Origin: Candidatus Latescibacterota bacterium
GTDB taxonomy: Bacteria; Latescibacterota; UBA2968
Assembly (NCBI GenBank): GCA_965222605.1
Contig: OZ244960.1
Span: forward strand, 5,632,001 to 5,696,000
Direction: 5' to 3'
Length of the DNA: 64,000 bases
The translations under genes were made by a program, and so were the position numbers. The notes beneath the pieces are model-generated. The model made no database searches, had not been told where the DNA came from, and saw nothing but the letters and a program-made list of their open reading frames with translations. Shown one piece after another: positions 1 to 64,000 of this stretch. How positions within the stretch are numbered: the stretch's first letter is position 1; each line of letters begins with the position of its first letter.

Positions 1-2
1 AA

Positions 3-587
3 GAGGGGATCGACGGGCTGGTGCATATTTCCGACATGTCCTGGACCAAGCGCATTCGCCATCCAAGCGAAGTAATAAAAAAGGGCCAGGAATTGGATAT
101 TGTCGTGCTCAATATCGACAAAGAGCGGCGGCGCATCTCGTTGGGGCACAAACAGACCATTGAAAATCCCTGGGCGAAACTGGCTGTTACCTATGCGGTG
201 GGCAATGCCGTAGAAGGTACTATTTCGCGTATTCTCGAACGCGGGGTGGTCGTTGACCTCGAAGGCCATGTAGAGGGATTTGTGCCGGTCTCCCAACTGG
301 GTATTGACGATCTTCAACGTCCCGATGAATATTTTGAAGAAGGCGATGGGATGCCGCTGAAAGTCGTGGAGTTTGACGAAGATCAAAAGAAAATTGTATT
401 GAGCGTGCGAGAGCGTTTGCGCGATGCCGATCAAGATGAAATCGACGCTTTTCAAGCTGCACATCCTCGCCGCGCAGAAGTGGAAGCAGAAGCGGAGGTA
501 GAAGTGGAAGCAGAAGCTGAGGTGGAAGAAGCAGTGGAAGCAGAAGCGGAAGTAGAGGAAAAAGCACAGAGCAGCAAAGAGGAATAA
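3..587 (+). CDS. rpsA: 30S ribosomal protein S1, C-terminal part (5' end outside window), with acidic AEVE-repeat tail
   Basis: EGIDGLVHISDMSW...RRISLGHKQ and GVVVDLEGHVEGFVPVSQL are S1 repeats; frame open to window start. Confidence 0.93.
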   Translation, partial: EGIDGLVHISDMSWTKRIRHPSEVIKKGQELDIVVLNIDKERRRISLGHKQTIENPWAKLAVTYAVGNAVEGTISRILERGVVVDLEGHVEGFVPVSQLGIDDLQRPDEYFEEGDGMPLKVVEFDEDQKKIVLSVRERLRDADQDEIDAFQAAHPRRAEVEAEAEVEVEAEAEVEEAVEAEAEVEEKAQSSKEE

Positions 588-667
588 GATTGCTCAGATG
601 TGTCAGGAGGTACAAAGCGTTGGGGCATATCGTCTCAACGCTTTGTTTTTTCAAATGGCTGGGTTTC

Positions 668-2023
668 ATGCGAGATCAAAAGACAGTTGCGTTTTATACG
701 CTTGGTTGTAAGCTCAATACCTACGACACACAGTGGTATGCCGAGCAGTTTGTGGCGCAGGGGTATCGCGAGGTACCGTTTGGCGAGTTGGCAGATGTTA
801 CTGTCGTCAATACCTGCACTGTGACAGGTCAAGGGGACGCGCAGTCGCGCAAGGCATTGCGCAAAGCGCATCGGATTTCGCCCACAGGTACCGTGGTCGC
901 GGTGGGGTGTTATGCACAAACCGATCCCGATGCCCTATCTGCAATGCCCGAAGTCGATCTGGTGGTCGGAACAGTAGAGCGGACGCAACTTCTCGACCTG
1001 GTAAATAATACCTGTTCTTTGGGGCGCACATTTGTGACGCGCAGTCGCACAGCTGATTTTCAGGATATGGATATTTACAATTTTGGCGGGCGCGCTCGGG
1101 CTTTTGTCAAAATTCAGGAAGGGTGTAACGAATTTTGCTCGTTTTGCATTATTCCGTTTGCGCGTGGGCGCAGTCGCAGTCGGACAATTGAGAGTACCTT
1201 GTCGCAGGTTGAAAAGTTGGTGGCAGCAGGCTATAGAGAGGTGGTGCTGACGGGGGTACATATTGGCGATTACGGCGTGGATTTGGAGGAGCGCGACTTG
1301 TTGCAGGTGCTGGAGGCTATTGAGCGGGTTAACGGATTAGAACGCTTTCGCGTGAGTTCAATTGAAGCGACTTATGTGACCGATGCCATGATCGATTTTT
1401 TTGCGTCGAGCCAGAAGTTTTGCAGGCATTTGCATATTCCATTGCAAAGCGGTGACAATGGTGTGTTGAAGGCGATGCGCCGTCCCTATACGCGGGGGCA
1501 GTATATTGCGCTGATTGAAAAACTCGCAGATCGGATTCCCGATGTGGGCATTGGCGGCGATGTGATGGTGGGGTTCCCCGGCGAGTCGGATGAGGCATTT
1601 CAAAATACGCGCGATTTGATTGCCAATTATCCCATGACGTATTTGCACGTATTTCCGTATTCGCCGCGCGGCAAAACGCCTGCAGCGCGCCTGCAAAACC
1701 AGGTTGATCCACGGGTGAAAAAGCAACGCGGCGCAATACTTCGCAAATTGGGACAGCAACAGGTGGCGGCATTTCAAGCGCGGTTTATTGGGCGCACATT
1801 GCCCGTGCTTTTTGAAAACCGCCGCAATGGACAGCTTTTACAGGGGTTGACCGATAATTATATCCGCGTGGTTGCACCAGCCCCAGATGCCGCGTGCGAA
1901 CAGATTGTCGATGTGCGCTTGCAGCGGGCTGAAGACGATGTGGTCGTCGGAGAATTGGCGGGTTTTGAGCGCGAAATAGTGCAGCATCACGCGCGGGAAT
2001 TATTACAAGTGCAAAGTGCATAA
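668..2023 (+). CDS. mtaB: tRNA threonylcarbamoyladenosine methylthiotransferase (radical SAM)
   Basis: TLGCKLN, VNTCTVT, KIQEGCNEFCSFC (CxxxCxxC), GxTDNY tail typical of MtaB; ATG at 668 preferred over 590. Confidence 0.9.
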   Translation: MRDQKTVAFYTLGCKLNTYDTQWYAEQFVAQGYREVPFGELADVTVVNTCTVTGQGDAQSRKALRKAHRISPTGTVVAVGCYAQTDPDALSAMPEVDLVVGTVERTQLLDLVNNTCSLGRTFVTRSRTADFQDMDIYNFGGRARAFVKIQEGCNEFCSFCIIPFARGRSRSRTIESTLSQVEKLVAAGYREVVLTGVHIGDYGVDLEERDLLQVLEAIERVNGLERFRVSSIEATYVTDAMIDFFASSQKFCRHLHIPLQSGDNGVLKAMRRPYTRGQYIALIEKLADRIPDVGIGGDVMVGFPGESDEAFQNTRDLIANYPMTYLHVFPYSPRGKTPAARLQNQVDPRVKKQRGAILRKLGQQQVAAFQARFIGRTLPVLFENRRNGQLLQGLTDNYIRVVAPAPDAACEQIVDVRLQRAEDDVVVGELAGFEREIVQHHARELLQVQSA

Positions 2024-2042
2024 CGCGAAATTTGGACATGAC

Positions 2043-2077
2043 AGGCCGATTCCAAAGGGAATTGGCCTTTTTTTTTT
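2043..2077 (+). terminator. Rho-independent terminator after mtaB
   Basis: aggccgattcc-aaag-ggaattggcct hairpin followed by T run. Confidence 0.85.
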
Positions 2078-2166
2078 CGAAATTCTGAGTATATTCCCGA
2101 TGAGAAAGAATTTTTGTATTTGTTAAAGGCGATTATTGCGATCTAACAAAACAAAGGAGTGAGGTT

Positions 2167-2733
2167 ATGTCTTTTGACACAGGTGCTTATGGCAATGTTT
2201 TTGCGGGATTGATTTCCGAGAAGCGGTTGAATCCACTGGATGGCGGCGAAGAGAATACCGCGGCGAAAAGCGCACTCGACGCGCTGACTGTGGCGTCTGC
2301 ATTTGCCGGCAAAACAGTGGTGGATGAAGATATGGCACGGGTCTGTATTTCTGGTATGTTGTTGTATCACAACTTTTTAGATACGTCTCACACCATCAGT
2401 CAGGGTATTCACACAGCGACAGGAAGTTATTGGCACGGCATCATGCATCGCCGCGAACCCGATTTTTCCAATTCAAAATACTGGTTTGGCAAAGTGGGCA
2501 ACCACGCCATTTTTGATGATTTGTGCAAGGCGGCGGCCAGCATTGCAGGTGGCGTTTCCGGCGCGCCAGAGTTTTTGACGACGCAAGCACATTGGGATGC
2601 AGGTGCCTATGTCGATCTGTGTGCCGATGCTCTTGAAGGGCGTTCTGCACACGATGCGCTTTGCCGCGAAATCCAATTGCGCGAGTGGGAGTTGTTGTTT
2701 GATTATTCGTATCGAAAAGCGGTAGGGGAATGA
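2167..2733 (+). CDS. conserved hypothetical protein
   Basis: RBS (aaggag/gagg) upstream; SHTISQ..GSYWHGIMHRREPDFSNSKYWF motif of an uncharacterised family. Confidence 0.75.
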   Translation: MSFDTGAYGNVFAGLISEKRLNPLDGGEENTAAKSALDALTVASAFAGKTVVDEDMARVCISGMLLYHNFLDTSHTISQGIHTATGSYWHGIMHRREPDFSNSKYWFGKVGNHAIFDDLCKAAASIAGGVSGAPEFLTTQAHWDAGAYVDLCADALEGRSAHDALCREIQLREWELLFDYSYRKAVGE

Positions 2734-2753
2734 GAAGCCTTTAGAGGATTGGG

Positions 2754-5378
2754 ATGGCGACACACACAACACCAGCGATGGAGCAATACGCGCGTTTTAA
2801 GGAGCAGCATCCGGATGCGATTTTGCTATTTCGGATGGGCGATTTTTACGAGATGTTTTACGATGATGCCGTTGTTGCATCTCAGCTTTTGGGTTTGACA
2901 TTGACATCGCGCAACAATGGGCGTGCAGATCGCATCCCACTGGCAGGTGTTCCGTATCACGCGCTGGATACCTATCTCGCAAGACTCATCAGAGCCGGAA
3001 AAAAGGTGGCGATTTGCGAGCAGATGGAGCCGCCGCAAAAGGGCAAAAAAGTGGTGCGCCGAGAGGTGGTGCAGGTTGTATCGCCGGGAACGGTAATGTC
3101 CGATGATTTGCTCGATCAGAAGCGCAATAATTACCTCGTGGGCATTTTTGTTTCTGACGATCAATTGGGCATGGCAACAGCGGATTTATCAACGGGAATG
3201 TTCCGGGCATCGGAACGCGCGGCTGATGATTTATGGGAGATATTGGAGCGCGTGGCTCCCGCAGAGGTGCTGGCACCTGAGTCGTGGGCCAAAGACAACG
3301 AAGCCGAGTTTGAAGCGCGGATGCCGGATGCATTGCTCACGCATATAGAAGATTGGCATTTTGGACAGCATTATGCGTACGATGCGCTAAAGGAACATTT
3401 CAAGGTGGCGTCTCTCAAGGGCTTCGGATGCGATGATCTCACCGTTGGGATATGCGCCGCGGGTGGGGTGCTGTGTTATTTGCGCGAAAATCAGAAGGGA
3501 GCCGTATCCCACATTACGCGATTGGCGCGCGAACACACCGGGTCAGTTATGGAACTGGATCTGGTGACACAGCGCAATTTGGAACTGGTTACTACTATTC
3601 AAGAGGGACGGCGCGAGGGCACGCTATTTGGGGTTTTAGATCAGACGTGTACGCCTCAGGGCGCGCGAACGCTGCGTACATGGTTATCACAGCCACTTGT
3701 GGATGTCCGCCGCATTGAAGCGCGCTTAGATGCAGTGCAAGCATTTGTCGAATCCGCGTCGCATCGGGATGAGGCGCGCGAAGCCCTGCGCCGCGTTGGA
3801 GACCTGGAGCGGTTGATGTCCCGAATTTGTTGCAATCGGGCAAATCCGCGCGAGCTTGTGGCTCTTCGGCGGTCTTTAGAAGCGGTTGTTCCCCTCCGAG
3901 AAACCCTGCGTGAATTTCGCGCGGATTTGCTGGCGCGGGCGCGCGATCAGGGTATGCCCGACCTGACAGAGTTGATTGATTTGATCGCTCGCACGCTTGA
4001 AGATGATCCACCCGTTCAGATTAGCGATGGCGGATATATCAGAGCGGGCTATCACAAAGAACTGGATGAATTGCGGGAAATCGCCTCGGGCGGGCGCAAT
4101 TGGGTTGCCAATTTGCAGGCAGATGAACGCGAGAAAACGGGTATCGCGTCGTTGAAGGTGGGGTATAATAAGGCATTTGGATATTATATTGAGGTCACCA
4201 AGGCCAATCAGGATAAGGTGCCCGCGTATTTTGTGCGCAAGCAAACACTGGTCAATGCCGAGCGATATATCACGCCTGAGTTAAAGGATTGGGAGGCGAA
4301 AATTTTGGGCGCTGATGAGCGGGCCAAAGATCTCGAACGCGATTTGTTTGCCGCGTTGCGCGAAGAGGTGGCCGGTTGGGTGGAACCCGTGCAGCGCACG
4401 GCACTATCCGTGGCAACGGTAGATGTGCTGGGTACTTTGGCCGAGGTGGCGTCCTCCAATGATTATGTGCGTCCTCAGGTGGATGATAGCGTGCGTATTG
4501 ATGTGAAAGAAGGCCGACATCCCGCGGTTGAACAGTTGCTTCCGGGCGGTAATTTTGTGCCCAATGATTTGACGACTGATGGCGAAAACGATCAAATTCT
4601 GCTGATTACCGGTCCAAATATGTCGGGGAAATCGACGATTTTGCGCCAGACCGGGTTGATTGTGCTTTTGGCACAGGTCGGCAGTTTTGTACCGGCGCGC
4701 GAAGCGCGTATTGGGATGGTGGATCGCATTTTTACACGGGTGGGTGCATCCGATAATCTGGCGCGGGGCGAGAGTACGTTTTTGGTGGAGATGAATGAGG
4801 CGGCGAATATTTTGAATAATGCGACGCCGAAAAGTCTGGTGCTTTTGGACGAAATTGGACGCGGGACGAGTACGTTTGACGGGCTGAGCATTGCGTGGGC
4901 AATGACGGAGTATTTGCACAATGCCGAACAGATTCAGCCGCGGACGTTGTTTGCGACGCATTATCACGAGTTGACAGAATTGGAGGATTTGCTGCCGCGG
5001 GTGGTGAATTACAGCGTTGCCGTGCGCGAGTCGGGCGATACCATCGCGTTTTTGCATAAATTGGTGCCGGGCGGGTGCGATCACAGCTACGGTATTGAGG
5101 TGGCGCGCCTGGCCGGGATGCCAGCAGAGATGATTGCGCGTGCAAAGGAGATTTTGACTCGACTGGAGCAAAACGATCTGTCGGTGGGATCAAAACCCCA
5201 ACCCGATCGCGTGAAGGAGAACGGGCAGATGCCTCTGTTTGCGCCAGCAGCAGAAGTAAAGGTTGAAACGAAAGATCACCCGATGCTGTCTGAGTTGCGC
5301 GATTTAGACATCGCCCATCTCACGCCGGTTGAGGCGCTGGTAAAATTGGATGCGTGGAAGCGGGCGTTGGAAGAATGA
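2754..5378 (+). CDS. mutS: DNA mismatch repair protein MutS
   Basis: TPAMEQY, FRMGDFYEMF, GPNMSGKST, STFLVEM, DEIGRGTSTFDG, SYGIEVARLAG. Confidence 0.98.
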   Translation: MATHTTPAMEQYARFKEQHPDAILLFRMGDFYEMFYDDAVVASQLLGLTLTSRNNGRADRIPLAGVPYHALDTYLARLIRAGKKVAICEQMEPPQKGKKVVRREVVQVVSPGTVMSDDLLDQKRNNYLVGIFVSDDQLGMATADLSTGMFRASERAADDLWEILERVAPAEVLAPESWAKDNEAEFEARMPDALLTHIEDWHFGQHYAYDALKEHFKVASLKGFGCDDLTVGICAAGGVLCYLRENQKGAVSHITRLAREHTGSVMELDLVTQRNLELVTTIQEGRREGTLFGVLDQTCTPQGARTLRTWLSQPLVDVRRIEARLDAVQAFVESASHRDEAREALRRVGDLERLMSRICCNRANPRELVALRRSLEAVVPLRETLREFRADLLARARDQGMPDLTELIDLIARTLEDDPPVQISDGGYIRAGYHKELDELREIASGGRNWVANLQADEREKTGIASLKVGYNKAFGYYIEVTKANQDKVPAYFVRKQTLVNAERYITPELKDWEAKILGADERAKDLERDLFAALREEVAGWVEPVQRTALSVATVDVLGTLAEVASSNDYVRPQVDDSVRIDVKEGRHPAVEQLLPGGNFVPNDLTTDGENDQILLITGPNMSGKSTILRQTGLIVLLAQVGSFVPAREARIGMVDRIFTRVGASDNLARGESTFLVEMNEAANILNNATPKSLVLLDEIGRGTSTFDGLSIAWAMTEYLHNAEQIQPRTLFATHYHELTELEDLLPRVVNYSVAVRESGDTIAFLHKLVPGGCDHSYGIEVARLAGMPAEMIARAKEILTRLEQNDLSVGSKPQPDRVKENGQMPLFAPAAEVKVETKDHPMLSELRDLDIAHLTPVEALVKLDAWKRALEE
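5285..5370 (+). repeat. mutS 3' end, copy 1 of a degenerate direct repeat (copy 2 at 9901-9985)
   Basis: cccatctcacgccggttgaggcgctggtaaaattggatgcgtggaagcgggcgttgg vs cccatctcacgccagttgaagcgctggtaaaattagatgcgtggaagcaggcgttgg. Confidence 0.9.
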
Positions 5379-5394
5379 TTTGGAGATAGATGAA

Positions 5395-5763
5395 ATGGTA
5401 ACCGTTGATTTGCGGAAGGAAGCAAGACAGATTCTCGATGGGCTTTCCGATGAGAGTTTGGAGGTGGTAGTCAAGTTGCTGAGTTCTCTCAAAGATCGAG
5501 AGTGTCCCAAACGGACTGATCTGTTGTCAATCTATCCGTGGGTGCGTTACCTATCCGATGCGGAATGCAACGAATTTTTCGAGGAACTCTCAAATGCCGC
5601 AAAGGACAATGGTACAGGTGTTGATGAAGTGGTCAACGCCTGGCGGGAGACAGCAGAAATTCTCGCCGCCCCTGACACAATGGCCGACATTGCCGAATCA
5701 GAAAAACAACTCGCAAATGGTGAGGGGGTTTCTTGGGACAGGGTGAAGCAAAACGCAATATAG
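5395..5763 (+). CDS. small protein, antitoxin-like (orphan)
   Basis: ggag RBS at 5381; C-terminal AWRETAEILAAPDTMADIAESEKQLANGEGVSW resembles Phd/YefM-type antitoxin tails; no adjacent toxin. Confidence 0.5.
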   Translation: MVTVDLRKEARQILDGLSDESLEVVVKLLSSLKDRECPKRTDLLSIYPWVRYLSDAECNEFFEELSNAAKDNGTGVDEVVNAWRETAEILAAPDTMADIAESEKQLANGEGVSWDRVKQNAI

Positions 5764-5804
5764 GCTTTTTTGACCATCTTTTAGTATTGTGATTCGAGAA
5801 ATAA

Positions 5805-8800
5805 ATGGCAGAGCATCAGGAAGAAAAACAAGTCCTAACAGCAGATCCCAAGCGTCAAGCAAATGACGCGCTAAGGGGATACGTCTATCAAATCTGGCAC
5901 AGTGTGCATGCTTGGATCAGCCTTGATGAAGATGAAATCCTCTATCTGGAAGGAGCGGAAGACTTTGACCAGGTATCAGATGACACTGCTACGGCAGTGC
6001 AAGTCAAAGACACGCAACACAAGATTACGCTCAGATCTCAGGAAGTGAATGACGCGATTAGTCACTATTGGGATTTGCAAGCCAATCATCCTGATCTGAG
6101 TGTGAAATTTCGTTTTCTCACCCGATCTAAGATTGGTGCGGAACGAGGTAATCCATTTGGAAAAGGACAGATGGGTCTTCATGTATGGAGCCATTGTTCG
6201 AGTGATGAAGCAGCTATCACAAAAATCTCCAAATTTTTACAAAATGAAGGGAAAATATCAAAGGAAGTAGATGATTTTCTGAAAAATTCGACACCTCAAG
6301 AAATTTATGAACGTCTCATTGAACCTATTTCTTGGGAGACAGATAGTAAAGAAGCCAGTTTTGTTGAGAAATCCATAAGTGATAAACTGATTCTTCATGG
6401 TCATCAATACGGAATCCCACCATCTGCTGCCAGCAAAGTTGTTGATCATCTTATCAAAGAAGCCTTGCTGGTCGCAACACAAAAGGAAAAACGCGAGCTT
6501 ACCCTAGTGCGTTTTCTCGAAATTTTTGAGGAGAAAACAACTCAAAGGGTTCCAATTCAGCATTTACAGGCACTACAAATGCAGACCACAATGGCGGATT
6601 CCTTTAGAGCATTATCCATGGGGGGTTCGTCTGATATTACTATTCAATCTCAGTCTCGCATACTAACGACTATCCCACCCCTTTATCCCGATGTTACTCC
6701 AAGAAAAGATTTGCTCACAAGCATCCAGGCTCAACTCCAATCAGAGGGTATAGCTGTAATCCAGGGAGGATCGGGAAGAGGGAAGACCACACTCGCAAAC
6801 TTGACCGCAAGTGCTCTAAGCGGTTCATGGTTTTGGTTGAATTTCCCTAATAGTGATTCATCACAGAATGTCCAACTTTTACAGCAACTTGCTATTGCAG
6901 TAAGTAATCAATCCTCACCGGTCAACATCGTCCTTGATGACCTGAACTTACAACCTCAAGAGTTGCGGCAGTATGAAGAAATTTTGGGTGTCATCGTTTA
7001 TAGGGTAAGGGAACGTGGTGCAAAATTGTTGATCACAAGCCAAAATAAGCTACCCAATAATCTCATCCGTCGCCTCGGTATACCACAGTCTGTATCCATC
7101 CATGTTCCTGACTTTACCATATCCGAAATTGAGCAATTTGCACAACAATTGGGATGCCCCCCTGATCGCGCAAATCCTTCGGCAAAATTGATTCAATTCC
7201 ATACCGGAGGGCATCCGAGACTGGTACACGCTCGACTCGATCAATTAAGAGAGACAGACTGGCAGCAATATAAAAACGAAAGTATCTTGCAAACACCTCC
7301 AGAAGTGATAGAAGAGCGTGAAGAAGCGCGACAATTGCTTATAGACTTGCCAGAAGATCAGCGAGAATTTCTCTATAGGCTTAGTTTGCTATCTACCGCA
7401 TTTAGGAAAGATTATGCACACAACATTGGCGAGATACCAGAATCCATACCCTATCCAGGTGATGTTTTTAGCCAACTGGTCGGTCCTTGGATAGATCCAG
7501 TAAATGAAACATACTACACAATCTCCCCTTTGTTGGATAACGCGGCCAAGCAGGTTTGGTCGGAAAGCAAGATAAATGACCTCCACACCCAGATTGCAAA
7601 TGCAGTCCTCAAAGCAACGGATCTAACCACAATAGAAGCGCGGGCTGTTCTCGTACATAGTATGCAAGGACAGAACCAAAAAGGTCTTACTGCTATTCTT
7701 CAGGCATTGCTTGCCACGCCAGAGAGCAAGTGGTACCAACTTAGCCAAGAATTCTCATGGTTGATACACGTCAAAATCGACCCCTCTAAAAAATTATTTA
7801 TTGGGGACGCCTTTATAAATCATCTATTTCGGTCATTGCAATATCGCATTGCGGTTGAGGTGGAACCTGAGTTTGCGCCGAAGATACTTGAAATTTGGGA
7901 TAAAGAAATCCAGCCATACGAGCCGCATAAGTCATATCTGCTGTGTCGCCTAACGCTGGCGACACAGGCATTGGTGTATTGTCAAGTGCCACTATCAGTA
8001 AAACAGATGGTAGGCTATCTCAAAGAAATTATTGATATAAAAGACTATGATAAAGAGGTACAAGAAATATATGGTAACTTTGAGGGACAATTAGAAGAAC
8101 CTGGAACTGATAAAGCCAATTTTTTGAGCACCTTATTTAGCTTTATCTTGGCGCGCCCTCCTATCTATGCTCCAGACCTCAGCGACCTTATTGATGCACT
8201 GGATGAGATTCAACCTAACCATAGGGCTTTATTATTAGCTAATTTCGAGAATGACGGCACTGATTCTCGGATTTTGGTTGATGGTATCTGGGTGGGGGAA
8301 TCAGGCCTTAAGCAGCCCAATTGGACAAGATGCCTTCAAGTATATGACAAACTAATTGAAAGAACCATCGATTGGGGCTATCCTCATATTGCTGCGACAG
8401 TTGCAAGACGTAAAGCCATCATCCATAATGAATACTTGCACGACCCGGATACTGCCTATAAAGTTCTTCAAGATATGGAAACAACAGTGGGGATATCATC
8501 AGTAATAGAAGAAGGACGGGCTGCAGTCTATTTTTATCATAACCATTACAAAGAAGCACTCAATATTTACGAGCGTATTCTCTCGGAATGGGACCCATCT
8601 TCAAAAAAGTTAGGCTTGTTACCTTCAAATTGGTGTCGTCAAGCTGCTATCTGTGCTGCTCATTTGGGTAATTGGGAAAAAGCGGCTACCTTCTTTGAAG
8701 ATGGGGCAAAAAGAGCTAAAGAGAATTATGGCACTGAACAATATATTGGTTTATATGCAGATGCGGGATTCGCGCAGTTTAAGGCAGGCAATGTCCGGGA

Positions 8801-9881
8801 TAGTCTGAATTTGTTGAGTGTGGCACTACAAGAATTTGATATGCTTCCTCAAGATGATACAGATGTTGGATATTTTACATTAAAAAAACTTTTAGGATAT
8901 TCAATAACCTGGTTGGCACAACAAAATAAAAAGAATAAAATCAAATCAGAAGAACCTCCACCAGGCTTCTGCAGTGATCCTGCCAGGTCTGACGAAATTA
9001 TGAACTACCCAAATTTTCCTATACAATATGCGTGGCTTCATTTAGCTCAAGTAGAGTATCAATTCAATTTAGGAATGACAATTTTTGAGCAGGCATTACA
9101 GGTTATAGACCAAAATGTATATCCAGTATTAAGATCGTCCCTTGTTTTCCTCAAAGCACAGCAGGACTTTAGAAACAAGACCTTTGATGAACTTCCACAA
9201 CGTATGTGTCAATTAGCGGATGCATATGTCTCAGCACAGAAGCATGAACAAAGTGGAAAAGGAATAGAAGAAAAGGGAGTTTATGTTGTATCTACCGCTG
9301 AGTTATCCAATTTCGCCTCTGTCGAGAACATCATTGATATGCTGGTAGCAGCCCTTCTTGTTCAACTGTCAACAAATAGAGATACGAATGAGATTTTGTC
9401 TATATGGCATGCGAACTCGTCAGAGTTACCTGTACAAAAAAATATGACTATTGCTCTTGATCTGATTGAATCAATGTTATTTGGAGAAGAGAAGAATGCT
9501 CTGGCAGTAATGAGAACAAAAGAAGCCAAAAAAGAAGATCGAATTATAGCATCATTAAAAATAATTCATAATACGAAAATAGATCCACAACATCTTTTTT
9601 CTGCTCACACACTTATTACGACTTCTCTCATTGATCAAAGCTGGGGCGAGTATATTGTGACAGATTTAGCAGAACTCCTTTCGAAACAATGGCTAAAAAA
9701 AATAGAATTTCAAGCAATCTTAAATATGCCTATGATTACAGTGCCTCAGATAGAGCAAGCCTGCAACAGTAGTGAGGCTGGAAAGAAAAAAATCGGTCAA
9801 ATTTTACTCGCGGCACATCAAGCTGTCTCAGTCCAATTATCTCCTGATATTTTACAGCAGTTTCGCAGTTGGGTAGAATGA
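5805..9881 (+). CDS. putative antiviral STAND NTPase (Avs-like): N-terminal PD-(D/E)xK/Cap4-like nuclease, P-loop NTPase, helical/TPR-like C-terminus
   Basis: ALRGYVYQ..EGAEDFD..VQVK nuclease motif; Walker A GGSGRGKT; Walker B IVLDD; GGHPRLV (GxP); long helical C-terminus; visibly AT-richer than mutS. Confidence 0.72.
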   Translation: MAEHQEEKQVLTADPKRQANDALRGYVYQIWHSVHAWISLDEDEILYLEGAEDFDQVSDDTATAVQVKDTQHKITLRSQEVNDAISHYWDLQANHPDLSVKFRFLTRSKIGAERGNPFGKGQMGLHVWSHCSSDEAAITKISKFLQNEGKISKEVDDFLKNSTPQEIYERLIEPISWETDSKEASFVEKSISDKLILHGHQYGIPPSAASKVVDHLIKEALLVATQKEKRELTLVRFLEIFEEKTTQRVPIQHLQALQMQTTMADSFRALSMGGSSDITIQSQSRILTTIPPLYPDVTPRKDLLTSIQAQLQSEGIAVIQGGSGRGKTTLANLTASALSGSWFWLNFPNSDSSQNVQLLQQLAIAVSNQSSPVNIVLDDLNLQPQELRQYEEILGVIVYRVRERGAKLLITSQNKLPNNLIRRLGIPQSVSIHVPDFTISEIEQFAQQLGCPPDRANPSAKLIQFHTGGHPRLVHARLDQLRETDWQQYKNESILQTPPEVIEEREEARQLLIDLPEDQREFLYRLSLLSTAFRKDYAHNIGEIPESIPYPGDVFSQLVGPWIDPVNETYYTISPLLDNAAKQVWSESKINDLHTQIANAVLKATDLTTIEARAVLVHSMQGQNQKGLTAILQALLATPESKWYQLSQEFSWLIHVKIDPSKKLFIGDAFINHLFRSLQYRIAVEVEPEFAPKILEIWDKEIQPYEPHKSYLLCRLTLATQALVYCQVPLSVKQMVGYLKEIIDIKDYDKEVQEIYGNFEGQLEEPGTDKANFLSTLFSFILARPPIYAPDLSDLIDALDEIQPNHRALLLANFENDGTDSRILVDGIWVGESGLKQPNWTRCLQVYDKLIERTIDWGYPHIAATVARRKAIIHNEYLHDPDTAYKVLQDMETTVGISSVIEEGRAAVYFYHNHYKEALNIYERILSEWDPSSKKLGLLPSNWCRQAAICAAHLGNWEKAATFFEDGAKRAKENYGTEQYIGLYADAGFAQFKAGNVRDSLNLLSVALQEFDMLPQDDTDVGYFTLKKLLGYSITWLAQQNKKNKIKSEEPPPGFCSDPARSDEIMNYPNFPIQYAWLHLAQVEYQFNLGMTIFEQALQVIDQNVYPVLRSSLVFLKAQQDFRNKTFDELPQRMCQLADAYVSAQKHEQSGKGIEEKGVYVVSTAELSNFASVENIIDMLVAALLVQLSTNRDTNEILSIWHANSSELPVQKNMTIALDLIESMLFGEEKNALAVMRTKEAKKEDRIIASLKIIHNTKIDPQHLFSAHTLITTSLIDQSWGEYIVTDLAELLSKQWLKKIEFQAILNMPMITVPQIEQACNSSEAGKKKIGQILLAAHQAVSVQLSPDILQQFRSWVE

Positions 9882-9900
9882 ATATCCTGTTATTAAATCG

Positions 9901-9985
9901 GCTGTCTGAATCAGATGATTTAGACTAACCCATCTCACGCCAGTTGAAGCGCTGGTAAAATTAGATGCGTGGAAGCAGGCGTTGG
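9901..9985 (+). repeat. diverged copy of mutS 3' end
   Basis: aligns to 5285-5370; encodes HLTPVEALVKLDAWKQALA*. Confidence 0.9.
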
Positions 9986-10037
9986 CATAGGACTCTTAAC
10001 ATGGCTCTTGAAACGGTGTGAGAATGGAGGAAAAATT

Positions 10038-10940
10038 ATGGAAGAGATAGCTTTGCCAAAGTTGCGCGTGAGTAGAAAAGAAGCAAATAATAAAATAAAA
10101 GCGCAAATTGAGAAAGGGGAATTGCTCTGTAACCGGCAGATATGTTCAGAAGAAGAATTGGAGAATGTAGGTATAGCAGCCAACCATTGGTCAAGATACA
10201 ACAGAGATCTCTTAATAAAGCTATTTGATAACTTATCGATAGACGATGAATACAAAAATTTCCATTACTATAGATTGAGTCATCAAGATATAGCGAACCT
10301 GATGTTGGATGGGGTTCCCATACCAGATTTTCAAGATCAAGTAAGTGAATACCAAAGAGATATGACAGATAGCATCAATAGTCTAAAGGGAATCTGTTAC
10401 CGACTTGAATTATTCGATGAAGTATTAGACAATGTCCCTTACACCTTGGCCAATAAAGGGTTTTCAGACAATCCCACTCGCACCTTCGGTGACCATGTCT
10501 TCATCGTGCATGGACATGACGAGGCCGCCAAACATGCCATCGCTAGATTCGTGGAGAAGTTTAACTTAAAGGCTACCATACTTGATGAGCAAGCAAGTAA
10601 AGGCCAAACGGTTATTGATAAGTTTGAAGAAAATGCAGACAATGTGGGGTTTGCAATCGTCTTACTGACGCCTGACGATGTTGGCGCACCAAAAGATCAA
10701 ATAGATGAACCTAAACCTCGAGCACGTCAGAACGTTATATTAGAACTCGGCTATTTTTTGTGTGGATTAGGGCGTGAGCGTGTATGTGTTCTTTACAAAA
10801 AAGGAGTTGAACTACCTTCAGATATTCAGGGTATAGTCTATGTACCCATGAATAATCCCAATGAATGGCAACTGAAATTAGCTACAGAAATGAAGCAGGC
10901 AGGATTACCGATTGATCTGAACAAACTTATAGAGGCATAA
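10038..10940 (+). CDS. TIR-like domain nucleotide-binding protein (CAP12/Pycsar TIR family)
   Basis: VFIVHGHD..FAIVLLTPDD..RARQNVILELGYF..LPSDIQG; ggagg RBS before ATG 10038. Confidence 0.85.
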   Translation: MEEIALPKLRVSRKEANNKIKAQIEKGELLCNRQICSEEELENVGIAANHWSRYNRDLLIKLFDNLSIDDEYKNFHYYRLSHQDIANLMLDGVPIPDFQDQVSEYQRDMTDSINSLKGICYRLELFDEVLDNVPYTLANKGFSDNPTRTFGDHVFIVHGHDEAAKHAIARFVEKFNLKATILDEQASKGQTVIDKFEENADNVGFAIVLLTPDDVGAPKDQIDEPKPRARQNVILELGYFLCGLGRERVCVLYKKGVELPSDIQGIVYVPMNNPNEWQLKLATEMKQAGLPIDLNKLIEA

Positions 10941-10971
10941 AAAAAGGCCGATGTATATCGGCCTTTTTTTT
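10939..10971. terminator. bidirectional intrinsic terminator
   Basis: A7-ggccgat-gtat-atcggcc-T run. Confidence 0.88.
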
Positions 10972-10973
10972 CA

Positions 10974-11165
10974 CTATTCATTGCTGATCCCGTGTTCCTC
11001 GAGCCAGGCTTTGAGGGGCGCATCTTCGGGAGTGGGGGAGGTGTAGCCGCAACCGCCGGAATAGCTGACGCCGAGGAGTTGTTTTTGTATGGGCGTGCAG
11101 CGGTCGAGATAGTGTTCTACCTGCATGTCGTCGCGGGGGCGAAGCCAGCGGTAGGAGTAGCCGTA
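10974..11165 (-). pseudogene. orphan 3' end of the PhyH-family gene (copy of 13823-14014)
   Basis: 192-bp colinear copy, 14 differences; encodes YGYSYRWLRPRDDMQ...HGISNE*. Confidence 0.92.
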
Positions 11166-11180
11166 TCATGTACGCCAGGC

Positions 11181-11400
11181 TTATGGTATTGTCAATGTGA
11201 TGTCATAGTCGTTTAGAGCGTTCCAAAAATCGGCGTGTTGAGTCAATGGCCTGACTGCCAGCGTATCCAATTTATCGAACGCCCGATCAAAAATGGCGCA
11301 GCACCAATGTCCCGTAAATCGTGAGTGATACAGAAATCCACGGAATCCGAAACGTGCGAATCTGTGCTTCAATACGCCCTATGAGGTTGACATAGCTGGC
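11181..11400 (-). pseudogene. RES-domain toxin remnant (C-terminal part only)
   Basis: GFLYHSRFTGHWCCAIFDRA matches RES C-terminal G-x-x-Y-x-S-R motif; in-frame stop upstream; lies downstream of MbcA/Xre-like antitoxin. Confidence 0.6.
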
Positions 11401-11402
11401 CA

Positions 11403-11846
11403 TCATCCAAAGTCACCCTGGAGGTATCCTTTGGCGGCAGCCTTAACACGGGCGACTTCTCCTTTGTGAAGAAGGGCAAGCGGTTCCGCTCCATCAAGCG
11501 CGTCGTTTGGTGCTGTAAGCCAATACCACATTTCATAGGCGTCATCGAATAGCTTGGTAATACGATCAAGCCTTTTGATAGGCTGTCCATGTTTGTCGAA
11601 TTGTCCAGCAGGAAAAACATACTCGTGCTTGGCATTTTCCCATCCGACTATATGTCCTTTCTTCAGCCAGTCGTGAACAACCTGGTGGTGATTGAGACCA
11701 GCGAGGGCGACAAGTTGAGAGGAAGTTAGCAGGTCTTCCATCTCTTCCATCTCTTGGGTATTTGCCTCGATCAATGCGTTCGCCTGTTGCTCGTCAATTA
11801 GACATGGTTTGGCACCCTCAATAGTTTCTATATTTTGCGTATTCAT
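11403..11846 (-). CDS. antitoxin Xre/MbcA/ParS-like
   Basis: WYWLTAPNDALDGAEPLALL toxin-binding motif; ggag RBS before ATG 11846. Confidence 0.7.
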   Translation of the reverse strand: MNTQNIETIEGAKPCLIDEQQANALIEANTQEMEEMEDLLTSSQLVALAGLNHHQVVHDWLKKGHIVGWENAKHEYVFPAGQFDKHGQPIKRLDRITKLFDDAYEMWYWLTAPNDALDGAEPLALLHKGEVARVKAAAKGYLQGDFG

Positions 11847-12142
11847 TTTCGATTCTCCGGTCATTGTGTGCTTATTCCACAACTTCCCGGCACATGGGAA
11901 ATATAGCCCCTTTTGGATGTCTGTCAACGCTTGACGCGCAGCATGGGCTGATTCACTTTTCGCCTTCGGGTGACAAAAATGACGACACCATATGCGCCGA
12001 GATGCACGATAATATCTACTTTGCACATTATGAATACGAAACAAGATGACAGGGATGTATGAGGCGACCCGTCAACGTCTTTTTGAGCCTTTTTTCACGA
12101 CAAAGGACGCCGACCGCGAAATCGTGTCTTTATTTTCACCTC

Positions 12143-13699
12143 TCACGCAGACATGATCTCAAAGGTCGTTATATTGCGGGTATCCTTGCTGAACTCTACG
12201 GCGATCAGGTGGATCGGCTGATCCAGACTCCGATATTTGTCCGCATAGCCTTTCTGTCTCAGTTGCGCCATCGCAGTCCCTTCCGGTGCCAATTCCACCA
12301 CCTTAAACTCGAACAGATACACATTACCGTTGAAACGAATTGCCATGTCCAGACGCCCCTGGCTGCTGCTGTCCTCTACAACGATGTCCAATCCCACCGA
12401 TGCGAAGTAGGAGTAGAAAACGCTGGCGTAGTAGCCTTCGTAGTTCGCTATGTCGTTGTTCGTGTGCCACTGGTAGGGAATGCTGGCGAAGAATGCTTTG
12501 AATAGACCCTCCAGACTCGCAAAATCATTGACCAGAAGCAGGTCATACAGACGGGCGCGGTGCTCCGCGCGCTGTGATGGGTCGCCAGTCAGATGATTCA
12601 ACAAGCTCCTATTCAGGCTCTGGCGCACTTCTCGATTCGGATAGGATAGCCGATAGTACATCTCTCCACCGCGCGGTTCGGTATGGTGGATGGTTAGATA
12701 CCCGGTCTGGAACAGCAGGGCTTCGGTGGCGATGTGGTCAACATCAAAAGCCGACAGCAAATCATCACTGCCCAGCATGTTGTCCAGAGCCAGCGCACCG
12801 ACCCCGCGCGATAGTAGCGTCTCGATCAGAAATGTCGGCGTACCTGTCTCGAACCAGTAGGCTTCGAAGCTGTGCCTTCTGAACAGCAAGAGGATGTCGA
12901 AGGGGTTATAGACCTTCTCCTGTCCCCGCCAGCTATAGCCGTTGTACCAGTGCCTTATCTCGTCCCTATCCAGACCCGGCAGTTCTGGCGCAAATACCGT
13001 GTCGAGGTCCTCCTCGGTGTAGCCGCAGATGGCGGAATATTGTGGGTCAATGGTGATGTCGGTGAGGTTGTTGAGGCCAGAGAAAAGATGCACCTTGGAG
13101 AACTTACTGACACCAGTGAGGAATGCGAACTTAATATGAGCATCGCTATCCTTGATGGTCGCGTATAGACCGCGCAGAAAGTCGCGGTTGGCGCACGCGG
13201 TCTCCGGTACTTCCAGAGCATCCAGAATCGGCTTATCGTATTCATCCACAAGCACGACAACACGCTGCTCGCCCTGCCGATGCAATACCCGGATCAGATC
13301 GCCAAAGCACTCCGGTGCAGTATCGTAACGCGGCGCAATCCCGGCTTCTTCTGCTATCGTGAGCAGTTGCGTCATCACATTCGTATGCAGATAGGACGCT
13401 TCTTTGAAATTGCCGCTACCAAAGCTCAAGCGCACAACGGGATAGCGAACCTGCCAGTCCCAGTGGTCGTGGATATGAAGCCCTTCGAACAGCGGTTCAT
13501 TGCCCTCAAACAGTTCCTTCAACGTGTCCAGAAACAGGCTTTTGCCAAAGCGACGTGGACGCGATAAAAAATAGTGCGAGCCCTCGTCCATCAGTCGCCG
13601 CATGTGGGCAGTTTTATCGACATAGTAGCAGTTTTCCTCCCGAATTTTTCGGAAGGTCTGAATGCCAATAGGCAACTTGCGTCTGTCTGATATGCCCAT
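12143..13699 (-). CDS. AAA-ATPase-like protein with C-terminal PD-(D/E)xK nuclease
   Basis: LPIGIQTF, YYVDKT, SRPRRFGKS, VDEYDKP, GRLDMAI..FEFK. Confidence 0.9.
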   Translation of the reverse strand: MGISDRRKLPIGIQTFRKIREENCYYVDKTAHMRRLMDEGSHYFLSRPRRFGKSLFLDTLKELFEGNEPLFEGLHIHDHWDWQVRYPVVRLSFGSGNFKEASYLHTNVMTQLLTIAEEAGIAPRYDTAPECFGDLIRVLHRQGEQRVVVLVDEYDKPILDALEVPETACANRDFLRGLYATIKDSDAHIKFAFLTGVSKFSKVHLFSGLNNLTDITIDPQYSAICGYTEEDLDTVFAPELPGLDRDEIRHWYNGYSWRGQEKVYNPFDILLLFRRHSFEAYWFETGTPTFLIETLLSRGVGALALDNMLGSDDLLSAFDVDHIATEALLFQTGYLTIHHTEPRGGEMYYRLSYPNREVRQSLNRSLLNHLTGDPSQRAEHRARLYDLLLVNDFASLEGLFKAFFASIPYQWHTNNDIANYEGYYASVFYSYFASVGLDIVVEDSSSQGRLDMAIRFNGNVYLFEFKVVELAPEGTAMAQLRQKGYADKYRSLDQPIHLIAVEFSKDTRNITTFEIMSA

Positions 13700-13822
13700 C
13701 TCTCATCTCCAGATTTTGATGCCAGTACGGTCGCCCTGCTCGATACAGTATTATACCGATTTCGCTATCTATTTGGAAGTCAAAACTTTTCATTATGGAT
13801 TTTGTTGCATGTCTAATACTGA

Positions 13823-14668
13823 CTATTCACTACTGATCCCGTGTTCTTCGAGCCAGGCTTTGAGGGGCGCATCTTTGGGAGTGGGGGAGGTGTAGCCGCG
13901 GCCGCCAGAGTAGCTGACGCCGAGGAGTTGTTTTTGGATGGGCGTGCAGCGGTCGAGGTAGTGTTCAACTTGCATGTCGTCGCGGGGGCGAAGCCAGCGA
14001 TAAGAGTAGCCGTAGAAGAGGACGCGGCGCGGTTCCTTCCAGTAGTTGGTACTGGCCGAGTGCCATATTCGGCGGTCAAAAAATACGGCTGATCCAGGTG
14101 GCACGAGCACTGGGGTAGCATCTTTGTGCGGCGCGTTGCGATCTTCTCCTGGAAATGTGTTTTGCGTTTGGCTTTTGGGAAGGACGTAGAAATTGCCGCG
14201 GCCCTGTTCAGTCGTATCGGTGAGAAAAAAGCCGATTTTGAGGGAGATCCTGGGACGCGGGTTCATGTCAAAATCTTGATTGATGCGGCCGCTGTCCTGG
14301 TGAAAGCCGAGGCCAGGTCCGTCTTTTTCGAATGTTTTGTGCGGTTCTGCAGGGGGTGTTACGGTCATGTGGGTATGGTAGAGTTGGATGTGCCAGCCCA
14401 GGATGCCCCACACTTTGGGAAATGTTTTGTACCAGTCGAGCAAGGGCAAGAAGCGGTCGTCCTTGCCAATGAAGTCGTAGTGGTTGATGCGCGCTGTGGC
14501 ACTTTTGTCCATCCGAGCGCGTTCTTCTTTATCTACGCGATCCACTGCAACGACAAGATCGCGGACCATGTCGGGTGGCAGGGCGTCTGGAACGATGAAA
14601 TAGCCATCCCGTTTGAATTTGCGCGCTTCTTCTTCTGTTAGACAATAATCGAGACATTTGGGGTGCAT
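13823..14668 (-). CDS. phytanoyl-CoA dioxygenase (PhyH) family 2OG-Fe(II) enzyme
   Basis: FKRDGYFIV, FHQD, GSAVFFDRRIWHS. Confidence 0.85.
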   Translation of the reverse strand: MHPKCLDYCLTEEEARKFKRDGYFIVPDALPPDMVRDLVVAVDRVDKEERARMDKSATARINHYDFIGKDDRFLPLLDWYKTFPKVWGILGWHIQLYHTHMTVTPPAEPHKTFEKDGPGLGFHQDSGRINQDFDMNPRPRISLKIGFFLTDTTEQGRGNFYVLPKSQTQNTFPGEDRNAPHKDATPVLVPPGSAVFFDRRIWHSASTNYWKEPRRVLFYGYSYRWLRPRDDMQVEHYLDRCTPIQKQLLGVSYSGGRGYTSPTPKDAPLKAWLEEHGISSE

Positions 14669-14707
14669 TGTCTGGCTCCTTTTGAGATTGGGGCGAAAGA
14701 CATAGTC

Positions 14708-15205
14708 TCACGCGTTGGTTTTATAGCGTCGCGTCAGTACATACCGATCTTCTGTGGCGCGATAATAACCCCGCACAAAGTGTCGTTCACAAAATCCCCA
14801 TTTTTCGTACAGGGAAATAGCATTTTCATTTTCGGGATCTACTGTCAAAAAACAATCCACACCGATTTGATCGCACGCGGCCAAAATTGCATCGAACAAA
14901 GCGGAACCTATGCCTTTGCCGCGAAAGGGATGATCCACAAATACTTTGTGCAAACAATATAGCCTGTCTGTTGCCGTGGGAAATGCCAGCACAGCACCGA
15001 TCAGTTTCTCGCGCTCCCATGCACAAAATACCAGCGCGTGCTCTGTCCACAATCGCCAGACGTGTTCTCCATCGGGTATATACTCAGAATTTCGGTTTTG
15101 TGCCCATGCTTCGCGATCTAATTTTGCGATCTCCAAAAAATCGCGCGTTTTAGCACGTTGGATATACATTCCAAATATCCTTGTGAATAGCGGAGAGCTT
15201 TCCAT
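14708..15205 (-). CDS. GNAT family N-acetyltransferase (start may be 15169)
   Basis: VFVDHPFRGKGIG, NENAISLYEKWGF. Confidence 0.85.
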   Translation of the reverse strand: MESSPLFTRIFGMYIQRAKTRDFLEIAKLDREAWAQNRNSEYIPDGEHVWRLWTEHALVFCAWEREKLIGAVLAFPTATDRLYCLHKVFVDHPFRGKGIGSALFDAILAACDQIGVDCFLTVDPENENAISLYEKWGFCERHFVRGYYRATEDRYVLTRRYKTNA

Positions 15206-15286
15206 TTATGATCCGTGTAGATATGTCGAAATGTTTGATGTGCGTCAAGTCATTTCCTATGTCTTGTGGAAGATCTTTCAAAAGCA

Positions 15287-15314
15287 TTGACATTCTCAGT
15301 GCAAGTCCTATCTT
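15287..15314 (+). promoter_or_regulatory. possible sigma70 promoter
   Basis: TTGACA-16nt-TATCTT upstream of 15413. Confidence 0.4.
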
Positions 15315-15412
15315 CAGAAGCGGTCGGCAACTGCAAGTTCATCCACTTTCAGCTTTTGGCCCTTTGTTTTGCTGACCGATAGCGGCTGAGAGCTACTAAT
15401 CGGGAGATAAAA

Positions 15413-16174
15413 ATGAAGTTGGGTATTGTCACGTATCAAATCGCCGCTGACTGGGATGTTTCTACTATTATTGAAAACTGTGCCAAACTCGGTTATGGTG
15501 GTGCTGAACTGCGTACCACGCATGCTCACGGCGTTGAATCAGATCTTTCGGCGGAGCAACGGCAAGATATCCGCAAACAATTTGAAGATGGCGGTGTCGA
15601 AATCGCGGGTTTGGGCTCGGCCTTTGAATATCATTCGGATGATCCCGGCGTTGTGCGCGAAAATATCGATGGGACAATTGAATACGCCAAACTCGCCGCC
15701 GATCTGGGTTGTCCAGGCGTTAAGGTGCGGCCCAATGGCCTGCAAACCGACAAGGGCATCTCGGTGGATCAAACACTCGAACAAATTGGCAAATCAGTGC
15801 GTGAATGCGCGATTGCGGCCGCTGATCTGGGGGTGCAAATCCGGGTGGAAGTACACGGGCGAGAAACGCAAAAACCCGCGTATATGCGTACCATTATGGA
15901 TTGGGCAGATCACGATAATGCCTATGTGTGCTGGAATTCGAATTTGGGCGAGGTTGAAGATGGTTCTATCAAAGCCAATTTTGACCTGCTCAGACACAAA
16001 ATAGGTCTGGTACACATCACCGAATTGTGCAATCCGGCTTATCCCTGGAGCGAACTCTTTTCTCTCCTCAATGCCGAAGGCTATGCGGGATATACGCTGG
16101 CCGAAATTCCCGGTAGTACAGATGCCGAGCGTCTGCTTCAATATTACAAAGCGTTATGGGAAGCGTATCAGTAG
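15413..16174 (+). CDS. sugar phosphate isomerase/epimerase (xylose isomerase-like TIM barrel)
   Basis: GYGGAELR, VEVHG, HITEL motifs. Confidence 0.8.
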   Translation: MKLGIVTYQIAADWDVSTIIENCAKLGYGGAELRTTHAHGVESDLSAEQRQDIRKQFEDGGVEIAGLGSAFEYHSDDPGVVRENIDGTIEYAKLAADLGCPGVKVRPNGLQTDKGISVDQTLEQIGKSVRECAIAAADLGVQIRVEVHGRETQKPAYMRTIMDWADHDNAYVCWNSNLGEVEDGSIKANFDLLRHKIGLVHITELCNPAYPWSELFSLLNAEGYAGYTLAEIPGSTDAERLLQYYKALWEAYQ

Positions 16175-16233
16175 GTAGGCCTCGCTCCGTCGCCCGGCCC
16201 AAGGGGTTGGGACTGACAACTAACAACTGATAC

Positions 16234-16917
16234 ATGAGCGTACAAAAAGAAATTTACGCCCTCAAACGCGAACTCGCCGCGCGTTATCAACTCGGCGAAG
16301 AACACCACAATATTTGCGGGCGCAAAATAGGTGTGACCTGTGTTGAAGATGCCGAAGCACTCTTTGACAAACTGGGGATGGCCGATCCCGATAGCGTTGA
16401 AGTGCGAGATGAACGCATGCCGTATTGGGCAACGCTTTGGGATTCTGCTCTTATTTTATCCGATGTTCTGCTCTCGGATAACTTGATCGCGCCGGGCGAG
16501 TCCGTACTTGAACTCGGCTGTGGATTGGGCCTTGTGTCATCTATTGCCTGTCTCAAACGCGCGCGTGTCACTGCCACCGATTATCAGCCCAATGCACTCA
16601 AGTTCGCGCGACTCAACGGATTGCAAATTGCCGGCGTCGCGCCCAGGACAATGCTCATCGACTGGCGTTCCCCGCCTCAAGATCTATGCTATACCACCTT
16701 GTTGGGCGCAGACCTCGTGTACGAACTGCGCTTTTTCGATCCCCTCATCGCCACATTCGACGCCCTTCTCGTACCGGGAGGGCGCGTTTTATTTTCTGAA
16801 CCCAATCGCGTCGTAGGCAGATCTTTCTTTGATCGTCTCCACGATGCGGGCTGGGCGTTTTCCACTATAACCGAGCGGGAAGGCGCGACAGTGTATGAGA
16901 TCGTGAGATGTGATTAA
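16234..16917 (+). CDS. class I SAM-dependent methyltransferase (METTL21-like)
   Basis: PYWATLWDSA, VLELGCGLG, GADLVY. Confidence 0.85.
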   Translation: MSVQKEIYALKRELAARYQLGEEHHNICGRKIGVTCVEDAEALFDKLGMADPDSVEVRDERMPYWATLWDSALILSDVLLSDNLIAPGESVLELGCGLGLVSSIACLKRARVTATDYQPNALKFARLNGLQIAGVAPRTMLIDWRSPPQDLCYTTLLGADLVYELRFFDPLIATFDALLVPGGRVLFSEPNRVVGRSFFDRLHDAGWAFSTITEREGATVYEIVRCD

Positions 16918-17804
16918 AACACATCCAGCGCTGCTGCTTCGATTTCTTTCCGCAATGCCTTCTCTTCTTCCTCATCGAGAGGACGTGTTGGTTTGATGGG
17001 GTTGCCGCACTCAATTCCCTGCCAGCGCAATACGGCGCGCACGCTGCCGTGTCCACCGTATTTTTGACAAATCCTAATCAGCTCATTTACGTTTGCTTGC
17101 AGTGCGCGGGCCGTATCTAAATCGCACTTGTTCATCGCTTCGTAGATGCCGACAAAATGCGAGGGCATCACATTGTAAAACGTGCCAATACCTCCCTGAG
17201 CACCTATTGCAATGCCCGATAGGGCCACTTCGTCATGTCCGTTAAAAATATGCGGTTTATGCGACCCATTGAGGAGACGTTCCATTAAGAACAAGTTGAA
17301 ATTTGTGAACTTAATACCCACCACGCCTTTAAGTGCGAGCATCTGGCTGATTTGTTCAAACGAATACTCCTGATGCGTGACCACGGGAATATAATACACG
17401 AAGACCGGCAAATTTGCCGCCGAACTCAACGCGCTGTAATACGCCAATATATCGTCAAACCGATACCCCTGGACATAAGGCGGCAAACTCGAAATGCCAT
17501 CGGCCCCTGCATCTGCGGCGTGTTTGGCGAGTTCAACCGCATCGCGCTCAGAGGGCGCGCCAACGTGTACCACCACCCGTCCACGCCCTTTTGATGCTTT
17601 GACGGCGACCTCTGTGGCCAATTTGCGTTCGGCCATTGTCATCAAATAGCCTTCGCCCGTGTTGCCGGCTACATATACGCCATGTGACCCCTGTTCGTAA
17701 ATACGCGCCATGAGTTTTTCGTAAGCTGAGACGCTGAATGCACCCGCCCCATCTCTGGGGCTGACCAGTGCAGGATACATGCCCTTGAAACCGTCGAGTA
17801 TCAC
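16914..17804 (-). CDS. dihydrodipicolinate synthase / N-acetylneuraminate lyase family
   Basis: GNTGEG, VYYIP, GIKFT Schiff-base lysine. Confidence 0.85.
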   Translation of the reverse strand: MILDGFKGMYPALVSPRDGAGAFSVSAYEKLMARIYEQGSHGVYVAGNTGEGYLMTMAERKLATEVAVKASKGRGRVVVHVGAPSERDAVELAKHAADAGADGISSLPPYVQGYRFDDILAYYSALSSAANLPVFVYYIPVVTHQEYSFEQISQMLALKGVVGIKFTNFNLFLMERLLNGSHKPHIFNGHDEVALSGIAIGAQGGIGTFYNVMPSHFVGIYEAMNKCDLDTARALQANVNELIRICQKYGGHGSVRAVLRWQGIECGNPIKPTRPLDEEEEKALRKEIEAAALDVF

Positions 17805-18808
17805 AGGGCGCCTCCTGTTTTTTCGTAAAGGGCGCGGGCTAATGATTCGATTTCTGTGCGTTCAACCAATGTCTCTACGAGATGTTGCGGCAAACCCGAT
17901 GTCCCGCGATACAAACCGCTCAATGTGCCGGCAACGGCTGCAAATGTATCTACATCTCCACCCGTGTGTAGCGCGCGTTCGACCGTGGGGATAAATTCTC
18001 CTTCTGCGCGCAAAAATGCCTCTAAAGCCACGACAACTGTGGCCTGGGCTTCGCTCGGGATGGCATTTTCTCGCACCGCTTCGGGCATTTGTACCATGGC
18101 CGCCCACGCATCTTCTTCGTTCATTGTCAGCAATGTCCGCACCTGTGCGATCAACTCGCCTGTGGATTCGCAAATCGGTCTGGCCGACCACTCGGCCACG
18201 TCCAGGACTTCATTCCCATCCAGGGGGCGATGTGTTACCAGATGCCCCACCACATGGGCCATTGCGACCGCAGGTGCAACTGCGCGAGGATCCTGGTGTG
18301 TCACATGGCTCGCTGTAATTGCATCTTCCCGGATATTTTCACCGGTTGCCCAGTTCCACAAGCCCACTGGCGCGATTTTCATGACCGCCCCGTTGGAGGG
18401 GTGGTCTTTTGATGCGGCTTCGGACCACGCCAAACCACGATCAAGGCGTTCCAGAGTTTCTCGAAAAGCCCTGCCATACATACGCAGGATTCCCTCACGC
18501 CACAGCGCCAAAAACCGATTGCTCAGGTCTTCGGGATCGATCTTTTCACACGCTATAATTGACTCAATCAGGATGAGGGTCTGCTGTGTATCGTCTGTAT
18601 ATTCTCCTGCTGGCCGGGTCAACACGCCTTCCCGATTGATCCGACCTCGATAGTGGTCTGTCAATCCTTCTACCGCTAAAATTCGCTCCCGGGGCCATCC
18701 CTCACAAAAACAGCCCAGAGCATCGCCTATTGCGCCGCCCAATAGCGCGCCTACAAACAAATCCTCAACCTCGACATCTTCCAGCTCGTCTTCCCAATAA
18801 TCAGCCAT
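17801..18808 (-). CDS. ADP-ribosylglycohydrolase family protein
   Basis: GAIGDALG, YTDDTQQ, SNGAVM, GGDVDT. Confidence 0.9.
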   Translation of the reverse strand: MADYWEDELEDVEVEDLFVGALLGGAIGDALGCFCEGWPRERILAVEGLTDHYRGRINREGVLTRPAGEYTDDTQQTLILIESIIACEKIDPEDLSNRFLALWREGILRMYGRAFRETLERLDRGLAWSEAASKDHPSNGAVMKIAPVGLWNWATGENIREDAITASHVTHQDPRAVAPAVAMAHVVGHLVTHRPLDGNEVLDVAEWSARPICESTGELIAQVRTLLTMNEEDAWAAMVQMPEAVRENAIPSEAQATVVVALEAFLRAEGEFIPTVERALHTGGDVDTFAAVAGTLSGLYRGTSGLPQHLVETLVERTEIESLARALYEKTGGAL

Positions 18809-18857
18809 AACTCAAATCCTCAAGTTTAATCGGGGTAAAAATATCGGACAAGAGCCT

Positions 18858-19856
18858 CTATTGCGCATCTACGATATTGCGAAATGCCCGAATGTGATCG
18901 GGCGTTGTGCCGCAACATCCGCCAATCAAAAATCCGCCGGCGTCCAACAAGTCTTTGACGTGTTGCGCCATGTCTTCTGGCCCTTGTGAATACGACGCCT
19001 GTTTGGTGACTTTGTCCAGGGTGGGCAAGCCCGCATTGGGATAGGCCATCAAACGCTTGTTTTCAATGTCGCGATCCACAAGTGCTTTTTGCATCTGCTT
19101 TGTGCCCTCAATTGCATAGGGCATGCCCGTATGATCTGTATTGCGCGTTTCGGCACCGCAGTTCAGGCCCAAAAGTTGCACATTATCGAGCAGATCATCG
19201 CCATCTGAAAATTCACCACTTGCCAAAATATCCAGCACATCGCCGGGCGAAAAGCCCCAGTCCGTTCGATAAATCAATTCACCCGTTTTGCGATCCTTTG
19301 TGAATTTATACGTCATATTCACGGCGATGGGCAAGCCCGTCTGCCGCGCAATATCAACGGCGATTGCCGCTTCTTTGGCGGAAAACTGCGTCTCTATGAC
19401 AAAAAAATCGACACCGCTTTTGACCATGGTAGAGATCACGCGCTCGTGGGCTGATCGCACATCTATATTGGGAATGCCAAAATCCGTATCGCCGGCATCG
19501 GCTTCAATAGCGCCGGGGGATGGGCCGATGGAACCGCCCACATAAACATCCTTCCCACTTTCTTCAATGGCTTGCCGCGCGTGTTGGACGGCTAATTCTG
19601 TCAATTTTTCGGCATCATCTACATCGGCATCGGCCATCTCGAGATGTAATGGAGATACCACAAATGTGTTCGTGCCAATGGCATTTGCACCCGCATCGAT
19701 ATACGCGCGATGCACTGCCACCACCTCGTTGAGATGCGATAGATTGGCGATGGAACTGTTTGCCAGATTCACCCCATGTTCAAATAATTGAGATCCAAAC
19801 CCGCCGTCGTATACCATAGGTTGGTCATCTGTGAGGCGTTCTGCAAAAGATTTCAT
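18858..19856 (-). CDS. homocysteine S-methyltransferase family protein (stand-alone MetH Hcy domain)
   Basis: DGGFGS, GLNCG, YPNAGLP, IGGCCGTTPDHI zinc ligands. Confidence 0.88.
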   Translation of the reverse strand: MKSFAERLTDDQPMVYDGGFGSQLFEHGVNLANSSIANLSHLNEVVAVHRAYIDAGANAIGTNTFVVSPLHLEMADADVDDAEKLTELAVQHARQAIEESGKDVYVGGSIGPSPGAIEADAGDTDFGIPNIDVRSAHERVISTMVKSGVDFFVIETQFSAKEAAIAVDIARQTGLPIAVNMTYKFTKDRKTGELIYRTDWGFSPGDVLDILASGEFSDGDDLLDNVQLLGLNCGAETRNTDHTGMPYAIEGTKQMQKALVDRDIENKRLMAYPNAGLPTLDKVTKQASYSQGPEDMAQHVKDLLDAGGFLIGGCCGTTPDHIRAFRNIVDAQ

Positions 19857-21781
19857 ACCGTCATCCTCTTAAACTGACACCCTTCGACAAATGCGTCAAA
19901 AAAGTCTGGCTTTGTCTCCAGTTCCACATGCTCAATTCGCTTCACCAGACGTTCTAACTCATCGCGTCGTTTTCGCGAGAGCAATACTTCTCTTGCGCCC
20001 AATATCGCGGCATTTCCCACCTTTTCAATACGCTCTTGCGGCACGGGTGCGAGAAAACCGATATCAATCGCATTTTGCACATTTACGTAATTGGCGAAAC
20101 CACCGGATAGATAGAGTCGATGGATCTGGTCGGGGGCAATGCCAAATTCGCGCATGACAATCAATTGTCCACAATAATTTGCGGCCTTGGCTTGAGCCAG
20201 ATTGCTCGCATCTTCGCGCGATAGCGCAATGCCGTGTTCGGGCACCACCATCATTTCAAATTGCTTGCGGTTGGCAAATACGCCCTTTTCTGTCATCATA
20301 TCATGCCGCCGAAGCTCGGCCAACAAATCGATCAGACCCGAGCCGCACAACCCCTGGGGCGCGCCGCCGCCAATTACGCGGTAATTGAACTGACCATTTT
20401 CCCACACAACTGATTCAATCGCCCCATCTTGCCCGGGCATGCCACAGGCGATGCCGCCGCCTTCAAATGCCGGTCCCGCCGGACAAGATGCTGCGATCAA
20501 CCGATCTCGATTGCCCACCACGACCTCGGTATTGGTGCCCACATCGACAAGCATAAATACTTCGTCCTGGTCACCCATTTCTACGGCCAGCATATCCGCT
20601 GCGACATCGCCGCCCACATGGCTTGCAATAAGGGGCATGCCATATACCCGCGCTTTGGGATTTGCTCGAATGCCCAACCGCCTGCTGCTTTCATAAAGGG
20701 CGGTTGTTTTTCGATCTCCGGCCAGATATTCGTGTTCTATTTGAGATTTATAGGGCTTTTGCCCAATACTCTGCACATTGAGTCTGAAAAACATATCTCG
20801 CATGGTGGCATTGCCAGCTATGACAATTTCGTAAATTTCTTGCCGCACAAAATTCAATTTTTCACAGAGTAGCAGGATCTCGTGGTTGATCGCATTCACC
20901 AGTGCCTTCCACAGCTCATTTGGATATTCGCCGTCATAAGAAATGCGATACATTATATCGCTGCCGCCAAAGCGCTGGGGATTTTCATAAGATGCAATCG
21001 CAATACTCTCACCAGATTCCAGATCTACGAGATCCATCACAATTGTGGTGGTGCCCACATCAATTGCCAGCCCATAGATGTGTCCCCGAAACCGATCGAT
21101 GTCTTCCCCGTCGTAGAGCACCCGATCTCCATCGCGCGTGACCACGGGATTGAGATCAATTTTTTTTTCCTGGCTCAAGGCCAAAATTTGAGGCGCGCGG
21201 CGCAGGGGCACAAATTCAACTTCCGCGTCCAAATCCACGACTTCGGCCTGACAGGCCAACCGGTAATTGTCTTTTAAGAAGGCTTCAGCCTCGGTTTTGG
21301 GGCACAGGGCTTCTTCGCCTTTTGCAATTTCTACCACGCATTCATGGCATATCCCCGACCGGAAACACGATGTTGGAACCCGAACAGATAGATCGTCGGC
21401 ATAATCAAAGATCGTCTTTCGCCCTTCGAGTTGCTGCACCTGGCCGATGTGTGTAATTGTGCCCGTCCCCTTTTTTCTGCGACGCTTTTTTTGTGTTTTG
21501 AGCGTGGTCTTCATCTCTTGATAGGCATTTGGCTCTGTTTCCCAGGCCGTGCGATAGTCGAGGTTGTCATTGCTGGCACATTGAAAAAGCGCCCGACCGG
21601 GCGCTGGTTTTCGCTGAAATTTACATCCAAATTTGGCGGTGCATTCGTTGTCTTTATTTTTGTAGGGACAGCGCATTTGCGCCTGTTCGTCGGCATGCTG
21701 GACAATATCTGAAAAAATTTCAGACATGCGATCCAGCCGCTTTTGATAGGCTTCTCGATCTATTTTTTCTTTCTCACGCAT
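19853..21781 (-). CDS. corrinoid reductive activator (2Fe-2S + ASKHA/DUF4445, RACo/RamA-like) with Cys-rich N-terminal extension
   Basis: CFRSGICHEC..RLAC ferredoxin; IDVGTTT, DVGTNTE, SCPAGPAFEG, GLCGSG; start set at MREKEK. Confidence 0.85.
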   Translation of the reverse strand: MREKEKIDREAYQKRLDRMSEIFSDIVQHADEQAQMRCPYKNKDNECTAKFGCKFQRKPAPGRALFQCASNDNLDYRTAWETEPNAYQEMKTTLKTQKKRRRKKGTGTITHIGQVQQLEGRKTIFDYADDLSVRVPTSCFRSGICHECVVEIAKGEEALCPKTEAEAFLKDNYRLACQAEVVDLDAEVEFVPLRRAPQILALSQEKKIDLNPVVTRDGDRVLYDGEDIDRFRGHIYGLAIDVGTTTIVMDLVDLESGESIAIASYENPQRFGGSDIMYRISYDGEYPNELWKALVNAINHEILLLCEKLNFVRQEIYEIVIAGNATMRDMFFRLNVQSIGQKPYKSQIEHEYLAGDRKTTALYESSRRLGIRANPKARVYGMPLIASHVGGDVAADMLAVEMGDQDEVFMLVDVGTNTEVVVGNRDRLIAASCPAGPAFEGGGIACGMPGQDGAIESVVWENGQFNYRVIGGGAPQGLCGSGLIDLLAELRRHDMMTEKGVFANRKQFEMMVVPEHGIALSREDASNLAQAKAANYCGQLIVMREFGIAPDQIHRLYLSGGFANYVNVQNAIDIGFLAPVPQERIEKVGNAAILGAREVLLSRKRRDELERLVKRIEHVELETKPDFFDAFVEGCQFKRMTV

Positions 21782-22535
21782 TCTCCGCCTCCCACTCCTG
21801 CAACAATTGTACAGCCAATTCCACGCAGTCCAGGGCGTTTTCACCGTATCCATCTGCACCCATATCGTCTGCAAATTCCTGTGTCACAGGGGCGCCGCCC
21901 ACCATAATTTTTACATCGTCCCGCAAATCTTCGTCAATAAATGCCTCAATTGTCTTACCCATATTCGGCATTGTCGTGGTTAAAAGTGCCGACATGCCCA
22001 GCAAATTGGCTTCGTGTTCTTCGACTGCTTCGATAAATTCGTCTTCGGATGTATCCACGCCGAGGTCGTGTACGACAAACCCGGCACCGCGCAACATCAT
22101 GATACACAAATTTTTGCCAATATCGTGCAAATCGCCTTTCACCGTGCCCATAATGACCGTACCTGCCGGCTTGACACCCGAAGCCGATAAAATGGGTTCA
22201 ATATGCGCCATCCCCGCTTTCATTGCCCGAGCGCACGCGAGGACTTCGGGTACAAAAATAAAATTCTCTCGAAATTTAATCCCCACAATGCCCATGCCGG
22301 CGATCAAGCCATCGTCCATAATTTCCAATGCTTCCACGCCTGCATTCAGGGCATCACGCGTCAATTGATCGACATCGTGATGCGCGCCATCAATCAATGA
22401 GGCGGCAATCGTCTGCATCTCAGAACTCGCCTGTGAGAACAAATCGATATTGCGTTGGATCTCATTGGGACGTTCCAGAAATTCTACTATTTCCTCTTTG
22501 ATAAACTCATTTTGAATATCGGATAATTCAGCCAT
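21774..22535 (-). CDS. cobalamin-binding corrinoid protein
   Basis: FVPEVL, GDLHDIGKNL (DxHxxG), SALLTTTM, VGGAP. Confidence 0.92.
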   Translation of the reverse strand: MAELSDIQNEFIKEEIVEFLERPNEIQRNIDLFSQASSEMQTIAASLIDGAHHDVDQLTRDALNAGVEALEIMDDGLIAGMGIVGIKFRENFIFVPEVLACARAMKAGMAHIEPILSASGVKPAGTVIMGTVKGDLHDIGKNLCIMMLRGAGFVVHDLGVDTSEDEFIEAVEEHEANLLGMSALLTTTMPNMGKTIEAFIDEDLRDDVKIMVGGAPVTQEFADDMGADGYGENALDCVELAVQLLQEWEAENA

Positions 22536-23580
22536 GAACTCTCTTTTCCTCCGCATGCCAGTCCACGATTGCGTTTGGGATTTCTTTCAAATTTTCGATT
22601 GATGTCTGCAACGGAATTGCGCATTCAGGCCCGATCAGATTCACACCGGCGTCCAGGTTTTTATATACTTCTTCTCTTACGGTTTCCGGCTCTTTTGAAA
22701 ATAGCGTTTCCGGATTGTTGATGTTGCCGACCAGCGCAATCCGCTCCTTTATGATGTCAATTGACTCATTGGGATCGTTTTTGGAATCGTAGTGGAATGC
22801 TGCCATGCCCGTTTGCGCGATGTATTCCATCCGATCAACTGTGCGCCCGCATATATGCAAAATCAGTGGAATGGGGATGCGGTCGGCAAACTCGATGTGC
22901 AATTCGCGCAAATACCGGTCGTAATAATCACCGCTGACCAGATCACCCGTTGCGTGATCGGGCAAGGTCAAGGCGTCGGCACCTGCTTCAATTTGCGCCA
23001 CACCAAATTCGACGGTTACTTCTTTCAATTTGTCCAGAATCTGCCGCGTGTGATCCGGGTCGTCTAATGACAGCAGTAAGAAATCCTCCACGCCAAAACA
23101 GTGATAGGCCAGAGACCAGGGACCCATTGTTTTGCCGATAATCGCCACTTCGTCGCCGTATTCTTTTCGCAATAGGCCAATTGCGTCCCGCACGCATTTT
23201 GTATCGGGATGGGTCAATAAGTTTGATGGGATTTTAATATCATCTGCTGTGCTCCAGATCGGTTCTTTCATCTTTACTGTGGGCCAGTTGTCTTTCTGCT
23301 CCCACTGGATTTTGCATCCCAATGCCGACGATTCCTGGATAATCGTAAATACCGGCATAATCGTGTCAAATCCCAGTTCGGTATAACCCGTTGCGGCCAG
23401 CCGCGCCATGAGTTCTGGCTCGCGATTGGCGTGCGGAAATGGCGCATCTACCAGGTCCATTAATTCCACGGTTGCAACCGAGGTCGGGTTGCAGGTCGGT
23501 GTGCGATCTACAGGTGCCCGATTGAGTGCCGCCAATACGCGGTCGCGCGGTTTCATTGGTTTTATTGTCTGGTCGTGCAT
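22528..23580 (-). CDS. MtaA/CmuA family methylcobamide methyltransferase (URO-D fold)
   Basis: LHICG (HxC) and GPEC zinc ligands, VGNI; adjacent corrinoid gene. Confidence 0.82.
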   Translation of the reverse strand: MHDQTIKPMKPRDRVLAALNRAPVDRTPTCNPTSVATVELMDLVDAPFPHANREPELMARLAATGYTELGFDTIMPVFTIIQESSALGCKIQWEQKDNWPTVKMKEPIWSTADDIKIPSNLLTHPDTKCVRDAIGLLRKEYGDEVAIIGKTMGPWSLAYHCFGVEDFLLLSLDDPDHTRQILDKLKEVTVEFGVAQIEAGADALTLPDHATGDLVSGDYYDRYLRELHIEFADRIPIPLILHICGRTVDRMEYIAQTGMAAFHYDSKNDPNESIDIIKERIALVGNINNPETLFSKEPETVREEVYKNLDAGVNLIGPECAIPLQTSIENLKEIPNAIVDWHAEEKRVHG

Positions 23581-23623
23581 ATTGGGACTCCAAAAAAGGT
23601 GAGACGTGAGAGGCGGAAATCGT

Positions 23624-24253
23624 TTAATTTTGCGCGCTTGGAGCAGCGAGCACGCCTCGACTGGCAGCCTGTTCCAATTCTCTTAAAACGGATCGCACAT
23701 TGGGGGCGCGTACGATAAGAACGCCTATCAGGGCATCGTGTGCAATACCGCAATCAAAGCATACCTGATCTTTTTTTAATTGTTCCAATTCGCCCAGTTT
23801 TGCAAGCCCTCCGGCCACCAGTCGAATGCGCCGGTCTGCGCCTTTTTCATCGCTGTCAGCCGTGATTGTGTACACGCCATCAGATTGTGCCGTTGCCGAA
23901 ATGTGCAATCCCGATTTTTTGTCCAAAATGGTTAATGGACGCATAGATACATCGTCATCCATGCCGAGTTTGCACGATTCTAAAAATAGCCGCTTCACAG
24001 ATAGCAGGTGTGTTGATCCACACGGAAAACGCAGCAATCCCTCGCCTGTGTCTTCCATTCCTCCTAAAACTCGCATCGCATGATTTACGGATTCAATCCG
24101 CGCTTGCGCGCCATCTATCTGGCTATATGTGTGAACGCGAAAAGTCGTACCCTGCGCGTTTTCTTGCCGATATAGCCCAATTGTGATGTCGTGAAAATGG
24201 GTATCCATCGGCACCAATTCTATTCGCCGACCAAGATCTAAAGTCTGTCCCAT
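23624..24253 (-). CDS. hypothetical protein
   Basis: 209-aa ORF in operon; two C-G-x-x-H motifs. Confidence 0.7.
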   Translation of the reverse strand: MGQTLDLGRRIELVPMDTHFHDITIGLYRQENAQGTTFRVHTYSQIDGAQARIESVNHAMRVLGGMEDTGEGLLRFPCGSTHLLSVKRLFLESCKLGMDDDVSMRPLTILDKKSGLHISATAQSDGVYTITADSDEKGADRRIRLVAGGLAKLGELEQLKKDQVCFDCGIAHDALIGVLIVRAPNVRSVLRELEQAASRGVLAAPSAQN

Positions 24254-24292
24254 GAGAATCCTTTCAGAGGTGAGACGGGGTAGGGGGGCGTC

Positions 24293-25189
24293 TTACCTAT
24301 CAAGCACATATCGGCACACTGCTTTGGCAAAGCCTTCGTTTTCAATATGATCAGTTTGCAAAATATCTTCCCCGGCCACTGCTTGACGGGTTGCTGCGTC
24401 TGCATTGTGCATCAACACACCGGTTCTGGCTGCGCGCAACATGGGCAGATCATTATTGCCGTCGCCCACAGCCATCACTTCATCAAGGCTGCTGCCAATA
24501 TGGTTGGCTATCGCTGTGAGTGCTGCGCCTTTGTTCACATTTGGGTGCATGATTTCGATGCGACCTGCCACAGCCCAGGCCATGTAAATTTGATCGCCGA
24601 ATATATTTTTTAATTCATCAACTGTCTCATCGGCATGCCCGGGTTGGGGCAAGAGCATTATTTTTGGGGGCGCGGCCAGTTCTTTTGCGCGTATTCGTTG
24701 CGCCAGATCGGAATCGACTTCGTAAACCATATTGGTCATTGCGGCAACCTCGCGGCTCATTTTTGTCGTGCGGTCGGTGATATAAACTTCGCAGGCCCCC
24801 TCGCTATTTATGTCACAGCGGCAATATACAAAATTCATGAGCCGGTCATCGGCATATTGGATCAGTGATAAGAATATATCATCGGGCAAACGCTGTTCGT
24901 GCATGAGTTGGCGTGTGCCATTCGTTTTGGGTGCGAAAACCATCGCGCCATTATAACATCCGGCGTAGAGCGCGTCGGCCACGCTGGGGTTGCTCAGAAA
25001 CGGGATTTGATTGCGCTCAAAGTTGCGCCCACTCATCGACGCTACAGCTACGCCACGGTCCAACAATTCGCAAATCGCCGCCATCGAAGCATCCGATGGG
25101 GTGTTGTTGTGATTTAATATGGTTCCATCCAGGTCAAAGGCTACGAGTTTGACCACACGGGTTCTCCTCATTGGGGTGAATTTAATCAA
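24293..25189 (-). CDS. Cof-type HAD-IIB hydrolase
   Basis: DLDGT, VNKG, GDGNNDLPM. Confidence 0.9.
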   Translation of the reverse strand: MIKFTPMRRTRVVKLVAFDLDGTILNHNNTPSDASMAAICELLDRGVAVASMSGRNFERNQIPFLSNPSVADALYAGCYNGAMVFAPKTNGTRQLMHEQRLPDDIFLSLIQYADDRLMNFVYCRCDINSEGACEVYITDRTTKMSREVAAMTNMVYEVDSDLAQRIRAKELAAPPKIMLLPQPGHADETVDELKNIFGDQIYMAWAVAGRIEIMHPNVNKGAALTAIANHIGSSLDEVMAVGDGNNDLPMLRAARTGVLMHNADAATRQAVAGEDILQTDHIENEGFAKAVCRYVLDR

Positions 25190-26219
25190 TCAAAGGCAAC
25201 CGAACGGTTCCGCCTCGCTCTGTTGATCGGTGAACCGCTTCGGTAAATTCCATATATTTCATGCCTTCGTAAAAGCTGGTATCGCCCTGAGGCCCACCTT
25301 TGATGGCATTGATAAAGTCGGCTTCCACTGTCCATTCGGCGGCTTCATCTTCGGGGATGGGAATTTCTTGCAGGCGCCGATCGCCTGTTTTTGCACCGAG
25401 GATTTGCGTTCCCATGTCGTAGATCAATGTGCCTTCGTTGCCATAAGCTTCAACGACGGAGCTTCCGCCAAATTGGGCGACACCCGAAAACAGAAATGCC
25501 GCACGCGCGCCATTTTCCATTTTGCCTATGACATGCGCCATATCAGGTGTTTCAACTGGTCCATCGCCAGACCCATCGGGTAGAGATCGCTCTCTGGTAA
25601 AAATCTCAGTTTCAGCCGTTATGGTTGACATATAGCCAAATACGCGCGCGACGCGCTCGACGGTAATGCCCATTCCCAGGATATTCAGGCCCGAATATCG
25701 TCTGACCTGTCGCCAGTGTAACGGTTCGTCAACATCCCAATATTGCCCGCCCAGATCGCGGACATAAACGTGGAAAATATCGCCCAAATATCCTTCATCT
25801 ATGAGCCGCCGCAAAAAACGTCCGCCCTTCCACGGGGGTGCCGGACAAATTTGGGTCACGAGATTTGATTCTCGACTTCTGGCATACATCAGTCGGGCTT
25901 CTCGCAAGTTCATCGCCATGCGCGCCTGTACAAAGGTGTGTTTGCCCGCGTCTAAGGATGCGAGGACAAATTCACAGTGTTTGTAAGGCCATGTGCCGAT
26001 CATTACCGCGTCGATATCGTCCCGGTCCAACAATGCCTGTGAGTCTGTCATGGCCTCGGCTGATAGGCCCTGTTCGGCTATTACCTTTTCACCGCTTTCT
26101 ATACTGCGGTTGCATATTGCCACGACTTCGGCATCGTCAATTTTTGCCAATCCCGGAAAATGCCTACTCCGAAAAATACCGCCTGCACCAATAATACCAA
26201 TGCGAATTTTATCTGCCAT
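25182..26219 (-). CDS. Gfo/Idh/MocA oxidoreductase (paralogue of 45938-46987)
   Basis: IGIIGAGG Rossmann motif; QARMA in place of EKP. Confidence 0.88.
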   Translation of the reverse strand: MADKIRIGIIGAGGIFRSRHFPGLAKIDDAEVVAICNRSIESGEKVIAEQGLSAEAMTDSQALLDRDDIDAVMIGTWPYKHCEFVLASLDAGKHTFVQARMAMNLREARLMYARSRESNLVTQICPAPPWKGGRFLRRLIDEGYLGDIFHVYVRDLGGQYWDVDEPLHWRQVRRYSGLNILGMGITVERVARVFGYMSTITAETEIFTRERSLPDGSGDGPVETPDMAHVIGKMENGARAAFLFSGVAQFGGSSVVEAYGNEGTLIYDMGTQILGAKTGDRRLQEIPIPEDEAAEWTVEADFINAIKGGPQGDTSFYEGMKYMEFTEAVHRSTERGGTVRLPLID

Positions 26220-26292
26220 TTTTTACCTCACTATGTTGTCGTTGTTCTTCTCTCCAATGTTCAGGGGTTGCAGAAACTGCAACGCAAAAGCG

Positions 26293-26321
26293 AATGTATC
26301 ACAGTTTTTGTCAATTGGCAA
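26293..26321 (-). promoter_or_regulatory. putative sigma70 promoter for the minus-strand operon 26219->16914
   Basis: TTGCCA-17nt-TACATT on minus strand. Confidence 0.5.
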
Positions 26322-26352
26322 ACGAATCGGTCACGGATGCGTCTGCCACCCC

Positions 26353-27552
26353 TCATACAAATAGACTCTGCGAATAACGGTATGCGATGCAGCTGGTTCC
26401 CCACTCTTTATGAGCCACATCCATGAGCGTATATGCTGTGGTCACAATGGTACCATCCTCAAAACATACGGTGCTGGGATACCCGCAGTCCGAATGGTAG
26501 GCCGTATCGCTGATGATGTATTCGCGATTTATATCAAAGGTGTTTCCTCCATCGTGACTCACTACAGCGCGAACCCCGAAGGGATATGCGCGATATCCGT
26601 ATGTAATGAGCACTTTTCCATTTGGCAGAGCCACAATGCTGCCGGGTGAAGCCCCTTGAGTCTGCGCTTCGGGGATGGTCTTTTCCCAATGGGTCCAGGT
26701 TTTTCCTCCGTCAAAAGAGTAGGCAAATTGATTTGGTTGGTCGTTGAATCTGACATAAGCGAGCCAGTGCTTTTCATCCAGAGATAGAAATCCCGTTTCG
26801 CTTCCACCGGATTTCACAAGGGTTGATTTCTTCCAGGTCTTGCCGTTGTCAAATGACCAGTACAAATAGCTCATCCGCTCTGGCAATTCGGGATTCTCGT
26901 CATATGCCTCTTTCGTGTAGTATCCCCGTGCGCTGAACACAAGAGCCCCGTTTGAGACCTGTCGCATCTGCCCATGGGGGTGCAGCCGGAGATCTTTTTC
27001 GGGAAACGCCAGAGACACCGGCTCTGACCATGTTTTTCCTTCATCCTCTGAGCGAATCACTTCGATTGATTTAAAGGGATCCCGTGTTGAGATACGCCCT
27101 TTCACGTCAATTTCGCCCATGACGCCATAGGCAAGCACCAGGTGCCCGTTCTTTGCCTGTCCAAGCGCCGGGTTTCGCAAATCTAAATTTCGTTCGGGAT
27201 CTCCCCGCACAACCGTCTGATAATCCGTCCAGGTCCTGCCTTTATCCGATGAAAAGGAAAGACTGATTTCACCTCCACTACCGGCATGACACGAACCGGT
27301 TCTCGATGCGCAGCATAGCTTTCCGTCCGCCATCAACAAAAGTACGGGAAAAAATCCGCCCCCTCTGGCAAAAGGTTCTGGAAAGGTGCGCACACTCCCA
27401 TAGTCTTTTCTCAAGGGATCGTCTTTGCATTCGGGGAACCGCAGGAAATGTTCATCGGATGTCCTCCCTTCACGCAATGTTGGCCAACGCGTGCCCGTAG
27501 CAATCACGGGGACCTCTTCTATATGATCGACCAAAGAGACGACTTCAAACAT
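26353..27552 (-). CDS. sialidase-like / BNR-repeat protein
   Basis: multiple Asp-boxes SxDxGxTW; DCGYPS. Confidence 0.85.
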   Translation of the reverse strand: MFEVVSLVDHIEEVPVIATGTRWPTLREGRTSDEHFLRFPECKDDPLRKDYGSVRTFPEPFARGGGFFPVLLLMADGKLCCASRTGSCHAGSGGEISLSFSSDKGRTWTDYQTVVRGDPERNLDLRNPALGQAKNGHLVLAYGVMGEIDVKGRISTRDPFKSIEVIRSEDEGKTWSEPVSLAFPEKDLRLHPHGQMRQVSNGALVFSARGYYTKEAYDENPELPERMSYLYWSFDNGKTWKKSTLVKSGGSETGFLSLDEKHWLAYVRFNDQPNQFAYSFDGGKTWTHWEKTIPEAQTQGASPGSIVALPNGKVLITYGYRAYPFGVRAVVSHDGGNTFDINREYIISDTAYHSDCGYPSTVCFEDGTIVTTAYTLMDVAHKEWGTSCIAYRYSQSLFV

Positions 27553-28555
27553 CGTCTTTCTCCTGAGCCTGGTTCGGTTCCCTTTCCCATGGCGCACGCA
27601 ACGTCGGCCTCTCAGTCAGGAATTCCAGCCCCGCGCGCAGCGACCCATTCGCGTTGAACCACGCGTGGAAGCCCTGCCCATCAATGCCGTTGCCGTCATA
27701 GCGGTCGCGACGGGTAGAACTCGCCTTGCCTTCCCGCATGCCCCAGCCCATCCAGCCGTGGCCCGATTCTTCCATCATCTGGATGGTCCAGCGGGCACAA
27801 TCTGCGCGCTTTGCATCGTCAAGGCAGCCTGGAATGGTCTCGTTGGAGAGCATTGGCTTTTTATGACGCTGCTGAACGGCGGCACATACTGCCAACATCT
27901 CGCGCTGTTGCTCGGGCGTGCGCCCGTAGGGGTGACAGCACAGCACATCGCAGAGCGGCGCGAGTCGGTCCATTTGCTCCTCGATTTGCAGTACGCCAAT
28001 GGTGATTGGCTGCTGCGCTCCGCACGCGCGCACTGTCTCGGCCACCCGCGCCAGCCACTCGATTTCTTTGGCGTTGGAATCGGCATCCAGACGCGGGTAT
28101 TGAGGTTCATTGCAGAGGTCCCAGACGAGGACGCGCTCGTCATTGGCAAGAGGCGCGACCAGATCGCGAACATAGGCCAGCTTTGGGCTCCAATTCCTGT
28201 GCAGATCTTCAATATAGGTCCCGCCGTAGTCGTAGGTGTGGTTGTGCCACCGGTTGAACAGGCATGGCATGGTCCGCATGCCAAGTTCATCGATGGCCGC
28301 CACAGCATCCATGAACGACGCGTGGACAGCGTCCGGGTCTGCCATCCATGCTGTGAACTCGATCCACAGACGGATGCAATTGGCGTGCGTCTGGTTTGCA
28401 AGCGCGGCCTCTTCGCGGAATCGGTCCGGGCAATAGTCCCACCAGGCCTGCTCAATGCGGGCGCCCCAGGAGGGTATGATGTTGAATCCGCGGAGCCAGG
28501 CGTAGTCCTGGTAGTGATGGAGCCTCACATTTGCTGGTTCTGCCATTGCTTCCAT
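27545..28555 (-). CDS. glycoside hydrolase, clan GH-A (GH5-like)
   Basis: LRGFN, WDLCNEP acid/base, SNET nucleophile. Confidence 0.75.
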   Translation of the reverse strand: MEAMAEPANVRLHHYQDYAWLRGFNIIPSWGARIEQAWWDYCPDRFREEAALANQTHANCIRLWIEFTAWMADPDAVHASFMDAVAAIDELGMRTMPCLFNRWHNHTYDYGGTYIEDLHRNWSPKLAYVRDLVAPLANDERVLVWDLCNEPQYPRLDADSNAKEIEWLARVAETVRACGAQQPITIGVLQIEEQMDRLAPLCDVLCCHPYGRTPEQQREMLAVCAAVQQRHKKPMLSNETIPGCLDDAKRADCARWTIQMMEESGHGWMGWGMREGKASSTRRDRYDGNGIDGQGFHAWFNANGSLRAGLEFLTERPTLRAPWEREPNQAQEKDDV

Positions 28556-28561
28556 CCTTTT
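28371..28561 (-). repeat. 5' end of GH gene, copy 1 of 191-bp direct repeat (copy 2 at 41666-41856)
   Basis: colinear near-identical sequence. Confidence 0.9.
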
Positions 28562-28599
28562 GGTGTCATGTCGAACTGGTGATTAGGCCACAAATCCAT

Positions 28600-28760
28600 G
28601 TCGTCGTCGGCGGATCCTGCTAACTGTAGCATCCAAAGCACCTCATTGCGATGATACCAACGCGTCTGACCCGCATGCACCTCTTCCTCGGTAACTTGGT
28701 CACCGTCATGGACCTCGTACCGACGTTCCTGCATCTGGATCTGTTCAACTTTAACCTCTA
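28600..28760 (-). pseudogene. probable C-terminal remnant of a SAM methyltransferase
   Basis: EEEVH..RWYHRNEVLWMLQLAG resembles methyltransferase C-termini; no N-terminal part; boundaries approximate. Confidence 0.35.
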
Positions 28761-28850
28761 TAGATTCCATAAAGCCTTTAATCATTTCTGTTTTCGCTTT
28801 TCGCCAAACTGGCACAAACCAGTTCTTTATCATTTCGGGCGAACACATGT

Positions 28851-29273
28851 TTATAGGCAAATGCAGGATGCGCCCACGTGACACCACCTCTGCGGTTCAA
28901 CTGGTCGCGCGTCGGTTCGATCAGTTTCGCGCGACTGATGATATTCAGCCCGTCCGGCGAAAGCGTTAATCAGGAGTTCGCCGCGCTCATTGAACATCCA
29001 GACCTTATCGCCATTTTTGATAAAATGGATGTTGCTCCAGCGCGCTTTCGGAACCGCGGTGAGGTCTTCCCAAATCCGCTCGCCACCCTGTGTAATCACA
29101 ATTGGAGCTGAGTAAGATGCGTTGTCTTCAAGGGCTTTCCATTTTTCGGCTCCGGTTTCGCTCCAAACACCGTCCCGGTGCGGTCCCCGCCACTGCGGCC
29201 ATTCATCGGCCAAAACCGAAGAGATGGGGAAAAGCACAGCGAGCAGCATTAGTTTCAATTGGATTCGGTTCAT
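28851..29273 (-). pseudogene. internally deleted PQQ-type beta-propeller protein
   Basis: signal peptide + DEWPQWRGPHRDG start then jumps to ASYSAP and FNERGEL; far shorter than the family. Confidence 0.65.
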
Positions 29274-29301
29274 GGTTAATCATGTCCTTTTCATCGCCAT
29301 C

Positions 29302-30771
29302 TCACGATTTTTGCACGACAAATTCCGGCCGTGGAATCATGCGTTCCGGATTCCGTTCGTAACCTCGTTTCCACAACTCCTTCACAAGCCTTCCACTTTT
29401 AGCCAGCTCTTCGCGAAGCGCCTGCTGGTCCGCCTTTGCCCTCTGATCAATCGCTTCCGGGCAGCACACCTGGTATAGAATTCGCCGAAGCCGAGCCAGT
29501 TTCTGAGACGCATCGGGATGCTCCGCAAGATCTTGCATCTCCAAAGGATCCTCTGCAAGGTCAAACAACATCGGTCGTTCCCCAACGCACTCCACATATT
29601 TATCTGAACCCGATCGAAGAGCAAAAGCGCTTCCTGGAAGGCCCGGCCCATGGAATTCACTGATAGCGAATTCGGGAAGCGCCGCACCCGGCTCGCCCCT
29701 CAAGGATCCCAGCAAGGATGTCCCCCGCATGTGTGTTGGCGAAGGCAACTCCAGGGCTTCCGAGAATGTCTGGAAAAGATCGAAATGTGAAACAGGTGCA
29801 GGCTCGGACCCTCCTGACTCTATGCCGGGTACAGCCACGATCATGGGTACGCGAATTGAATCCTCATACATCGATCCCATTCCGGAATTGTGATGTGCCC
29901 CCATGCTGCCACCGTGATCCGAAGCATAGGCGACCAGCGTCGAATCCCAGAGATTCTCGGTGTCTATGGCTTTGAGCACGCGCCCCACGTTGCGATCTGC
30001 CATCTCACAGATGCCGTGGTAGCCTACCAGACCACGGCGCAACTCCTCGGGTGTGCAGAGATCGCTGCACGTGTAACGAACAAAATCCCGGTGGAAGGGG
30101 TGCAGTCGAGAAACGGGTTCCGAATAGCGCTCGTCCAGGTCTTCGGTTCGCACCAGCGGATCGTAGTAATCCCACAGCTCCTGCGGCGGATTCCATCCGG
30201 GATGGGGCTGTTTGATATTCACGATCAGGACCCAGGGGCGATCTTGTGGGCGTTCATTCATCAGCCACTGTACCGCTTCTTCCGCGACCTGCGCGTCGTG
30301 CTGGTGTTCCCCGCTCCCACTTGCAGGACCCGCTTCCCGCAATCGATGCAGGTGATGGTATCGGGGTTGTACACGGCCCTCTTCGAACAGCGTATGTATG
30401 TCCAGACTCTCCCGTGTCTTGGCCAGACGAATGTCTTCCACTCCAGCATCACTGCCTGGTTTGTAATCAAGCTTGCCAATAGTCGTAAGCATGACGCCAT
30501 TTTCTGCAAAGTAATGCCCCCAGCCTCTGGGCACTCCTGAATAGGGAAACGCATTGTCCCAGGTGGAGATCTCGTGAACATACCGTCCCGCCATCATCGC
30601 TCCCCGCGAAGGCGCGCACAGAGGACTCGGGCAATAGGCACTGTCGAATCTCTTGCCTCGCCTGGCGAGAGCATCGATGTGAGGAGTACGGGTAATGGAA
30701 CTACCGTAACAGCCGGAAAACTCAGGGTTGTGCCGATCGGTCATGATATAAACAACATTCATCGAAGTCAC
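29302..30771 (-). CDS. sulfatase (choline-sulfatase-like)
   Basis: CAPSR FGly motif, SDHG, MYEDSIRVP. Confidence 0.92.
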   Translation of the reverse strand: MTSMNVVYIMTDRHNPEFSGCYGSSITRTPHIDALARRGKRFDSAYCPSPLCAPSRGAMMAGRYVHEISTWDNAFPYSGVPRGWGHYFAENGVMLTTIGKLDYKPGSDAGVEDIRLAKTRESLDIHTLFEEGRVQPRYHHLHRLREAGPASGSGEHQHDAQVAEEAVQWLMNERPQDRPWVLIVNIKQPHPGWNPPQELWDYYDPLVRTEDLDERYSEPVSRLHPFHRDFVRYTCSDLCTPEELRRGLVGYHGICEMADRNVGRVLKAIDTENLWDSTLVAYASDHGGSMGAHHNSGMGSMYEDSIRVPMIVAVPGIESGGSEPAPVSHFDLFQTFSEALELPSPTHMRGTSLLGSLRGEPGAALPEFAISEFHGPGLPGSAFALRSGSDKYVECVGERPMLFDLAEDPLEMQDLAEHPDASQKLARLRRILYQVCCPEAIDQRAKADQQALREELAKSGRLVKELWKRGYERNPERMIPRPEFVVQKS

Positions 30772-30777
30772 CTCATC

Positions 30778-31596
30778 TTAAGCCGTTGGAACATATCCCA
30801 GCTGATCGTTATATGCCACAGCTTCGGGGAAGGCCTCGTGAAGGTGGTCAAGAACCATATCAATCTTACACCTGCACAAAGAGCTGGGATAGGGCATCTC
30901 GCCGGTACGCCGGAAAAATGCCCCGTTCTTTTCGTGAAAATCACCCCGCCGGTCCATGAACTGACCCCAGTGTCCCATCGTGTATCGCATATCTGTCCTT
31001 CTATCAGCGCTCTGAATCCAGGCCTCGGTAAACAGCATTTGAAACCGTGGCGCCGAATTCAACCAGCTGCCGCATCGAACCACTTTTACTTCCGGCCGAC
31101 GTACTTGCGAATCTCTGAGCAGCCTGATTAGCGATGCCGCAAACTGCACGTGCATATCACTGAGGGGAGATTTTGGCTGGTAAACGTTGGCAATATGAAG
31201 GCTCAACGAGTCCTCGTGCTTGTAGTCATAATTCCAACATTCGTGTGAACGATCGCCAGGTCCGGGCTGTTCATTACCCAACTTGCGAATGCGCGCTTCC
31301 ATAAGTGGCCAGAGGATCGCAAGTCCCCTGGTCTCCACGGATTCACTATCATTACCATACTTGTCGAAGATTTCTCCCAACTTTCCTACAATGACGTTCC
31401 ATTCGGGATCTTCGTCTCCCGCTGCCGGATGGTGGTTGCCGTCGTAGAGTGAGGTATTCCGGTACAGATTGACTCGCACGTTAACGGTATCTTCCAGGTC
31501 TCCAAGGTTTTCCTGCAGCCGTTTGTTCGCGTACCAAAGGCTCAACCGGGTGAATTCCTGAACATAATGCACACGAATCGGATCCAGATCGGACAT
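30778..31596 (-). CDS. hypothetical protein
   Basis: in operon; start set at MSDLDP. Confidence 0.7.
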   Translation of the reverse strand: MSDLDPIRVHYVQEFTRLSLWYANKRLQENLGDLEDTVNVRVNLYRNTSLYDGNHHPAAGDEDPEWNVIVGKLGEIFDKYGNDSESVETRGLAILWPLMEARIRKLGNEQPGPGDRSHECWNYDYKHEDSLSLHIANVYQPKSPLSDMHVQFAASLIRLLRDSQVRRPEVKVVRCGSWLNSAPRFQMLFTEAWIQSADRRTDMRYTMGHWGQFMDRRGDFHEKNGAFFRRTGEMPYPSSLCRCKIDMVLDHLHEAFPEAVAYNDQLGYVPTA

Positions 31597-31624
31597 TGAT
31601 TTTACCCCCGTTGTTCGTATTGAG

Positions 31625-33811
31625 TTAATCTTTTCCTCTGCCGGATTTTGTGCCAAAATCCTGCCAGCCCCAATCCAGATGGATTCGGGGTATGGAAAAC
31701 TCGTAATACCAGCGAATACTCACGGGTTCGTGTTGAGGTTCCAGGTATGCATAAAAAAGAGCAGATCGGCCCGTCACTTCATCCAGCATCCCTGCAGGCG
31801 TGAGTTCCGACAACAGGCCCGGATCCTCTTCCACTTCCAGGTAACGCAGCAAATCGTTTGTATGGTTTTCGGCGCCGCTGGAACTCACCTGAACGGGTGT
31901 CTCATGTTCATTCCACCATGGCAAGTCCGCTGCTGGTTGAGATTCTCCGTCTGCCGCCTTTGCCCAGATCGGTGTACTCCAGGCAAACTCTCCATCGTTC
32001 TGGCGAAGCCGTATGTAGTAGGCATTCTCTTTGAGCGGATGCTCATCCACGTAAGTCAGATCTACGTCCAGCGTGTTCGGACGCCAGGTCTTCAAGCGTC
32101 GATCATTCCGGATGAGATCTACGCGCTGCACTGTTGAGCATGCGTGAGCTACCACACGAACTCTGGCTGGGCCTGAAAGCTGTATCTCGCTGCCAGCGGG
32201 ATTGCCCTCTAGCGAAACCATCAGAATGATTCGAGCCCCAGTCGTTGCAAAGGTTCGTTTTTCAGCGACAGCTTGCCAGATGGCCTTTCGTTCACAGCGA
32301 GTGGCCCACACACCTGCCAGAGGACCCGATCCAAATCCGGTGTCACGGATGTTGAGCACCTTGTTGAACCGACCCCGGAAGCAATGGGGAGCCATTGGGG
32401 CGCCCAGTGTGGGCAGATGGATATCTCCCGATCCGATAACGGCTGGTCGATAGCCGTACCTTAGTGCCTTCTGCAGGAGCCACTCGAAAGCGCCGTGACC
32501 GCTGGCCACTTCCAGCAGTGGTTCGACATTTGGCCGAAATTCGTCCCAATTTGGCGGCCCCCCTCCAACGTGGGATTCAAGAAGAACATCCTCCCGATCT
32601 CCGTAGGTTTCCAGCAGGGTTTCCTTCGACGAAAAGGTCGGCAGGTACCCATCTTCCATCTCCCGGAACACAACGTTTCGGTCCCCTCCAGAGCGCGTGT
32701 GAACTTCCGATGCCAGGAAGGGCACATATATTCCGGGCTCATCATGATTGGTATATGCCTGTTGAAAGGCTTCCCACAGTTCAGGTTCGTCAGCCTGATC
32801 TGGTGGCGACATGGGCCCCGGAGCCGCAAAATCCAGCCGTCCCACTTCGCGGGCTTGCCTGTGTCGGGCATCCGGATCCAGCTTGAAACTGGGCTCGTCC
32901 ATCAGCGCCATGGACGTATCGCCCCAGGCGTGGGAGTGAAAGTCTCCCCAGAGCAGCCGGAAGTCCGGAGACTTCCGGCAGAATATCGGATTGCTTCTGG
33001 CTCGAAGGTCTCCATCCCTCGCTTCAAGGCGATAAACGCCTGGGTGGCCAATCTGAACGTCCTCCAACCTCAGGACGCCGTTATGTACTGGCTCAAACAC
33101 CGCTCGATCCGGCAGGCCCGATACGTTGTCGGGGGCAGTTAACTGGACGACGCCCTGATATTGTTCACACACATTTCGATGGATATCGAAAGCGACCAGA
33201 TTGAGGTGAAACGATTCGCCCTGTTCGACAATGGATGGTCCCAGGATTCGCAGCATATCTGCGGATGCTTCTGAAGTAATGCGAATCCGGGTCTCTCCAC
33301 CCGCGATGCTGACAAATTCACGGCCGCCATTGCGATCTACCGCTGCCTCCAGTCGCGCCATTGTAGTCGAGTCATAAACTTCAGCACCTGGACCACCCCC
33401 GCAGCGATCACCGATTCGCAATCTGACCCAATCTCCCTTTCGAAGGATCCCTTTCGACACTCGAACCCTCGCAACTTCGGGTTCGTGACCATGGTCGGAA
33501 TTGACAGCCAGGTCCAGCCTGGCGTCAGAATTTGACTCCATTGTCACATAGTCGCGTCCCAGTGGGTTATTCAGCTGAGGGGCGTGGCCCATGAGGAATC
33601 CGCGGCGGAAGAAGCAGAATCCTCCACCATCCTGCACATCCGCTGCAGCAGTAAATGCGATCTCCCATGTGCCGACTTTCCCAGCAGGCAGATTGAATGT
33701 GGATCCCGATGCAACAGAACCATCTGCACCTCGAAACAGGACCTCAAATCCGTCGGGTTCATCCCCGGGAATCGAGGCTTGGATCCACTCTATGCGAGCG
33801 TTTTTTGACAT
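31625..33811 (-). CDS. DUF3604-like PHP-fold metallohydrolase
   Basis: WGDFHSH, EVASGHG, GSGDIH, FATTGARI, YYIRLRQ..AWSTPIW. Confidence 0.75.
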   Translation of the reverse strand: MSKNARIEWIQASIPGDEPDGFEVLFRGADGSVASGSTFNLPAGKVGTWEIAFTAAADVQDGGGFCFFRRGFLMGHAPQLNNPLGRDYVTMESNSDARLDLAVNSDHGHEPEVARVRVSKGILRKGDWVRLRIGDRCGGGPGAEVYDSTTMARLEAAVDRNGGREFVSIAGGETRIRITSEASADMLRILGPSIVEQGESFHLNLVAFDIHRNVCEQYQGVVQLTAPDNVSGLPDRAVFEPVHNGVLRLEDVQIGHPGVYRLEARDGDLRARSNPIFCRKSPDFRLLWGDFHSHAWGDTSMALMDEPSFKLDPDARHRQAREVGRLDFAAPGPMSPPDQADEPELWEAFQQAYTNHDEPGIYVPFLASEVHTRSGGDRNVVFREMEDGYLPTFSSKETLLETYGDREDVLLESHVGGGPPNWDEFRPNVEPLLEVASGHGAFEWLLQKALRYGYRPAVIGSGDIHLPTLGAPMAPHCFRGRFNKVLNIRDTGFGSGPLAGVWATRCERKAIWQAVAEKRTFATTGARIILMVSLEGNPAGSEIQLSGPARVRVVAHACSTVQRVDLIRNDRRLKTWRPNTLDVDLTYVDEHPLKENAYYIRLRQNDGEFAWSTPIWAKAADGESQPAADLPWWNEHETPVQVSSSGAENHTNDLLRYLEVEEDPGLLSELTPAGMLDEVTGRSALFYAYLEPQHEPVSIRWYYEFSIPRIHLDWGWQDFGTKSGRGKD

Positions 33812-35091
33812 ACGGTATCATCCGTTAATTCAGAAAGCCGCGAACGGTTGTCATATACCTTCTGAAATGCCTCTGCCGTTTGTTCGACCCAGATCGGATC
33901 GGGATCTACAGGGGTGGACAGCCAGAAGCACGTGCCATGTATCCTTTCGCTGATCGGCAGGCTGCCCGGTCGATACGATTTCCTCACGTTATCTGGAAGA
34001 TATCCCCAGGGACCCCCAAGGCCCTCGAATGAGAAATCGTTGAACAGTGACTCCAGATGCATCACACCATACCCGTAAGGCGTTATCTCCGGTTTTGTCC
34101 GCACCCCTTCGGCTACCAGCGCTTTCAGAACCTTCGACACGGGTACTCCATAGACTTCAGGATCGACCAAACCCACATACAACAGGAGACCGCCGCGGGT
34201 AGCCTTTGGATAGACCTTCTGAGTCTCAACTCCCTCTACATTCTCGAGAAGCTCGTCCATTTGTGCAAACCACTTTCGGCGCTTTTCGTTGAGCTCTGAC
34301 AGGCGTTCGAGCCGTCCTCGAGCCATCGCGATACCAAAAGGATTCGCCCTGTATTTGACGCCCAGGCCCATGTTGTGCAATCCCGTAAACCGATCGGTTT
34401 TCCACGATTCCCCGCAACGACCGTACTGTCCCAATGCCATCATCCGGTCGTAGAGATCATCGTCATCTGTCACCACCACCCCGGCCTCCAATCCCGTAAC
34501 CGGCTTGCTGCCCTGAAGACTGAAGCATCCAATGTGGCCAATGCTGCCCACTGGCTTGCCATCCCACAGAGCGCCGTGTGCGTGAGAGGCGTCTTCAATC
34601 AGCTTGATATCGGTTCCGGCGATCAGGTCCAGCAGTCCATCCATATCCGCCGGATTCCCGTAGACGTGTGTGACGACAATCGCGCATGTCCTGTCTGTGA
34701 TTCGTTGCTTTACATCTTCCGGATCCGCACAGAAGGCGTTCGGGTCCACCTCGCAGAATACTGGTGTTGCGCCGCAATGGAGGATGGGTGAAATCGTGGC
34801 ATGCCAGGTGACTGATGGCACGATCACTTCTTTGCCAACACGGGCGCCCGCAGCAAAAATGGCCGAGTGCAAAGCTGCGGTTCCGTTGCACGTACAGATC
34901 GCGTGCTGGGTCTTTACCAGTTTGCTGAAATCAGATTCGAAGAGCTCGAGATGTCGCCGGGCTTTCTTCGGATCGTCCAGCACCTCGTTTACGTACGACT
35001 TTTCAAGCGGCCCGATATTTTCCCACCCATCCCCTACCGGAGCCGTAACGGCCTTTGGGCCTCCTTCAATTGCCAGAAGTGATTGTGCCAT
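33790..35091 (-). CDS. DegT/DnrJ/EryC1/StrS aminotransferase
   Basis: NGTAALH, EDASHAHGA, FSLQGSK. Confidence 0.92.
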   Translation of the reverse strand: MAQSLLAIEGGPKAVTAPVGDGWENIGPLEKSYVNEVLDDPKKARRHLELFESDFSKLVKTQHAICTCNGTAALHSAIFAAGARVGKEVIVPSVTWHATISPILHCGATPVFCEVDPNAFCADPEDVKQRITDRTCAIVVTHVYGNPADMDGLLDLIAGTDIKLIEDASHAHGALWDGKPVGSIGHIGCFSLQGSKPVTGLEAGVVVTDDDDLYDRMMALGQYGRCGESWKTDRFTGLHNMGLGVKYRANPFGIAMARGRLERLSELNEKRRKWFAQMDELLENVEGVETQKVYPKATRGGLLLYVGLVDPEVYGVPVSKVLKALVAEGVRTKPEITPYGYGVMHLESLFNDFSFEGLGGPWGYLPDNVRKSYRPGSLPISERIHGTCFWLSTPVDPDPIWVEQTAEAFQKVYDNRSRLSELTDDTVCQKTLA

Positions 35092-35188
35092 GGTATTCTC
35101 CTAACGTAATCTCTGATGCGACTACCCTGGTTGAGATTTTTGGAATCAAAATACGAACTCTATCGATCCCCAGTAATAAATACGATTT

Positions 35189-36472
35189 CTACCCGTTCGG
35201 TTGCCCGACGTAATCAGAAAGGTCTGCGATGAACAGCTGCCGTGCGCCTTCGAAAGCCGCCTGAAAACAAACCTTCCTGTAATCTCGGCTCCAAACGGGA
35301 TGTCCATCCAGGCGAAGAAACGGGTCTTTTTCCGGTTTCTTCTCGATCGTTGGCAAAATCGCGATGTTCATGTGCTTTTGCTCCACGAGATCTGCGAGAC
35401 GCAAAACGATCGTGTGACCTTTGTCGATTTTCTCGTCTGTAAAGATGTATCTTCCAGTCGGATCAATGCTCGCGTGCCCCCCTCCAATCAGCGACTCGCC
35501 GAGAATTTTCCGCTCTGTACCGTTAGATCGTATTTGGCAGTATCGTCCATCCTTATTTTCATCCAATACAATTCTGATCAGGTGTTCGCCGTCCGGGTGC
35601 CAGTTGGCGTGACCCCCTTTCGCTCCCCACGGCGAAGTAAAGGGAAGGTACTGAATGTCGCTCCCATCGGGATTGAAAGTAAACGTTGAGGGATTTCGCT
35701 TTCCCCAACCGTCTGGAAACACACAGCGCAGAACCTGCATGATCCGGGTACCCTGTTGGTTGAACTTCGAATGCCAAAAGTAGAACGTACCATCCTCTCT
35801 GGGAGCCGGATCAGGAAGCCTGGAGGCCAAATCCGCCAGGCTCACGATCAAGCTCCGCTGATTCGTTTTCAGGTCCGTACGCCAGATGCCTTCACTCTTC
35901 GAGGTGCCCGGAGGCAGCTTTTGCGGTTGGTCCGGATTCTTACTCGGGACTCCGTAACCGAGCTGTGTAATATCCATCAGTTCAAGAGGAAATCCGACAA
36001 CACAGGATTCATCGGGAGCAATGGTGTACATCGGACCCGAATACGTCGTTGTTTGACCTGACTCAAGGTCAATGCGTACGCAGACCGCCTCACCATCTAC
36101 GACATCATTCGTATACAGGTGCCGATCCGTGCTGCCCCAGTTGAGCAAGGCGCCGGTTTGAAATCCCCAGCACTGGGTGGTATATACCGTCTCAATCGTC
36201 TCCTCTTCCAGGTCGATCACACAAACATCTGCGATATCACCCAGCACAGGCATCCGATCCTGATAAGGCAAACGCGTAGTGGCCAGGAGACGTTGTGACG
36301 GGCTGAAGGGACAGACGTCAAAATAGGTGAAAACATAGAACCCATCGTCGGGTGTAACTCTCGTCACAGGTGCTGTACAGGTATCAGAGCAATATGGCTC
36401 GAACGAATAGTGCCGTTTCATAGTCCCTCTCAGTACTGGAGAATCATTCTGCAGGGTTGGATTGGCCATCAA
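35189..36472 (-). CDS. TolB/oligogalacturonate-lyase-like beta-propeller protein
   Basis: YFDVCPFSP, HANWHPDG, DGHPVWSRD. Confidence 0.65.
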   Translation of the reverse strand: MMANPTLQNDSPVLRGTMKRHYSFEPYCSDTCTAPVTRVTPDDGFYVFTYFDVCPFSPSQRLLATTRLPYQDRMPVLGDIADVCVIDLEEETIETVYTTQCWGFQTGALLNWGSTDRHLYTNDVVDGEAVCVRIDLESGQTTTYSGPMYTIAPDESCVVGFPLELMDITQLGYGVPSKNPDQPQKLPPGTSKSEGIWRTDLKTNQRSLIVSLADLASRLPDPAPREDGTFYFWHSKFNQQGTRIMQVLRCVFPDGWGKRNPSTFTFNPDGSDIQYLPFTSPWGAKGGHANWHPDGEHLIRIVLDENKDGRYCQIRSNGTERKILGESLIGGGHASIDPTGRYIFTDEKIDKGHTIVLRLADLVEQKHMNIAILPTIEKKPEKDPFLRLDGHPVWSRDYRKVCFQAAFEGARQLFIADLSDYVGQPNG

Positions 36473-37832
36473 AGATTACCATTTCTCCATTATACCATTT
36501 GTATAAAAGCCATTTGCTCAGCGCCTGCCCATCTCCAATTTGCCACGCCCAATCTTCGAGTTTCCTGAACAGCGTCCGCAGCACTTCTTCCAGCCCGGGT
36601 CCGCGAAACCTGTTGTTTATTTCGTCCGGATCAGAGGGACGATGATAGAGTTCCGGGGGTCGCTCCGAGTTGACGATCAGTTTCCATTCATTTGTTACAA
36701 TACACCTTTCAAACATCGTAGGGTCACTTTCCGGAGGACAGTAGCGACCATCCTGACGATATGGATGGTTCTGAATATAAACAGAATCGCGCCATGGACC
36801 TTTGCCAGAAAGCAGGAGTTCTCTCGCGCTGTGTCCGTGCAGGCCAGCAGGAATGTCTAGCCCGCAGAGATCCAGGATGGTGGGCACCAGGTCTGCGTGA
36901 CTGACGAGCTCGCTTCGGACTCCAGGTTTGATCTTTCCGATCCAGTGGAAGATCAGAGGAATTCTGCTCGCCGTGTCGTAGCAATTCCGTTTTGGCTGAG
37001 GATTCCATCGGTAGACAAAATCATGTCCGTGATCCGATGTATATACAATCAAGGTGTTTTGCTCGAGGCCTAAAGCATTCAGGACATCCACCATCCGGCC
37101 AACGTTTTCATCAATTCTGTTAACCATTGCATAGTACGTGGGATACTGGACCTTTCCCTGAAACCGCTCGCAGTTTTCCCGGGGGGCGGTCCACGGTGTG
37201 TGTGGAGGCCGGAAAGATACGATCAAGCAGAACGGATTCTGGTGGTGTTCGCGAATAAACTGGATTCCGTGGTCGAACTCGAAGTCAACACGGTACTCGC
37301 CTGGTTCTTCACGACCAAAATCAGGAATTGCAGACTCGTGATTGTCGGGCACGGTCCATTTCTCCATGGGCTCTCCAACCCATTGTGATGCACCCCCGTC
37401 ATGACCTTGCCAGACATCAAAGTAGTCCGGAGGAGGCTGGATCGGTCTTCCTGATATAGGTCGATCGAAAGGCTCAGGCTTCGGACCCAGATGCCATTTA
37501 CCGACGTAGCCGGTGGTGTAACCTATATCGTGCAGGAGCCTCGGAAAAGATGTTGTGTGGTCGGTCAAAGTCACATCGTTGTCCCAGACCTCAGTCTTGT
37601 GGGGAAATAGTCCCGTTAGGATTGAAGATCGGGCCGCGGAACAGAGAGGCTGGGTCACAAAAGCCGATTCAAAACAGGCACCTTCACTTGCCAGTCGGTC
37701 GATATGAGGAGAAATCGCATTCCGATTGCCGTAACATCCCAACGAATCAAACCTCTGTTGATCAGGAAGGATTAGGATGATGTTGGGTGGTCTCCCCTCT
37801 GTCTCGCCTAGATTTTTACCTCTGGTCCACAT
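36444..37832 (-). CDS. sulfatase
   Basis: PNIILILPDQQR, CSAAR, GKWHLG, SDHG. Confidence 0.92.
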   Translation of the reverse strand: MWTRGKNLGETEGRPPNIILILPDQQRFDSLGCYGNRNAISPHIDRLASEGACFESAFVTQPLCSAARSSILTGLFPHKTEVWDNDVTLTDHTTSFPRLLHDIGYTTGYVGKWHLGPKPEPFDRPISGRPIQPPPDYFDVWQGHDGGASQWVGEPMEKWTVPDNHESAIPDFGREEPGEYRVDFEFDHGIQFIREHHQNPFCLIVSFRPPHTPWTAPRENCERFQGKVQYPTYYAMVNRIDENVGRMVDVLNALGLEQNTLIVYTSDHGHDFVYRWNPQPKRNCYDTASRIPLIFHWIGKIKPGVRSELVSHADLVPTILDLCGLDIPAGLHGHSARELLLSGKGPWRDSVYIQNHPYRQDGRYCPPESDPTMFERCIVTNEWKLIVNSERPPELYHRPSDPDEINNRFRGPGLEEVLRTLFRKLEDWAWQIGDGQALSKWLLYKWYNGEMVIFDGQSNPAE

Positions 37833-37920
37833 CCCCTATCTCCTGTTTTCCAGTGCCAGAATTCGACCCAAGAGCCAGTCGGTCTGTTTTGTACGCGCCA
37901 AAAGCGTCCAGAGACTCAAG

Positions 37921-40161
37921 TCAGAGATGCCCGCCAGACTCCAGGATATGCTCCTCCACTCTGGGAGGGGTCGGCCGGAGTCCAAAATCTCTCCACCCCC
38001 AGTCCACATGGATTTTGGGCATGTCGAATTCAAAATACCAGCGAATACTGATGGGATCTCGATCGGAACCAAAATATCCGAGGAAAAGCGCACATTTTCC
38101 GGTGACCTCCTCAATTACGTCGAAAGGGGTCAGATCGTGAAACTCATCGATCTCTTCTTCCACCTCCAGGTAGCGGTACAGATCGGCTTCGTAAGACTCC
38201 GCCTGGTTGGGCCTGAGGCTCGTGAGATCAAGAGGATCGTGCGCGTTCCACTTGGGTAGGTCATCTTGCTCAGATCCATCCGGACAGAAGGTCCAGATTG
38301 GCGTGGACCATGCATATTCACCGTCGACTTGGCGGAGACGAACGTAATAGGCTCCCTCTCGCAGCGGAATCTCGTCGGCGTAGGTCAGATCTATATCGAG
38401 TGCATCGGGATGCCATGAGTGGAGGCAACAGTCATTCCGAATCAGGTCTACTCGCTGCACGGGAGCACAGGCGTGCGCGCAAATGGTGATCTCAGCAGGA
38501 GCCGCGATTTTGGCCTCGCTGCCCGCAGTGTGTCCGTTGACATCCACGGTCAGGATGATGCGCGCCCCAGTGGTGGCGAAGGTGCGCCGATCCCGAATCG
38601 CCTTCCAGATTTCGTTACGCTCGCAGCGCGCTGCCCAAACGGCGGCGATCGGTCCGTTCCCATACCCGGTGTCTCGGAAGTTCAAACCAACATTGTGCCA
38701 CCTCCCGAAGTAGGCTTTGGCGGCGATTGGAGCGCCCATCGTAGCAAGGTGGGTGTCCCCCGATCCAATAACGGCTGGGCGAAAGCCACAGCGTAGGGCC
38801 CACTGGAGCACCCATTCAAAGCAGCCATGCCCGCTGGCGACCTCAAGAAGCGGCTCGTGACTGGGACGATAATCGTGCCATTGGGGGGGACCACCCCCGA
38901 TGTGGGCTTCAAGGATCACATCCTCCCGATCTCCAAACTCGGCCATCACTTCGTCCATAGTGCAGAAGGTGGGGTGGTAGGTTTCAGTCCATTCACGGTA
39001 GATCACGTTCCGATCCCCTCCAGGTCTCGGGTGAACCTCTGAAGCAAGAAAAGGAACGTAAGTCCCCGGCTCATCGTTGTTCCGATAGGCTTGCTGATAG
39101 GCACGCCACAGCTCCGGTCGGTCCTCATGGATTGGCGGGACGGCCGGTCCCGGCGCCCCAAAGTCCAGCCGGCCGACTCTCCGCAACTGTTCGTGTCTCC
39201 GCTCAGGATGAATCTTGAAGGTGGGATCGTCCAGTAGCGACATGCTAATGTCGCCCCATCCGTGGCAATGGAGATCTCCCCAGAGGAGACGGCGGTCGTG
39301 CTGTTCCTTGCAGAGGATGGGATTGCTCACTGCCCTTAGACCGTGGCGTTCGTCTTCCGCGATCAGACGGATAAGGCCGGGTTCTGATATGCGAATGTCT
39401 TCCAGAATCACGAGCCCGCTGTCACTGGAGCCCAACGAGATGGATTTGGGTAAACCCTCAACCGCTGAAATCGGACCAGAGAAGGCCACTCGAGCCTCAA
39501 ATTGCTCGCAGACGTTGTGGCTTGCATCGAAGGCCATCAGATGCAGTGCAAAGGCCTCATCGGGCGTAACGATCGACGGACCCAGAAGCCGAAGCAGCGT
39601 CGGCACAGGATTGGATGTGATGTGGATCCTACAAGGGTTGCAGGCCAGTTCTCGATAGACTCCATCCCCTATCCGATCCACGGCGCCGGTAATTCGACCC
39701 AGAGTCGTTCCGTCATAAACGGCGGTCCCCGCGCCTCCCTGGCTTGAATCGCCAATCTGAATGGTGAAGGAATCACCGGCCTTCATCTCACCCTCATCGA
39801 CCAGCACCTGGGCGAATCCCGGATGGTGGGACTGCTTTTCTGAATTGACGATCAGGCGTAAGGCCGCATCACATTGGGTTTTTAGAGTGACGAAATCACG
39901 TCCCTTTGGGTTGTAGTCCTGAATCCGATGCGAGAGCAGAAACGAGTGCCGCTGAAAAAGAAAACCGCCGCCGGCAGTTATGGTTTCTGATACGGTGGCA
40001 GTAATCTTCCACATCCCCAACTTGCCTGCGGGCAATTCCAGTTCGTGCCCACAGCTCCGTGAGCCGTCACCTCCGTGAAATTCGATCTCGAACGCATCGG
40101 GCTCGTTACCCGGCACAGGTTGGACTGTGATGCTGACGCGCTGCACTCGTGATTTCGGCAT
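37921..40161 (-). CDS. DUF3604-like PHP-fold metallohydrolase (paralogue of 31625-33811)
   Basis: WGDLHCH, EVASGHG, GSGDTH, FATTGARI. Confidence 0.75.
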   Translation of the reverse strand: MPKSRVQRVSITVQPVPGNEPDAFEIEFHGGDGSRSCGHELELPAGKLGMWKITATVSETITAGGGFLFQRHSFLLSHRIQDYNPKGRDFVTLKTQCDAALRLIVNSEKQSHHPGFAQVLVDEGEMKAGDSFTIQIGDSSQGGAGTAVYDGTTLGRITGAVDRIGDGVYRELACNPCRIHITSNPVPTLLRLLGPSIVTPDEAFALHLMAFDASHNVCEQFEARVAFSGPISAVEGLPKSISLGSSDSGLVILEDIRISEPGLIRLIAEDERHGLRAVSNPILCKEQHDRRLLWGDLHCHGWGDISMSLLDDPTFKIHPERRHEQLRRVGRLDFGAPGPAVPPIHEDRPELWRAYQQAYRNNDEPGTYVPFLASEVHPRPGGDRNVIYREWTETYHPTFCTMDEVMAEFGDREDVILEAHIGGGPPQWHDYRPSHEPLLEVASGHGCFEWVLQWALRCGFRPAVIGSGDTHLATMGAPIAAKAYFGRWHNVGLNFRDTGYGNGPIAAVWAARCERNEIWKAIRDRRTFATTGARIILTVDVNGHTAGSEAKIAAPAEITICAHACAPVQRVDLIRNDCCLHSWHPDALDIDLTYADEIPLREGAYYVRLRQVDGEYAWSTPIWTFCPDGSEQDDLPKWNAHDPLDLTSLRPNQAESYEADLYRYLEVEEEIDEFHDLTPFDVIEEVTGKCALFLGYFGSDRDPISIRWYFEFDMPKIHVDWGWRDFGLRPTPPRVEEHILESGGHL

Positions 40162-40257
40162 GGGTTCTCCTCAACAGCCGTTCGACGAATCACGGCGCCA
40201 GAACAAGTTCATGTTTAAGATTCGGTGGGTGGGATTCATTTGCAACTCGGTATGTGA

Positions 40258-41286
40258 TCAGAGACCACCGTTCCTCCATTTATTCAGGACATCACTGGCG
40301 ACTTTCATATTGAACTGGTGTCCGCCATCAAATTTGTCGACAAACAACCGATCCGAAGCGCTGGCTGCTCCATATGCCTTCCGCACTCTGACCAAGGCTC
40401 TCTCCGCCCATTCGTGTGGCACCAGTCGATCCTCCAACCCCCATTCAATCACCATATGGCGGGGGGCGATGAGAGAGAAGATCTCCGGAGTATCCCCATA
40501 CTGGAGAAGTCCCGGGATGAGTTGTGCGCCGCACTTCTTCAAAGCCTGATAACGTTCCTGGTACATGCTCAGGCAGCCCGAGGGTACGGCAATCTTGACC
40601 CGTGAATCAAAAGCAGAGATCATCATGGCCATTCGACCTCCGAGCGAAATCCCCGCACAGCCAAGCATCTCACTGTCGACATAATCAAGGGACTGAAGCA
40701 CATCGAGTGCCGCCTGTAGATCGCACAGATGTAGTGCCACAACGGTTGTGCCCATCAGCGTTGCACAAAGGTAGTTGCGCATGCAATAGTCAACCCGGGG
40801 ATTTGGATAATTGGGCCGTCGTTCGCCAAACCCGCGTAGATCGGGCATCAGGGTGACGTAGCCCTGCTGTGCGAATTTCTGGCCGAAGTTGTATCCCTTC
40901 GTAACAATTTCTTCTTTCCGCTCGGGTGAAATGTCGATCCCCGCCACACCATCTTTCCCAAACTGGCTGTGCCCGTGCAGGCAAAGGAAACCCGGAACCT
41001 GATTCTGTACCTCCTTGGGAACGAGCAAATAAGCCGGTACGAACACGTCCAGCTCCGTCTGGTAGCGAATGCGATGGCGTACGTGGTCCCCGCAATCCGT
41101 TTCAGTCAGGAATTCCAGAGAAAGGTCCGACCGTTCCGGGCGAAGGCCCAACAGTTCCACTACTGTTGACCGAAATCGATCCTGCCACCTCTCTAGTTCA
41201 TCGACCGTTGAGCCTTCGAATAGCATCGATGGCTCAAACTGATCCAGCAGTTGCGAAAGGTCATCTTCGAAGATGATGGGTCTCAT
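40258..41286 (-). CDS. alpha/beta hydrolase (dienelactone hydrolase / esterase family)
   Basis: CLHGH, GISLGG nucleophile, FDGGH. Confidence 0.85.
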   Translation of the reverse strand: MRPIIFEDDLSQLLDQFEPSMLFEGSTVDELERWQDRFRSTVVELLGLRPERSDLSLEFLTETDCGDHVRHRIRYQTELDVFVPAYLLVPKEVQNQVPGFLCLHGHSQFGKDGVAGIDISPERKEEIVTKGYNFGQKFAQQGYVTLMPDLRGFGERRPNYPNPRVDYCMRNYLCATLMGTTVVALHLCDLQAALDVLQSLDYVDSEMLGCAGISLGGRMAMMISAFDSRVKIAVPSGCLSMYQERYQALKKCGAQLIPGLLQYGDTPEIFSLIAPRHMVIEWGLEDRLVPHEWAERALVRVRKAYGAASASDRLFVDKFDGGHQFNMKVASDVLNKWRNGGL

Positions 41287-41635
41287 TGTCCAATCTCGGT
41301 TAGGCTCGAATGCGGCTCTCTCTCAATCTGGCAAAGATTTGTTCTGAGCAGCACTCTATTTGGTGAAGCCGCGAGGAGAGAAGTGGTTGGAGATATCCAG
41401 TGATCTAAATGTGCCACTTGTTAGAGTAGTAATTGCTTAAACATCTTCAGTATAAAATTTAATTCAGAAAAGCACAAGCGAATCCAAATCTCTTTGGGAT
41501 TCCCAAACCTTTTGTCGTGAATGTATGCGATTCCCTCTTCTGTCAAGTCCAGTTTTGTATTCCGAACATGTTCGCAGATGCTTCCTGTGGAGGCATCGTT
41601 TCTAATCAAATACCACCGCGTGCGCTTGTGGGCTT

Positions 41636-41662
41636 TCAATCGACAATGGGCAAATGAACCGT
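41636..41662 (-). repeat. copy of the last 9 codons of the Gfo gene (45938-45964)
   Basis: tcaatcgacaatgggcaaatgaaccgt vs ctaatcaacaatgggcaaatgaaccgt; both read TVHLPIVD*. Confidence 0.8.
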
Positions 41663-41665
41663 AGG

Positions 41666-41856
41666 CGGATGCAATTGGCGTGCGTCTGGTTTGCAAGCGC
41701 GGCCTCTTCGCGGAATTGGTCCGGGCTATAGTCCCACCAGGCCTGCTCGATGCGAGCGCCCCAGGATGGTACGATATTGAATCCGCGGAGCCAGGCGTAG
41801 TTCTGGTAGTGATGGAGTCTCACATTTGCTGATTCTGCCATTGCTTCTATCCTTTT
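41666..41856 (-). pseudogene. truncated 5' copy of GH gene 27545-28555
   Basis: MAESANVRLHHYQNYAWLRGFNIVPSWG...ANCIRL then breaks off. Confidence 0.9.
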
Positions 41857-42662
41857 CACAGGCTGTGAACCTGTGCAGCAAGTTCATCGATAAGTCTCAT
41901 GATTTCTTCATACTGCACAGTCAGGACATTTTCCGCTTGCGGGGGGTACAGAATAGCCCTGATCCGTTCAGCAAAATCTATGGGCTGAATGGCAAATTGT
42001 TCGACATAGTGCAGATTGTTCCCATCTCCCACATAGTAGGTCTCGTTGATAGCGAAGAGCACTTGCATTATATCATGCACCAGTCGTGCGGAAATGCCGG
42101 CGAGGAAGACCACATCGCCCCGCGCCAATTTGTTCCGGTAATGATAGTCAGATCGCCAGTAATTAAGCGATTCCATGTGCTTTTCAATGATCGCCTGCTG
42201 CAAAGCCAGAGGGTATGGGGTTAACCGCGCCTGCCATCCAGCAATAAGTCCGGATGGATCATCAATGACCATCTGATTGGCCAGGTCTGTCAGCAGATGA
42301 TACCCCCACAAGGTCCACACTCTTTCCTCCGGCAGCACTCGTCCACTTAACCAGTCATCCAGTTGCGTCTCGATCTGATCGACCGTGCGAATCCAGCAAT
42401 TGTCGATATCGACGCCTTGTATGCGCCACCTATCGACAATTTGAGCAAAGACCTTCCACTCTCCAGTCTCCCGAAACCCTGGCGCACCAACTATCTCATC
42501 GCAAAACATGCGGAAATCGACATCTGACCGGTTGTCAAATATACCCTTGCCGTGTGACCCCCCCAGGGTCACTGCGCAACGCCCCTTCGCCAGTGCTTTC
42601 AACGGCTGCACACATTCATCTATCACGGCTTGAACGCATGGATGTATTTGATTTTGCCGCAT
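41856..42662 (-). CDS. nucleotidyltransferase-like / DUF4037 protein
   Basis: GGSHGKGIFDNRSDVDF (GS..DxD). Confidence 0.75.
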   Translation of the reverse strand: MRQNQIHPCVQAVIDECVQPLKALAKGRCAVTLGGSHGKGIFDNRSDVDFRMFCDEIVGAPGFRETGEWKVFAQIVDRWRIQGVDIDNCWIRTVDQIETQLDDWLSGRVLPEERVWTLWGYHLLTDLANQMVIDDPSGLIAGWQARLTPYPLALQQAIIEKHMESLNYWRSDYHYRNKLARGDVVFLAGISARLVHDIMQVLFAINETYYVGDGNNLHYVEQFAIQPIDFAERIRAILYPPQAENVLTVQYEEIMRLIDELAAQVHSL

Positions 42663-42674
42663 ATTTGTAGTCTT

Positions 42675-42764
42675 TTATACCAGTGCATCTTTGGCTTTGC
42701 GAGGCAGTTCGACGCGGATGAAATAAGATTCGGGATATAAGTAGTCTTCCCTTGATTCATCAAT
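42675..42764 (-). pseudogene. orphan C-terminal fragment of a small conserved protein
   Basis: translates IDESREDYLYPESYFIRVELPRKAKDALV*; no start. Confidence 0.5.
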
Positions 42765-42795
42765 TTCTCAAGATATAATAGTTCGAACACTTTTT

Positions 42796-44157
42796 TTAAT
42801 TTCGGCTAAAGCGTCTTTTTTTAAAACACAAGTTTTTGACCCGGTTTCCTGTTAGCCTGAACCCTGTAACTTGTCCCGTATCGTCTCGCGAAAAATAAAC
42901 TTCTGGGAAAAACCACGCCTCTCCGACGAAATGGCCGTCGGCATAGGTTAGCGATATGTCGTCATGCCGTCTGTGTTGCGCCACAAGCCTGTTCCCTCGC
43001 ACACCAATGGTATAGGTCGTATCGAGTTCTTCGGTGTAATAATCGCCTTCGAATTCTGACAATAGTTCTGGTGATAGGGGTTCAGTCTCGGTGCGTTCAA
43101 GGGGTTGGGTATCCGGCTCGGGTGCTTCGGGAGCAAGGACATCAGCGAGATAGAGATCAGCGATCTTTCTCGCCAAATTAAGCGGACTAAAGGTGTCCAG
43201 ATTGCACAATATGACAACGCCAAATTTCTGAGCCGGAAAACGTATGAGATGGCTGCGAAATCCCCTCCATGATCCGCCGTGTCCGACCGTTTTCAGTACT
43301 CTGTACTCGCCGATGTCCAATCCGAAGGCGTAGCTGATCTGTTCCCCATTATTGAGAACCCCCTGCTGATGCATCTGCTCAACCACTACCTGTCCGCCTA
43401 TCCGTGCATCGTCAAAGTTCAGAATCCACTTTGCCAGATCTTCTACTGTTGAATAGAGAGAACTCGAACCGAGAGCGGTTAAATTGTTCACGGCATTCTT
43501 GAATCCATTATCTTTCACGGACAAATAGGAATACGCCCGGTTCTTCACAATCATCTCGTGGTCATCGTGAAAGTGGGTGTTGGTCATGGCGAGGGGCTTG
43601 AAGATGTTGGCGTCCGTCCATTCTCGAAATGAATCTCCCGTTATTTTTTCAACGATTTCTGCCAGCAGATTATACCCCGTATTTGAGTACAAAAATGCTG
43701 TCCCAGGCTCGAAATTGAGTTCTTTCTGACGCCTTACCATTTTCAAAATATGCTTAAACGAAATTACGTCATCCATCTCTCCGCCCGCGATGACAAGTGC
43801 CTGTACCCAATCCCGCAATCCACTCGTGTGATGTACCAAATGTCGAATCGTTATTTTTTTTTCAAAATCCGGGACATCGGGCAAGTGCATCCGAATGTCG
43901 TCATCCAGCGAGAGTTTCCCTTCATGCAACAACGTGGCGATGGCAAAGCCCGCAAATTGCTTGGAGACCGAAGCAATGTCGAAGATGGTTGTCGGCGCAA
44001 TCGGGATGTCGTATTCCAGATTCGCCATACCGTATCCGCGTTTGTAGATAATTTCACCGTCTCTGATAACCGACAGGGCCGCGCCAGGGGAATCTGGCCT
44101 GTTCCATTCCGCGAATACTTGATCGACTTTTTCCTCAAGTGACTCGTGATTTGTCAT
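42796..44157 (-). CDS. serine hydrolase, beta-lactamase (AmpC-like) family
   Basis: ASVSKQF (SxxK), YSN, HGG. Confidence 0.9.
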   Translation of the reverse strand: MTNHESLEEKVDQVFAEWNRPDSPGAALSVIRDGEIIYKRGYGMANLEYDIPIAPTTIFDIASVSKQFAGFAIATLLHEGKLSLDDDIRMHLPDVPDFEKKITIRHLVHHTSGLRDWVQALVIAGGEMDDVISFKHILKMVRRQKELNFEPGTAFLYSNTGYNLLAEIVEKITGDSFREWTDANIFKPLAMTNTHFHDDHEMIVKNRAYSYLSVKDNGFKNAVNNLTALGSSSLYSTVEDLAKWILNFDDARIGGQVVVEQMHQQGVLNNGEQISYAFGLDIGEYRVLKTVGHGGSWRGFRSHLIRFPAQKFGVVILCNLDTFSPLNLARKIADLYLADVLAPEAPEPDTQPLERTETEPLSPELLSEFEGDYYTEELDTTYTIGVRGNRLVAQHRRHDDISLTYADGHFVGEAWFFPEVYFSRDDTGQVTGFRLTGNRVKNLCFKKRRFSRN

Positions 44158-44183
44158 TGGTCACATCCTCTTGGCGCTCTTAC

Positions 44184-44392
44184 TTAGATCATGCCCGTCA
44201 CTTGCATCGCGACTCTGGCAATCTCAGAGAGTGCGCATTCGCCGGTGACGCGATCGCCGAGTTTCAGGCTGTAGAGGGCAATCACCATCGTCCCGACAGG
44301 GGATTCGACGAAGCCGACATCATTGATTACACTCCGATTTGAGCCGGTTTTGGAACCCCAGCGATAGGTCCTGGAGGTCGGCACATATCGGC
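44184..44392 (-). pseudogene. orphan 3' end of class A beta-lactamase-like gene (copy of 45110-45318)
   Basis: ~210-bp colinear copy encoding RWGSKTGSN...MQVTGMI*. Confidence 0.92.
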
Positions 44393-44656
44393 CTAACTCG
44401 CAACTGATTTCCCTCGTATGTACTCAATTAAACGGACATTCACTAGAGTTTCAATCGATACGCCTTGTGCTTGGGCACTCTGCCAGAGTTCTTCTGCTAT
44501 TTCAGGTAGTATCGCAACGCGAACTGCTCGCTTGTGTGGCGTATCAAAGCGAAACCATTCCCCATCATCTTCCATAAAATCAGCCGTATCCAGTTTATCC
44601 CAAAATGTAGCTTCCTCTTCATAACTCTCGAATTTTGGGACTTGTAACTCTTTCAT
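44393..44656 (-). CDS. antitoxin (BrnA/CopG-like)
   Basis: PKFESYEEEATFWD motif; overlaps toxin stop. Confidence 0.8.
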   Translation of the reverse strand: MKELQVPKFESYEEEATFWDKLDTADFMEDDGEWFRFDTPHKRAVRVAILPEIAEELWQSAQAQGVSIETLVNVRLIEYIRGKSVAS

Positions 44657-44925
44657 TTTCTCAGCCTCCTGAAGTTTTGTTTTTCACGGTCGGTCATATC
44701 TCGAGCGGTAATGGATTTATAAACTGTACCGCTAAGATGTTCCAAGACGACAAATAGATACCGCCCATCCGCTGTCTGTCCATAAAGCCGATACCGGTTA
44801 CGTCCTTGACGACGAGCTAAATGTAATGGATCCCCACAAACTTCCCAGACTTCATCTGGTTCCACATTGTGTTGAGCAATATGTTCAATGCGATAGTCAT
44901 CCCAATCCAATCTGCTGATAAACAT
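44653..44925 (-). CDS. BrnT-family toxin
   Basis: WD..HIAQHNV..GQTADGRYLFVV..ITARDM. Confidence 0.82.
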   Translation of the reverse strand: MFISRLDWDDYRIEHIAQHNVEPDEVWEVCGDPLHLARRQGRNRYRLYGQTADGRYLFVVLEHLSGTVYKSITARDMTDREKQNFRRLRK

Positions 44926-44984
44926 GTTTCTCCCGAGTTGTTTTTTATTTTTATTATGAAACTGTTAGTCCTATTTGAGATTAT

Positions 44985-45074
44985 ACCCATGATTAGATGC
45001 ACCGGGATACGGGTACCTTTAATACAGACTTGTCCGTGACAAACTCTGGGATCAATGGCAATACGTTCCTGCAT
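44985..45074 (-). pseudogene. DUF433 fragment
   Basis: MQERIAIDPRVCHGQVCIKGTRIPV then loses similarity. Confidence 0.65.
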
Positions 45075-45109
45075 TTTTTATCTCCATTAAAAGGACTTTC
45101 ACTTCTTAC

Positions 45110-45901
45110 CTATATCATGCCCGTCACTTGCATCGCGGCCCTTGCAATCTCGGAGAGCGCGCATTCGCCGGTGACGCGATCGCCGAGTTCCCGGCTGTAG
45201 AGCGCAATCACCATTGTCCCGACAGGGGATTCGACGAAGCCGACATCATTGATTACACCCCGATTCGAGCCGGTTTTGGAACCCCAGCGATAGGTCTTGG
45301 AGGTCGGCACATATCGGCCGATGCGGCGACCATTCTGTTGCAGGGTCAAGGTGGTGAGCATGGCCTGACAGGCTGCGGGGGATGCGGCCTGATCGTCGAG
45401 GATTGTCTTGACGACGGCAGTGTAGTCATTGGGTGTAGCCCAATTTTCCTGTTCCCCTTCAACCGCGAGGCGCCCGCGCATGGGACGTCCGAGAGAGGAG
45501 GCGGTCATACCGAGTTCTCGCATTGTCGCGTTGATGCGATCCATTCCGGCCACTTCAATCAATATGTTGGTGGCGGTGTTGTCGCTGATGGACATCATCA
45601 AGTAGAGGAGATCTCCAAACGACAGTTGCAGCCCGGTATGCATGTGTCGCAGCACACCACTGCCGGGGGATTTATCTTTAGAGCGGATGATATATGTGTC
45701 GTCGAGCGCGAGTGTGCCGCGATCAATAGCTCTGTAGATCTCGATCATGATCGGGATTTTAACTGTGCTGGCCGCCGGAAACTGATGATCACCCCGTGAG
45801 GCCCAATTCTCCCCCCGAGGCGAAATCACACTGACGCCGATCGTGCCGTGCGATTCGTACGTTTTAACCGCTTGTTCTATCCTACTCCAGTCTGTGGTCA
45901 T
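45110..45901 (-). CDS. class A beta-lactamase-like serine hydrolase
   Basis: AASTVK (SxxK), SDN, KTG; no signal peptide. Confidence 0.88.
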   Translation of the reverse strand: MTTDWSRIEQAVKTYESHGTIGVSVISPRGENWASRGDHQFPAASTVKIPIMIEIYRAIDRGTLALDDTYIIRSKDKSPGSGVLRHMHTGLQLSFGDLLYLMMSISDNTATNILIEVAGMDRINATMRELGMTASSLGRPMRGRLAVEGEQENWATPNDYTAVVKTILDDQAASPAACQAMLTTLTLQQNGRRIGRYVPTSKTYRWGSKTGSNRGVINDVGFVESPVGTMVIALYSRELGDRVTGECALSEIARAAMQVTGMI

Positions 45902-45937
45902 GGTGACGCTCCTGGTAATATCCAGGTCAAGCGGCCT

Positions 45938-46987
45938 CTAATCAACAATGGGCAAATGAACCGTTGCGCCGCGTTCGACAGAGCGGAATACTGCTTCGGT
46001 GAATTCCATGTATTTCACGCCTTGATAGAAGGTTGATTCGGCGGGTTTGCCGGTTTTGATCATGTCGATAAAATCCGCCTCAACCGTCCATTCGCGTCTG
46101 TCGGATGCGGGGACATCCAATTCCTTCAATGCGCTATCACCGGACTTGGCGCCCAATATCCGCTGCTCGTCCAAAACGGGGGAGGTTTCGTAAACAAGTG
46201 TGCCGTCCGTACCGTAAATTTCAATGCATTCACTCGGTGCGTGATGCGCGGTGCCAGAAAAGAGATGGACCGCAGTTGCACCGCTTTCCATTTGCGCCAA
46301 AATATTCACCGTGTCCGGACGATCAACTGGTCCCATGCCATCCTCTGTGAAACGCTCGGTGACATAGGCCTCTGCATGTGCGGATACGGATTTTGTATAA
46401 CCACACCAGCGATGTACAAATTCCACAAGCATGCCCACACTCATGGTATTTAAGCCGGAAAAATGACCCATTTGCCGCCAGTGTAGCGGCGTATCGGGAT
46501 CAATGCCCCCAGGCGTCATTGAGCGCACGATGATATTGCGAATATCGCCAACATATCCCTCGGCGATCAGCCGCTGCATAAACCAGTCGCCTTTTAATGC
46601 GTGAGGTGGCTGGCATATCTGGTGCGCGAGTTCTGATTCCATTGCTGCGGCATACATGGCCTTTGCTTCGCGCAAATTCATTGCCATGCGCGCCTGTACG
46701 AACGCATGCTTGCCCGCATTGAGGGATTTGATTACAAACTCGCAGTGTTTATACGGCCATGTACCAATCATCACGGCATCGATGTCATCTCGCGCAATGA
46801 GCGCGTAGGGATCGGTCATCAGGTCGGGACGCAACCCAAATTCAGCCGCGATTTTGCCGCCACTCGCTTCACTGCGGTTGCAAATTGCCACGACCTCGGC
46901 ATCGTCAATTTGAGCCAGGCCCGGAAAGTGGCGGGTGCGAAAAATACCGCCCGCACCAATAATACCAATGCGAATTTTATTTGCCAT
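45938..46987 (-). CDS. Gfo/Idh/MocA oxidoreductase
   Basis: IGIIGAGG; close paralogue of 25182-26219. Confidence 0.88.
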   Translation of the reverse strand: MANKIRIGIIGAGGIFRTRHFPGLAQIDDAEVVAICNRSEASGGKIAAEFGLRPDLMTDPYALIARDDIDAVMIGTWPYKHCEFVIKSLNAGKHAFVQARMAMNLREAKAMYAAAMESELAHQICQPPHALKGDWFMQRLIAEGYVGDIRNIIVRSMTPGGIDPDTPLHWRQMGHFSGLNTMSVGMLVEFVHRWCGYTKSVSAHAEAYVTERFTEDGMGPVDRPDTVNILAQMESGATAVHLFSGTAHHAPSECIEIYGTDGTLVYETSPVLDEQRILGAKSGDSALKELDVPASDRREWTVEADFIDMIKTGKPAESTFYQGVKYMEFTEAVFRSVERGATVHLPIVD

Positions 46988-47000
46988 TACAACCTCCATT

Positions 47001-47996
47001 TTACGGCATGGTCAAATCGTCATAGCTCGATAGGTGATACTCATATCCCAGATAATCCAGCAAATTGCACAGTGCGCGGAATGCCACGCCAAAACCATCA
47101 ACGCCGCTAAAGCCGCCAAATTGTCCACCGCCTTTTACGTGCGGTTCCAAATCGATAAATACACCCGGCACGCCCTGTTCCTGAAACTGGCGTTGCAGGT
47201 GCGGCACGAGTGTCTTAAAATCTCGCAGGACCATTTCATGTCCGGCATCGCCTTGATCGACGGGAATAAACCGCGTTAACCCTCGCTTTGTTGCGCGATC
47301 CAACATTGGCTGATTGGCCGGCGCGTTAAATCCTTTGATGTGAATCCATCCCAATCCGGGCTTTGTTTTGACGTACTCGGCAAAGACGCTGTCCGGGCTA
47401 TGTCCCATGCTTTCCATATTGCCCACATCCATGATGATGCAGGTGTTGGGATTGTCGATCTTTTCGTGCAATGCGATCAGTGTTTCGCCATCTCCACCGA
47501 CTAAATGTGATTCGACTTCAGAGCCGTAGATCAGGCCTTCTTTTGCACACACAGCCACAATCTCTGAGAGCTGATCTGCCGCTTGATTCAGATGTGCCCA
47601 GGGATCGGTCCCATGCGGATGGTAATAGCTAAAACCGCGAATGAGCTTTGTGTCAAACGCATGGGCAAGCTCGATGGCGCGTTTGACATCTGTCTCCAAA
47701 TATTCCTTAAACGGCACATAGCGATTGTCTGTACCGTCATCCACGTCCAGCAATTTCACTTTTCCAAGCGGTGAGCCAATGCTCGATACCGAAATGCCAA
47801 ATTCACCGTGCAATTTTTGGAGTTGTACAATCTCCTGCGCGGTCAATTCCATTGCGTTCTTTATCCCATTGCCCACGTCGATAAACCGAATTGTGTAATA
47901 AGACAAGCCGAGCGCGCGCATCATGGTAAATTGCTCTTCGGCACGCTTGCTCACCGGTCCCTCGTCGGCAAAACCCGATAAAATCACCTCTGCCAC
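47001..47996 (-). CDS. sugar phosphate isomerase/epimerase
   Basis: SGFADE, IGSPLGK, WIHIK, LEPH. Confidence 0.8.
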   Translation of the reverse strand: MAEVILSGFADEGPVSKRAEEQFTMMRALGLSYYTIRFIDVGNGIKNAMELTAQEIVQLQKLHGEFGISVSSIGSPLGKVKLLDVDDGTDNRYVPFKEYLETDVKRAIELAHAFDTKLIRGFSYYHPHGTDPWAHLNQAADQLSEIVAVCAKEGLIYGSEVESHLVGGDGETLIALHEKIDNPNTCIIMDVGNMESMGHSPDSVFAEYVKTKPGLGWIHIKGFNAPANQPMLDRATKRGLTRFIPVDQGDAGHEMVLRDFKTLVPHLQRQFQEQGVPGVFIDLEPHVKGGGQFGGFSGVDGFGVAFRALCNLLDYLGYEYHLSSYDDLTMP

Positions 47997-48010
47997 AATA
48001 ATACTCCTTT

Positions 48011-48472
48011 CTATGAATCAGGCCAGGTCACCGGAATCAACCGCAGTGTGCCAGTACCCTGATCGCAACCTGGCGTAATCTCAATTGAATGACTCGTCCT
48101 GTAATCCGCGCCCTCCGCCAATACAACAGTTGTTGAAAAAGTACACGACCCTCCGGGGGCTATTTCAGCGGGTGTACACACTTCTTCGCCCATCCCCAAC
48201 GGGGTGCCGTTTTCACCCAACACACGCACGCGTACCTTAAGGCCCGTGAGGTCCAAACCCGATTGACTGTCAATCGTGCCCTCAGTGTAGATAATATTCA
48301 AGCTTGTAGGCGAACCGGTATCGCCCGCAGGCGTATTACTAGTTTCACCCCTGATGGAGGTCAAGCCTAAAACGGTTAAATCCTCGGGTATAAAAATACG
48401 CGACCCGGCAGAGTCGTCTTTAGAACACCCGAAAAGAAAAAAGACAGACAAAAACCCAATGATGTATTTCAT
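48011..48472 (-). CDS. putative lipoprotein
   Basis: MKYIIGFLSVFFLFGC lipobox. Confidence 0.7.
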   Translation of the reverse strand: MKYIIGFLSVFFLFGCSKDDSAGSRIFIPEDLTVLGLTSIRGETSNTPAGDTGSPTSLNIIYTEGTIDSQSGLDLTGLKVRVRVLGENGTPLGMGEEVCTPAEIAPGGSCTFSTTVVLAEGADYRTSHSIEITPGCDQGTGTLRLIPVTWPDS

Positions 48473-48514
48473 CTCAATATCCTTTTTTTTCTGATACGGC
48501 GCGTTTGACGCAAC

Positions 48515-48543
48515 AATATACACGCCAAAACCGTATCGGGCAA
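48515..48543 (-). promoter_or_regulatory. putative sigma70 promoter
   Basis: TTGCCC-17nt-TATATT on minus strand. Confidence 0.45.
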
Positions 48544-48580
48544 GGGGCTATCAGTTGTCGGTTGGCTGGTACGGTCGGGT

Positions 48581-48967
48581 TTAAAACCCGCCTCTACTTT
48601 CCTCAAAATCAAATGTCACCACATTCTGCACATCCGATAAACTCGAACGCGGGGTAAATGCGAGGGTCAATGCAATTTCCTGCACCTGTCCCGCGTCAAA
48701 TCTGGAAAATCGATGGGTTGCGCGAGCTATTTCTTCGCTGTCAGCAGTCCGCAATTTCCAGGTCATGATAAACGGACTGATAATCGGCACCGGTCCCGTA
48801 TTGATGACATCGGCAGAGATATTGACTCCCACAATATCACCCGCCGCATTGTGGGTTGGCTCGCGGTGTACGTTGGCAATGGACATAAAATCCGAAAGTA
48901 TCTCGTTTTCAGGCGATATGGGAACACCGCCACAGCCGAGCAAAAGGCATACGATTAGCCATCTCAT
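48581..48967 (-). CDS. putative lipoprotein
   Basis: MRWLIVCLLLGC lipobox. Confidence 0.65.
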   Translation of the reverse strand: MRWLIVCLLLGCGGVPISPENEILSDFMSIANVHREPTHNAAGDIVGVNISADVINTGPVPIISPFIMTWKLRTADSEEIARATHRFSRFDAGQVQEIALTLAFTPRSSLSDVQNVVTFDFEESRGGF

Positions 48968-48974
48968 GGATTAT

Positions 48975-49754
48975 TTACTTTCCAAAATACGCTATGCCCA
49001 CCAGGCCGATGAGCCAGCAATAATAGGCAAATTGTGCAAAATGCCCGCCACTGAGCAAGCCCAGGAGCCATCGGATAGCAAATACGCCGGATATATAAGC
49101 CACAACAGCACCAATCAGCAGAGGCCATAGCGCGTTCATTTGCGGCGGATGGGCGAGCAAATCGCCAGCTTCTAATGCGGTTGCGCCCAAAATAATGGGG
49201 ATGGATAATAAAAAAGAAAATGTTGCGGCTTCGCGGCCATCTAACCCGCGCCACAGGCCCAGGCCAATGGTTGAACCCGATCTGGAAATTCCCGGTAATA
49301 CGGCGAGTGCCTGTGCAAAGCCGATTAAAATGGCGTCTAAAAATGTAATTTTTACGCGGTCGCCGCGCGCAAACCGCGTGCTCCACAAAATACAACCGGT
49401 CGCGATCAAGAATCCGCACACTGCGACTGGACTGGCAAAAGCCGCTTTGAGCATGTCTTTGAACAAAATCCCCACGACGCCAGCGGGAATGGAGCCGACC
49501 ATTAACAGACAGATTGTGTGCCAGGATGCGCCATCGCGCTGCAAACATCCGGCGATCAAATGGGTGATACGTGCTCGCAATGCGGTCACTACGGCCAGCA
49601 ATGTTCCAAAGTGTACGATTACTTCAAAGGTGACATTACCGGTTTGAATACCCCAGGCCGCTTGTCCCAAAGCGAGATGGCCCGAACTGCTCACGGGCAA
49701 AAATTCGGTCAGCCCTTGCAACAATCCCAAGAGCATGGCTTCATAAGGTGCCAA
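48975..49754 (-). CDS. uppP: undecaprenyl-diphosphate phosphatase
   Basis: QGLTEFLPVSSSGH, PGISRSGST. Confidence 0.95.
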   Translation of the reverse strand: MAPYEAMLLGLLQGLTEFLPVSSSGHLALGQAAWGIQTGNVTFEVIVHFGTLLAVVTALRARITHLIAGCLQRDGASWHTICLLMVGSIPAGVVGILFKDMLKAAFASPVAVCGFLIATGCILWSTRFARGDRVKITFLDAILIGFAQALAVLPGISRSGSTIGLGLWRGLDGREAATFSFLLSIPIILGATALEAGDLLAHPPQMNALWPLLIGAVVAYISGVFAIRWLLGLLSGGHFAQFAYYCWLIGLVGIAYFGK

Positions 49755-49814
49755 GAGGTCTCCTTAAGTGAGACGTGAGAGGAGGTAGGGTACTTACCTC
49801 TTACGTTTTACGTC

Positions 49815-50639
49815 TTACTGCCTTTTACACAACGCTTCCAACAATTCTATCACGGGTGCCATAGATGCGTCGTTGCAGATTACAATATCGTAAGCGCGTA
49901 GATATGCAGCACTGTTTTCTTCGACTGCTTCGTTCAAAAATCCCATGCGAATGACACGGGTTGCATCGGCGTCATTTACCATCTGTGCATCTTCTATTGT
50001 ATCTCCCAGAAGGAGGACGTAGCCTTGTGGCGTACTTGCATGACGTGCTTTGTTAAAGCTGTGGATTACCGGCTCGCAAAATCCCGCCACTATGCCATGT
50101 GTATCGAATATCAATTTGTTTGCCGTCACTGTCACATTTGAGGTGAGCAATGTTCTAACGTTTAAGAATTTTGAAATTACGTTGCCAATGCCCGCGGATA
50201 AAATTAACAGGGGTATCTCTCTGTCTGCCAATATGTTAAAGAAATCTATGGCGCCATCGCGCAAGCGCATGAAATCTCGAACGGCAATGTCTTCTATTAT
50301 CTCCTCGGTAAGTCCATATTTCTGCATCATCGCAAGTGCTGCCATCCACCAGTCGCGCATGGCTTTTTGTTTTTTGCGGTGCGAGATTGTCTGCGATATT
50401 TCAATGGGGCGATATCGCGCGTACAGGCGATCCATTTCGACGCGATATGCCTCTCCCAAATAGGCTCCGTGTGCAATTGCCGAATAAGATGTCGCATCTT
50501 GCCCATCTTCTGTTCGCGCTTTTGTCAATGTGCGATCCCAATCGCTGACTACACATAGTTGCTCGATTCCCGTATAGCAGTTCAAATGCGCGATTTTGCC
50601 CTGTAGGGCATCCTGATCAGCAATCAATACGCGTTCCAT
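49815..50639 (-). CDS. pyrimidine 5'-nucleotidase (cN-III/UMPH-1)-like HAD hydrolase
   Basis: SDWDRTLT, WW, LRDG, LSAGIG, IHSFNK, LLGD, GFLN. Confidence 0.78.
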   Translation of the reverse strand: MERVLIADQDALQGKIAHLNCYTGIEQLCVVSDWDRTLTKARTEDGQDATSYSAIAHGAYLGEAYRVEMDRLYARYRPIEISQTISHRKKQKAMRDWWMAALAMMQKYGLTEEIIEDIAVRDFMRLRDGAIDFFNILADREIPLLILSAGIGNVISKFLNVRTLLTSNVTVTANKLIFDTHGIVAGFCEPVIHSFNKARHASTPQGYVLLLGDTIEDAQMVNDADATRVIRMGFLNEAVEENSAAYLRAYDIVICNDASMAPVIELLEALCKRQ

Positions 50640-50641
50640 AG

Positions 50642-51838
50642 TTATTGTTCAATCCGCTCGCTGATTTCACCTGTTTCTCTGTCTTTCACAATTCGTTTCA
50701 AGCGGCCATCGGGCATGCGCTCGGTTTTCAGGGTGACAAACTGCGCGTCTGTTTCTGCCGATTCGGTTTCCCGATCTACTTCACCGCCGCGCCATTCCAT
50801 TTCTATCGGTTCCCACTGCTTTGTTTTTGCCGATTTGTAACACGCATCTATAATTGCATTGACGACATAGCCGTCGTACAGTGTTTCCATTGGTTCGCGT
50901 CCTTCATCCCAGGCATTGAACATATCTACGAACATGTCTGAATAGCCCAATTCGGCGACTTCGTCGCCCACGGGGAAGAGCCAGCCAGTATCGCTTTCGG
51001 CTTTTTCTGCTACATAACCCCCTTGTCCCACAGCAGTAAACATGTCAAATCCCGTGCGCAACCAGTGGTTGAGCCAGATTGTTCCTTCTGTACCTGCGAC
51101 CTCGTCCCGCAGGTCCATGCCTCCGCGAAATGCCCATCCGACTTCAAATTGTCCCATGGATCCATTTTCAAATTTGATCAATCCAATCCCGTGATCCTCT
51201 GCTTCGACTGGATGTACGAGTGTGTCGGCCCAGCACATCGCTTCGACCGGGCGAATGCCTTTGCCGATGAAGTTGCGAATGATTTCGATGCAGTGACATC
51301 CCATATCGACAATCGCGCCGCCACCTGCTTTGTTTATGTCCCAGAACCAATCGCTGTGGGGACCGGGGTGTGTTTCGCGCGATCGCACCCACAAGATGCG
51401 TCCCAATGCCCCATTGTTCACGGATTCGAGGGCTTTTAAGGTTTTTGGGGGATATACCAGGTCTTCTAAATATCCGCCAAATACGCCCACTTTTTCTACC
51501 GCATTCAGGATTTGCTGAGCTTCATCAGCGGTGCGCCCGAGAGGTTTGGTACACAATACGGCTTTGCCAGCCTGGGCTGCGAGTGTTGCGGCTTCGAGAT
51601 GTAGATCGTTGGGCAATCCGATTACCACGCCATCGGTTTCCTCGTCTTCAATTGCAGCTTTGAGATCCGTTGTCCACCTGGGTATATCCCATTCTTCCGC
51701 AAATGTTCTGGCCCGTTCTTCGGTCCGCGAATACACGACTTGCACCCGATCAATTCCCCGATGTCTGTGCAAGGTCATGGTATAAAACATTCCGATCAAT
51801 CCAGTTCCCAACATGGTCAATTTATGTCCTTCAGCCAT
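50642..51838 (-). CDS. Gfo/Idh/MocA oxidoreductase
   Basis: [22 protein letters not shown]. Confidence 0.9.
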
Positions 51839-51883
51839 TTTAAACTCCTTGTTTTTTTGTATCCTATAGGATACATTTAATAA

Positions 51884-52174
51884 ATGATAGAAATTCGTCA
51901 GACAAATGTTTACATCCAATGGTTTGACAAGTTACGTGATCGACACGCACGAGCACGTATTAATACCCGGATTCGGCGTCTCTCGCTGGGCAATTTTGGT
52001 GATGTAAAACCCGCTGGACAAGGTGTCTCAGAGTTGCGAATTAACTATGGTCCAGGCTACCGCGTGTATTTTATACAGCAAGGGCAAACGCTGGTCATCC
52101 TACTCGCGGGTGGTGACAAACGAACACAAAACCAAGATATTAAAACAGCACAGAATTTAGCGAGCAATCTATGA
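51884..52174 (+). CDS. type II TA toxin, RelE/ParE (addiction module killer) family
   Basis: [31 protein letters not shown]. Confidence 0.9.
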
Positions 52175-52184
52175 GGAGACAATC

Positions 52185-52472
52185 ATGGGAAAAACAAAAA
52201 CACATCCATGGAATGCTGCGACTCATTTAAAAACTAAAGAAGATATCGCCGCGTATCTCGAAGCCGTGCTCGAAGATGGCGACCCCAATTTAATCACTGC
52301 TGCTTTAGGTGACATAGCATGCGCTAAAGGTATGACACAAATTGCCCGTGAAACTGGTCTTGGACGCGCAAGCCTCTACAAAGCATTGTCACCTGAAGGT
52401 AATCCGGGTTTTGCCACAGTGCTCAAGGTTATACACGCATTGGGCTTGCGGTTGCATGCGACCCCTATTTGA
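52185..52472 (+). CDS. addiction module antidote protein (HTH)
   Basis: ALGDIA..GMTQIARETGLGRASLYKALS..GNP. Confidence 0.9.
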   Translation: MGKTKTHPWNAATHLKTKEDIAAYLEAVLEDGDPNLITAALGDIACAKGMTQIARETGLGRASLYKALSPEGNPGFATVLKVIHALGLRLHATPI

Positions 52473-52517
52473 TTATAAAGAAAGCTATCAGCGGTCAGCC
52501 CATCCAAACCGAAATTT

Positions 52518-53084
52518 TCATAACTTTTGCCCAAATAACTCTGGTTGAATCACGCCTTCATGCATTAAGAGAAATCTTTTCTTGTCCATCCCACCGGCAT
52601 ATCCCGTTAGATGGCCAGATGCGCCGATCACACGGTGACAGGGTACCACTATTGCCACGGGATTTTTGCCATTGGCCGCGCCCACGGCTTGTGATGCGCC
52701 CGCATTGCCCAATGCACGGGCGATATCGCCGTAGGTTCGCGTCTCTCCGAAGGGTATCTCCAGCAATAATTTCCACACGCACTTCTGAAAATCTGTTCCA
52801 CGCAAGTCCAGTGGCAAATCGAAAACTTGCAGCGTTCCATCAAAATACATCGCGAGTTGTTCGACTGCCGTATTTATTATTGGATGATCTGCTGCGCGAG
52901 GGAAATTTATCTTCGCCTGTTCCGTTCGATCACTTCCAAATGCAATCGCATGTACGCCATTATCTGAGGCCAACACGATTAACGGTCCTATTGGACTTGC
53001 TGCCTCTTCCCATACGGTCTCACGCGGCAATTGTTTTAATATTTGTAAATATAGCACAGGGACCTCCGTGAAGGTGAAATACAT
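52518..53084 (-). CDS. ogt: methylated-DNA--protein-cysteine methyltransferase
   Basis: GTDFQ, IPFGETRTY, PCHRV active site. Confidence 0.9.
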   Translation of the reverse strand: MYFTFTEVPVLYLQILKQLPRETVWEEAASPIGPLIVLASDNGVHAIAFGSDRTEQAKINFPRAADHPIINTAVEQLAMYFDGTLQVFDLPLDLRGTDFQKCVWKLLLEIPFGETRTYGDIARALGNAGASQAVGAANGKNPVAIVVPCHRVIGASGHLTGYAGGMDKKRFLLMHEGVIQPELFGQKL

Positions 53085-53098
53085 CTTACCTTAAATTA

Positions 53099-54271
53099 CT
53101 GATGTTACGCACCGGTTGAATAATGTTTTATATTCCAAGGATGTAGCCCCCCGTATGGGTTTTGTCATCCCTGTGACCTTGCAAATTATGGTGGTAGATT
53201 AAAAATATGGACAAAAAACTCTTAGAATTGTATAGCGATTACCTCCTCAGTTCCTTTGGCGCGACCACAGCAACGGGTTTATCCGCGCTGTTGGAAGGCC
53301 GCATAAGCCATGATCGGGTCACGCGTTTTCTCTCACAAGCAGACTATAATGGCAAAACGCTGTGGCGACAGGTTAAGGGTATGATCCGTGACATCGAACA
53401 GGATGATGGCGTGCTCATCTTTGATGATACGATCCAGGAAAAGCCTTATACAGATGAGAATGACTTAATCTGTTGGCACTATGATCACAGTCAAAATCGC
53501 ACGGTCAAGGGTATCAATCTGCTTAATTGTGTCTATCACGCAAGCGATGTCAGCTTACCCGTGACTTACGAGTTGATCACCAAACCGGCCCTCTATACCG
53601 ATGTGAAGACCCGTCGCGTCAAGCGCAAGAGCCTGGTCACAAAAAATGACCTGATGCGGGACATGTTAGGTGTGTGCAAGCAAAATCGCTTGAAATATCG
53701 CTATGTATTGGCCGATAGTTGGTTCTCAGCAAAGGAAAACTTACAGTTTATTCGCAACAGCTTGGATAAGCACTTCGTTGTCGCAATAAAATCTAACAGG
53801 ACGGTTGCCTTGAGCTATGAAGATAAACGAGATGGACGTTTCGCACGCATTGATGCTCAAAACCTGACAGAAGATACGCCTGTGCAAGCATGGATAAAAG
53901 GATTAGATTTTCCCGTCCTTTTAATCCGGCAAGTCTTTACAAACAAAGATGATAGCACAGGAGAGATGTTTCTGGCTTGTAGTGATCTTACTTGTGATGG
54001 CGAAACCATCGAAACGATCTATCAAAAACGATGGAAAGTGGAGACGTTTCATAAAACCCTCAAGTCCAATGCCGCCCTATCCAAGTCCCCAACAAGGCGC
54101 GTGCGTACACAAAGCAATCATTGTTTTATGGCTATTTATGCCGCCGCTCAATTGGAAGGCCTGCGCGTCAAACATCACCTCAATCATTTTGCCCTCAGGT
54201 CAAGACTCTATCTCAAGGCCATTCGGTATGCTTTTGATGAACTACAAATTCTTAAAACTGCGTAACATCAG
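53099..54271 (+). mobile_element. insertion sequence (IS701-like DDE), complete
   Basis: 13-bp perfect IRs ctgatgttacgca / tgcgtaacatcag; 8-bp direct repeat ttaaatta at 53091-53098 and 54272-54279. Confidence 0.9.
53207..54265 (+). CDS. DDE transposase
   Basis: SHDRVTRFL, IFDDT, LADSWF, YQKRWKVETFHK. Confidence 0.92.
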   Translation: MDKKLLELYSDYLLSSFGATTATGLSALLEGRISHDRVTRFLSQADYNGKTLWRQVKGMIRDIEQDDGVLIFDDTIQEKPYTDENDLICWHYDHSQNRTVKGINLLNCVYHASDVSLPVTYELITKPALYTDVKTRRVKRKSLVTKNDLMRDMLGVCKQNRLKYRYVLADSWFSAKENLQFIRNSLDKHFVVAIKSNRTVALSYEDKRDGRFARIDAQNLTEDTPVQAWIKGLDFPVLLIRQVFTNKDDSTGEMFLACSDLTCDGETIETIYQKRWKVETFHKTLKSNAALSKSPTRRVRTQSNHCFMAIYAAAQLEGLRVKHHLNHFALRSRLYLKAIRYAFDELQILKTA

Positions 54272-54282
54272 TTAAATTATAC

Positions 54283-54323
54283 AAAAAAACGGGACGTATG
54301 CTCAAAAGAACATACGTCCCGTT
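54283..54323 (-). terminator. intrinsic terminator (minus strand)
   Basis: aacgggacgtatg / catacgtcccgtt 13-bp stem with A7 on the left. Confidence 0.75.
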
Positions 54324-54344
54324 GGGAGGAGAAAGAGTGGTCGT

Positions 54345-54593
54345 TTACTCAATCGGCTTAAAACAGTATCCCACGCCTCTCACCGTGCGGATCATTTCCT
54401 GTGCTGTGCTCAGTTTTGCGCGCATGCGACGAATATGTGCATCTACCATCCGTCCATTGCCCAGATGGTTGTATCCCCATACGGCGTTGAGTAAATCTCT
54501 GCGCGATTGTACGCGTCCGGCGCGTTCCATCAGTGTGAATAGCAACTGAAATTCAATTGGCGTCAAATTTTTGACTTCATTCCCAATAGTCAC
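54345..54593 (-). pseudogene. OmpR-family winged-helix domain only (truncated response regulator or stand-alone)
   Basis: LTPIEFQLL..VWGY..VDAHIRRMRAKL..IRTVRGVGY; in-frame TGA just upstream, no receiver domain. Confidence 0.65.
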
Positions 54594-54756
54594 TTTGATG
54601 GCGCGAGTTCATACTACTGTACACAGGTCACAGTCCTATTTCAAAAGTGTTGCGGTTTAGTGACAATTTCGATAGATAAACGCAGTCAGGTCTCATTGCA
54701 CCGATTTTAGAGGATTTACAGATCAAATGCAGGCGCAGTTTATCCCATCTCAATCC

Positions 54757-54785
54757 TTGAATCCCCTCGTATTCCGTGTTATATT
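54757..54785 (+). promoter_or_regulatory. putative sigma70 promoter
   Basis: TTGAAT-17nt-TATATT ahead of 54834. Confidence 0.45.
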
Positions 54786-54833
54786 GGGCGGTCTTTGGAG
54801 TTTCTGCTATTTCAACTAAGACAGGACGCCGGC

Positions 54834-55658
54834 ATGGCTGAATATAGAAAACCAGTAGATGTATTGCTTACACTTGGCGATCCACGAGAACTTTCGGATC
54901 AATGGCTCGATTATTCGGAATACGGGATTGGTGCAGAACATATTTCCGATTTGATCCAATTGGCGACCGATTCAGAATTGTATTGGGCAGATTCGGAGAG
55001 TTTAGAAGTTTGGGCGCCAACCCATGCATGGCGAGCATTGGGACAGTTGCGTGCAGAGGAGGCGATTAAACCCCTCCTCAATTTGTTTCACGAACTGGAA
55101 GAAGATGATTGGGTCGGAGAGGAATTGCCCACAGTATATGGCATGATCGGGGCGGCTGCTATTCCCGCTCTGACAGCGTATCTTGCGGATACTTCTCGCG
55201 GTATATCTCCTCGGATTAGTGCAGCACAGGCATTGTTTGATATTGCAATGTCACAGGCCGAAGCGCAGGAGGCATGTATTACCGCCCTAACACGGCAGTT
55301 AGAGGCGTTTCGGAAAAATGACCGCGAATTGAATGGATTTCTGATCAGTTATCTGGTTGACTTGCAAGCGATAGAAATAGCACCGCTTATGCAAAGAGCT
55401 TATGCGGCTGGCCGTGTAGATGAGATAGTTATGGGAGATTGGGAAGATGTGCAGGTTGAATTGGGATTGAAACCTTATGTCGAAAGAGATGCCGACTTCT
55501 TCATGGACGATATCGAAGACGTTGACCCTGAAGACAGACCCTTTGCCTTCAAGCCTCAGAGTGCGGCAAAACGCAAGAAAGCAAAAACAAAACGAAACAT
55601 GGCGCGAAAATCTCGAAAGCAGAATCGAAAGAAAAAGAAAAGAAAAAAGAAGAGATAG
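54834..55658 (+). CDS. HEAT-repeat / DUF1186-like protein with basic tail
   Basis: WAPTHAWRALGQLRAEEA; Lys/Arg-rich C-terminus. Confidence 0.7.
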   Translation: MAEYRKPVDVLLTLGDPRELSDQWLDYSEYGIGAEHISDLIQLATDSELYWADSESLEVWAPTHAWRALGQLRAEEAIKPLLNLFHELEEDDWVGEELPTVYGMIGAAAIPALTAYLADTSRGISPRISAAQALFDIAMSQAEAQEACITALTRQLEAFRKNDRELNGFLISYLVDLQAIEIAPLMQRAYAAGRVDEIVMGDWEDVQVELGLKPYVERDADFFMDDIEDVDPEDRPFAFKPQSAAKRKKAKTKRNMARKSRKQNRKKKKRKKKR

Positions 55659-55733
55659 CGGTGTGAAGTGTGAAGATCGATTGCCGACTAAAATATAAGC
55701 CACAATCCGTTTAAAATATCGAGAAAGGTAAAT

Positions 55734-56522
55734 ATGCCACTGGAAAACCTGCTGACATTGGTAAAAAAGCTCCGAGAGCGTATTGATAGTCATGGCGATG
55801 CGCTCAGAAAAAGTGAAGCGTTGACCCGCTACGTGCTGATTGACCCACTTCTGCGTGAACTGGGTTGGGATACCGAAGACCCGGCATTGGTAAAACCCGA
55901 ATACGGTTCAGGCAGAGGCTTCGCGGATTATGCACTTTTCAGCAATAACGGTCCCATAATGATGTTGGAAGCCAAGAAGCTGGATGAGTCTCTGGTGGGT
56001 GCGCGTAGGCAGGCTGTAGATTACGCCATGGATGAGACAGGAATTAAAACTCGCTATCTTTCGGTAACTGATGGCGCGTGTTGGGAAATATACGATACAA
56101 ACAAGCCCGTATCTGATATGTTAGCAGCATCATTCGATCTGAAGAGTCCCTCGGCGGCGGATACGTGCCTGAAAGCGTTGGCTCTGTGGAGGCCCAGCGT
56201 AATTTCAGGTCCGATTGCTGTTGGGGCAACTCCTGTTATCGGATCGCCTGAGAAACAGCGCGATAATGTCGCGGCCATTCCATTCCCTGAAGAAAAAACA
56301 GAAGTGCTCCAGACGCCGCTGGAAGTGATCGACATCAATCAGGCGACAGCAAAAGATCTCGAGCATCTGCCCGGGATTGGACCTGCAACGGCGCGGCGCA
56401 TTGTGGACTACCGCAAAAAGAATGGGCCATTTGAACAAATTGAAGATATCACAAAGGTCAGAGATATTGGTACTAAGACCTTCGAGAAATTGAGTTCCCG
56501 CATCACGATAAGTACACCATGA
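55734..56522 (+). CDS. HsdR-N-like restriction endonuclease domain fused to ComEA-type helix-hairpin-helix
   Basis: EALTRYVLIDPLLRELGWD..ADYAL..EAKK; IDINQATAKDLEHLPGIGPATARRIVDYRKKNGPF. Confidence 0.75.
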   Translation: MPLENLLTLVKKLRERIDSHGDALRKSEALTRYVLIDPLLRELGWDTEDPALVKPEYGSGRGFADYALFSNNGPIMMLEAKKLDESLVGARRQAVDYAMDETGIKTRYLSVTDGACWEIYDTNKPVSDMLAASFDLKSPSAADTCLKALALWRPSVISGPIAVGATPVIGSPEKQRDNVAAIPFPEEKTEVLQTPLEVIDINQATAKDLEHLPGIGPATARRIVDYRKKNGPFEQIEDITKVRDIGTKTFEKLSSRITISTP

Positions 56523-56736
56523 ACTTCCCTTCTATTCGCTGAGTTGTAGGTTACAGCCTGTGCGCATCTCGCCTTTCATCTGCATTTATCTGCGTTTATC
56601 TGCGGATACTCGCCTTTCTTTTTTGACTTCTGTGCTTTTTGTGGCTTTTTGGTCTTTTATCCACTTATTACTCTGACCTACGGGTTTTAATCCTGATCAT
56701 CCTTTCATCCTGCTTATCCTGATTCTGACAGTTTTC

Positions 56737-58692
56737 ATGGCCCTTTCATCTGAAATACAAGCAGAAACATCTCCCGCTCCGGATACGATAACTTTTCGGT
56801 CTATTTTATTGGGGTTGGTGACCATTGCGGTTGCTACGTGGTATATGAGTTATTTTGCGGGGAATCTGGTCAAGAGCTATTTGCCCGTGGCCGCTTTGAT
56901 TCCCTTTGTGATGTGGGTGGGGATCAATGCGGGGATGATTCATTTCGCGCCTCGATTCGCGCTGTCTCGCATTGAGTTGCTCACGATTTTTTCGATGATG
57001 TGGATTGTAGGCAGTTTGCCAGCGGTGGGGTGGGGGTTTTATGCGGTGAGCTTGATTCCGTCGCCCGAGTTTTTCGCCTCGCCGGAAAATCGCTTGCGAG
57101 ATGCGGTCATTCCCTTTTTGCCCCGGTGGTTCTTTTTAGACGCCAATATACCCGAGGTAAGGGCAGTGTACACCGGGCGTCATCGCGGCGATCCCGTGCC
57201 GTGGTTGCTGTGGGTACGGCCTTTTTTCTGGTGGTTTGTCGGCTGTATCAGCGCGGTGATGGCGGGATTTTTCGGCAGCGTACTTTTTTTTAAGCAGTGG
57301 CAGGAAAAAGAGCGCCTGGTCTTTCCCATGTCCGAATTTCCCGTGGCTTTGATCGAGGGCGCAGATGAAGGTCGCGTGCCCGCTGTGTTGCAAGACAAAA
57401 TTTTCTGGATCGGGTTCTGGTGTGTGGCTGGCGTGATTTGCTGGAATATTGTGGGTTATTTTCAACTGAATATGCCGCGGATTACGGTTTTTGATCACTA
57501 TCTCACCAAAACGGTGGATTTAGGACCGTATTTCCCGGCGTATTATTTGCGCGTGCAACCGCTGATTATGGGCCTGGCCTATCTTTGTCCGGTGGATATG
57601 TTGTTCAGTGTGTGGTTTTACAATGTGATCAATATTTTCAAGGTGGGGTTGCTGAATCGAACGGGCTTTACGGTGGGATTAGAAGGACAACCCGCCAAGG
57701 CCGGCGAGATTGCGATGCTCGAGATGCACGGTGCGCTGGCATGTCTGGTGCTGTGGTCGGTGTGGGTTGCGCGGAAGCACTTAAAGGAGACGGTTCAAAA
57801 AGCGTTGCACCGTTCCCGTATGGTTGATGATGGTGTGCCCGTTACGTATCGCACGGCCTGGGTTGGCCTAAGTTTAGCAACGGTTGGTATCGGCGGTTGG
57901 ATGATGTCTTCGGGGGTGGGGTTCTGGGCGATGGTGGGGCAACTCATTCTGATGTTTATGTGTTATTTTGGCATTGCGAAATACGCGGCAGCGACTGGTT
58001 TTACCTTTCTCAATCCCGCTGGCGGTAAGGGCGTGGCGCTGATTCACTCTTTGATTGGTACGTCAAAACTTTCGCCCACGTCTCAGTCGATGCTGATCTT
58101 GTTCAATCGCAATGTGTTTTTAGGGGCTTCAATCCGAACGACATGTCTGGCTGCTATTCCGCATATTTTTCGCATGTTTGGCAATTCGCTGCGCCGGCAT
58201 CCGTGGATATGGGGGATGGTCCCTCTGGCGTATTTGATCGGGTATATGAGTGCGGGGGGTTTTTATTTGTTCCGGTGTTATGACGAAGGCGGGTTGAATG
58301 GGCTACTGGTGTCGTGGCCTATGGATTCACTCATTTCGCGGGTGCCCTATATTGAGGGCAGTAAAATATCGGTTTTTGATACGCAAAAGCTCGGTGTGTG
58401 GTTGTTTGGATTTGCCGAAGCAGGTGTTTTGACTTATTTGCGTTCGCAGTTTGCGTGGTGGCCTTTTCATCCGGTCGCCATTGCGTTTCCGCCCGGGCGA
58501 TATGCGTTTTGTTTGTTGCTCGTGTGGCTGGTGAAGGTGGTCGTGTTGCGATTTGGGGGCGTGCAGCTTTACAGGCGGTCGCTGCCGTTCTGGTATGGCG
58601 TGATTGTCGGATATTTGTTTGGTATTGCTCTGTCGAGTGTTGTGGATGCGATCTGGTTTCCAGATGGCAAGCATTTTGTTCACGGTTGGTAA
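56737..58692 (+). CDS. polytopic membrane protein (DUF6785/DUF6784-like, possible transporter)
   Basis: many TM segments; KQWQEKERLVFP, WWPFHPV, LRFGG motifs. Confidence 0.7.
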   Translation: MALSSEIQAETSPAPDTITFRSILLGLVTIAVATWYMSYFAGNLVKSYLPVAALIPFVMWVGINAGMIHFAPRFALSRIELLTIFSMMWIVGSLPAVGWGFYAVSLIPSPEFFASPENRLRDAVIPFLPRWFFLDANIPEVRAVYTGRHRGDPVPWLLWVRPFFWWFVGCISAVMAGFFGSVLFFKQWQEKERLVFPMSEFPVALIEGADEGRVPAVLQDKIFWIGFWCVAGVICWNIVGYFQLNMPRITVFDHYLTKTVDLGPYFPAYYLRVQPLIMGLAYLCPVDMLFSVWFYNVINIFKVGLLNRTGFTVGLEGQPAKAGEIAMLEMHGALACLVLWSVWVARKHLKETVQKALHRSRMVDDGVPVTYRTAWVGLSLATVGIGGWMMSSGVGFWAMVGQLILMFMCYFGIAKYAAATGFTFLNPAGGKGVALIHSLIGTSKLSPTSQSMLILFNRNVFLGASIRTTCLAAIPHIFRMFGNSLRRHPWIWGMVPLAYLIGYMSAGGFYLFRCYDEGGLNGLLVSWPMDSLISRVPYIEGSKISVFDTQKLGVWLFGFAEAGVLTYLRSQFAWWPFHPVAIAFPPGRYAFCLLLVWLVKVVVLRFGGVQLYRRSLPFWYGVIVGYLFGIALSSVVDAIWFPDGKHFVHGW

Positions 58693-58706
58693 GGGGGAGT
58701 GCGATT

Positions 58707-60920
58707 ATGTCTGATGCAGAAGTGAAAAAGTTATATGGGAGTGCGACAGTGAGTCCATCGGAAGATGTGGTGGCCGGGTCCTATGGCACATGGACGCTGA
58801 CTTATACGGCAGGGGAAAAAGGGATTGCAAGAGGGGGAACGATTCGGATTTATACGGATGCGGATTCAGACCGCGCAACCCCTCAGATGGATGATCCCGC
58901 GGGGGCGGATTATTTGACGGTTGACGCGCCGAGAGAAGCGCGTGTGGGTGCGCTGGTGCAGAGTATGATGTCGCTTTCGCTGACTGTGAATGGCCGCGCT
59001 TTGGCAGCGGGAGAGCAGGTCTCGGTGACTTATGGCGATACAACAGGTGGGGGACCGGGGTTTCGGTCGCAGACCTTTGCCGAGGCGCAGCACTTTTCTT
59101 GGGTGGCTGTCGATGCTGGTGATGGCGAGGTTGCGATATTGCCCAATCCGCCATCTTTGCGCGTTGTGGGGGGCGAGGCTGTGAAGCTGGTGATCAATGC
59201 GCCGTCCATTGTCGTGTCTGGCAAACCGTTTCGCATTCAGGTCAAGGCCGAAGATGCATGGGGCAATCCGTCGGTCGCGTATCGCGGGGATGTGGCCCTG
59301 AACGGCAATGATGTGCGCGTGCCGCAAACCGTAAGCTTTGGCGATGCAGACGGGGGCGTGCGGTGGGTGGATGAGTGTGTGGTAGAGCGCGGGGGTGTTC
59401 ACCGTATCGATGCCGATGACGGTACACTGGTCGCGCAGAGCAATCCGATTGCGTGCCGCAATACAGCACCGCAATTCGCGCTTTACTGGGGAGACTCACA
59501 CGGCGGTCAGGTGGCTATGGCGGAGAAGATTCCCGATTTTTTCAGGTACGCGCGAGATGTTGCAGCCATTCACTTTGCCGGGTACCAGCGCAACGATCAC
59601 GTTTTGAGCAAAAGCGATTGGGTGTTGCAGCAAGAGACGGAACGCGCGTATAATCAGCCGGGGCAATTTGTCGCTTTGCCGGGCTTTGAGTGGTCGGCAC
59701 AAACCACGCGGGGCGGGCATCACAACGTGTATTTTCGGCGGCACGATCAACCGATTCGTCGATCTGGACATGAGGGCTTGGCTGACAAGTCGGACGAAGA
59801 TACGGATTTGAGGCATATTACAGAGGTTTATGAAGCGTATCGCGGGACGGATACGGTGATTACGGCTCATGTGGGCGGCGAACATTCGGATTTGCAATAC
59901 CACGATCCCTATCTGGAACCCGCTGTGGAAGTGACATCGGATCACGGGACATTTGAGTGGATTTTGCAGGAGACATTTGAGCGCGATTATCGCATGGGAT
60001 TTTTCGGCGGGAGCGATAGCCATAATGGACGACCAGGTGGCGATACACCGGGTTTTCAGCATCGCCGTTATGCCAAGGCGGGATTGGCTGCGGTGTATGC
60101 GCCCGAGTTGACGATTGAGAGTGTTCTGGACGCGTACAAAGCGAGGCGCATTTACGCGACGACAGGTGCGCGGATTTTGCTGCATACTGCGTGCGAAGGC
60201 CATTGGATGGGGGAGGAGTTCACAACGAGAAATACACCGCAGATCTCGGCTTTTGTAGCGGGAACTGCGCCGTATGAATCGATGGAATTGTACCGTGGGT
60301 TGGAACGGATTTACAGCCATCCGATTGAAGGAAAAAAAGACCGCAATCGCGTGCGTATTTTGTGGGAGGGCGCGAGTCGCAAGAGCAGTTATTCCGGTGT
60401 GATCTGGGAGGGGACACTGAGGGTTTCGGGGCGCGCGATTAATGGCGTTGAAAAAATTCGGTTTGACAGCCCGCGTTCTCGCGTTTTTGATGTGACCGAT
60501 GAGGGGTTGCGCTGGTATTCGGTGACGTGTGGATATCGCAGTGGGATTATTCTGGACCTGCCGGGCGATGGCGATGTGGATATTGAATGCGTGGTGGATA
60601 CTTCGGTTATTACCGGTCCTTTATTTGGCGATCAGGGGATCAAGCCCCCGAGGCGCATGTCGCATGCGCCGGCTGAAAAGGTCGGATTTCACGTTGGGTC
60701 AAGCGATCTGGAAAACGGTGCGGTGACAATGGAATTGGGACCATTGAATCGGCGCGTGACAATCGACTACGCGCCTGAGGTACAACCAGCGGGTGAGGTG
60801 TCGTTCGATTTTACCGATGAAAACGCAAAGCCGGGCATCAATCCGTACTATGTTCGCGTGGTGCAAACCGATATGGAGATGGCCTGGAGCAGTCCAATTT
60901 TTGTAGATTACGCAGTGTAA
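58707..60920 (+). CDS. DUF3604-like PHP-fold metallohydrolase
   Basis: YWGDSHG, GFEWS..GGHHNV, GGSDSH, YATTGARI, MAWSSPIF; ATG 58707 with RBS. Confidence 0.78.
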   Translation: MSDAEVKKLYGSATVSPSEDVVAGSYGTWTLTYTAGEKGIARGGTIRIYTDADSDRATPQMDDPAGADYLTVDAPREARVGALVQSMMSLSLTVNGRALAAGEQVSVTYGDTTGGGPGFRSQTFAEAQHFSWVAVDAGDGEVAILPNPPSLRVVGGEAVKLVINAPSIVVSGKPFRIQVKAEDAWGNPSVAYRGDVALNGNDVRVPQTVSFGDADGGVRWVDECVVERGGVHRIDADDGTLVAQSNPIACRNTAPQFALYWGDSHGGQVAMAEKIPDFFRYARDVAAIHFAGYQRNDHVLSKSDWVLQQETERAYNQPGQFVALPGFEWSAQTTRGGHHNVYFRRHDQPIRRSGHEGLADKSDEDTDLRHITEVYEAYRGTDTVITAHVGGEHSDLQYHDPYLEPAVEVTSDHGTFEWILQETFERDYRMGFFGGSDSHNGRPGGDTPGFQHRRYAKAGLAAVYAPELTIESVLDAYKARRIYATTGARILLHTACEGHWMGEEFTTRNTPQISAFVAGTAPYESMELYRGLERIYSHPIEGKKDRNRVRILWEGASRKSSYSGVIWEGTLRVSGRAINGVEKIRFDSPRSRVFDVTDEGLRWYSVTCGYRSGIILDLPGDGDVDIECVVDTSVITGPLFGDQGIKPPRRMSHAPAEKVGFHVGSSDLENGAVTMELGPLNRRVTIDYAPEVQPAGEVSFDFTDENAKPGINPYYVRVVQTDMEMAWSSPIFVDYAV

Positions 60921-60931
60921 GGAGGGTTAAG

Positions 60932-61726
60932 ATGGATGTGACGCGCATTTCAGCGTGTAGTTTTCCGCTTCGGGAAAAGGATCTGGATTATACGTTCAAG
61001 GTGATTTCCGAAGCGGGGTTTGACAAAATTGATCTGGTGGGGCGCATGCCGCATTTTTCGGTGACTGATCCGGATTACGATATGGACGAACTGCGGCGGG
61101 TATGCGACAAATACGGCGTGGCGTTGGCAAATATCGGGTCGTATTGCGGGCGAGATTTTATCGCCGATTCGGAAGATGACAGGCAGGCGGCAATGGATGA
61201 TATGAAAAAGACGCTGGATATAGGGAAGGCGTTTGATTCAAAGTCCATTCGCATTATGCCGGGTGATGGCAAACGCGCTTCGATTGATACGCTGGTGCCC
61301 TATTTTCGCGAATCTGCGGAATACGCCGAGAAATTGGGTATTTATATGGGGATTGAGAACCACGGCACTGAAATTTCTGGCAATCCGGAGGCGTGTCGGG
61401 AGATTTGTGAGAAGGTCGATTCAAAGTATTTTGGGATTTTGTACGAGCCGTGCAATTTGATGGCTGCGGGTGCAGATTACAAGTCCGCTTTTGATGTGTT
61501 TAAGGATTATATCGTGCATGTGCATATCAAGGATGGCGATTACAACTCGGAAGGGAAGTGGGAGCGCTGCATGCTCGGTGACGGTATTATCGATTATCAC
61601 TGGGTGTGGGATCAGGTGGAAGCACTGGGCTACGATCGCGATTATGCACTGGAGTTTGAGGTGGGCGATATCGAACCCGTTGAGACGGGTTATCGGAAGT
61701 GGTATGAGACTTGGGAGAAGGGGTGA
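60932..61726 (+). CDS. sugar phosphate isomerase/epimerase
   Basis: IENHG, HVHIKD, ALEFE. Confidence 0.85.
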   Translation: MDVTRISACSFPLREKDLDYTFKVISEAGFDKIDLVGRMPHFSVTDPDYDMDELRRVCDKYGVALANIGSYCGRDFIADSEDDRQAAMDDMKKTLDIGKAFDSKSIRIMPGDGKRASIDTLVPYFRESAEYAEKLGIYMGIENHGTEISGNPEACREICEKVDSKYFGILYEPCNLMAAGADYKSAFDVFKDYIVHVHIKDGDYNSEGKWERCMLGDGIIDYHWVWDQVEALGYDRDYALEFEVGDIEPVETGYRKWYETWEKG

Positions 61727-61795
61727 GAATTAAAAATTAAGGAACGGCGTACAACTGCGTAGCAGTTCATTAGGAGCAGGGGGCTGACCGCTGTT

Positions 61796-62470
61796 TCACA
61801 ATATCGAAATTGCGGCGTCGAGGCGGGGGAATATGCGGTCGGCTGTATCGTGGTTTTGATGTGCGGTAAAGAAATTGGGGATGGCGAAGACTGTCATGCC
61901 AGCGGCTTTTCCAGATTGTACGCCAGCCTCGCTGTCTTCAAATACAACACAGGTTTCGGGCAGGACATTGAGTTTTGAGGCGGTTTTGAGGTAGATTTCC
62001 GGATCGGGTTTGGTGCGGATGACATCGCTGCCCGAAAAAATGGCTCCAAAAATGTCGTGGAGCGCGTTGGCATTTATGTGGGGCAAGACGCCATTTTGAA
62101 GGGTCACGCGCATGCGCTGGCGCGGTGTGGATGATGCGATGCCGAGTTTGTAGTGTTTGTTTTGAAGGTGTGATAGCAGGTCGAGAAAGCCGGGCATGAG
62201 GTCGATTTGATCTGGGTCTGAGATCGCGGTTTCAAACCGGGTCATCCACGCTTCGTGGAAGTCTTCGGGGCGGATCGGCAAGTCGTAGCGTTTGACGGCA
62301 TCTGCGCTGTTGTTTTCCACGGGATGTCCAACACAGCGCACATAGCTCTCGCGCGGTATGTCAATCCCCAGTTCGTTGAGGGTCTGGTTATAGGTGTTAT
62401 AGTAAATATTTTCCGTATCGACAATCAGGCCGTCCATATCAAATATGACGGCCTGGTATGGTTTATACAT
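61796..62470 (-). CDS. HAD-IA family phosphatase
   Basis: DMDGLIVDT, KPDPEIY, FEDS. Confidence 0.9.
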   Translation of the reverse strand: MYKPYQAVIFDMDGLIVDTENIYYNTYNQTLNELGIDIPRESYVRCVGHPVENNSADAVKRYDLPIRPEDFHEAWMTRFETAISDPDQIDLMPGFLDLLSHLQNKHYKLGIASSTPRQRMRVTLQNGVLPHINANALHDIFGAIFSGSDVIRTKPDPEIYLKTASKLNVLPETCVVFEDSEAGVQSGKAAGMTVFAIPNFFTAHQNHDTADRIFPRLDAAISIL

Positions 62471-62523
62471 GGTTGCTCCACTTCTCGTGTGGTCATTGAA
62501 CTGGGATTGACACCTTTTCTGAT

Positions 62524-62853
62524 CTACTCAGGTGGATAAATCCGCACAGCCTGACCGAACCGAAGCTCTGATAGTATGCTCTCAAGTTCAGGCATTAACT
62601 TTAGCAAATCTTCGAGACGCTTGCTTGGAGCACGCAGGATCACCACTGATAGTTTGAACCTTTGAATAGATTGCTGGTCGGGGATATTGTTATCCATTGT
62701 CACGAGGACATCGAAATGCTCATGGGCAGCGTGCAGCAAAGCACCGTTTTTGAGTCCTTTCCAGCCTCGGTATTCGACCGTTTCGACATTCACCGTCTTT
62801 TGAAAATGAAATCTGAGCTGAATGGGTATATCCTCGTCAAGTAGTATTCGCAC
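62524..62853 (-). CDS. DUF5615 PIN-like toxin
   Basis: MRILLDEDIP..GWKGLKNGALL..VLVTMD. Confidence 0.82.
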   Translation of the reverse strand: MRILLDEDIPIQLRFHFQKTVNVETVEYRGWKGLKNGALLHAAHEHFDVLVTMDNNIPDQQSIQRFKLSVVILRAPSKRLEDLLKLMPELESILSELRFGQAVRIYPPE

Positions 62854-64000
62854 TTTGTGTTCCCAAGTGATCCAGAGCTTTGAATGAGACTTCGAGATAG
62901 GACTCGACCTGCCAACGTGTGACAGTGGGAAAATCCTTTAGAAATTCTCCAATGTCATAATCCCCTTTGAGATAATCCACGAGCGTGTCAACGGGAACCC
63001 GAGTGCCCGAAAATACTAGATCTCCGCTGTGAATTTCAGGATCACGCGAGACAACGCGCTCCAGATCGTTAGAACTGGGTGCAGGTTGGAGGTTATGAAA
63101 ATTGGAAAAATCCCGTGCAACTCGGATATGTTGCGGCGTCAGAACCGGAAAATCGTCTAAAACCTCAACTTCGGTCATTCCCCCGGCCAAGTATTCCAAT
63201 ATGTCATAGACGGTAATTCGGGTACCCTTGAAGCAGGGCTTGCCACTGCGAACACCTGGACGGATCTCAATGTAGTCTTCGAAGCTCATTTTGCGATACT
63301 TTGCGACATTTTCTTTTAGCCAATTCCAGTCTTCAGTCTGTGTAACTTTAACGTAGTCTTCGAAGCTCATTTTGCGATACTTTGCGGCATCGCGCATGAT
63401 GTGATACCTTGCAGCATTCACCTCTGGACTATTCCAGTCTTTAGACTGTGCGGTTTTATTGTGTCTGTACTTGCGTATCCTCTGGGAGAAGCCTGCGGCA
63501 TCCGCGAGGACGATCCACTTTTTGTCATTGGTGGCCACGACGTGGTCATTATCAGTTGCGTAGAGAAAGAAATCAATATCCCCACTATCGTTTTTTTGAG
63601 GCAAAAGCCCTTCCGTCATCAGGCGGATCAAGTAGTGTGTGTATATGTGGGAATAGCACTCTATCTTGGTAATAGCATCGGTTAATTTATTTACTTTTTC
63701 TTTAGTAACTACACTGAGATCATTTTTGTCCGCTTTGGCAAAGGCACGCATCTGGCAGGCGGATATAACTTGGGCAAACCACTCTCTCGACTTCATTCCG
63801 TAGAGGAACTTTTTCTTTTCCTCGCCTCGTAGTTTCGGCACAGACGAAGACCGCTTTTTTGGATCTTTTGAGTACCACTCTCGAAATCCCGAGATGTTCT
63901 CCTCCATCAGGGGGATGAGGGAATCCACCCATGATTGCTCCCACATATCGCGCCAGGTCGCTACAAGTGGTACATCCAAGCTTCGTCTGACAAGAGCCTC
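62837..64000 (-). CDS. fusion protein ending in two tandem DUF433 domains (5' end outside window)
   Basis: RSGKPCFKGTRITVYDIL and HSGDLVFSGTRVPVDTL; frame open to window end. Confidence 0.7.
   Translation of the reverse strand, partial: EALVRRSLDVPLVATWRDMWEQSWVDSLIPLMEENISGFREWYSKDPKKRSSSVPKLRGEEKKKFLYGMKSREWFAQVISACQMRAFAKADKNDLSVVTKEKVNKLTDAITKIECYSHIYTHYLIRLMTEGLLPQKNDSGDIDFFLYATDNDHVVATNDKKWIVLADAAGFSQRIRKYRHNKTAQSKDWNSPEVNAARYHIMRDAAKYRKMSFEDYVKVTQTEDWNWLKENVAKYRKMSFEDYIEIRPGVRSGKPCFKGTRITVYDILEYLAGGMTEVEVLDDFPVLTPQHIRVARDFSNFHNLQPAPSSNDLERVVSRDPEIHSGDLVFSGTRVPVDTLVDYLKGDYDIGEFLKDFPTVTRWQVESYLEVSFKALDHLGTQSANTT
63272..63386. repeat. 34-bp exact direct repeat, 81-bp period (AKYRKMSFEDY x2)
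   Basis: gtagtcttcgaagctcattttgcgatactttgcg at 63272-63305 and 63353-63386. Confidence 0.9.

Follow-up and report, generated by a model that had tools for sequence, protein, structure and literature searches.

Cassettes flanked by diverged gene-tail copies in a Latescibacterota genome look like products of ordinary recombination

Four intact genes in a 64,000-nt stretch of a Latescibacterota genome (the window) are each followed by cargo and then by a copy of their own 3' end: mutS, a PhyH-family dioxygenase gene (PhyH), a class-A-beta-lactamase-like gene (bla2) and a Gfo/Idh/MocA oxidoreductase gene (Gfo). The cassettes look like insertions made by ordinary recombination, not by an integrase. 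We favor recombinase-free, homology-anchored additive insertion at gene 3' ends, with confidence a little better than even.

Tail repeats and their cargo

The four repeat pairs reported in a first-pass annotation were all recovered by alignment and self-BLASTN, with every remnant ending in a stop codon. Pfam identified the anchors by MutS domains I-V, PhyH, Beta-lactamase2 and GFO_IDH_MocA. The mutS pair (5285-5370 / 9901-9985) aligns over 86 nt at 84.9% identity with a 1-nt gap and has a 57-nt core (5314-5370 / 9929-9985) at 93%; the PhyH pair (13822-14014 / 10973-11165) spans 193 nt at 92.7%, and the bla2 pair (45104-45319 / 44178-44393) 216 nt at 93.5%. The Gfo copies (45940-45964 / 41638-41662) match at 24 of 25 nt, or at 88% when extended to 32 nt. 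Self-BLASTN of the window gave E values of 9e-90, 3e-77, 3e-19 and 0.002 across the four tail pairs, and two occurrences of the Gfo 25-mer (at most two mismatches) were found in 0 of 100 shuffles; together these values exclude a chance origin. A fifth repeat, missed by the first-pass annotation, covers 194 nt at 93.8% (28368-28561 / 41663-41856) and is a 5' rather than a 3' end, from a GH5-like gene. These five are the only dispersed direct repeats above 84% identity in the whole window.

The features are listed by position; L002 is OZ242195.1, a complete single-contig 5.56 Mb Latescibacterota chromosome, and L001 is a further genome used for comparison.

2754..5378, + strand: mutS, intact anchor gene 1 (Pfam MutS_I-V; tail repeat 5285-5370)
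5350..5763, + strand: cargo 1a, DUF6247-like small ORF (weak Pfam DUF6247 match, E = 1.3e-3; collinearity)
5805..9881, + strand: cargo 1b, 1358-aa protein with LmuA/DUF4297-like N-terminal domain and TPR (PADLOC, Pfam, NCBIfam)
9901..9990, + strand: mutS tail remnant, type B, ending ..ALA then stop (repeat alignment; own stop 9988-9990)
9969..10940, + strand: TIR-domain gene, CAP12/PDC-S35-like (Pfam CAP12-PCTIR_TIR 3.9e-40; PADLOC PDC-S35 3.6e-71)
10001..10015, + strand: nucleotidyltransferase (MNT) gene-start relic, five codons (comparison with L002)
10941..10972, no strand: bidirectional terminator-like hairpin between TIR gene and PhyH remnant (same hairpin in L001)
10973..11165, - strand: PhyH tail remnant, 64 codons in frame (alignment; stop 10974-10976)
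11403..12044, - strand: cargo 2b, 213-aa ORF (weak Xre/MbcA/ParS antitoxin C-terminal match: Pfam 3.8e-4, NCBIfam 6.1e-5)
12143..13699, - strand: cargo 2a, AAA-ATPase_like and PD-(D/E)XK (PDDEXK_9) protein (Pfam; L002 comparison)
13823..14668, - strand: PhyH-family dioxygenase, intact anchor gene 2 (Pfam PhyH; tail repeat 13822-14014)
27545..28555, - strand: GH5-like gene, intact (Pfam, alignment)
41631..41662, - strand: Gfo tail remnant, 8 codons and stop (alignment; TGA in place of TAG)
41663..41856, - strand: GH5-like 5'-end copy adjoining the Gfo tail remnant (alignment)
41856-42662, - strand: Gfo island cargo, DUF4037 protein (Pfam, NCBIfam)
42796-44157, - strand: Gfo island cargo, PF00144 serine hydrolase/D-aminopeptidase-like protein (Pfam, NCBIfam)
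44178..44393, - strand: bla2 tail remnant, 69 codons in frame (alignment; stop 44184-44186)
44393-44656, - strand: cargo 3, CopG/BrnA-type antitoxin (Pfam)
44653-44925, - strand: cargo 3, BrnT toxin (Pfam)
45110..45901, - strand: bla2, anchor gene 3 (Pfam Beta-lactamase2; below NCBIfam cut-off)
45938..46999, - strand: Gfo/Idh/MocA oxidoreductase, anchor gene 4 (Pfam GFO_IDH_MocA; tail repeat 45933-45964)

The PhyH, bla2 and Gfo remnants stay in frame up to a stop codon placed as in the intact gene, and the mutS remnant is in frame and ends at its own TAG. Internal boundaries vary, lying 25-32, 59, about 59-67, 86, 193, 216 or about 227 nt from the gene end, and in six of eight junctions the cargo ends 0-63 nt past the stop of the last cargo gene.

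The live mutS has a type A C terminus (..ALEE then stop). The DUF6247-like ORF starts within this tail, and the tail and ORF form a unit also present in L001 and L002. The large protein behind it (PADLOC LmuA 1.2e-9, DUF4297 1.2e-7; Pfam TPR) is predicted to be defence-like. Next comes the type B remnant, its 5' end decayed by a 1-nt deletion and stops, then the MNT relic and the TIR gene, which likely starts at 10038 and is the older cassette, resident behind the type B tail. In L002 an intact MNT gene follows that tail, in the order mutS, type B tail, MNT/HEPN, type A remnant, DUF6247/PIN, so that the two tails occur in reversed order in the two genomes, a reciprocal stacking.

The whole insert at bla2 measures 710 nt, and the bla2 remnant overlaps the stop codon of BrnA by 1 nt. 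The bla2 gene itself sits within the Gfo island, which holds ordinary enzymes along with a truncated gene and no defence genes; toxin-antitoxin or defence-like cargo was present behind mutS, PhyH and bla2. Joined to the Gfo tail remnant is the copied start of the GH5-like gene, truncated at codon 62-64. This copy shares 93.8% identity with the resident gene, which lies 13 kb from it, and appears to be a truncated foreign allele. The two parts meet in different frames, with microhomology of 0-1 nt, and form a chimeric ORF (41602-41859).

Recurrence and allelic divergence of the tail copies

L002 holds one mutS and three PhyH remnants between toxin-antitoxin cassettes, and its PhyH array reads PhyH, DUF433/DUF5615, remnant, AAA/PDDEXK, remnant, HTH gene, remnant, DUF433. 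The window's AAA/PDDEXK_9 cassette recurs there behind a PhyH remnant, at 84.5% nucleotide identity; its distal ends differ, with a remnant of 193 nt in the window and 59 nt in L002. Two L002 remnants with different cargo share an internal boundary at about -227, which is probably also that of the PhyH remnants in L001 and in P0028, a sequence from another assembly that has the outermost PhyH junction of L002. Five distinct downstream contexts diverge 1-4 nt after the PhyH stop. In L001 a hairpin identical to that at 10941..10972 adjoins a short degenerate PhyH remnant, which identifies the hairpin as ancestral PhyH downstream context. Compared across three genomes, the PhyH tails show star-like relationships at 90-94% identity; tail and cargo did not co-cluster, the window gene tail being 92.2% identical to the L002 remnant preceding the same AAA cassette and 92.7-93.8% identical to other tails.

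Tail-only or chimeric ORFs matching the PhyH, bla2 and Gfo/GH5 junctions are encoded in other assemblies. The GH5'::Gfo-tail junction is found in the protein P0128, with 74 of 79 residues identical. Five bla2 tail-only ORFs, on contigs of up to 1.28 Mb, start at residue 198 and lack a lysine at one tail position that is present in the live gene, P0109 and P0111; four of the five, like the window remnant, have arginine there, and P0115 has methionine (TSMAY). Polymorphisms closer to the 3' end (RE/LK) are common to tail-only ORFs and gene-like sequences, a hint that the tail-only ORFs may be mosaic.

Co-assembly of strains about 93% identical into a chimeric contig could produce repeat pairs of similar divergence, as seen here (92.7-93.8% identity). 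We judge such an artefact highly improbable: the same architecture is present in the single-contig L002 chromosome, ORFs of other assemblies repeat the GH5'::Gfo, bla2 and PhyH junction types without being identical, and no shared k-mer could have joined contigs, since the sequences flanking each junction are unrelated. The proposal of a general capture route held in that the arrangement recurs in L002 and other assemblies, but among 75 further mutS loci that had 1 kb or more of downstream sequence, only that of L002 showed a downstream tail copy.

Pooled over the five repeat pairs, there were 29 synonymous and 16 non-synonymous differences (pS 0.19, pN 0.031, pN/pS 0.17; P = 4e-9 against neutrality of both copies, P = 6e-5 against in-place decay of one copy), compared with a pS of 0.25-0.27 for sister-species orthologues. 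Because frame and stop are kept and the differences are mainly synonymous, the remnants are not decaying in-situ duplicates. These comparisons support the reading of each tail's two copies as alleles from diverged lineages, in agreement with the earlier suggestion of DNA from related strains. The copies differ over their full length with no identical core segment, and sliding identity along mutS and PhyH revealed no breakpoint. The more decayed remnants are the distal ones: mutS in the window, the outermost PhyH remnant of L002 (a 1-nt deletion and a 16-nt tandem duplication) and the mostly deleted PhyH remnant of L001.

Divergence also bears on a true insertion with long target duplication, in which staggered target breaks would be filled in around a fragment and one copy later replaced by an allele. 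The architecture is that of restriction-modification (RM) systems inserted without mobility genes between repeats spanning stop codons, as described in the part of PMC2853133 considered here. We give this explanation little credence, as all examined pairs are 6-15% diverged with a signature of purifying selection, neither the window nor L002 has a near-identical tail pair, and type A and B mutS tails differ even in their last codons, each tied to its own downstream cassette across genomes.

Recombinase searches and a proposed insertion route

Pfam and NCBIfam domain scans found no integrase or resolvase among 60 distinct ORFs tiling the window (no gap >529 nt), as the first-pass annotation had stated, nor among 16 ORFs of the 8.6-kb L002 array or in the L001 locus region. 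Only IS transposases were present among the scanned ORFs, the window having one of the IS701 family at 53207-54265. ORFs without a Pfam match, such as 35189-36472 and 30778-31656, could hide an unfamiliar recombinase. No motif common to the eight junctions was found, which bears out the claim that the repeats share no core, and the tails showed neither unusual folding (z = +1.18 and -0.96) nor a shared hairpin.

Recombinases encoded elsewhere might use the tails as att sites and accrete integrase-less, CIME-like cassettes in tandem. Tandem arrays separated by copies of a gene 3' end are a hallmark of att-site accretion, and both the PhyH junction, which is sharp at stop +1 to +4 in each of five contexts, and the recurring -227 boundary fit. 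This is nonetheless improbable in our view: four unrelated tails in one window would require four specificities, the internal boundaries lie anywhere between 25 and 227 nt with no common junction motif or identical core, one insert is just 710 nt, one junction cuts a gene, and the searches above found no integrase.

In the favored route, insertion without a recombinase, DNA of a lineage related at about 6-7% divergence would enter with the 3' part of the gene and whatever follows it, undergo ordinary homologous recombination within the resident gene and be joined at its far end inside the last 25-230 nt of that gene. In founding events the far-end joint would be illegitimate, with Gfo/GH5' the clear example; in later transfers the remnant tail flanking a cassette could serve as a second homology arm. 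The gene would stay intact with an imported tail and a new cassette just behind its stop codon, and the resident's old tail and downstream genes would shift one step outward. The direction of insertion, with the proximal tail as the imported copy, is inferred, and the pathway and route of entry are likewise proposals; the only hint of DNA uptake was a ComEA-type HhH domain. Mismatch repair disfavors recombination of 6-7% diverged DNA, which counts against the mechanism. The illegitimate recombination proposed earlier suits the GH5'/Gfo joint, but several junctions show a precision not expected of random joining (the PhyH stop, the -227 boundary and the cargo ends).

In a rival circle pathway, tail and remnant would recombine by host recombination to excise a circle of tail and cassette that, after transfer, enters a gene tail by a Campbell-type single crossover. 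Its product would be identical to the observed architecture and to that of homology-facilitated illegitimate recombination (HFIR); direct repeats of 190-230 nt at 93% are adequate substrates, the cassettes are compact, and a fixed tail segment on the circle fits the -227 boundary. We consider it rather unlikely. At 25-32 nt, the Gfo repeat is close to the shortest length that supports a RecA-dependent crossover, and a truncated gene lies at the end of its insert; the AAA cassettes differ in distal ends and remnant lengths, and one circle type cannot account for two different cargos at the -227 boundary.

By recombinase-free insertion, repetition would produce stacked cassettes with the newest beside the gene, and host recombination between the direct tail repeats could delete each cassette or release it as a circle.

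Relation to known systems

HFIR, reportedly described by de Vries and Wackernagel in 2002 and by Prudhomme et al. in 2002, both cited in PMC5361080, resembles the Gfo/GH5' junction in combining a one-sided homology anchor with a non-homologous joint. Laboratory HFIR usually removes recipient DNA beyond the anchor; here, the tail is duplicated and nothing is lost because the joint lies upstream of the anchor's end. Several junctions here also look inherited or re-used rather than newly made. Integrons and att-site accretion share ordered arrays, compact cassettes and a repeated spacer, with the newest cassette probably beside the anchor, but no integrase was found here, and the spacers are array-specific coding ends of the neighboring gene without attC-like folding.

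As far as the relevant part of PMC2853133 goes, RM genes insert with long target duplication (Furuta, Abe and Kobayashi 2010; Nobusato et al. 2000 cited there), staggered breaks being proposed to be filled in around the fragment and the repeats to support an amplify-and-release cycle. Those units too are small, lack mobility genes and lie between long, variable direct target repeats, which in many cases include a stop or start codon and so leave the target gene intact. Here, instead of RM genes, the inserts carry ordinary enzymes and toxin-antitoxin or defence-like genes; the copies are diverged alleles, not one duplicated target, and arrays are stacked with several remnants and an order reversed between genomes.

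Orphan arrays of Rhs, CDI and type VI secretion effectors arise by C-terminal or sequential displacement, with HFIR proposed (Kirchberger et al. 2017, PMC5361080, which cites Jackson et al. 2009). In the portion of that paper drawn on here, the arrays are ordered and integrase-free, a new module lies beside the conserved gene with the old 3' end and its partner gene displaced downstream, and the proposed mechanism pairs a homology anchor on one side with an illegitimate joint on the other. The displaced ends there are variable toxin domains, in arrays with immunity genes, whereas the anchors here are ordinary (mutS, dioxygenase, oxidoreductase), with conserved toxin-free tails and independent cassettes. 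Minimal mobile elements, as defined in PMC3787668 (Saunders and Snyder 2002), are variable cassettes exchanged by homologous recombination between conserved flanking genes; the mutS-PhyH interval is similar in that it lacks mobility genes and its cassettes differ among three related genomes, but exchange there replaces the content, whereas the insertions here add to it, and tail remnants persist as scars or spacers. The pattern is a variant of insertion with long target duplication, of Rhs/type VI secretion orphan arrays and of minimal mobile elements.

Gene-tail copies and their cargo in the window

The first-pass annotation had described four genes as each being followed by cargo and then by a diverged copy of its own 3' end (the remnant). 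Repeat search and self-BLAST of the window (50.6% G+C, zero N) found all four pairs, Pfam upheld the identities of the four anchor genes, and the reading frame of each remnant, as claimed, is open to a stop codon. Self-BLAST returned only five dispersed direct repeats with >84% identity; the fifth, absent from the earlier annotation, copies the start of a GH5-like gene.

mutS pair: gene 5285-5370, remnant 9901-9985; 86 nt, 84.9% identity, one 1-nt gap, with a core of 57 nt at 93%
PhyH (dioxygenase) pair: gene 13822-14014, remnant 10973-11165; 193 nt, 92.7%
bla2 (class-A-beta-lactamase-like) pair: gene 45104-45319, remnant 44178-44393; 216 nt, 93.5%
Gfo (Gfo/Idh/MocA oxidoreductase) pair: gene 45940-45964, remnant 41638-41662; 24/25 nt, or 32 nt at 88%
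GH5-like pair: gene 27545-28555, minus strand, its first 194 nt copied at 41663-41856 (93.8%)

The short Gfo match was reproduced in 0/100 shuffles. The GH5-like copy (GH5') directly abuts the Gfo tail copy, producing a chimeric out-of-frame ORF at 41602-41859. Insert sizes range from 0.7 to 4.6 kb.

The mutS cargo consists of a DUF6247-like ORF that starts inside the mutS tail, followed by a gene for a 1358-aa LmuA/DUF4297-TPR protein; the remnant comes next, then five codons left over from a nucleotidyltransferase gene, a TIR gene resembling PDC-S35 and, last, a terminator hairpin. PhyH is convergent on mutS, and its cargo is an AAA-ATPase/PD-(D/E)XK gene plus an ORF with weak Xre likeness; the remnant beyond it adjoins the same terminator as the TIR gene of the mutS array. 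The bla2 cargo is a 710-nt BrnT/BrnA unit, and the start of the bla2 remnant overlaps the stop codon of BrnA by 1 nt. Within the 4.3-kb Gfo island lie bla2 and the island nested behind it, genes for a PF00144 hydrolase and a DUF4037 protein, and the GH5' copy, which is truncated. The proposal that such cargo builds defence or toxin-antitoxin (TA) arrays therefore stands for the mutS, PhyH and bla2 islands but not for the Gfo island, whose cargo is not defence-like. Scanning the islands for promoters and terminators was uninformative, the counts being equal to those of shuffled sequences. Upstream of the intact GH5-like gene, a pair of ORFs was considered as a decayed DUF4037 gene, which would have linked the GH5 and Gfo-island loci, and was rejected because it has no similarity to one.

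The absence of an integrase was borne out: 60 distinct ORFs cover the window with gaps of 529 nt at most, and none is an integrase or resolvase, and the four inserts are free of integrase, transposase and resolvase genes. The sole transposase among the 60 ORFs is of the IS701 family (53207-54265). Together with an unassigned 200-aa ORF and a Gp49/HigB-like and HigA-like antidote pair (51884-52472), it lies on the 5' side of a Gfo-family gene (50642-51919), near which window self-BLAST detected no head or tail copy. Two further pairs in a sulfatase-rich cluster, Gfo-family genes at 25182-26219 and 45938-46999 (58% amino-acid identity) and DUF3604 genes at 31625-33811 and 37921-40161 (~65% nucleotide identity), are ordinary paralogues, separate from the tail-copy pattern.

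Divergence of the tails and the mutS-PhyH locus in related genomes

The repeat copies are 6-15% diverged. The five pairs taken together have 29 synonymous and 16 non-synonymous differences (pS 0.19, pN 0.031, ratio 0.17), and both a model of two neutral copies (P = 4e-9) and a model of one decaying and one constrained copy (P = 6e-5) were rejected. The mutS and PhyH orthologues of two sister genomes, L001 and L002, have pS values of 0.25-0.27. Because pN/pS is purifying and pS is close to that of sister orthologues, each remnant was part of a working gene earlier, in a lineage nearly as far removed as a sister species. There are 3-5 non-synonymous codon differences in the PhyH (64-codon) and bla2 (70-codon) tails, and fewer in mutS and Gfo. 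Mismatch spectra are mixed in the PhyH, bla2 and GH5 pairs, and the mutS pair alone is skewed: 8/12 substitutions pair a G of the gene with an A of the remnant, and three of these set the window's remnant apart from L001 and L002, numbers too small for interpretation. Mixed spectra, and the lack of a reverse transcriptase among the scanned ORFs, led us to reject a diversity-generating retroelement, in which mismatches fall only at adenines of the non-coding copy. Tail identities gave no sign that tail and cargo are inherited jointly. Distal remnants are more decayed than proximal ones, which fits the newest cassette adjoining the gene.

The closest relatives of the window are Candidatus Latescibacterota MAGs. 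A genome scan with a MutS query returned 80 loci, including L001, from a short-read MAG, and L002, from OZ242195.1, a single 5.56 Mb chromosome of which 23.5 kb was compared. The genes that L001 and L002 share with the window are ~90-92% identical to it.

L001 order: mutS, DUF6247 ORF, terminator, degenerate ~23-nt PhyH remnant, DUF5615/DUF433 pair, PhyH
L002 order: mutS, MNT/HEPN, mutS remnant, DUF6247/PIN, IS, DUF433, PhyH remnant, HTH gene, 59-nt PhyH remnant, AAA/PD-(D/E)XK gene, PhyH remnant, DUF5615/DUF433, PhyH

The content of the mutS-PhyH interval thus differs among all three genomes, with one IS in L002, and no integrase was found among 16 ORFs of L002 12.6-22.1 kb or four ORFs of L001. 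The first-pass annotation had suggested comparing empty and filled sites in related MAGs: L001 has a single mutS tail and, after it, the DUF6247 ORF, without the LmuA/TPR gene, the remnant or the TIR gene of the window. There are two types of mutS tail, unlike even at their last codons, and each goes with a downstream cassette of its own; type A is live in the window and a remnant in L002, and type B is the opposite. Among 75 other mutS loci with at least 1 kb downstream, L002 alone carries a downstream mutS tail copy (a 16-nt match in a further locus, L068, was taken as chance), so the habit belongs to this lineage and not to mutS generally. For the idea of a general gene-capture route, recurrence of the architecture in this Latescibacterota lineage is supported, but its generality is limited.

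Several other features of the locus were recorded. The MutS C-termini end in ALEE, in ALA and, in L002, where the stop became CAG, in ALIQESQHGS (window 5371-5378; L002 12617-12643); since these last residues vary with cassette type, cassette turnover appears to edit the end of a housekeeping protein. The outermost PhyH remnant of L002 ends in two tandem copies of a 16-nt unit containing the PhyH stop codon (17748-17779), left perhaps by an event at the junction or by mere slippage. An inverted repeat of 30 nt (93%; window 2078-2106 and 15065-15094) brackets the whole mutS-PhyH spot, with one copy intergenic, upstream of an ORF at 2167-2733, and the other within a GNAT gene (14708-15205, minus strand). 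At each of the two sites, L001 and L002 keep the 25-nt core with 100% identity, although the DNA around it is only ~91% identical; the repeat could be an inversion site or take part in regulatory pairing. At 62524-64000, a PIN-like DUF5615 gene is accompanied by a 380-aa ORF in which DUF433 occurs in two stretches (local repeats at 63269-63450). Both belong to the same TA family as the PhyH-adjacent cassette of L001 and L002, and the window stops short of any remnant.

Tail-bearing ORFs were also sought in other assemblies, where the matches were read as proteins alone. The search for shorter relatives of PhyH gave 104 matches, of which 20 with high identity or on long contigs were fetched and 13 aligned. 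One protein, P0028, has a foreign N-terminus-to-tail junction identical to that of the outermost PhyH remnant of L002; P0053 and P0088 have another junction in common, starting at PhyH residue 223, and P0057 is a more distant example. For bla2, 23 matches were obtained, 12 fetched and 10 aligned; five (P0113, P0114, P0115, P0117 and P0119) are tail-only ORFs of 65-73 aa from residue 198, on contigs of up to 1.28 Mb. In P0120 and P0124, the first 6-18 residues of bla2 are fused directly to the tail, at residues 196 and 228, and both look like internal deletion forms; one of the two breaks almost at the bla2 remnant boundary. The chimeric GH5'::Gfo ORF had 11 matches, four of which were fetched, and P0128 (six member sequences) has the same junction, with 74/79 residues identical. 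We rate an assembly artefact as very improbable.

Junction anatomy and likeness to known systems

Our preferred reading, which we consider somewhat probable, is that the pattern arose by homology-anchored additive insertion of a linear substrate, without a dedicated recombinase. The internal boundaries of the tail copies lie at 25-32, 59, about 59-67, 86, 193, 216 and about 227 nt. Inspection by eye of eight junctions and four tails revealed no common motif, in agreement with the earlier claim that no core is shared. In PhyH, five different downstream contexts part within 1-4 nt past the stop; the cargo end lies 0-63 nt from the stop of its last gene at 6/8 junctions; and two L002 PhyH remnants with unlike cargo have the same boundary at about -227. 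These three observations argue against purely random joining. The ancestral spacer between the convergent mutS and PhyH is a 32-nt terminator and that behind bla2 is ~26 nt, so short that only junction-duplicating insertions spare both neighbours. Selection can account for part of the junction precision and leaves the repeated -227 boundary unaccounted for.

Integrative elements with a tyrosine or serine recombinase use gene 3' ends, and none of the ORFs scanned in the window, L002 and L001 is an integrase of this kind. At the eight junctions no motif was seen that could serve as an attL/attR core, yet the boundary at about -227 recurs in two or three PhyH remnants and every PhyH context parts at stop +1 to +4. 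We rate site-specific recombination by an enzyme acting in trans as improbable. An integron was rejected because no integrase (intI) lies by the array and the tails have no attC-like folding; folding z-scores of +1.18 and -0.96 showed nothing unusual that would indicate an attC-like or hairpin spacer.

The closest formal match is insertion with long target duplication, which is described for restriction-modification (RM) genes, with repeats often spanning stop codons (PMC2853133). As in that system, the inserts are <20 kb, the direct repeats are >30 bp (Gfo reaches only 25-32 nt), the mutS tail is single-copy in a relative, L001, and no integrase, transposase or resolvase lies in the four inserts. 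The cargo here, in contrast to RM genes, is TA/defence-like genes or enzymes, and copies made by target duplication are initially identical, whereas these are allelic, 6-15% diverged and with a pN/pS of 0.17. A true target duplication would need subsequent allele replacement to give such pairs, a course of events to which we assign a low probability.

Homology-facilitated illegitimate recombination (HFIR) is expected to leave the donor allele where it anchors and, at the opposite end, a non-homologous joint in which microhomology is slight or absent. Only the Gfo/GH5' joint, where the foreign allele is cut, could be read in this way (0-1 nt microhomology); mutS and PhyH have no visible breakpoint, and sliding identity along both genes against L001 and L002 gave no clear one. 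Orphan arrays of Rhs, CDI and type VI secretion systems are attributed to displacement, possibly by HFIR (PMC5361080). They work alike but concern variable toxin ends, displaced along with an immunity gene, whereas the anchors here (MutS, PhyH, Beta-lactamase2 and Gfo/Idh/MocA) have conserved tails and are not polymorphic toxins. The minimal mobile element (PMC3787668) covers variable cassettes without mobility genes, such as those between mutS and PhyH, but leaves uncovered the additive scars seen here. Its exchange is by natural transformation and homologous recombination; the only related sign found is a predicted protein (55734-56522) that combines an N-terminus like HSDR_N with a helix-hairpin-helix domain of the ComEA type (65.7 bits for TIGR00426, against a cut-off of 53.1), a weak hint of DNA uptake by the organism. 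A 2026 Photorhabdus study ascribes TA/defence islets to recombination at flanking core genes (PMC13617665); in the accessible part of its text, neither 'direct repeat' nor 'illegitimate' occurs. We found no account in the open-access papers searched of TA/defence arrays split by housekeeping-gene tail remnants.

Proposed additive insertion and its meaning

Under additive insertion, the far joint of the founding event would be illegitimate and lie inside the resident tail. A cassette with two flanking tail copies could then be placed by double crossover before the recipient's existing content: the gene would provide the left arm, and the remnant would provide the right arm by pairing with the live tail of the recipient, whereupon that live tail would become a new remnant. 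Use of the remnant as a second arm would explain the remnants that resemble functional alleles, the conservation of boundaries between genomes and a hint of mosaicism in the bla2 remnants. Integration through a circular intermediate would give the same product as additive insertion, and we regard it as unlikely, though a credible competitor.

A broader form of additive insertion is tentative and, in our estimation, rather doubtful: tail-flanked cassettes may be a distinct class of recombinase-free mobile unit, a natural 'knock-in cassette' common in this lineage, with the 3' end of an ordinary gene acting as both attachment site and spacer. Insertion, stacking and excision would all be performed by host recombination, and the outcome would be integron-like ordered TA/defence arrays behind housekeeping genes. 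In a bolder form, breaks within the resident tail, possibly made by nucleases that the cassettes themselves encode, the PD-(D/E)XK or DUF4297 proteins for example, would trigger homing-like copy-in, which would explain the clustering of joints in the last 230 nt.

How small defence/TA islets arrive without mobile-element genes is a question of practical weight. The scars can be read here, since every insertion is marked by an allelic tail remnant; these remnants give the order of events and point to incoming DNA from a relative ~6-7% diverged. The additive-insertion model is directly testable in transformable laboratory bacteria. If it is true, tail remnants could be a genome-wide marker with which to count and date recombinase-free gene gain in uncultured bacteria, and it would explain how cassettes are added within tightly packed gene pairs with both neighbours unharmed, because the upstream gene retains its full coding end and the downstream gene its native upstream sequence.
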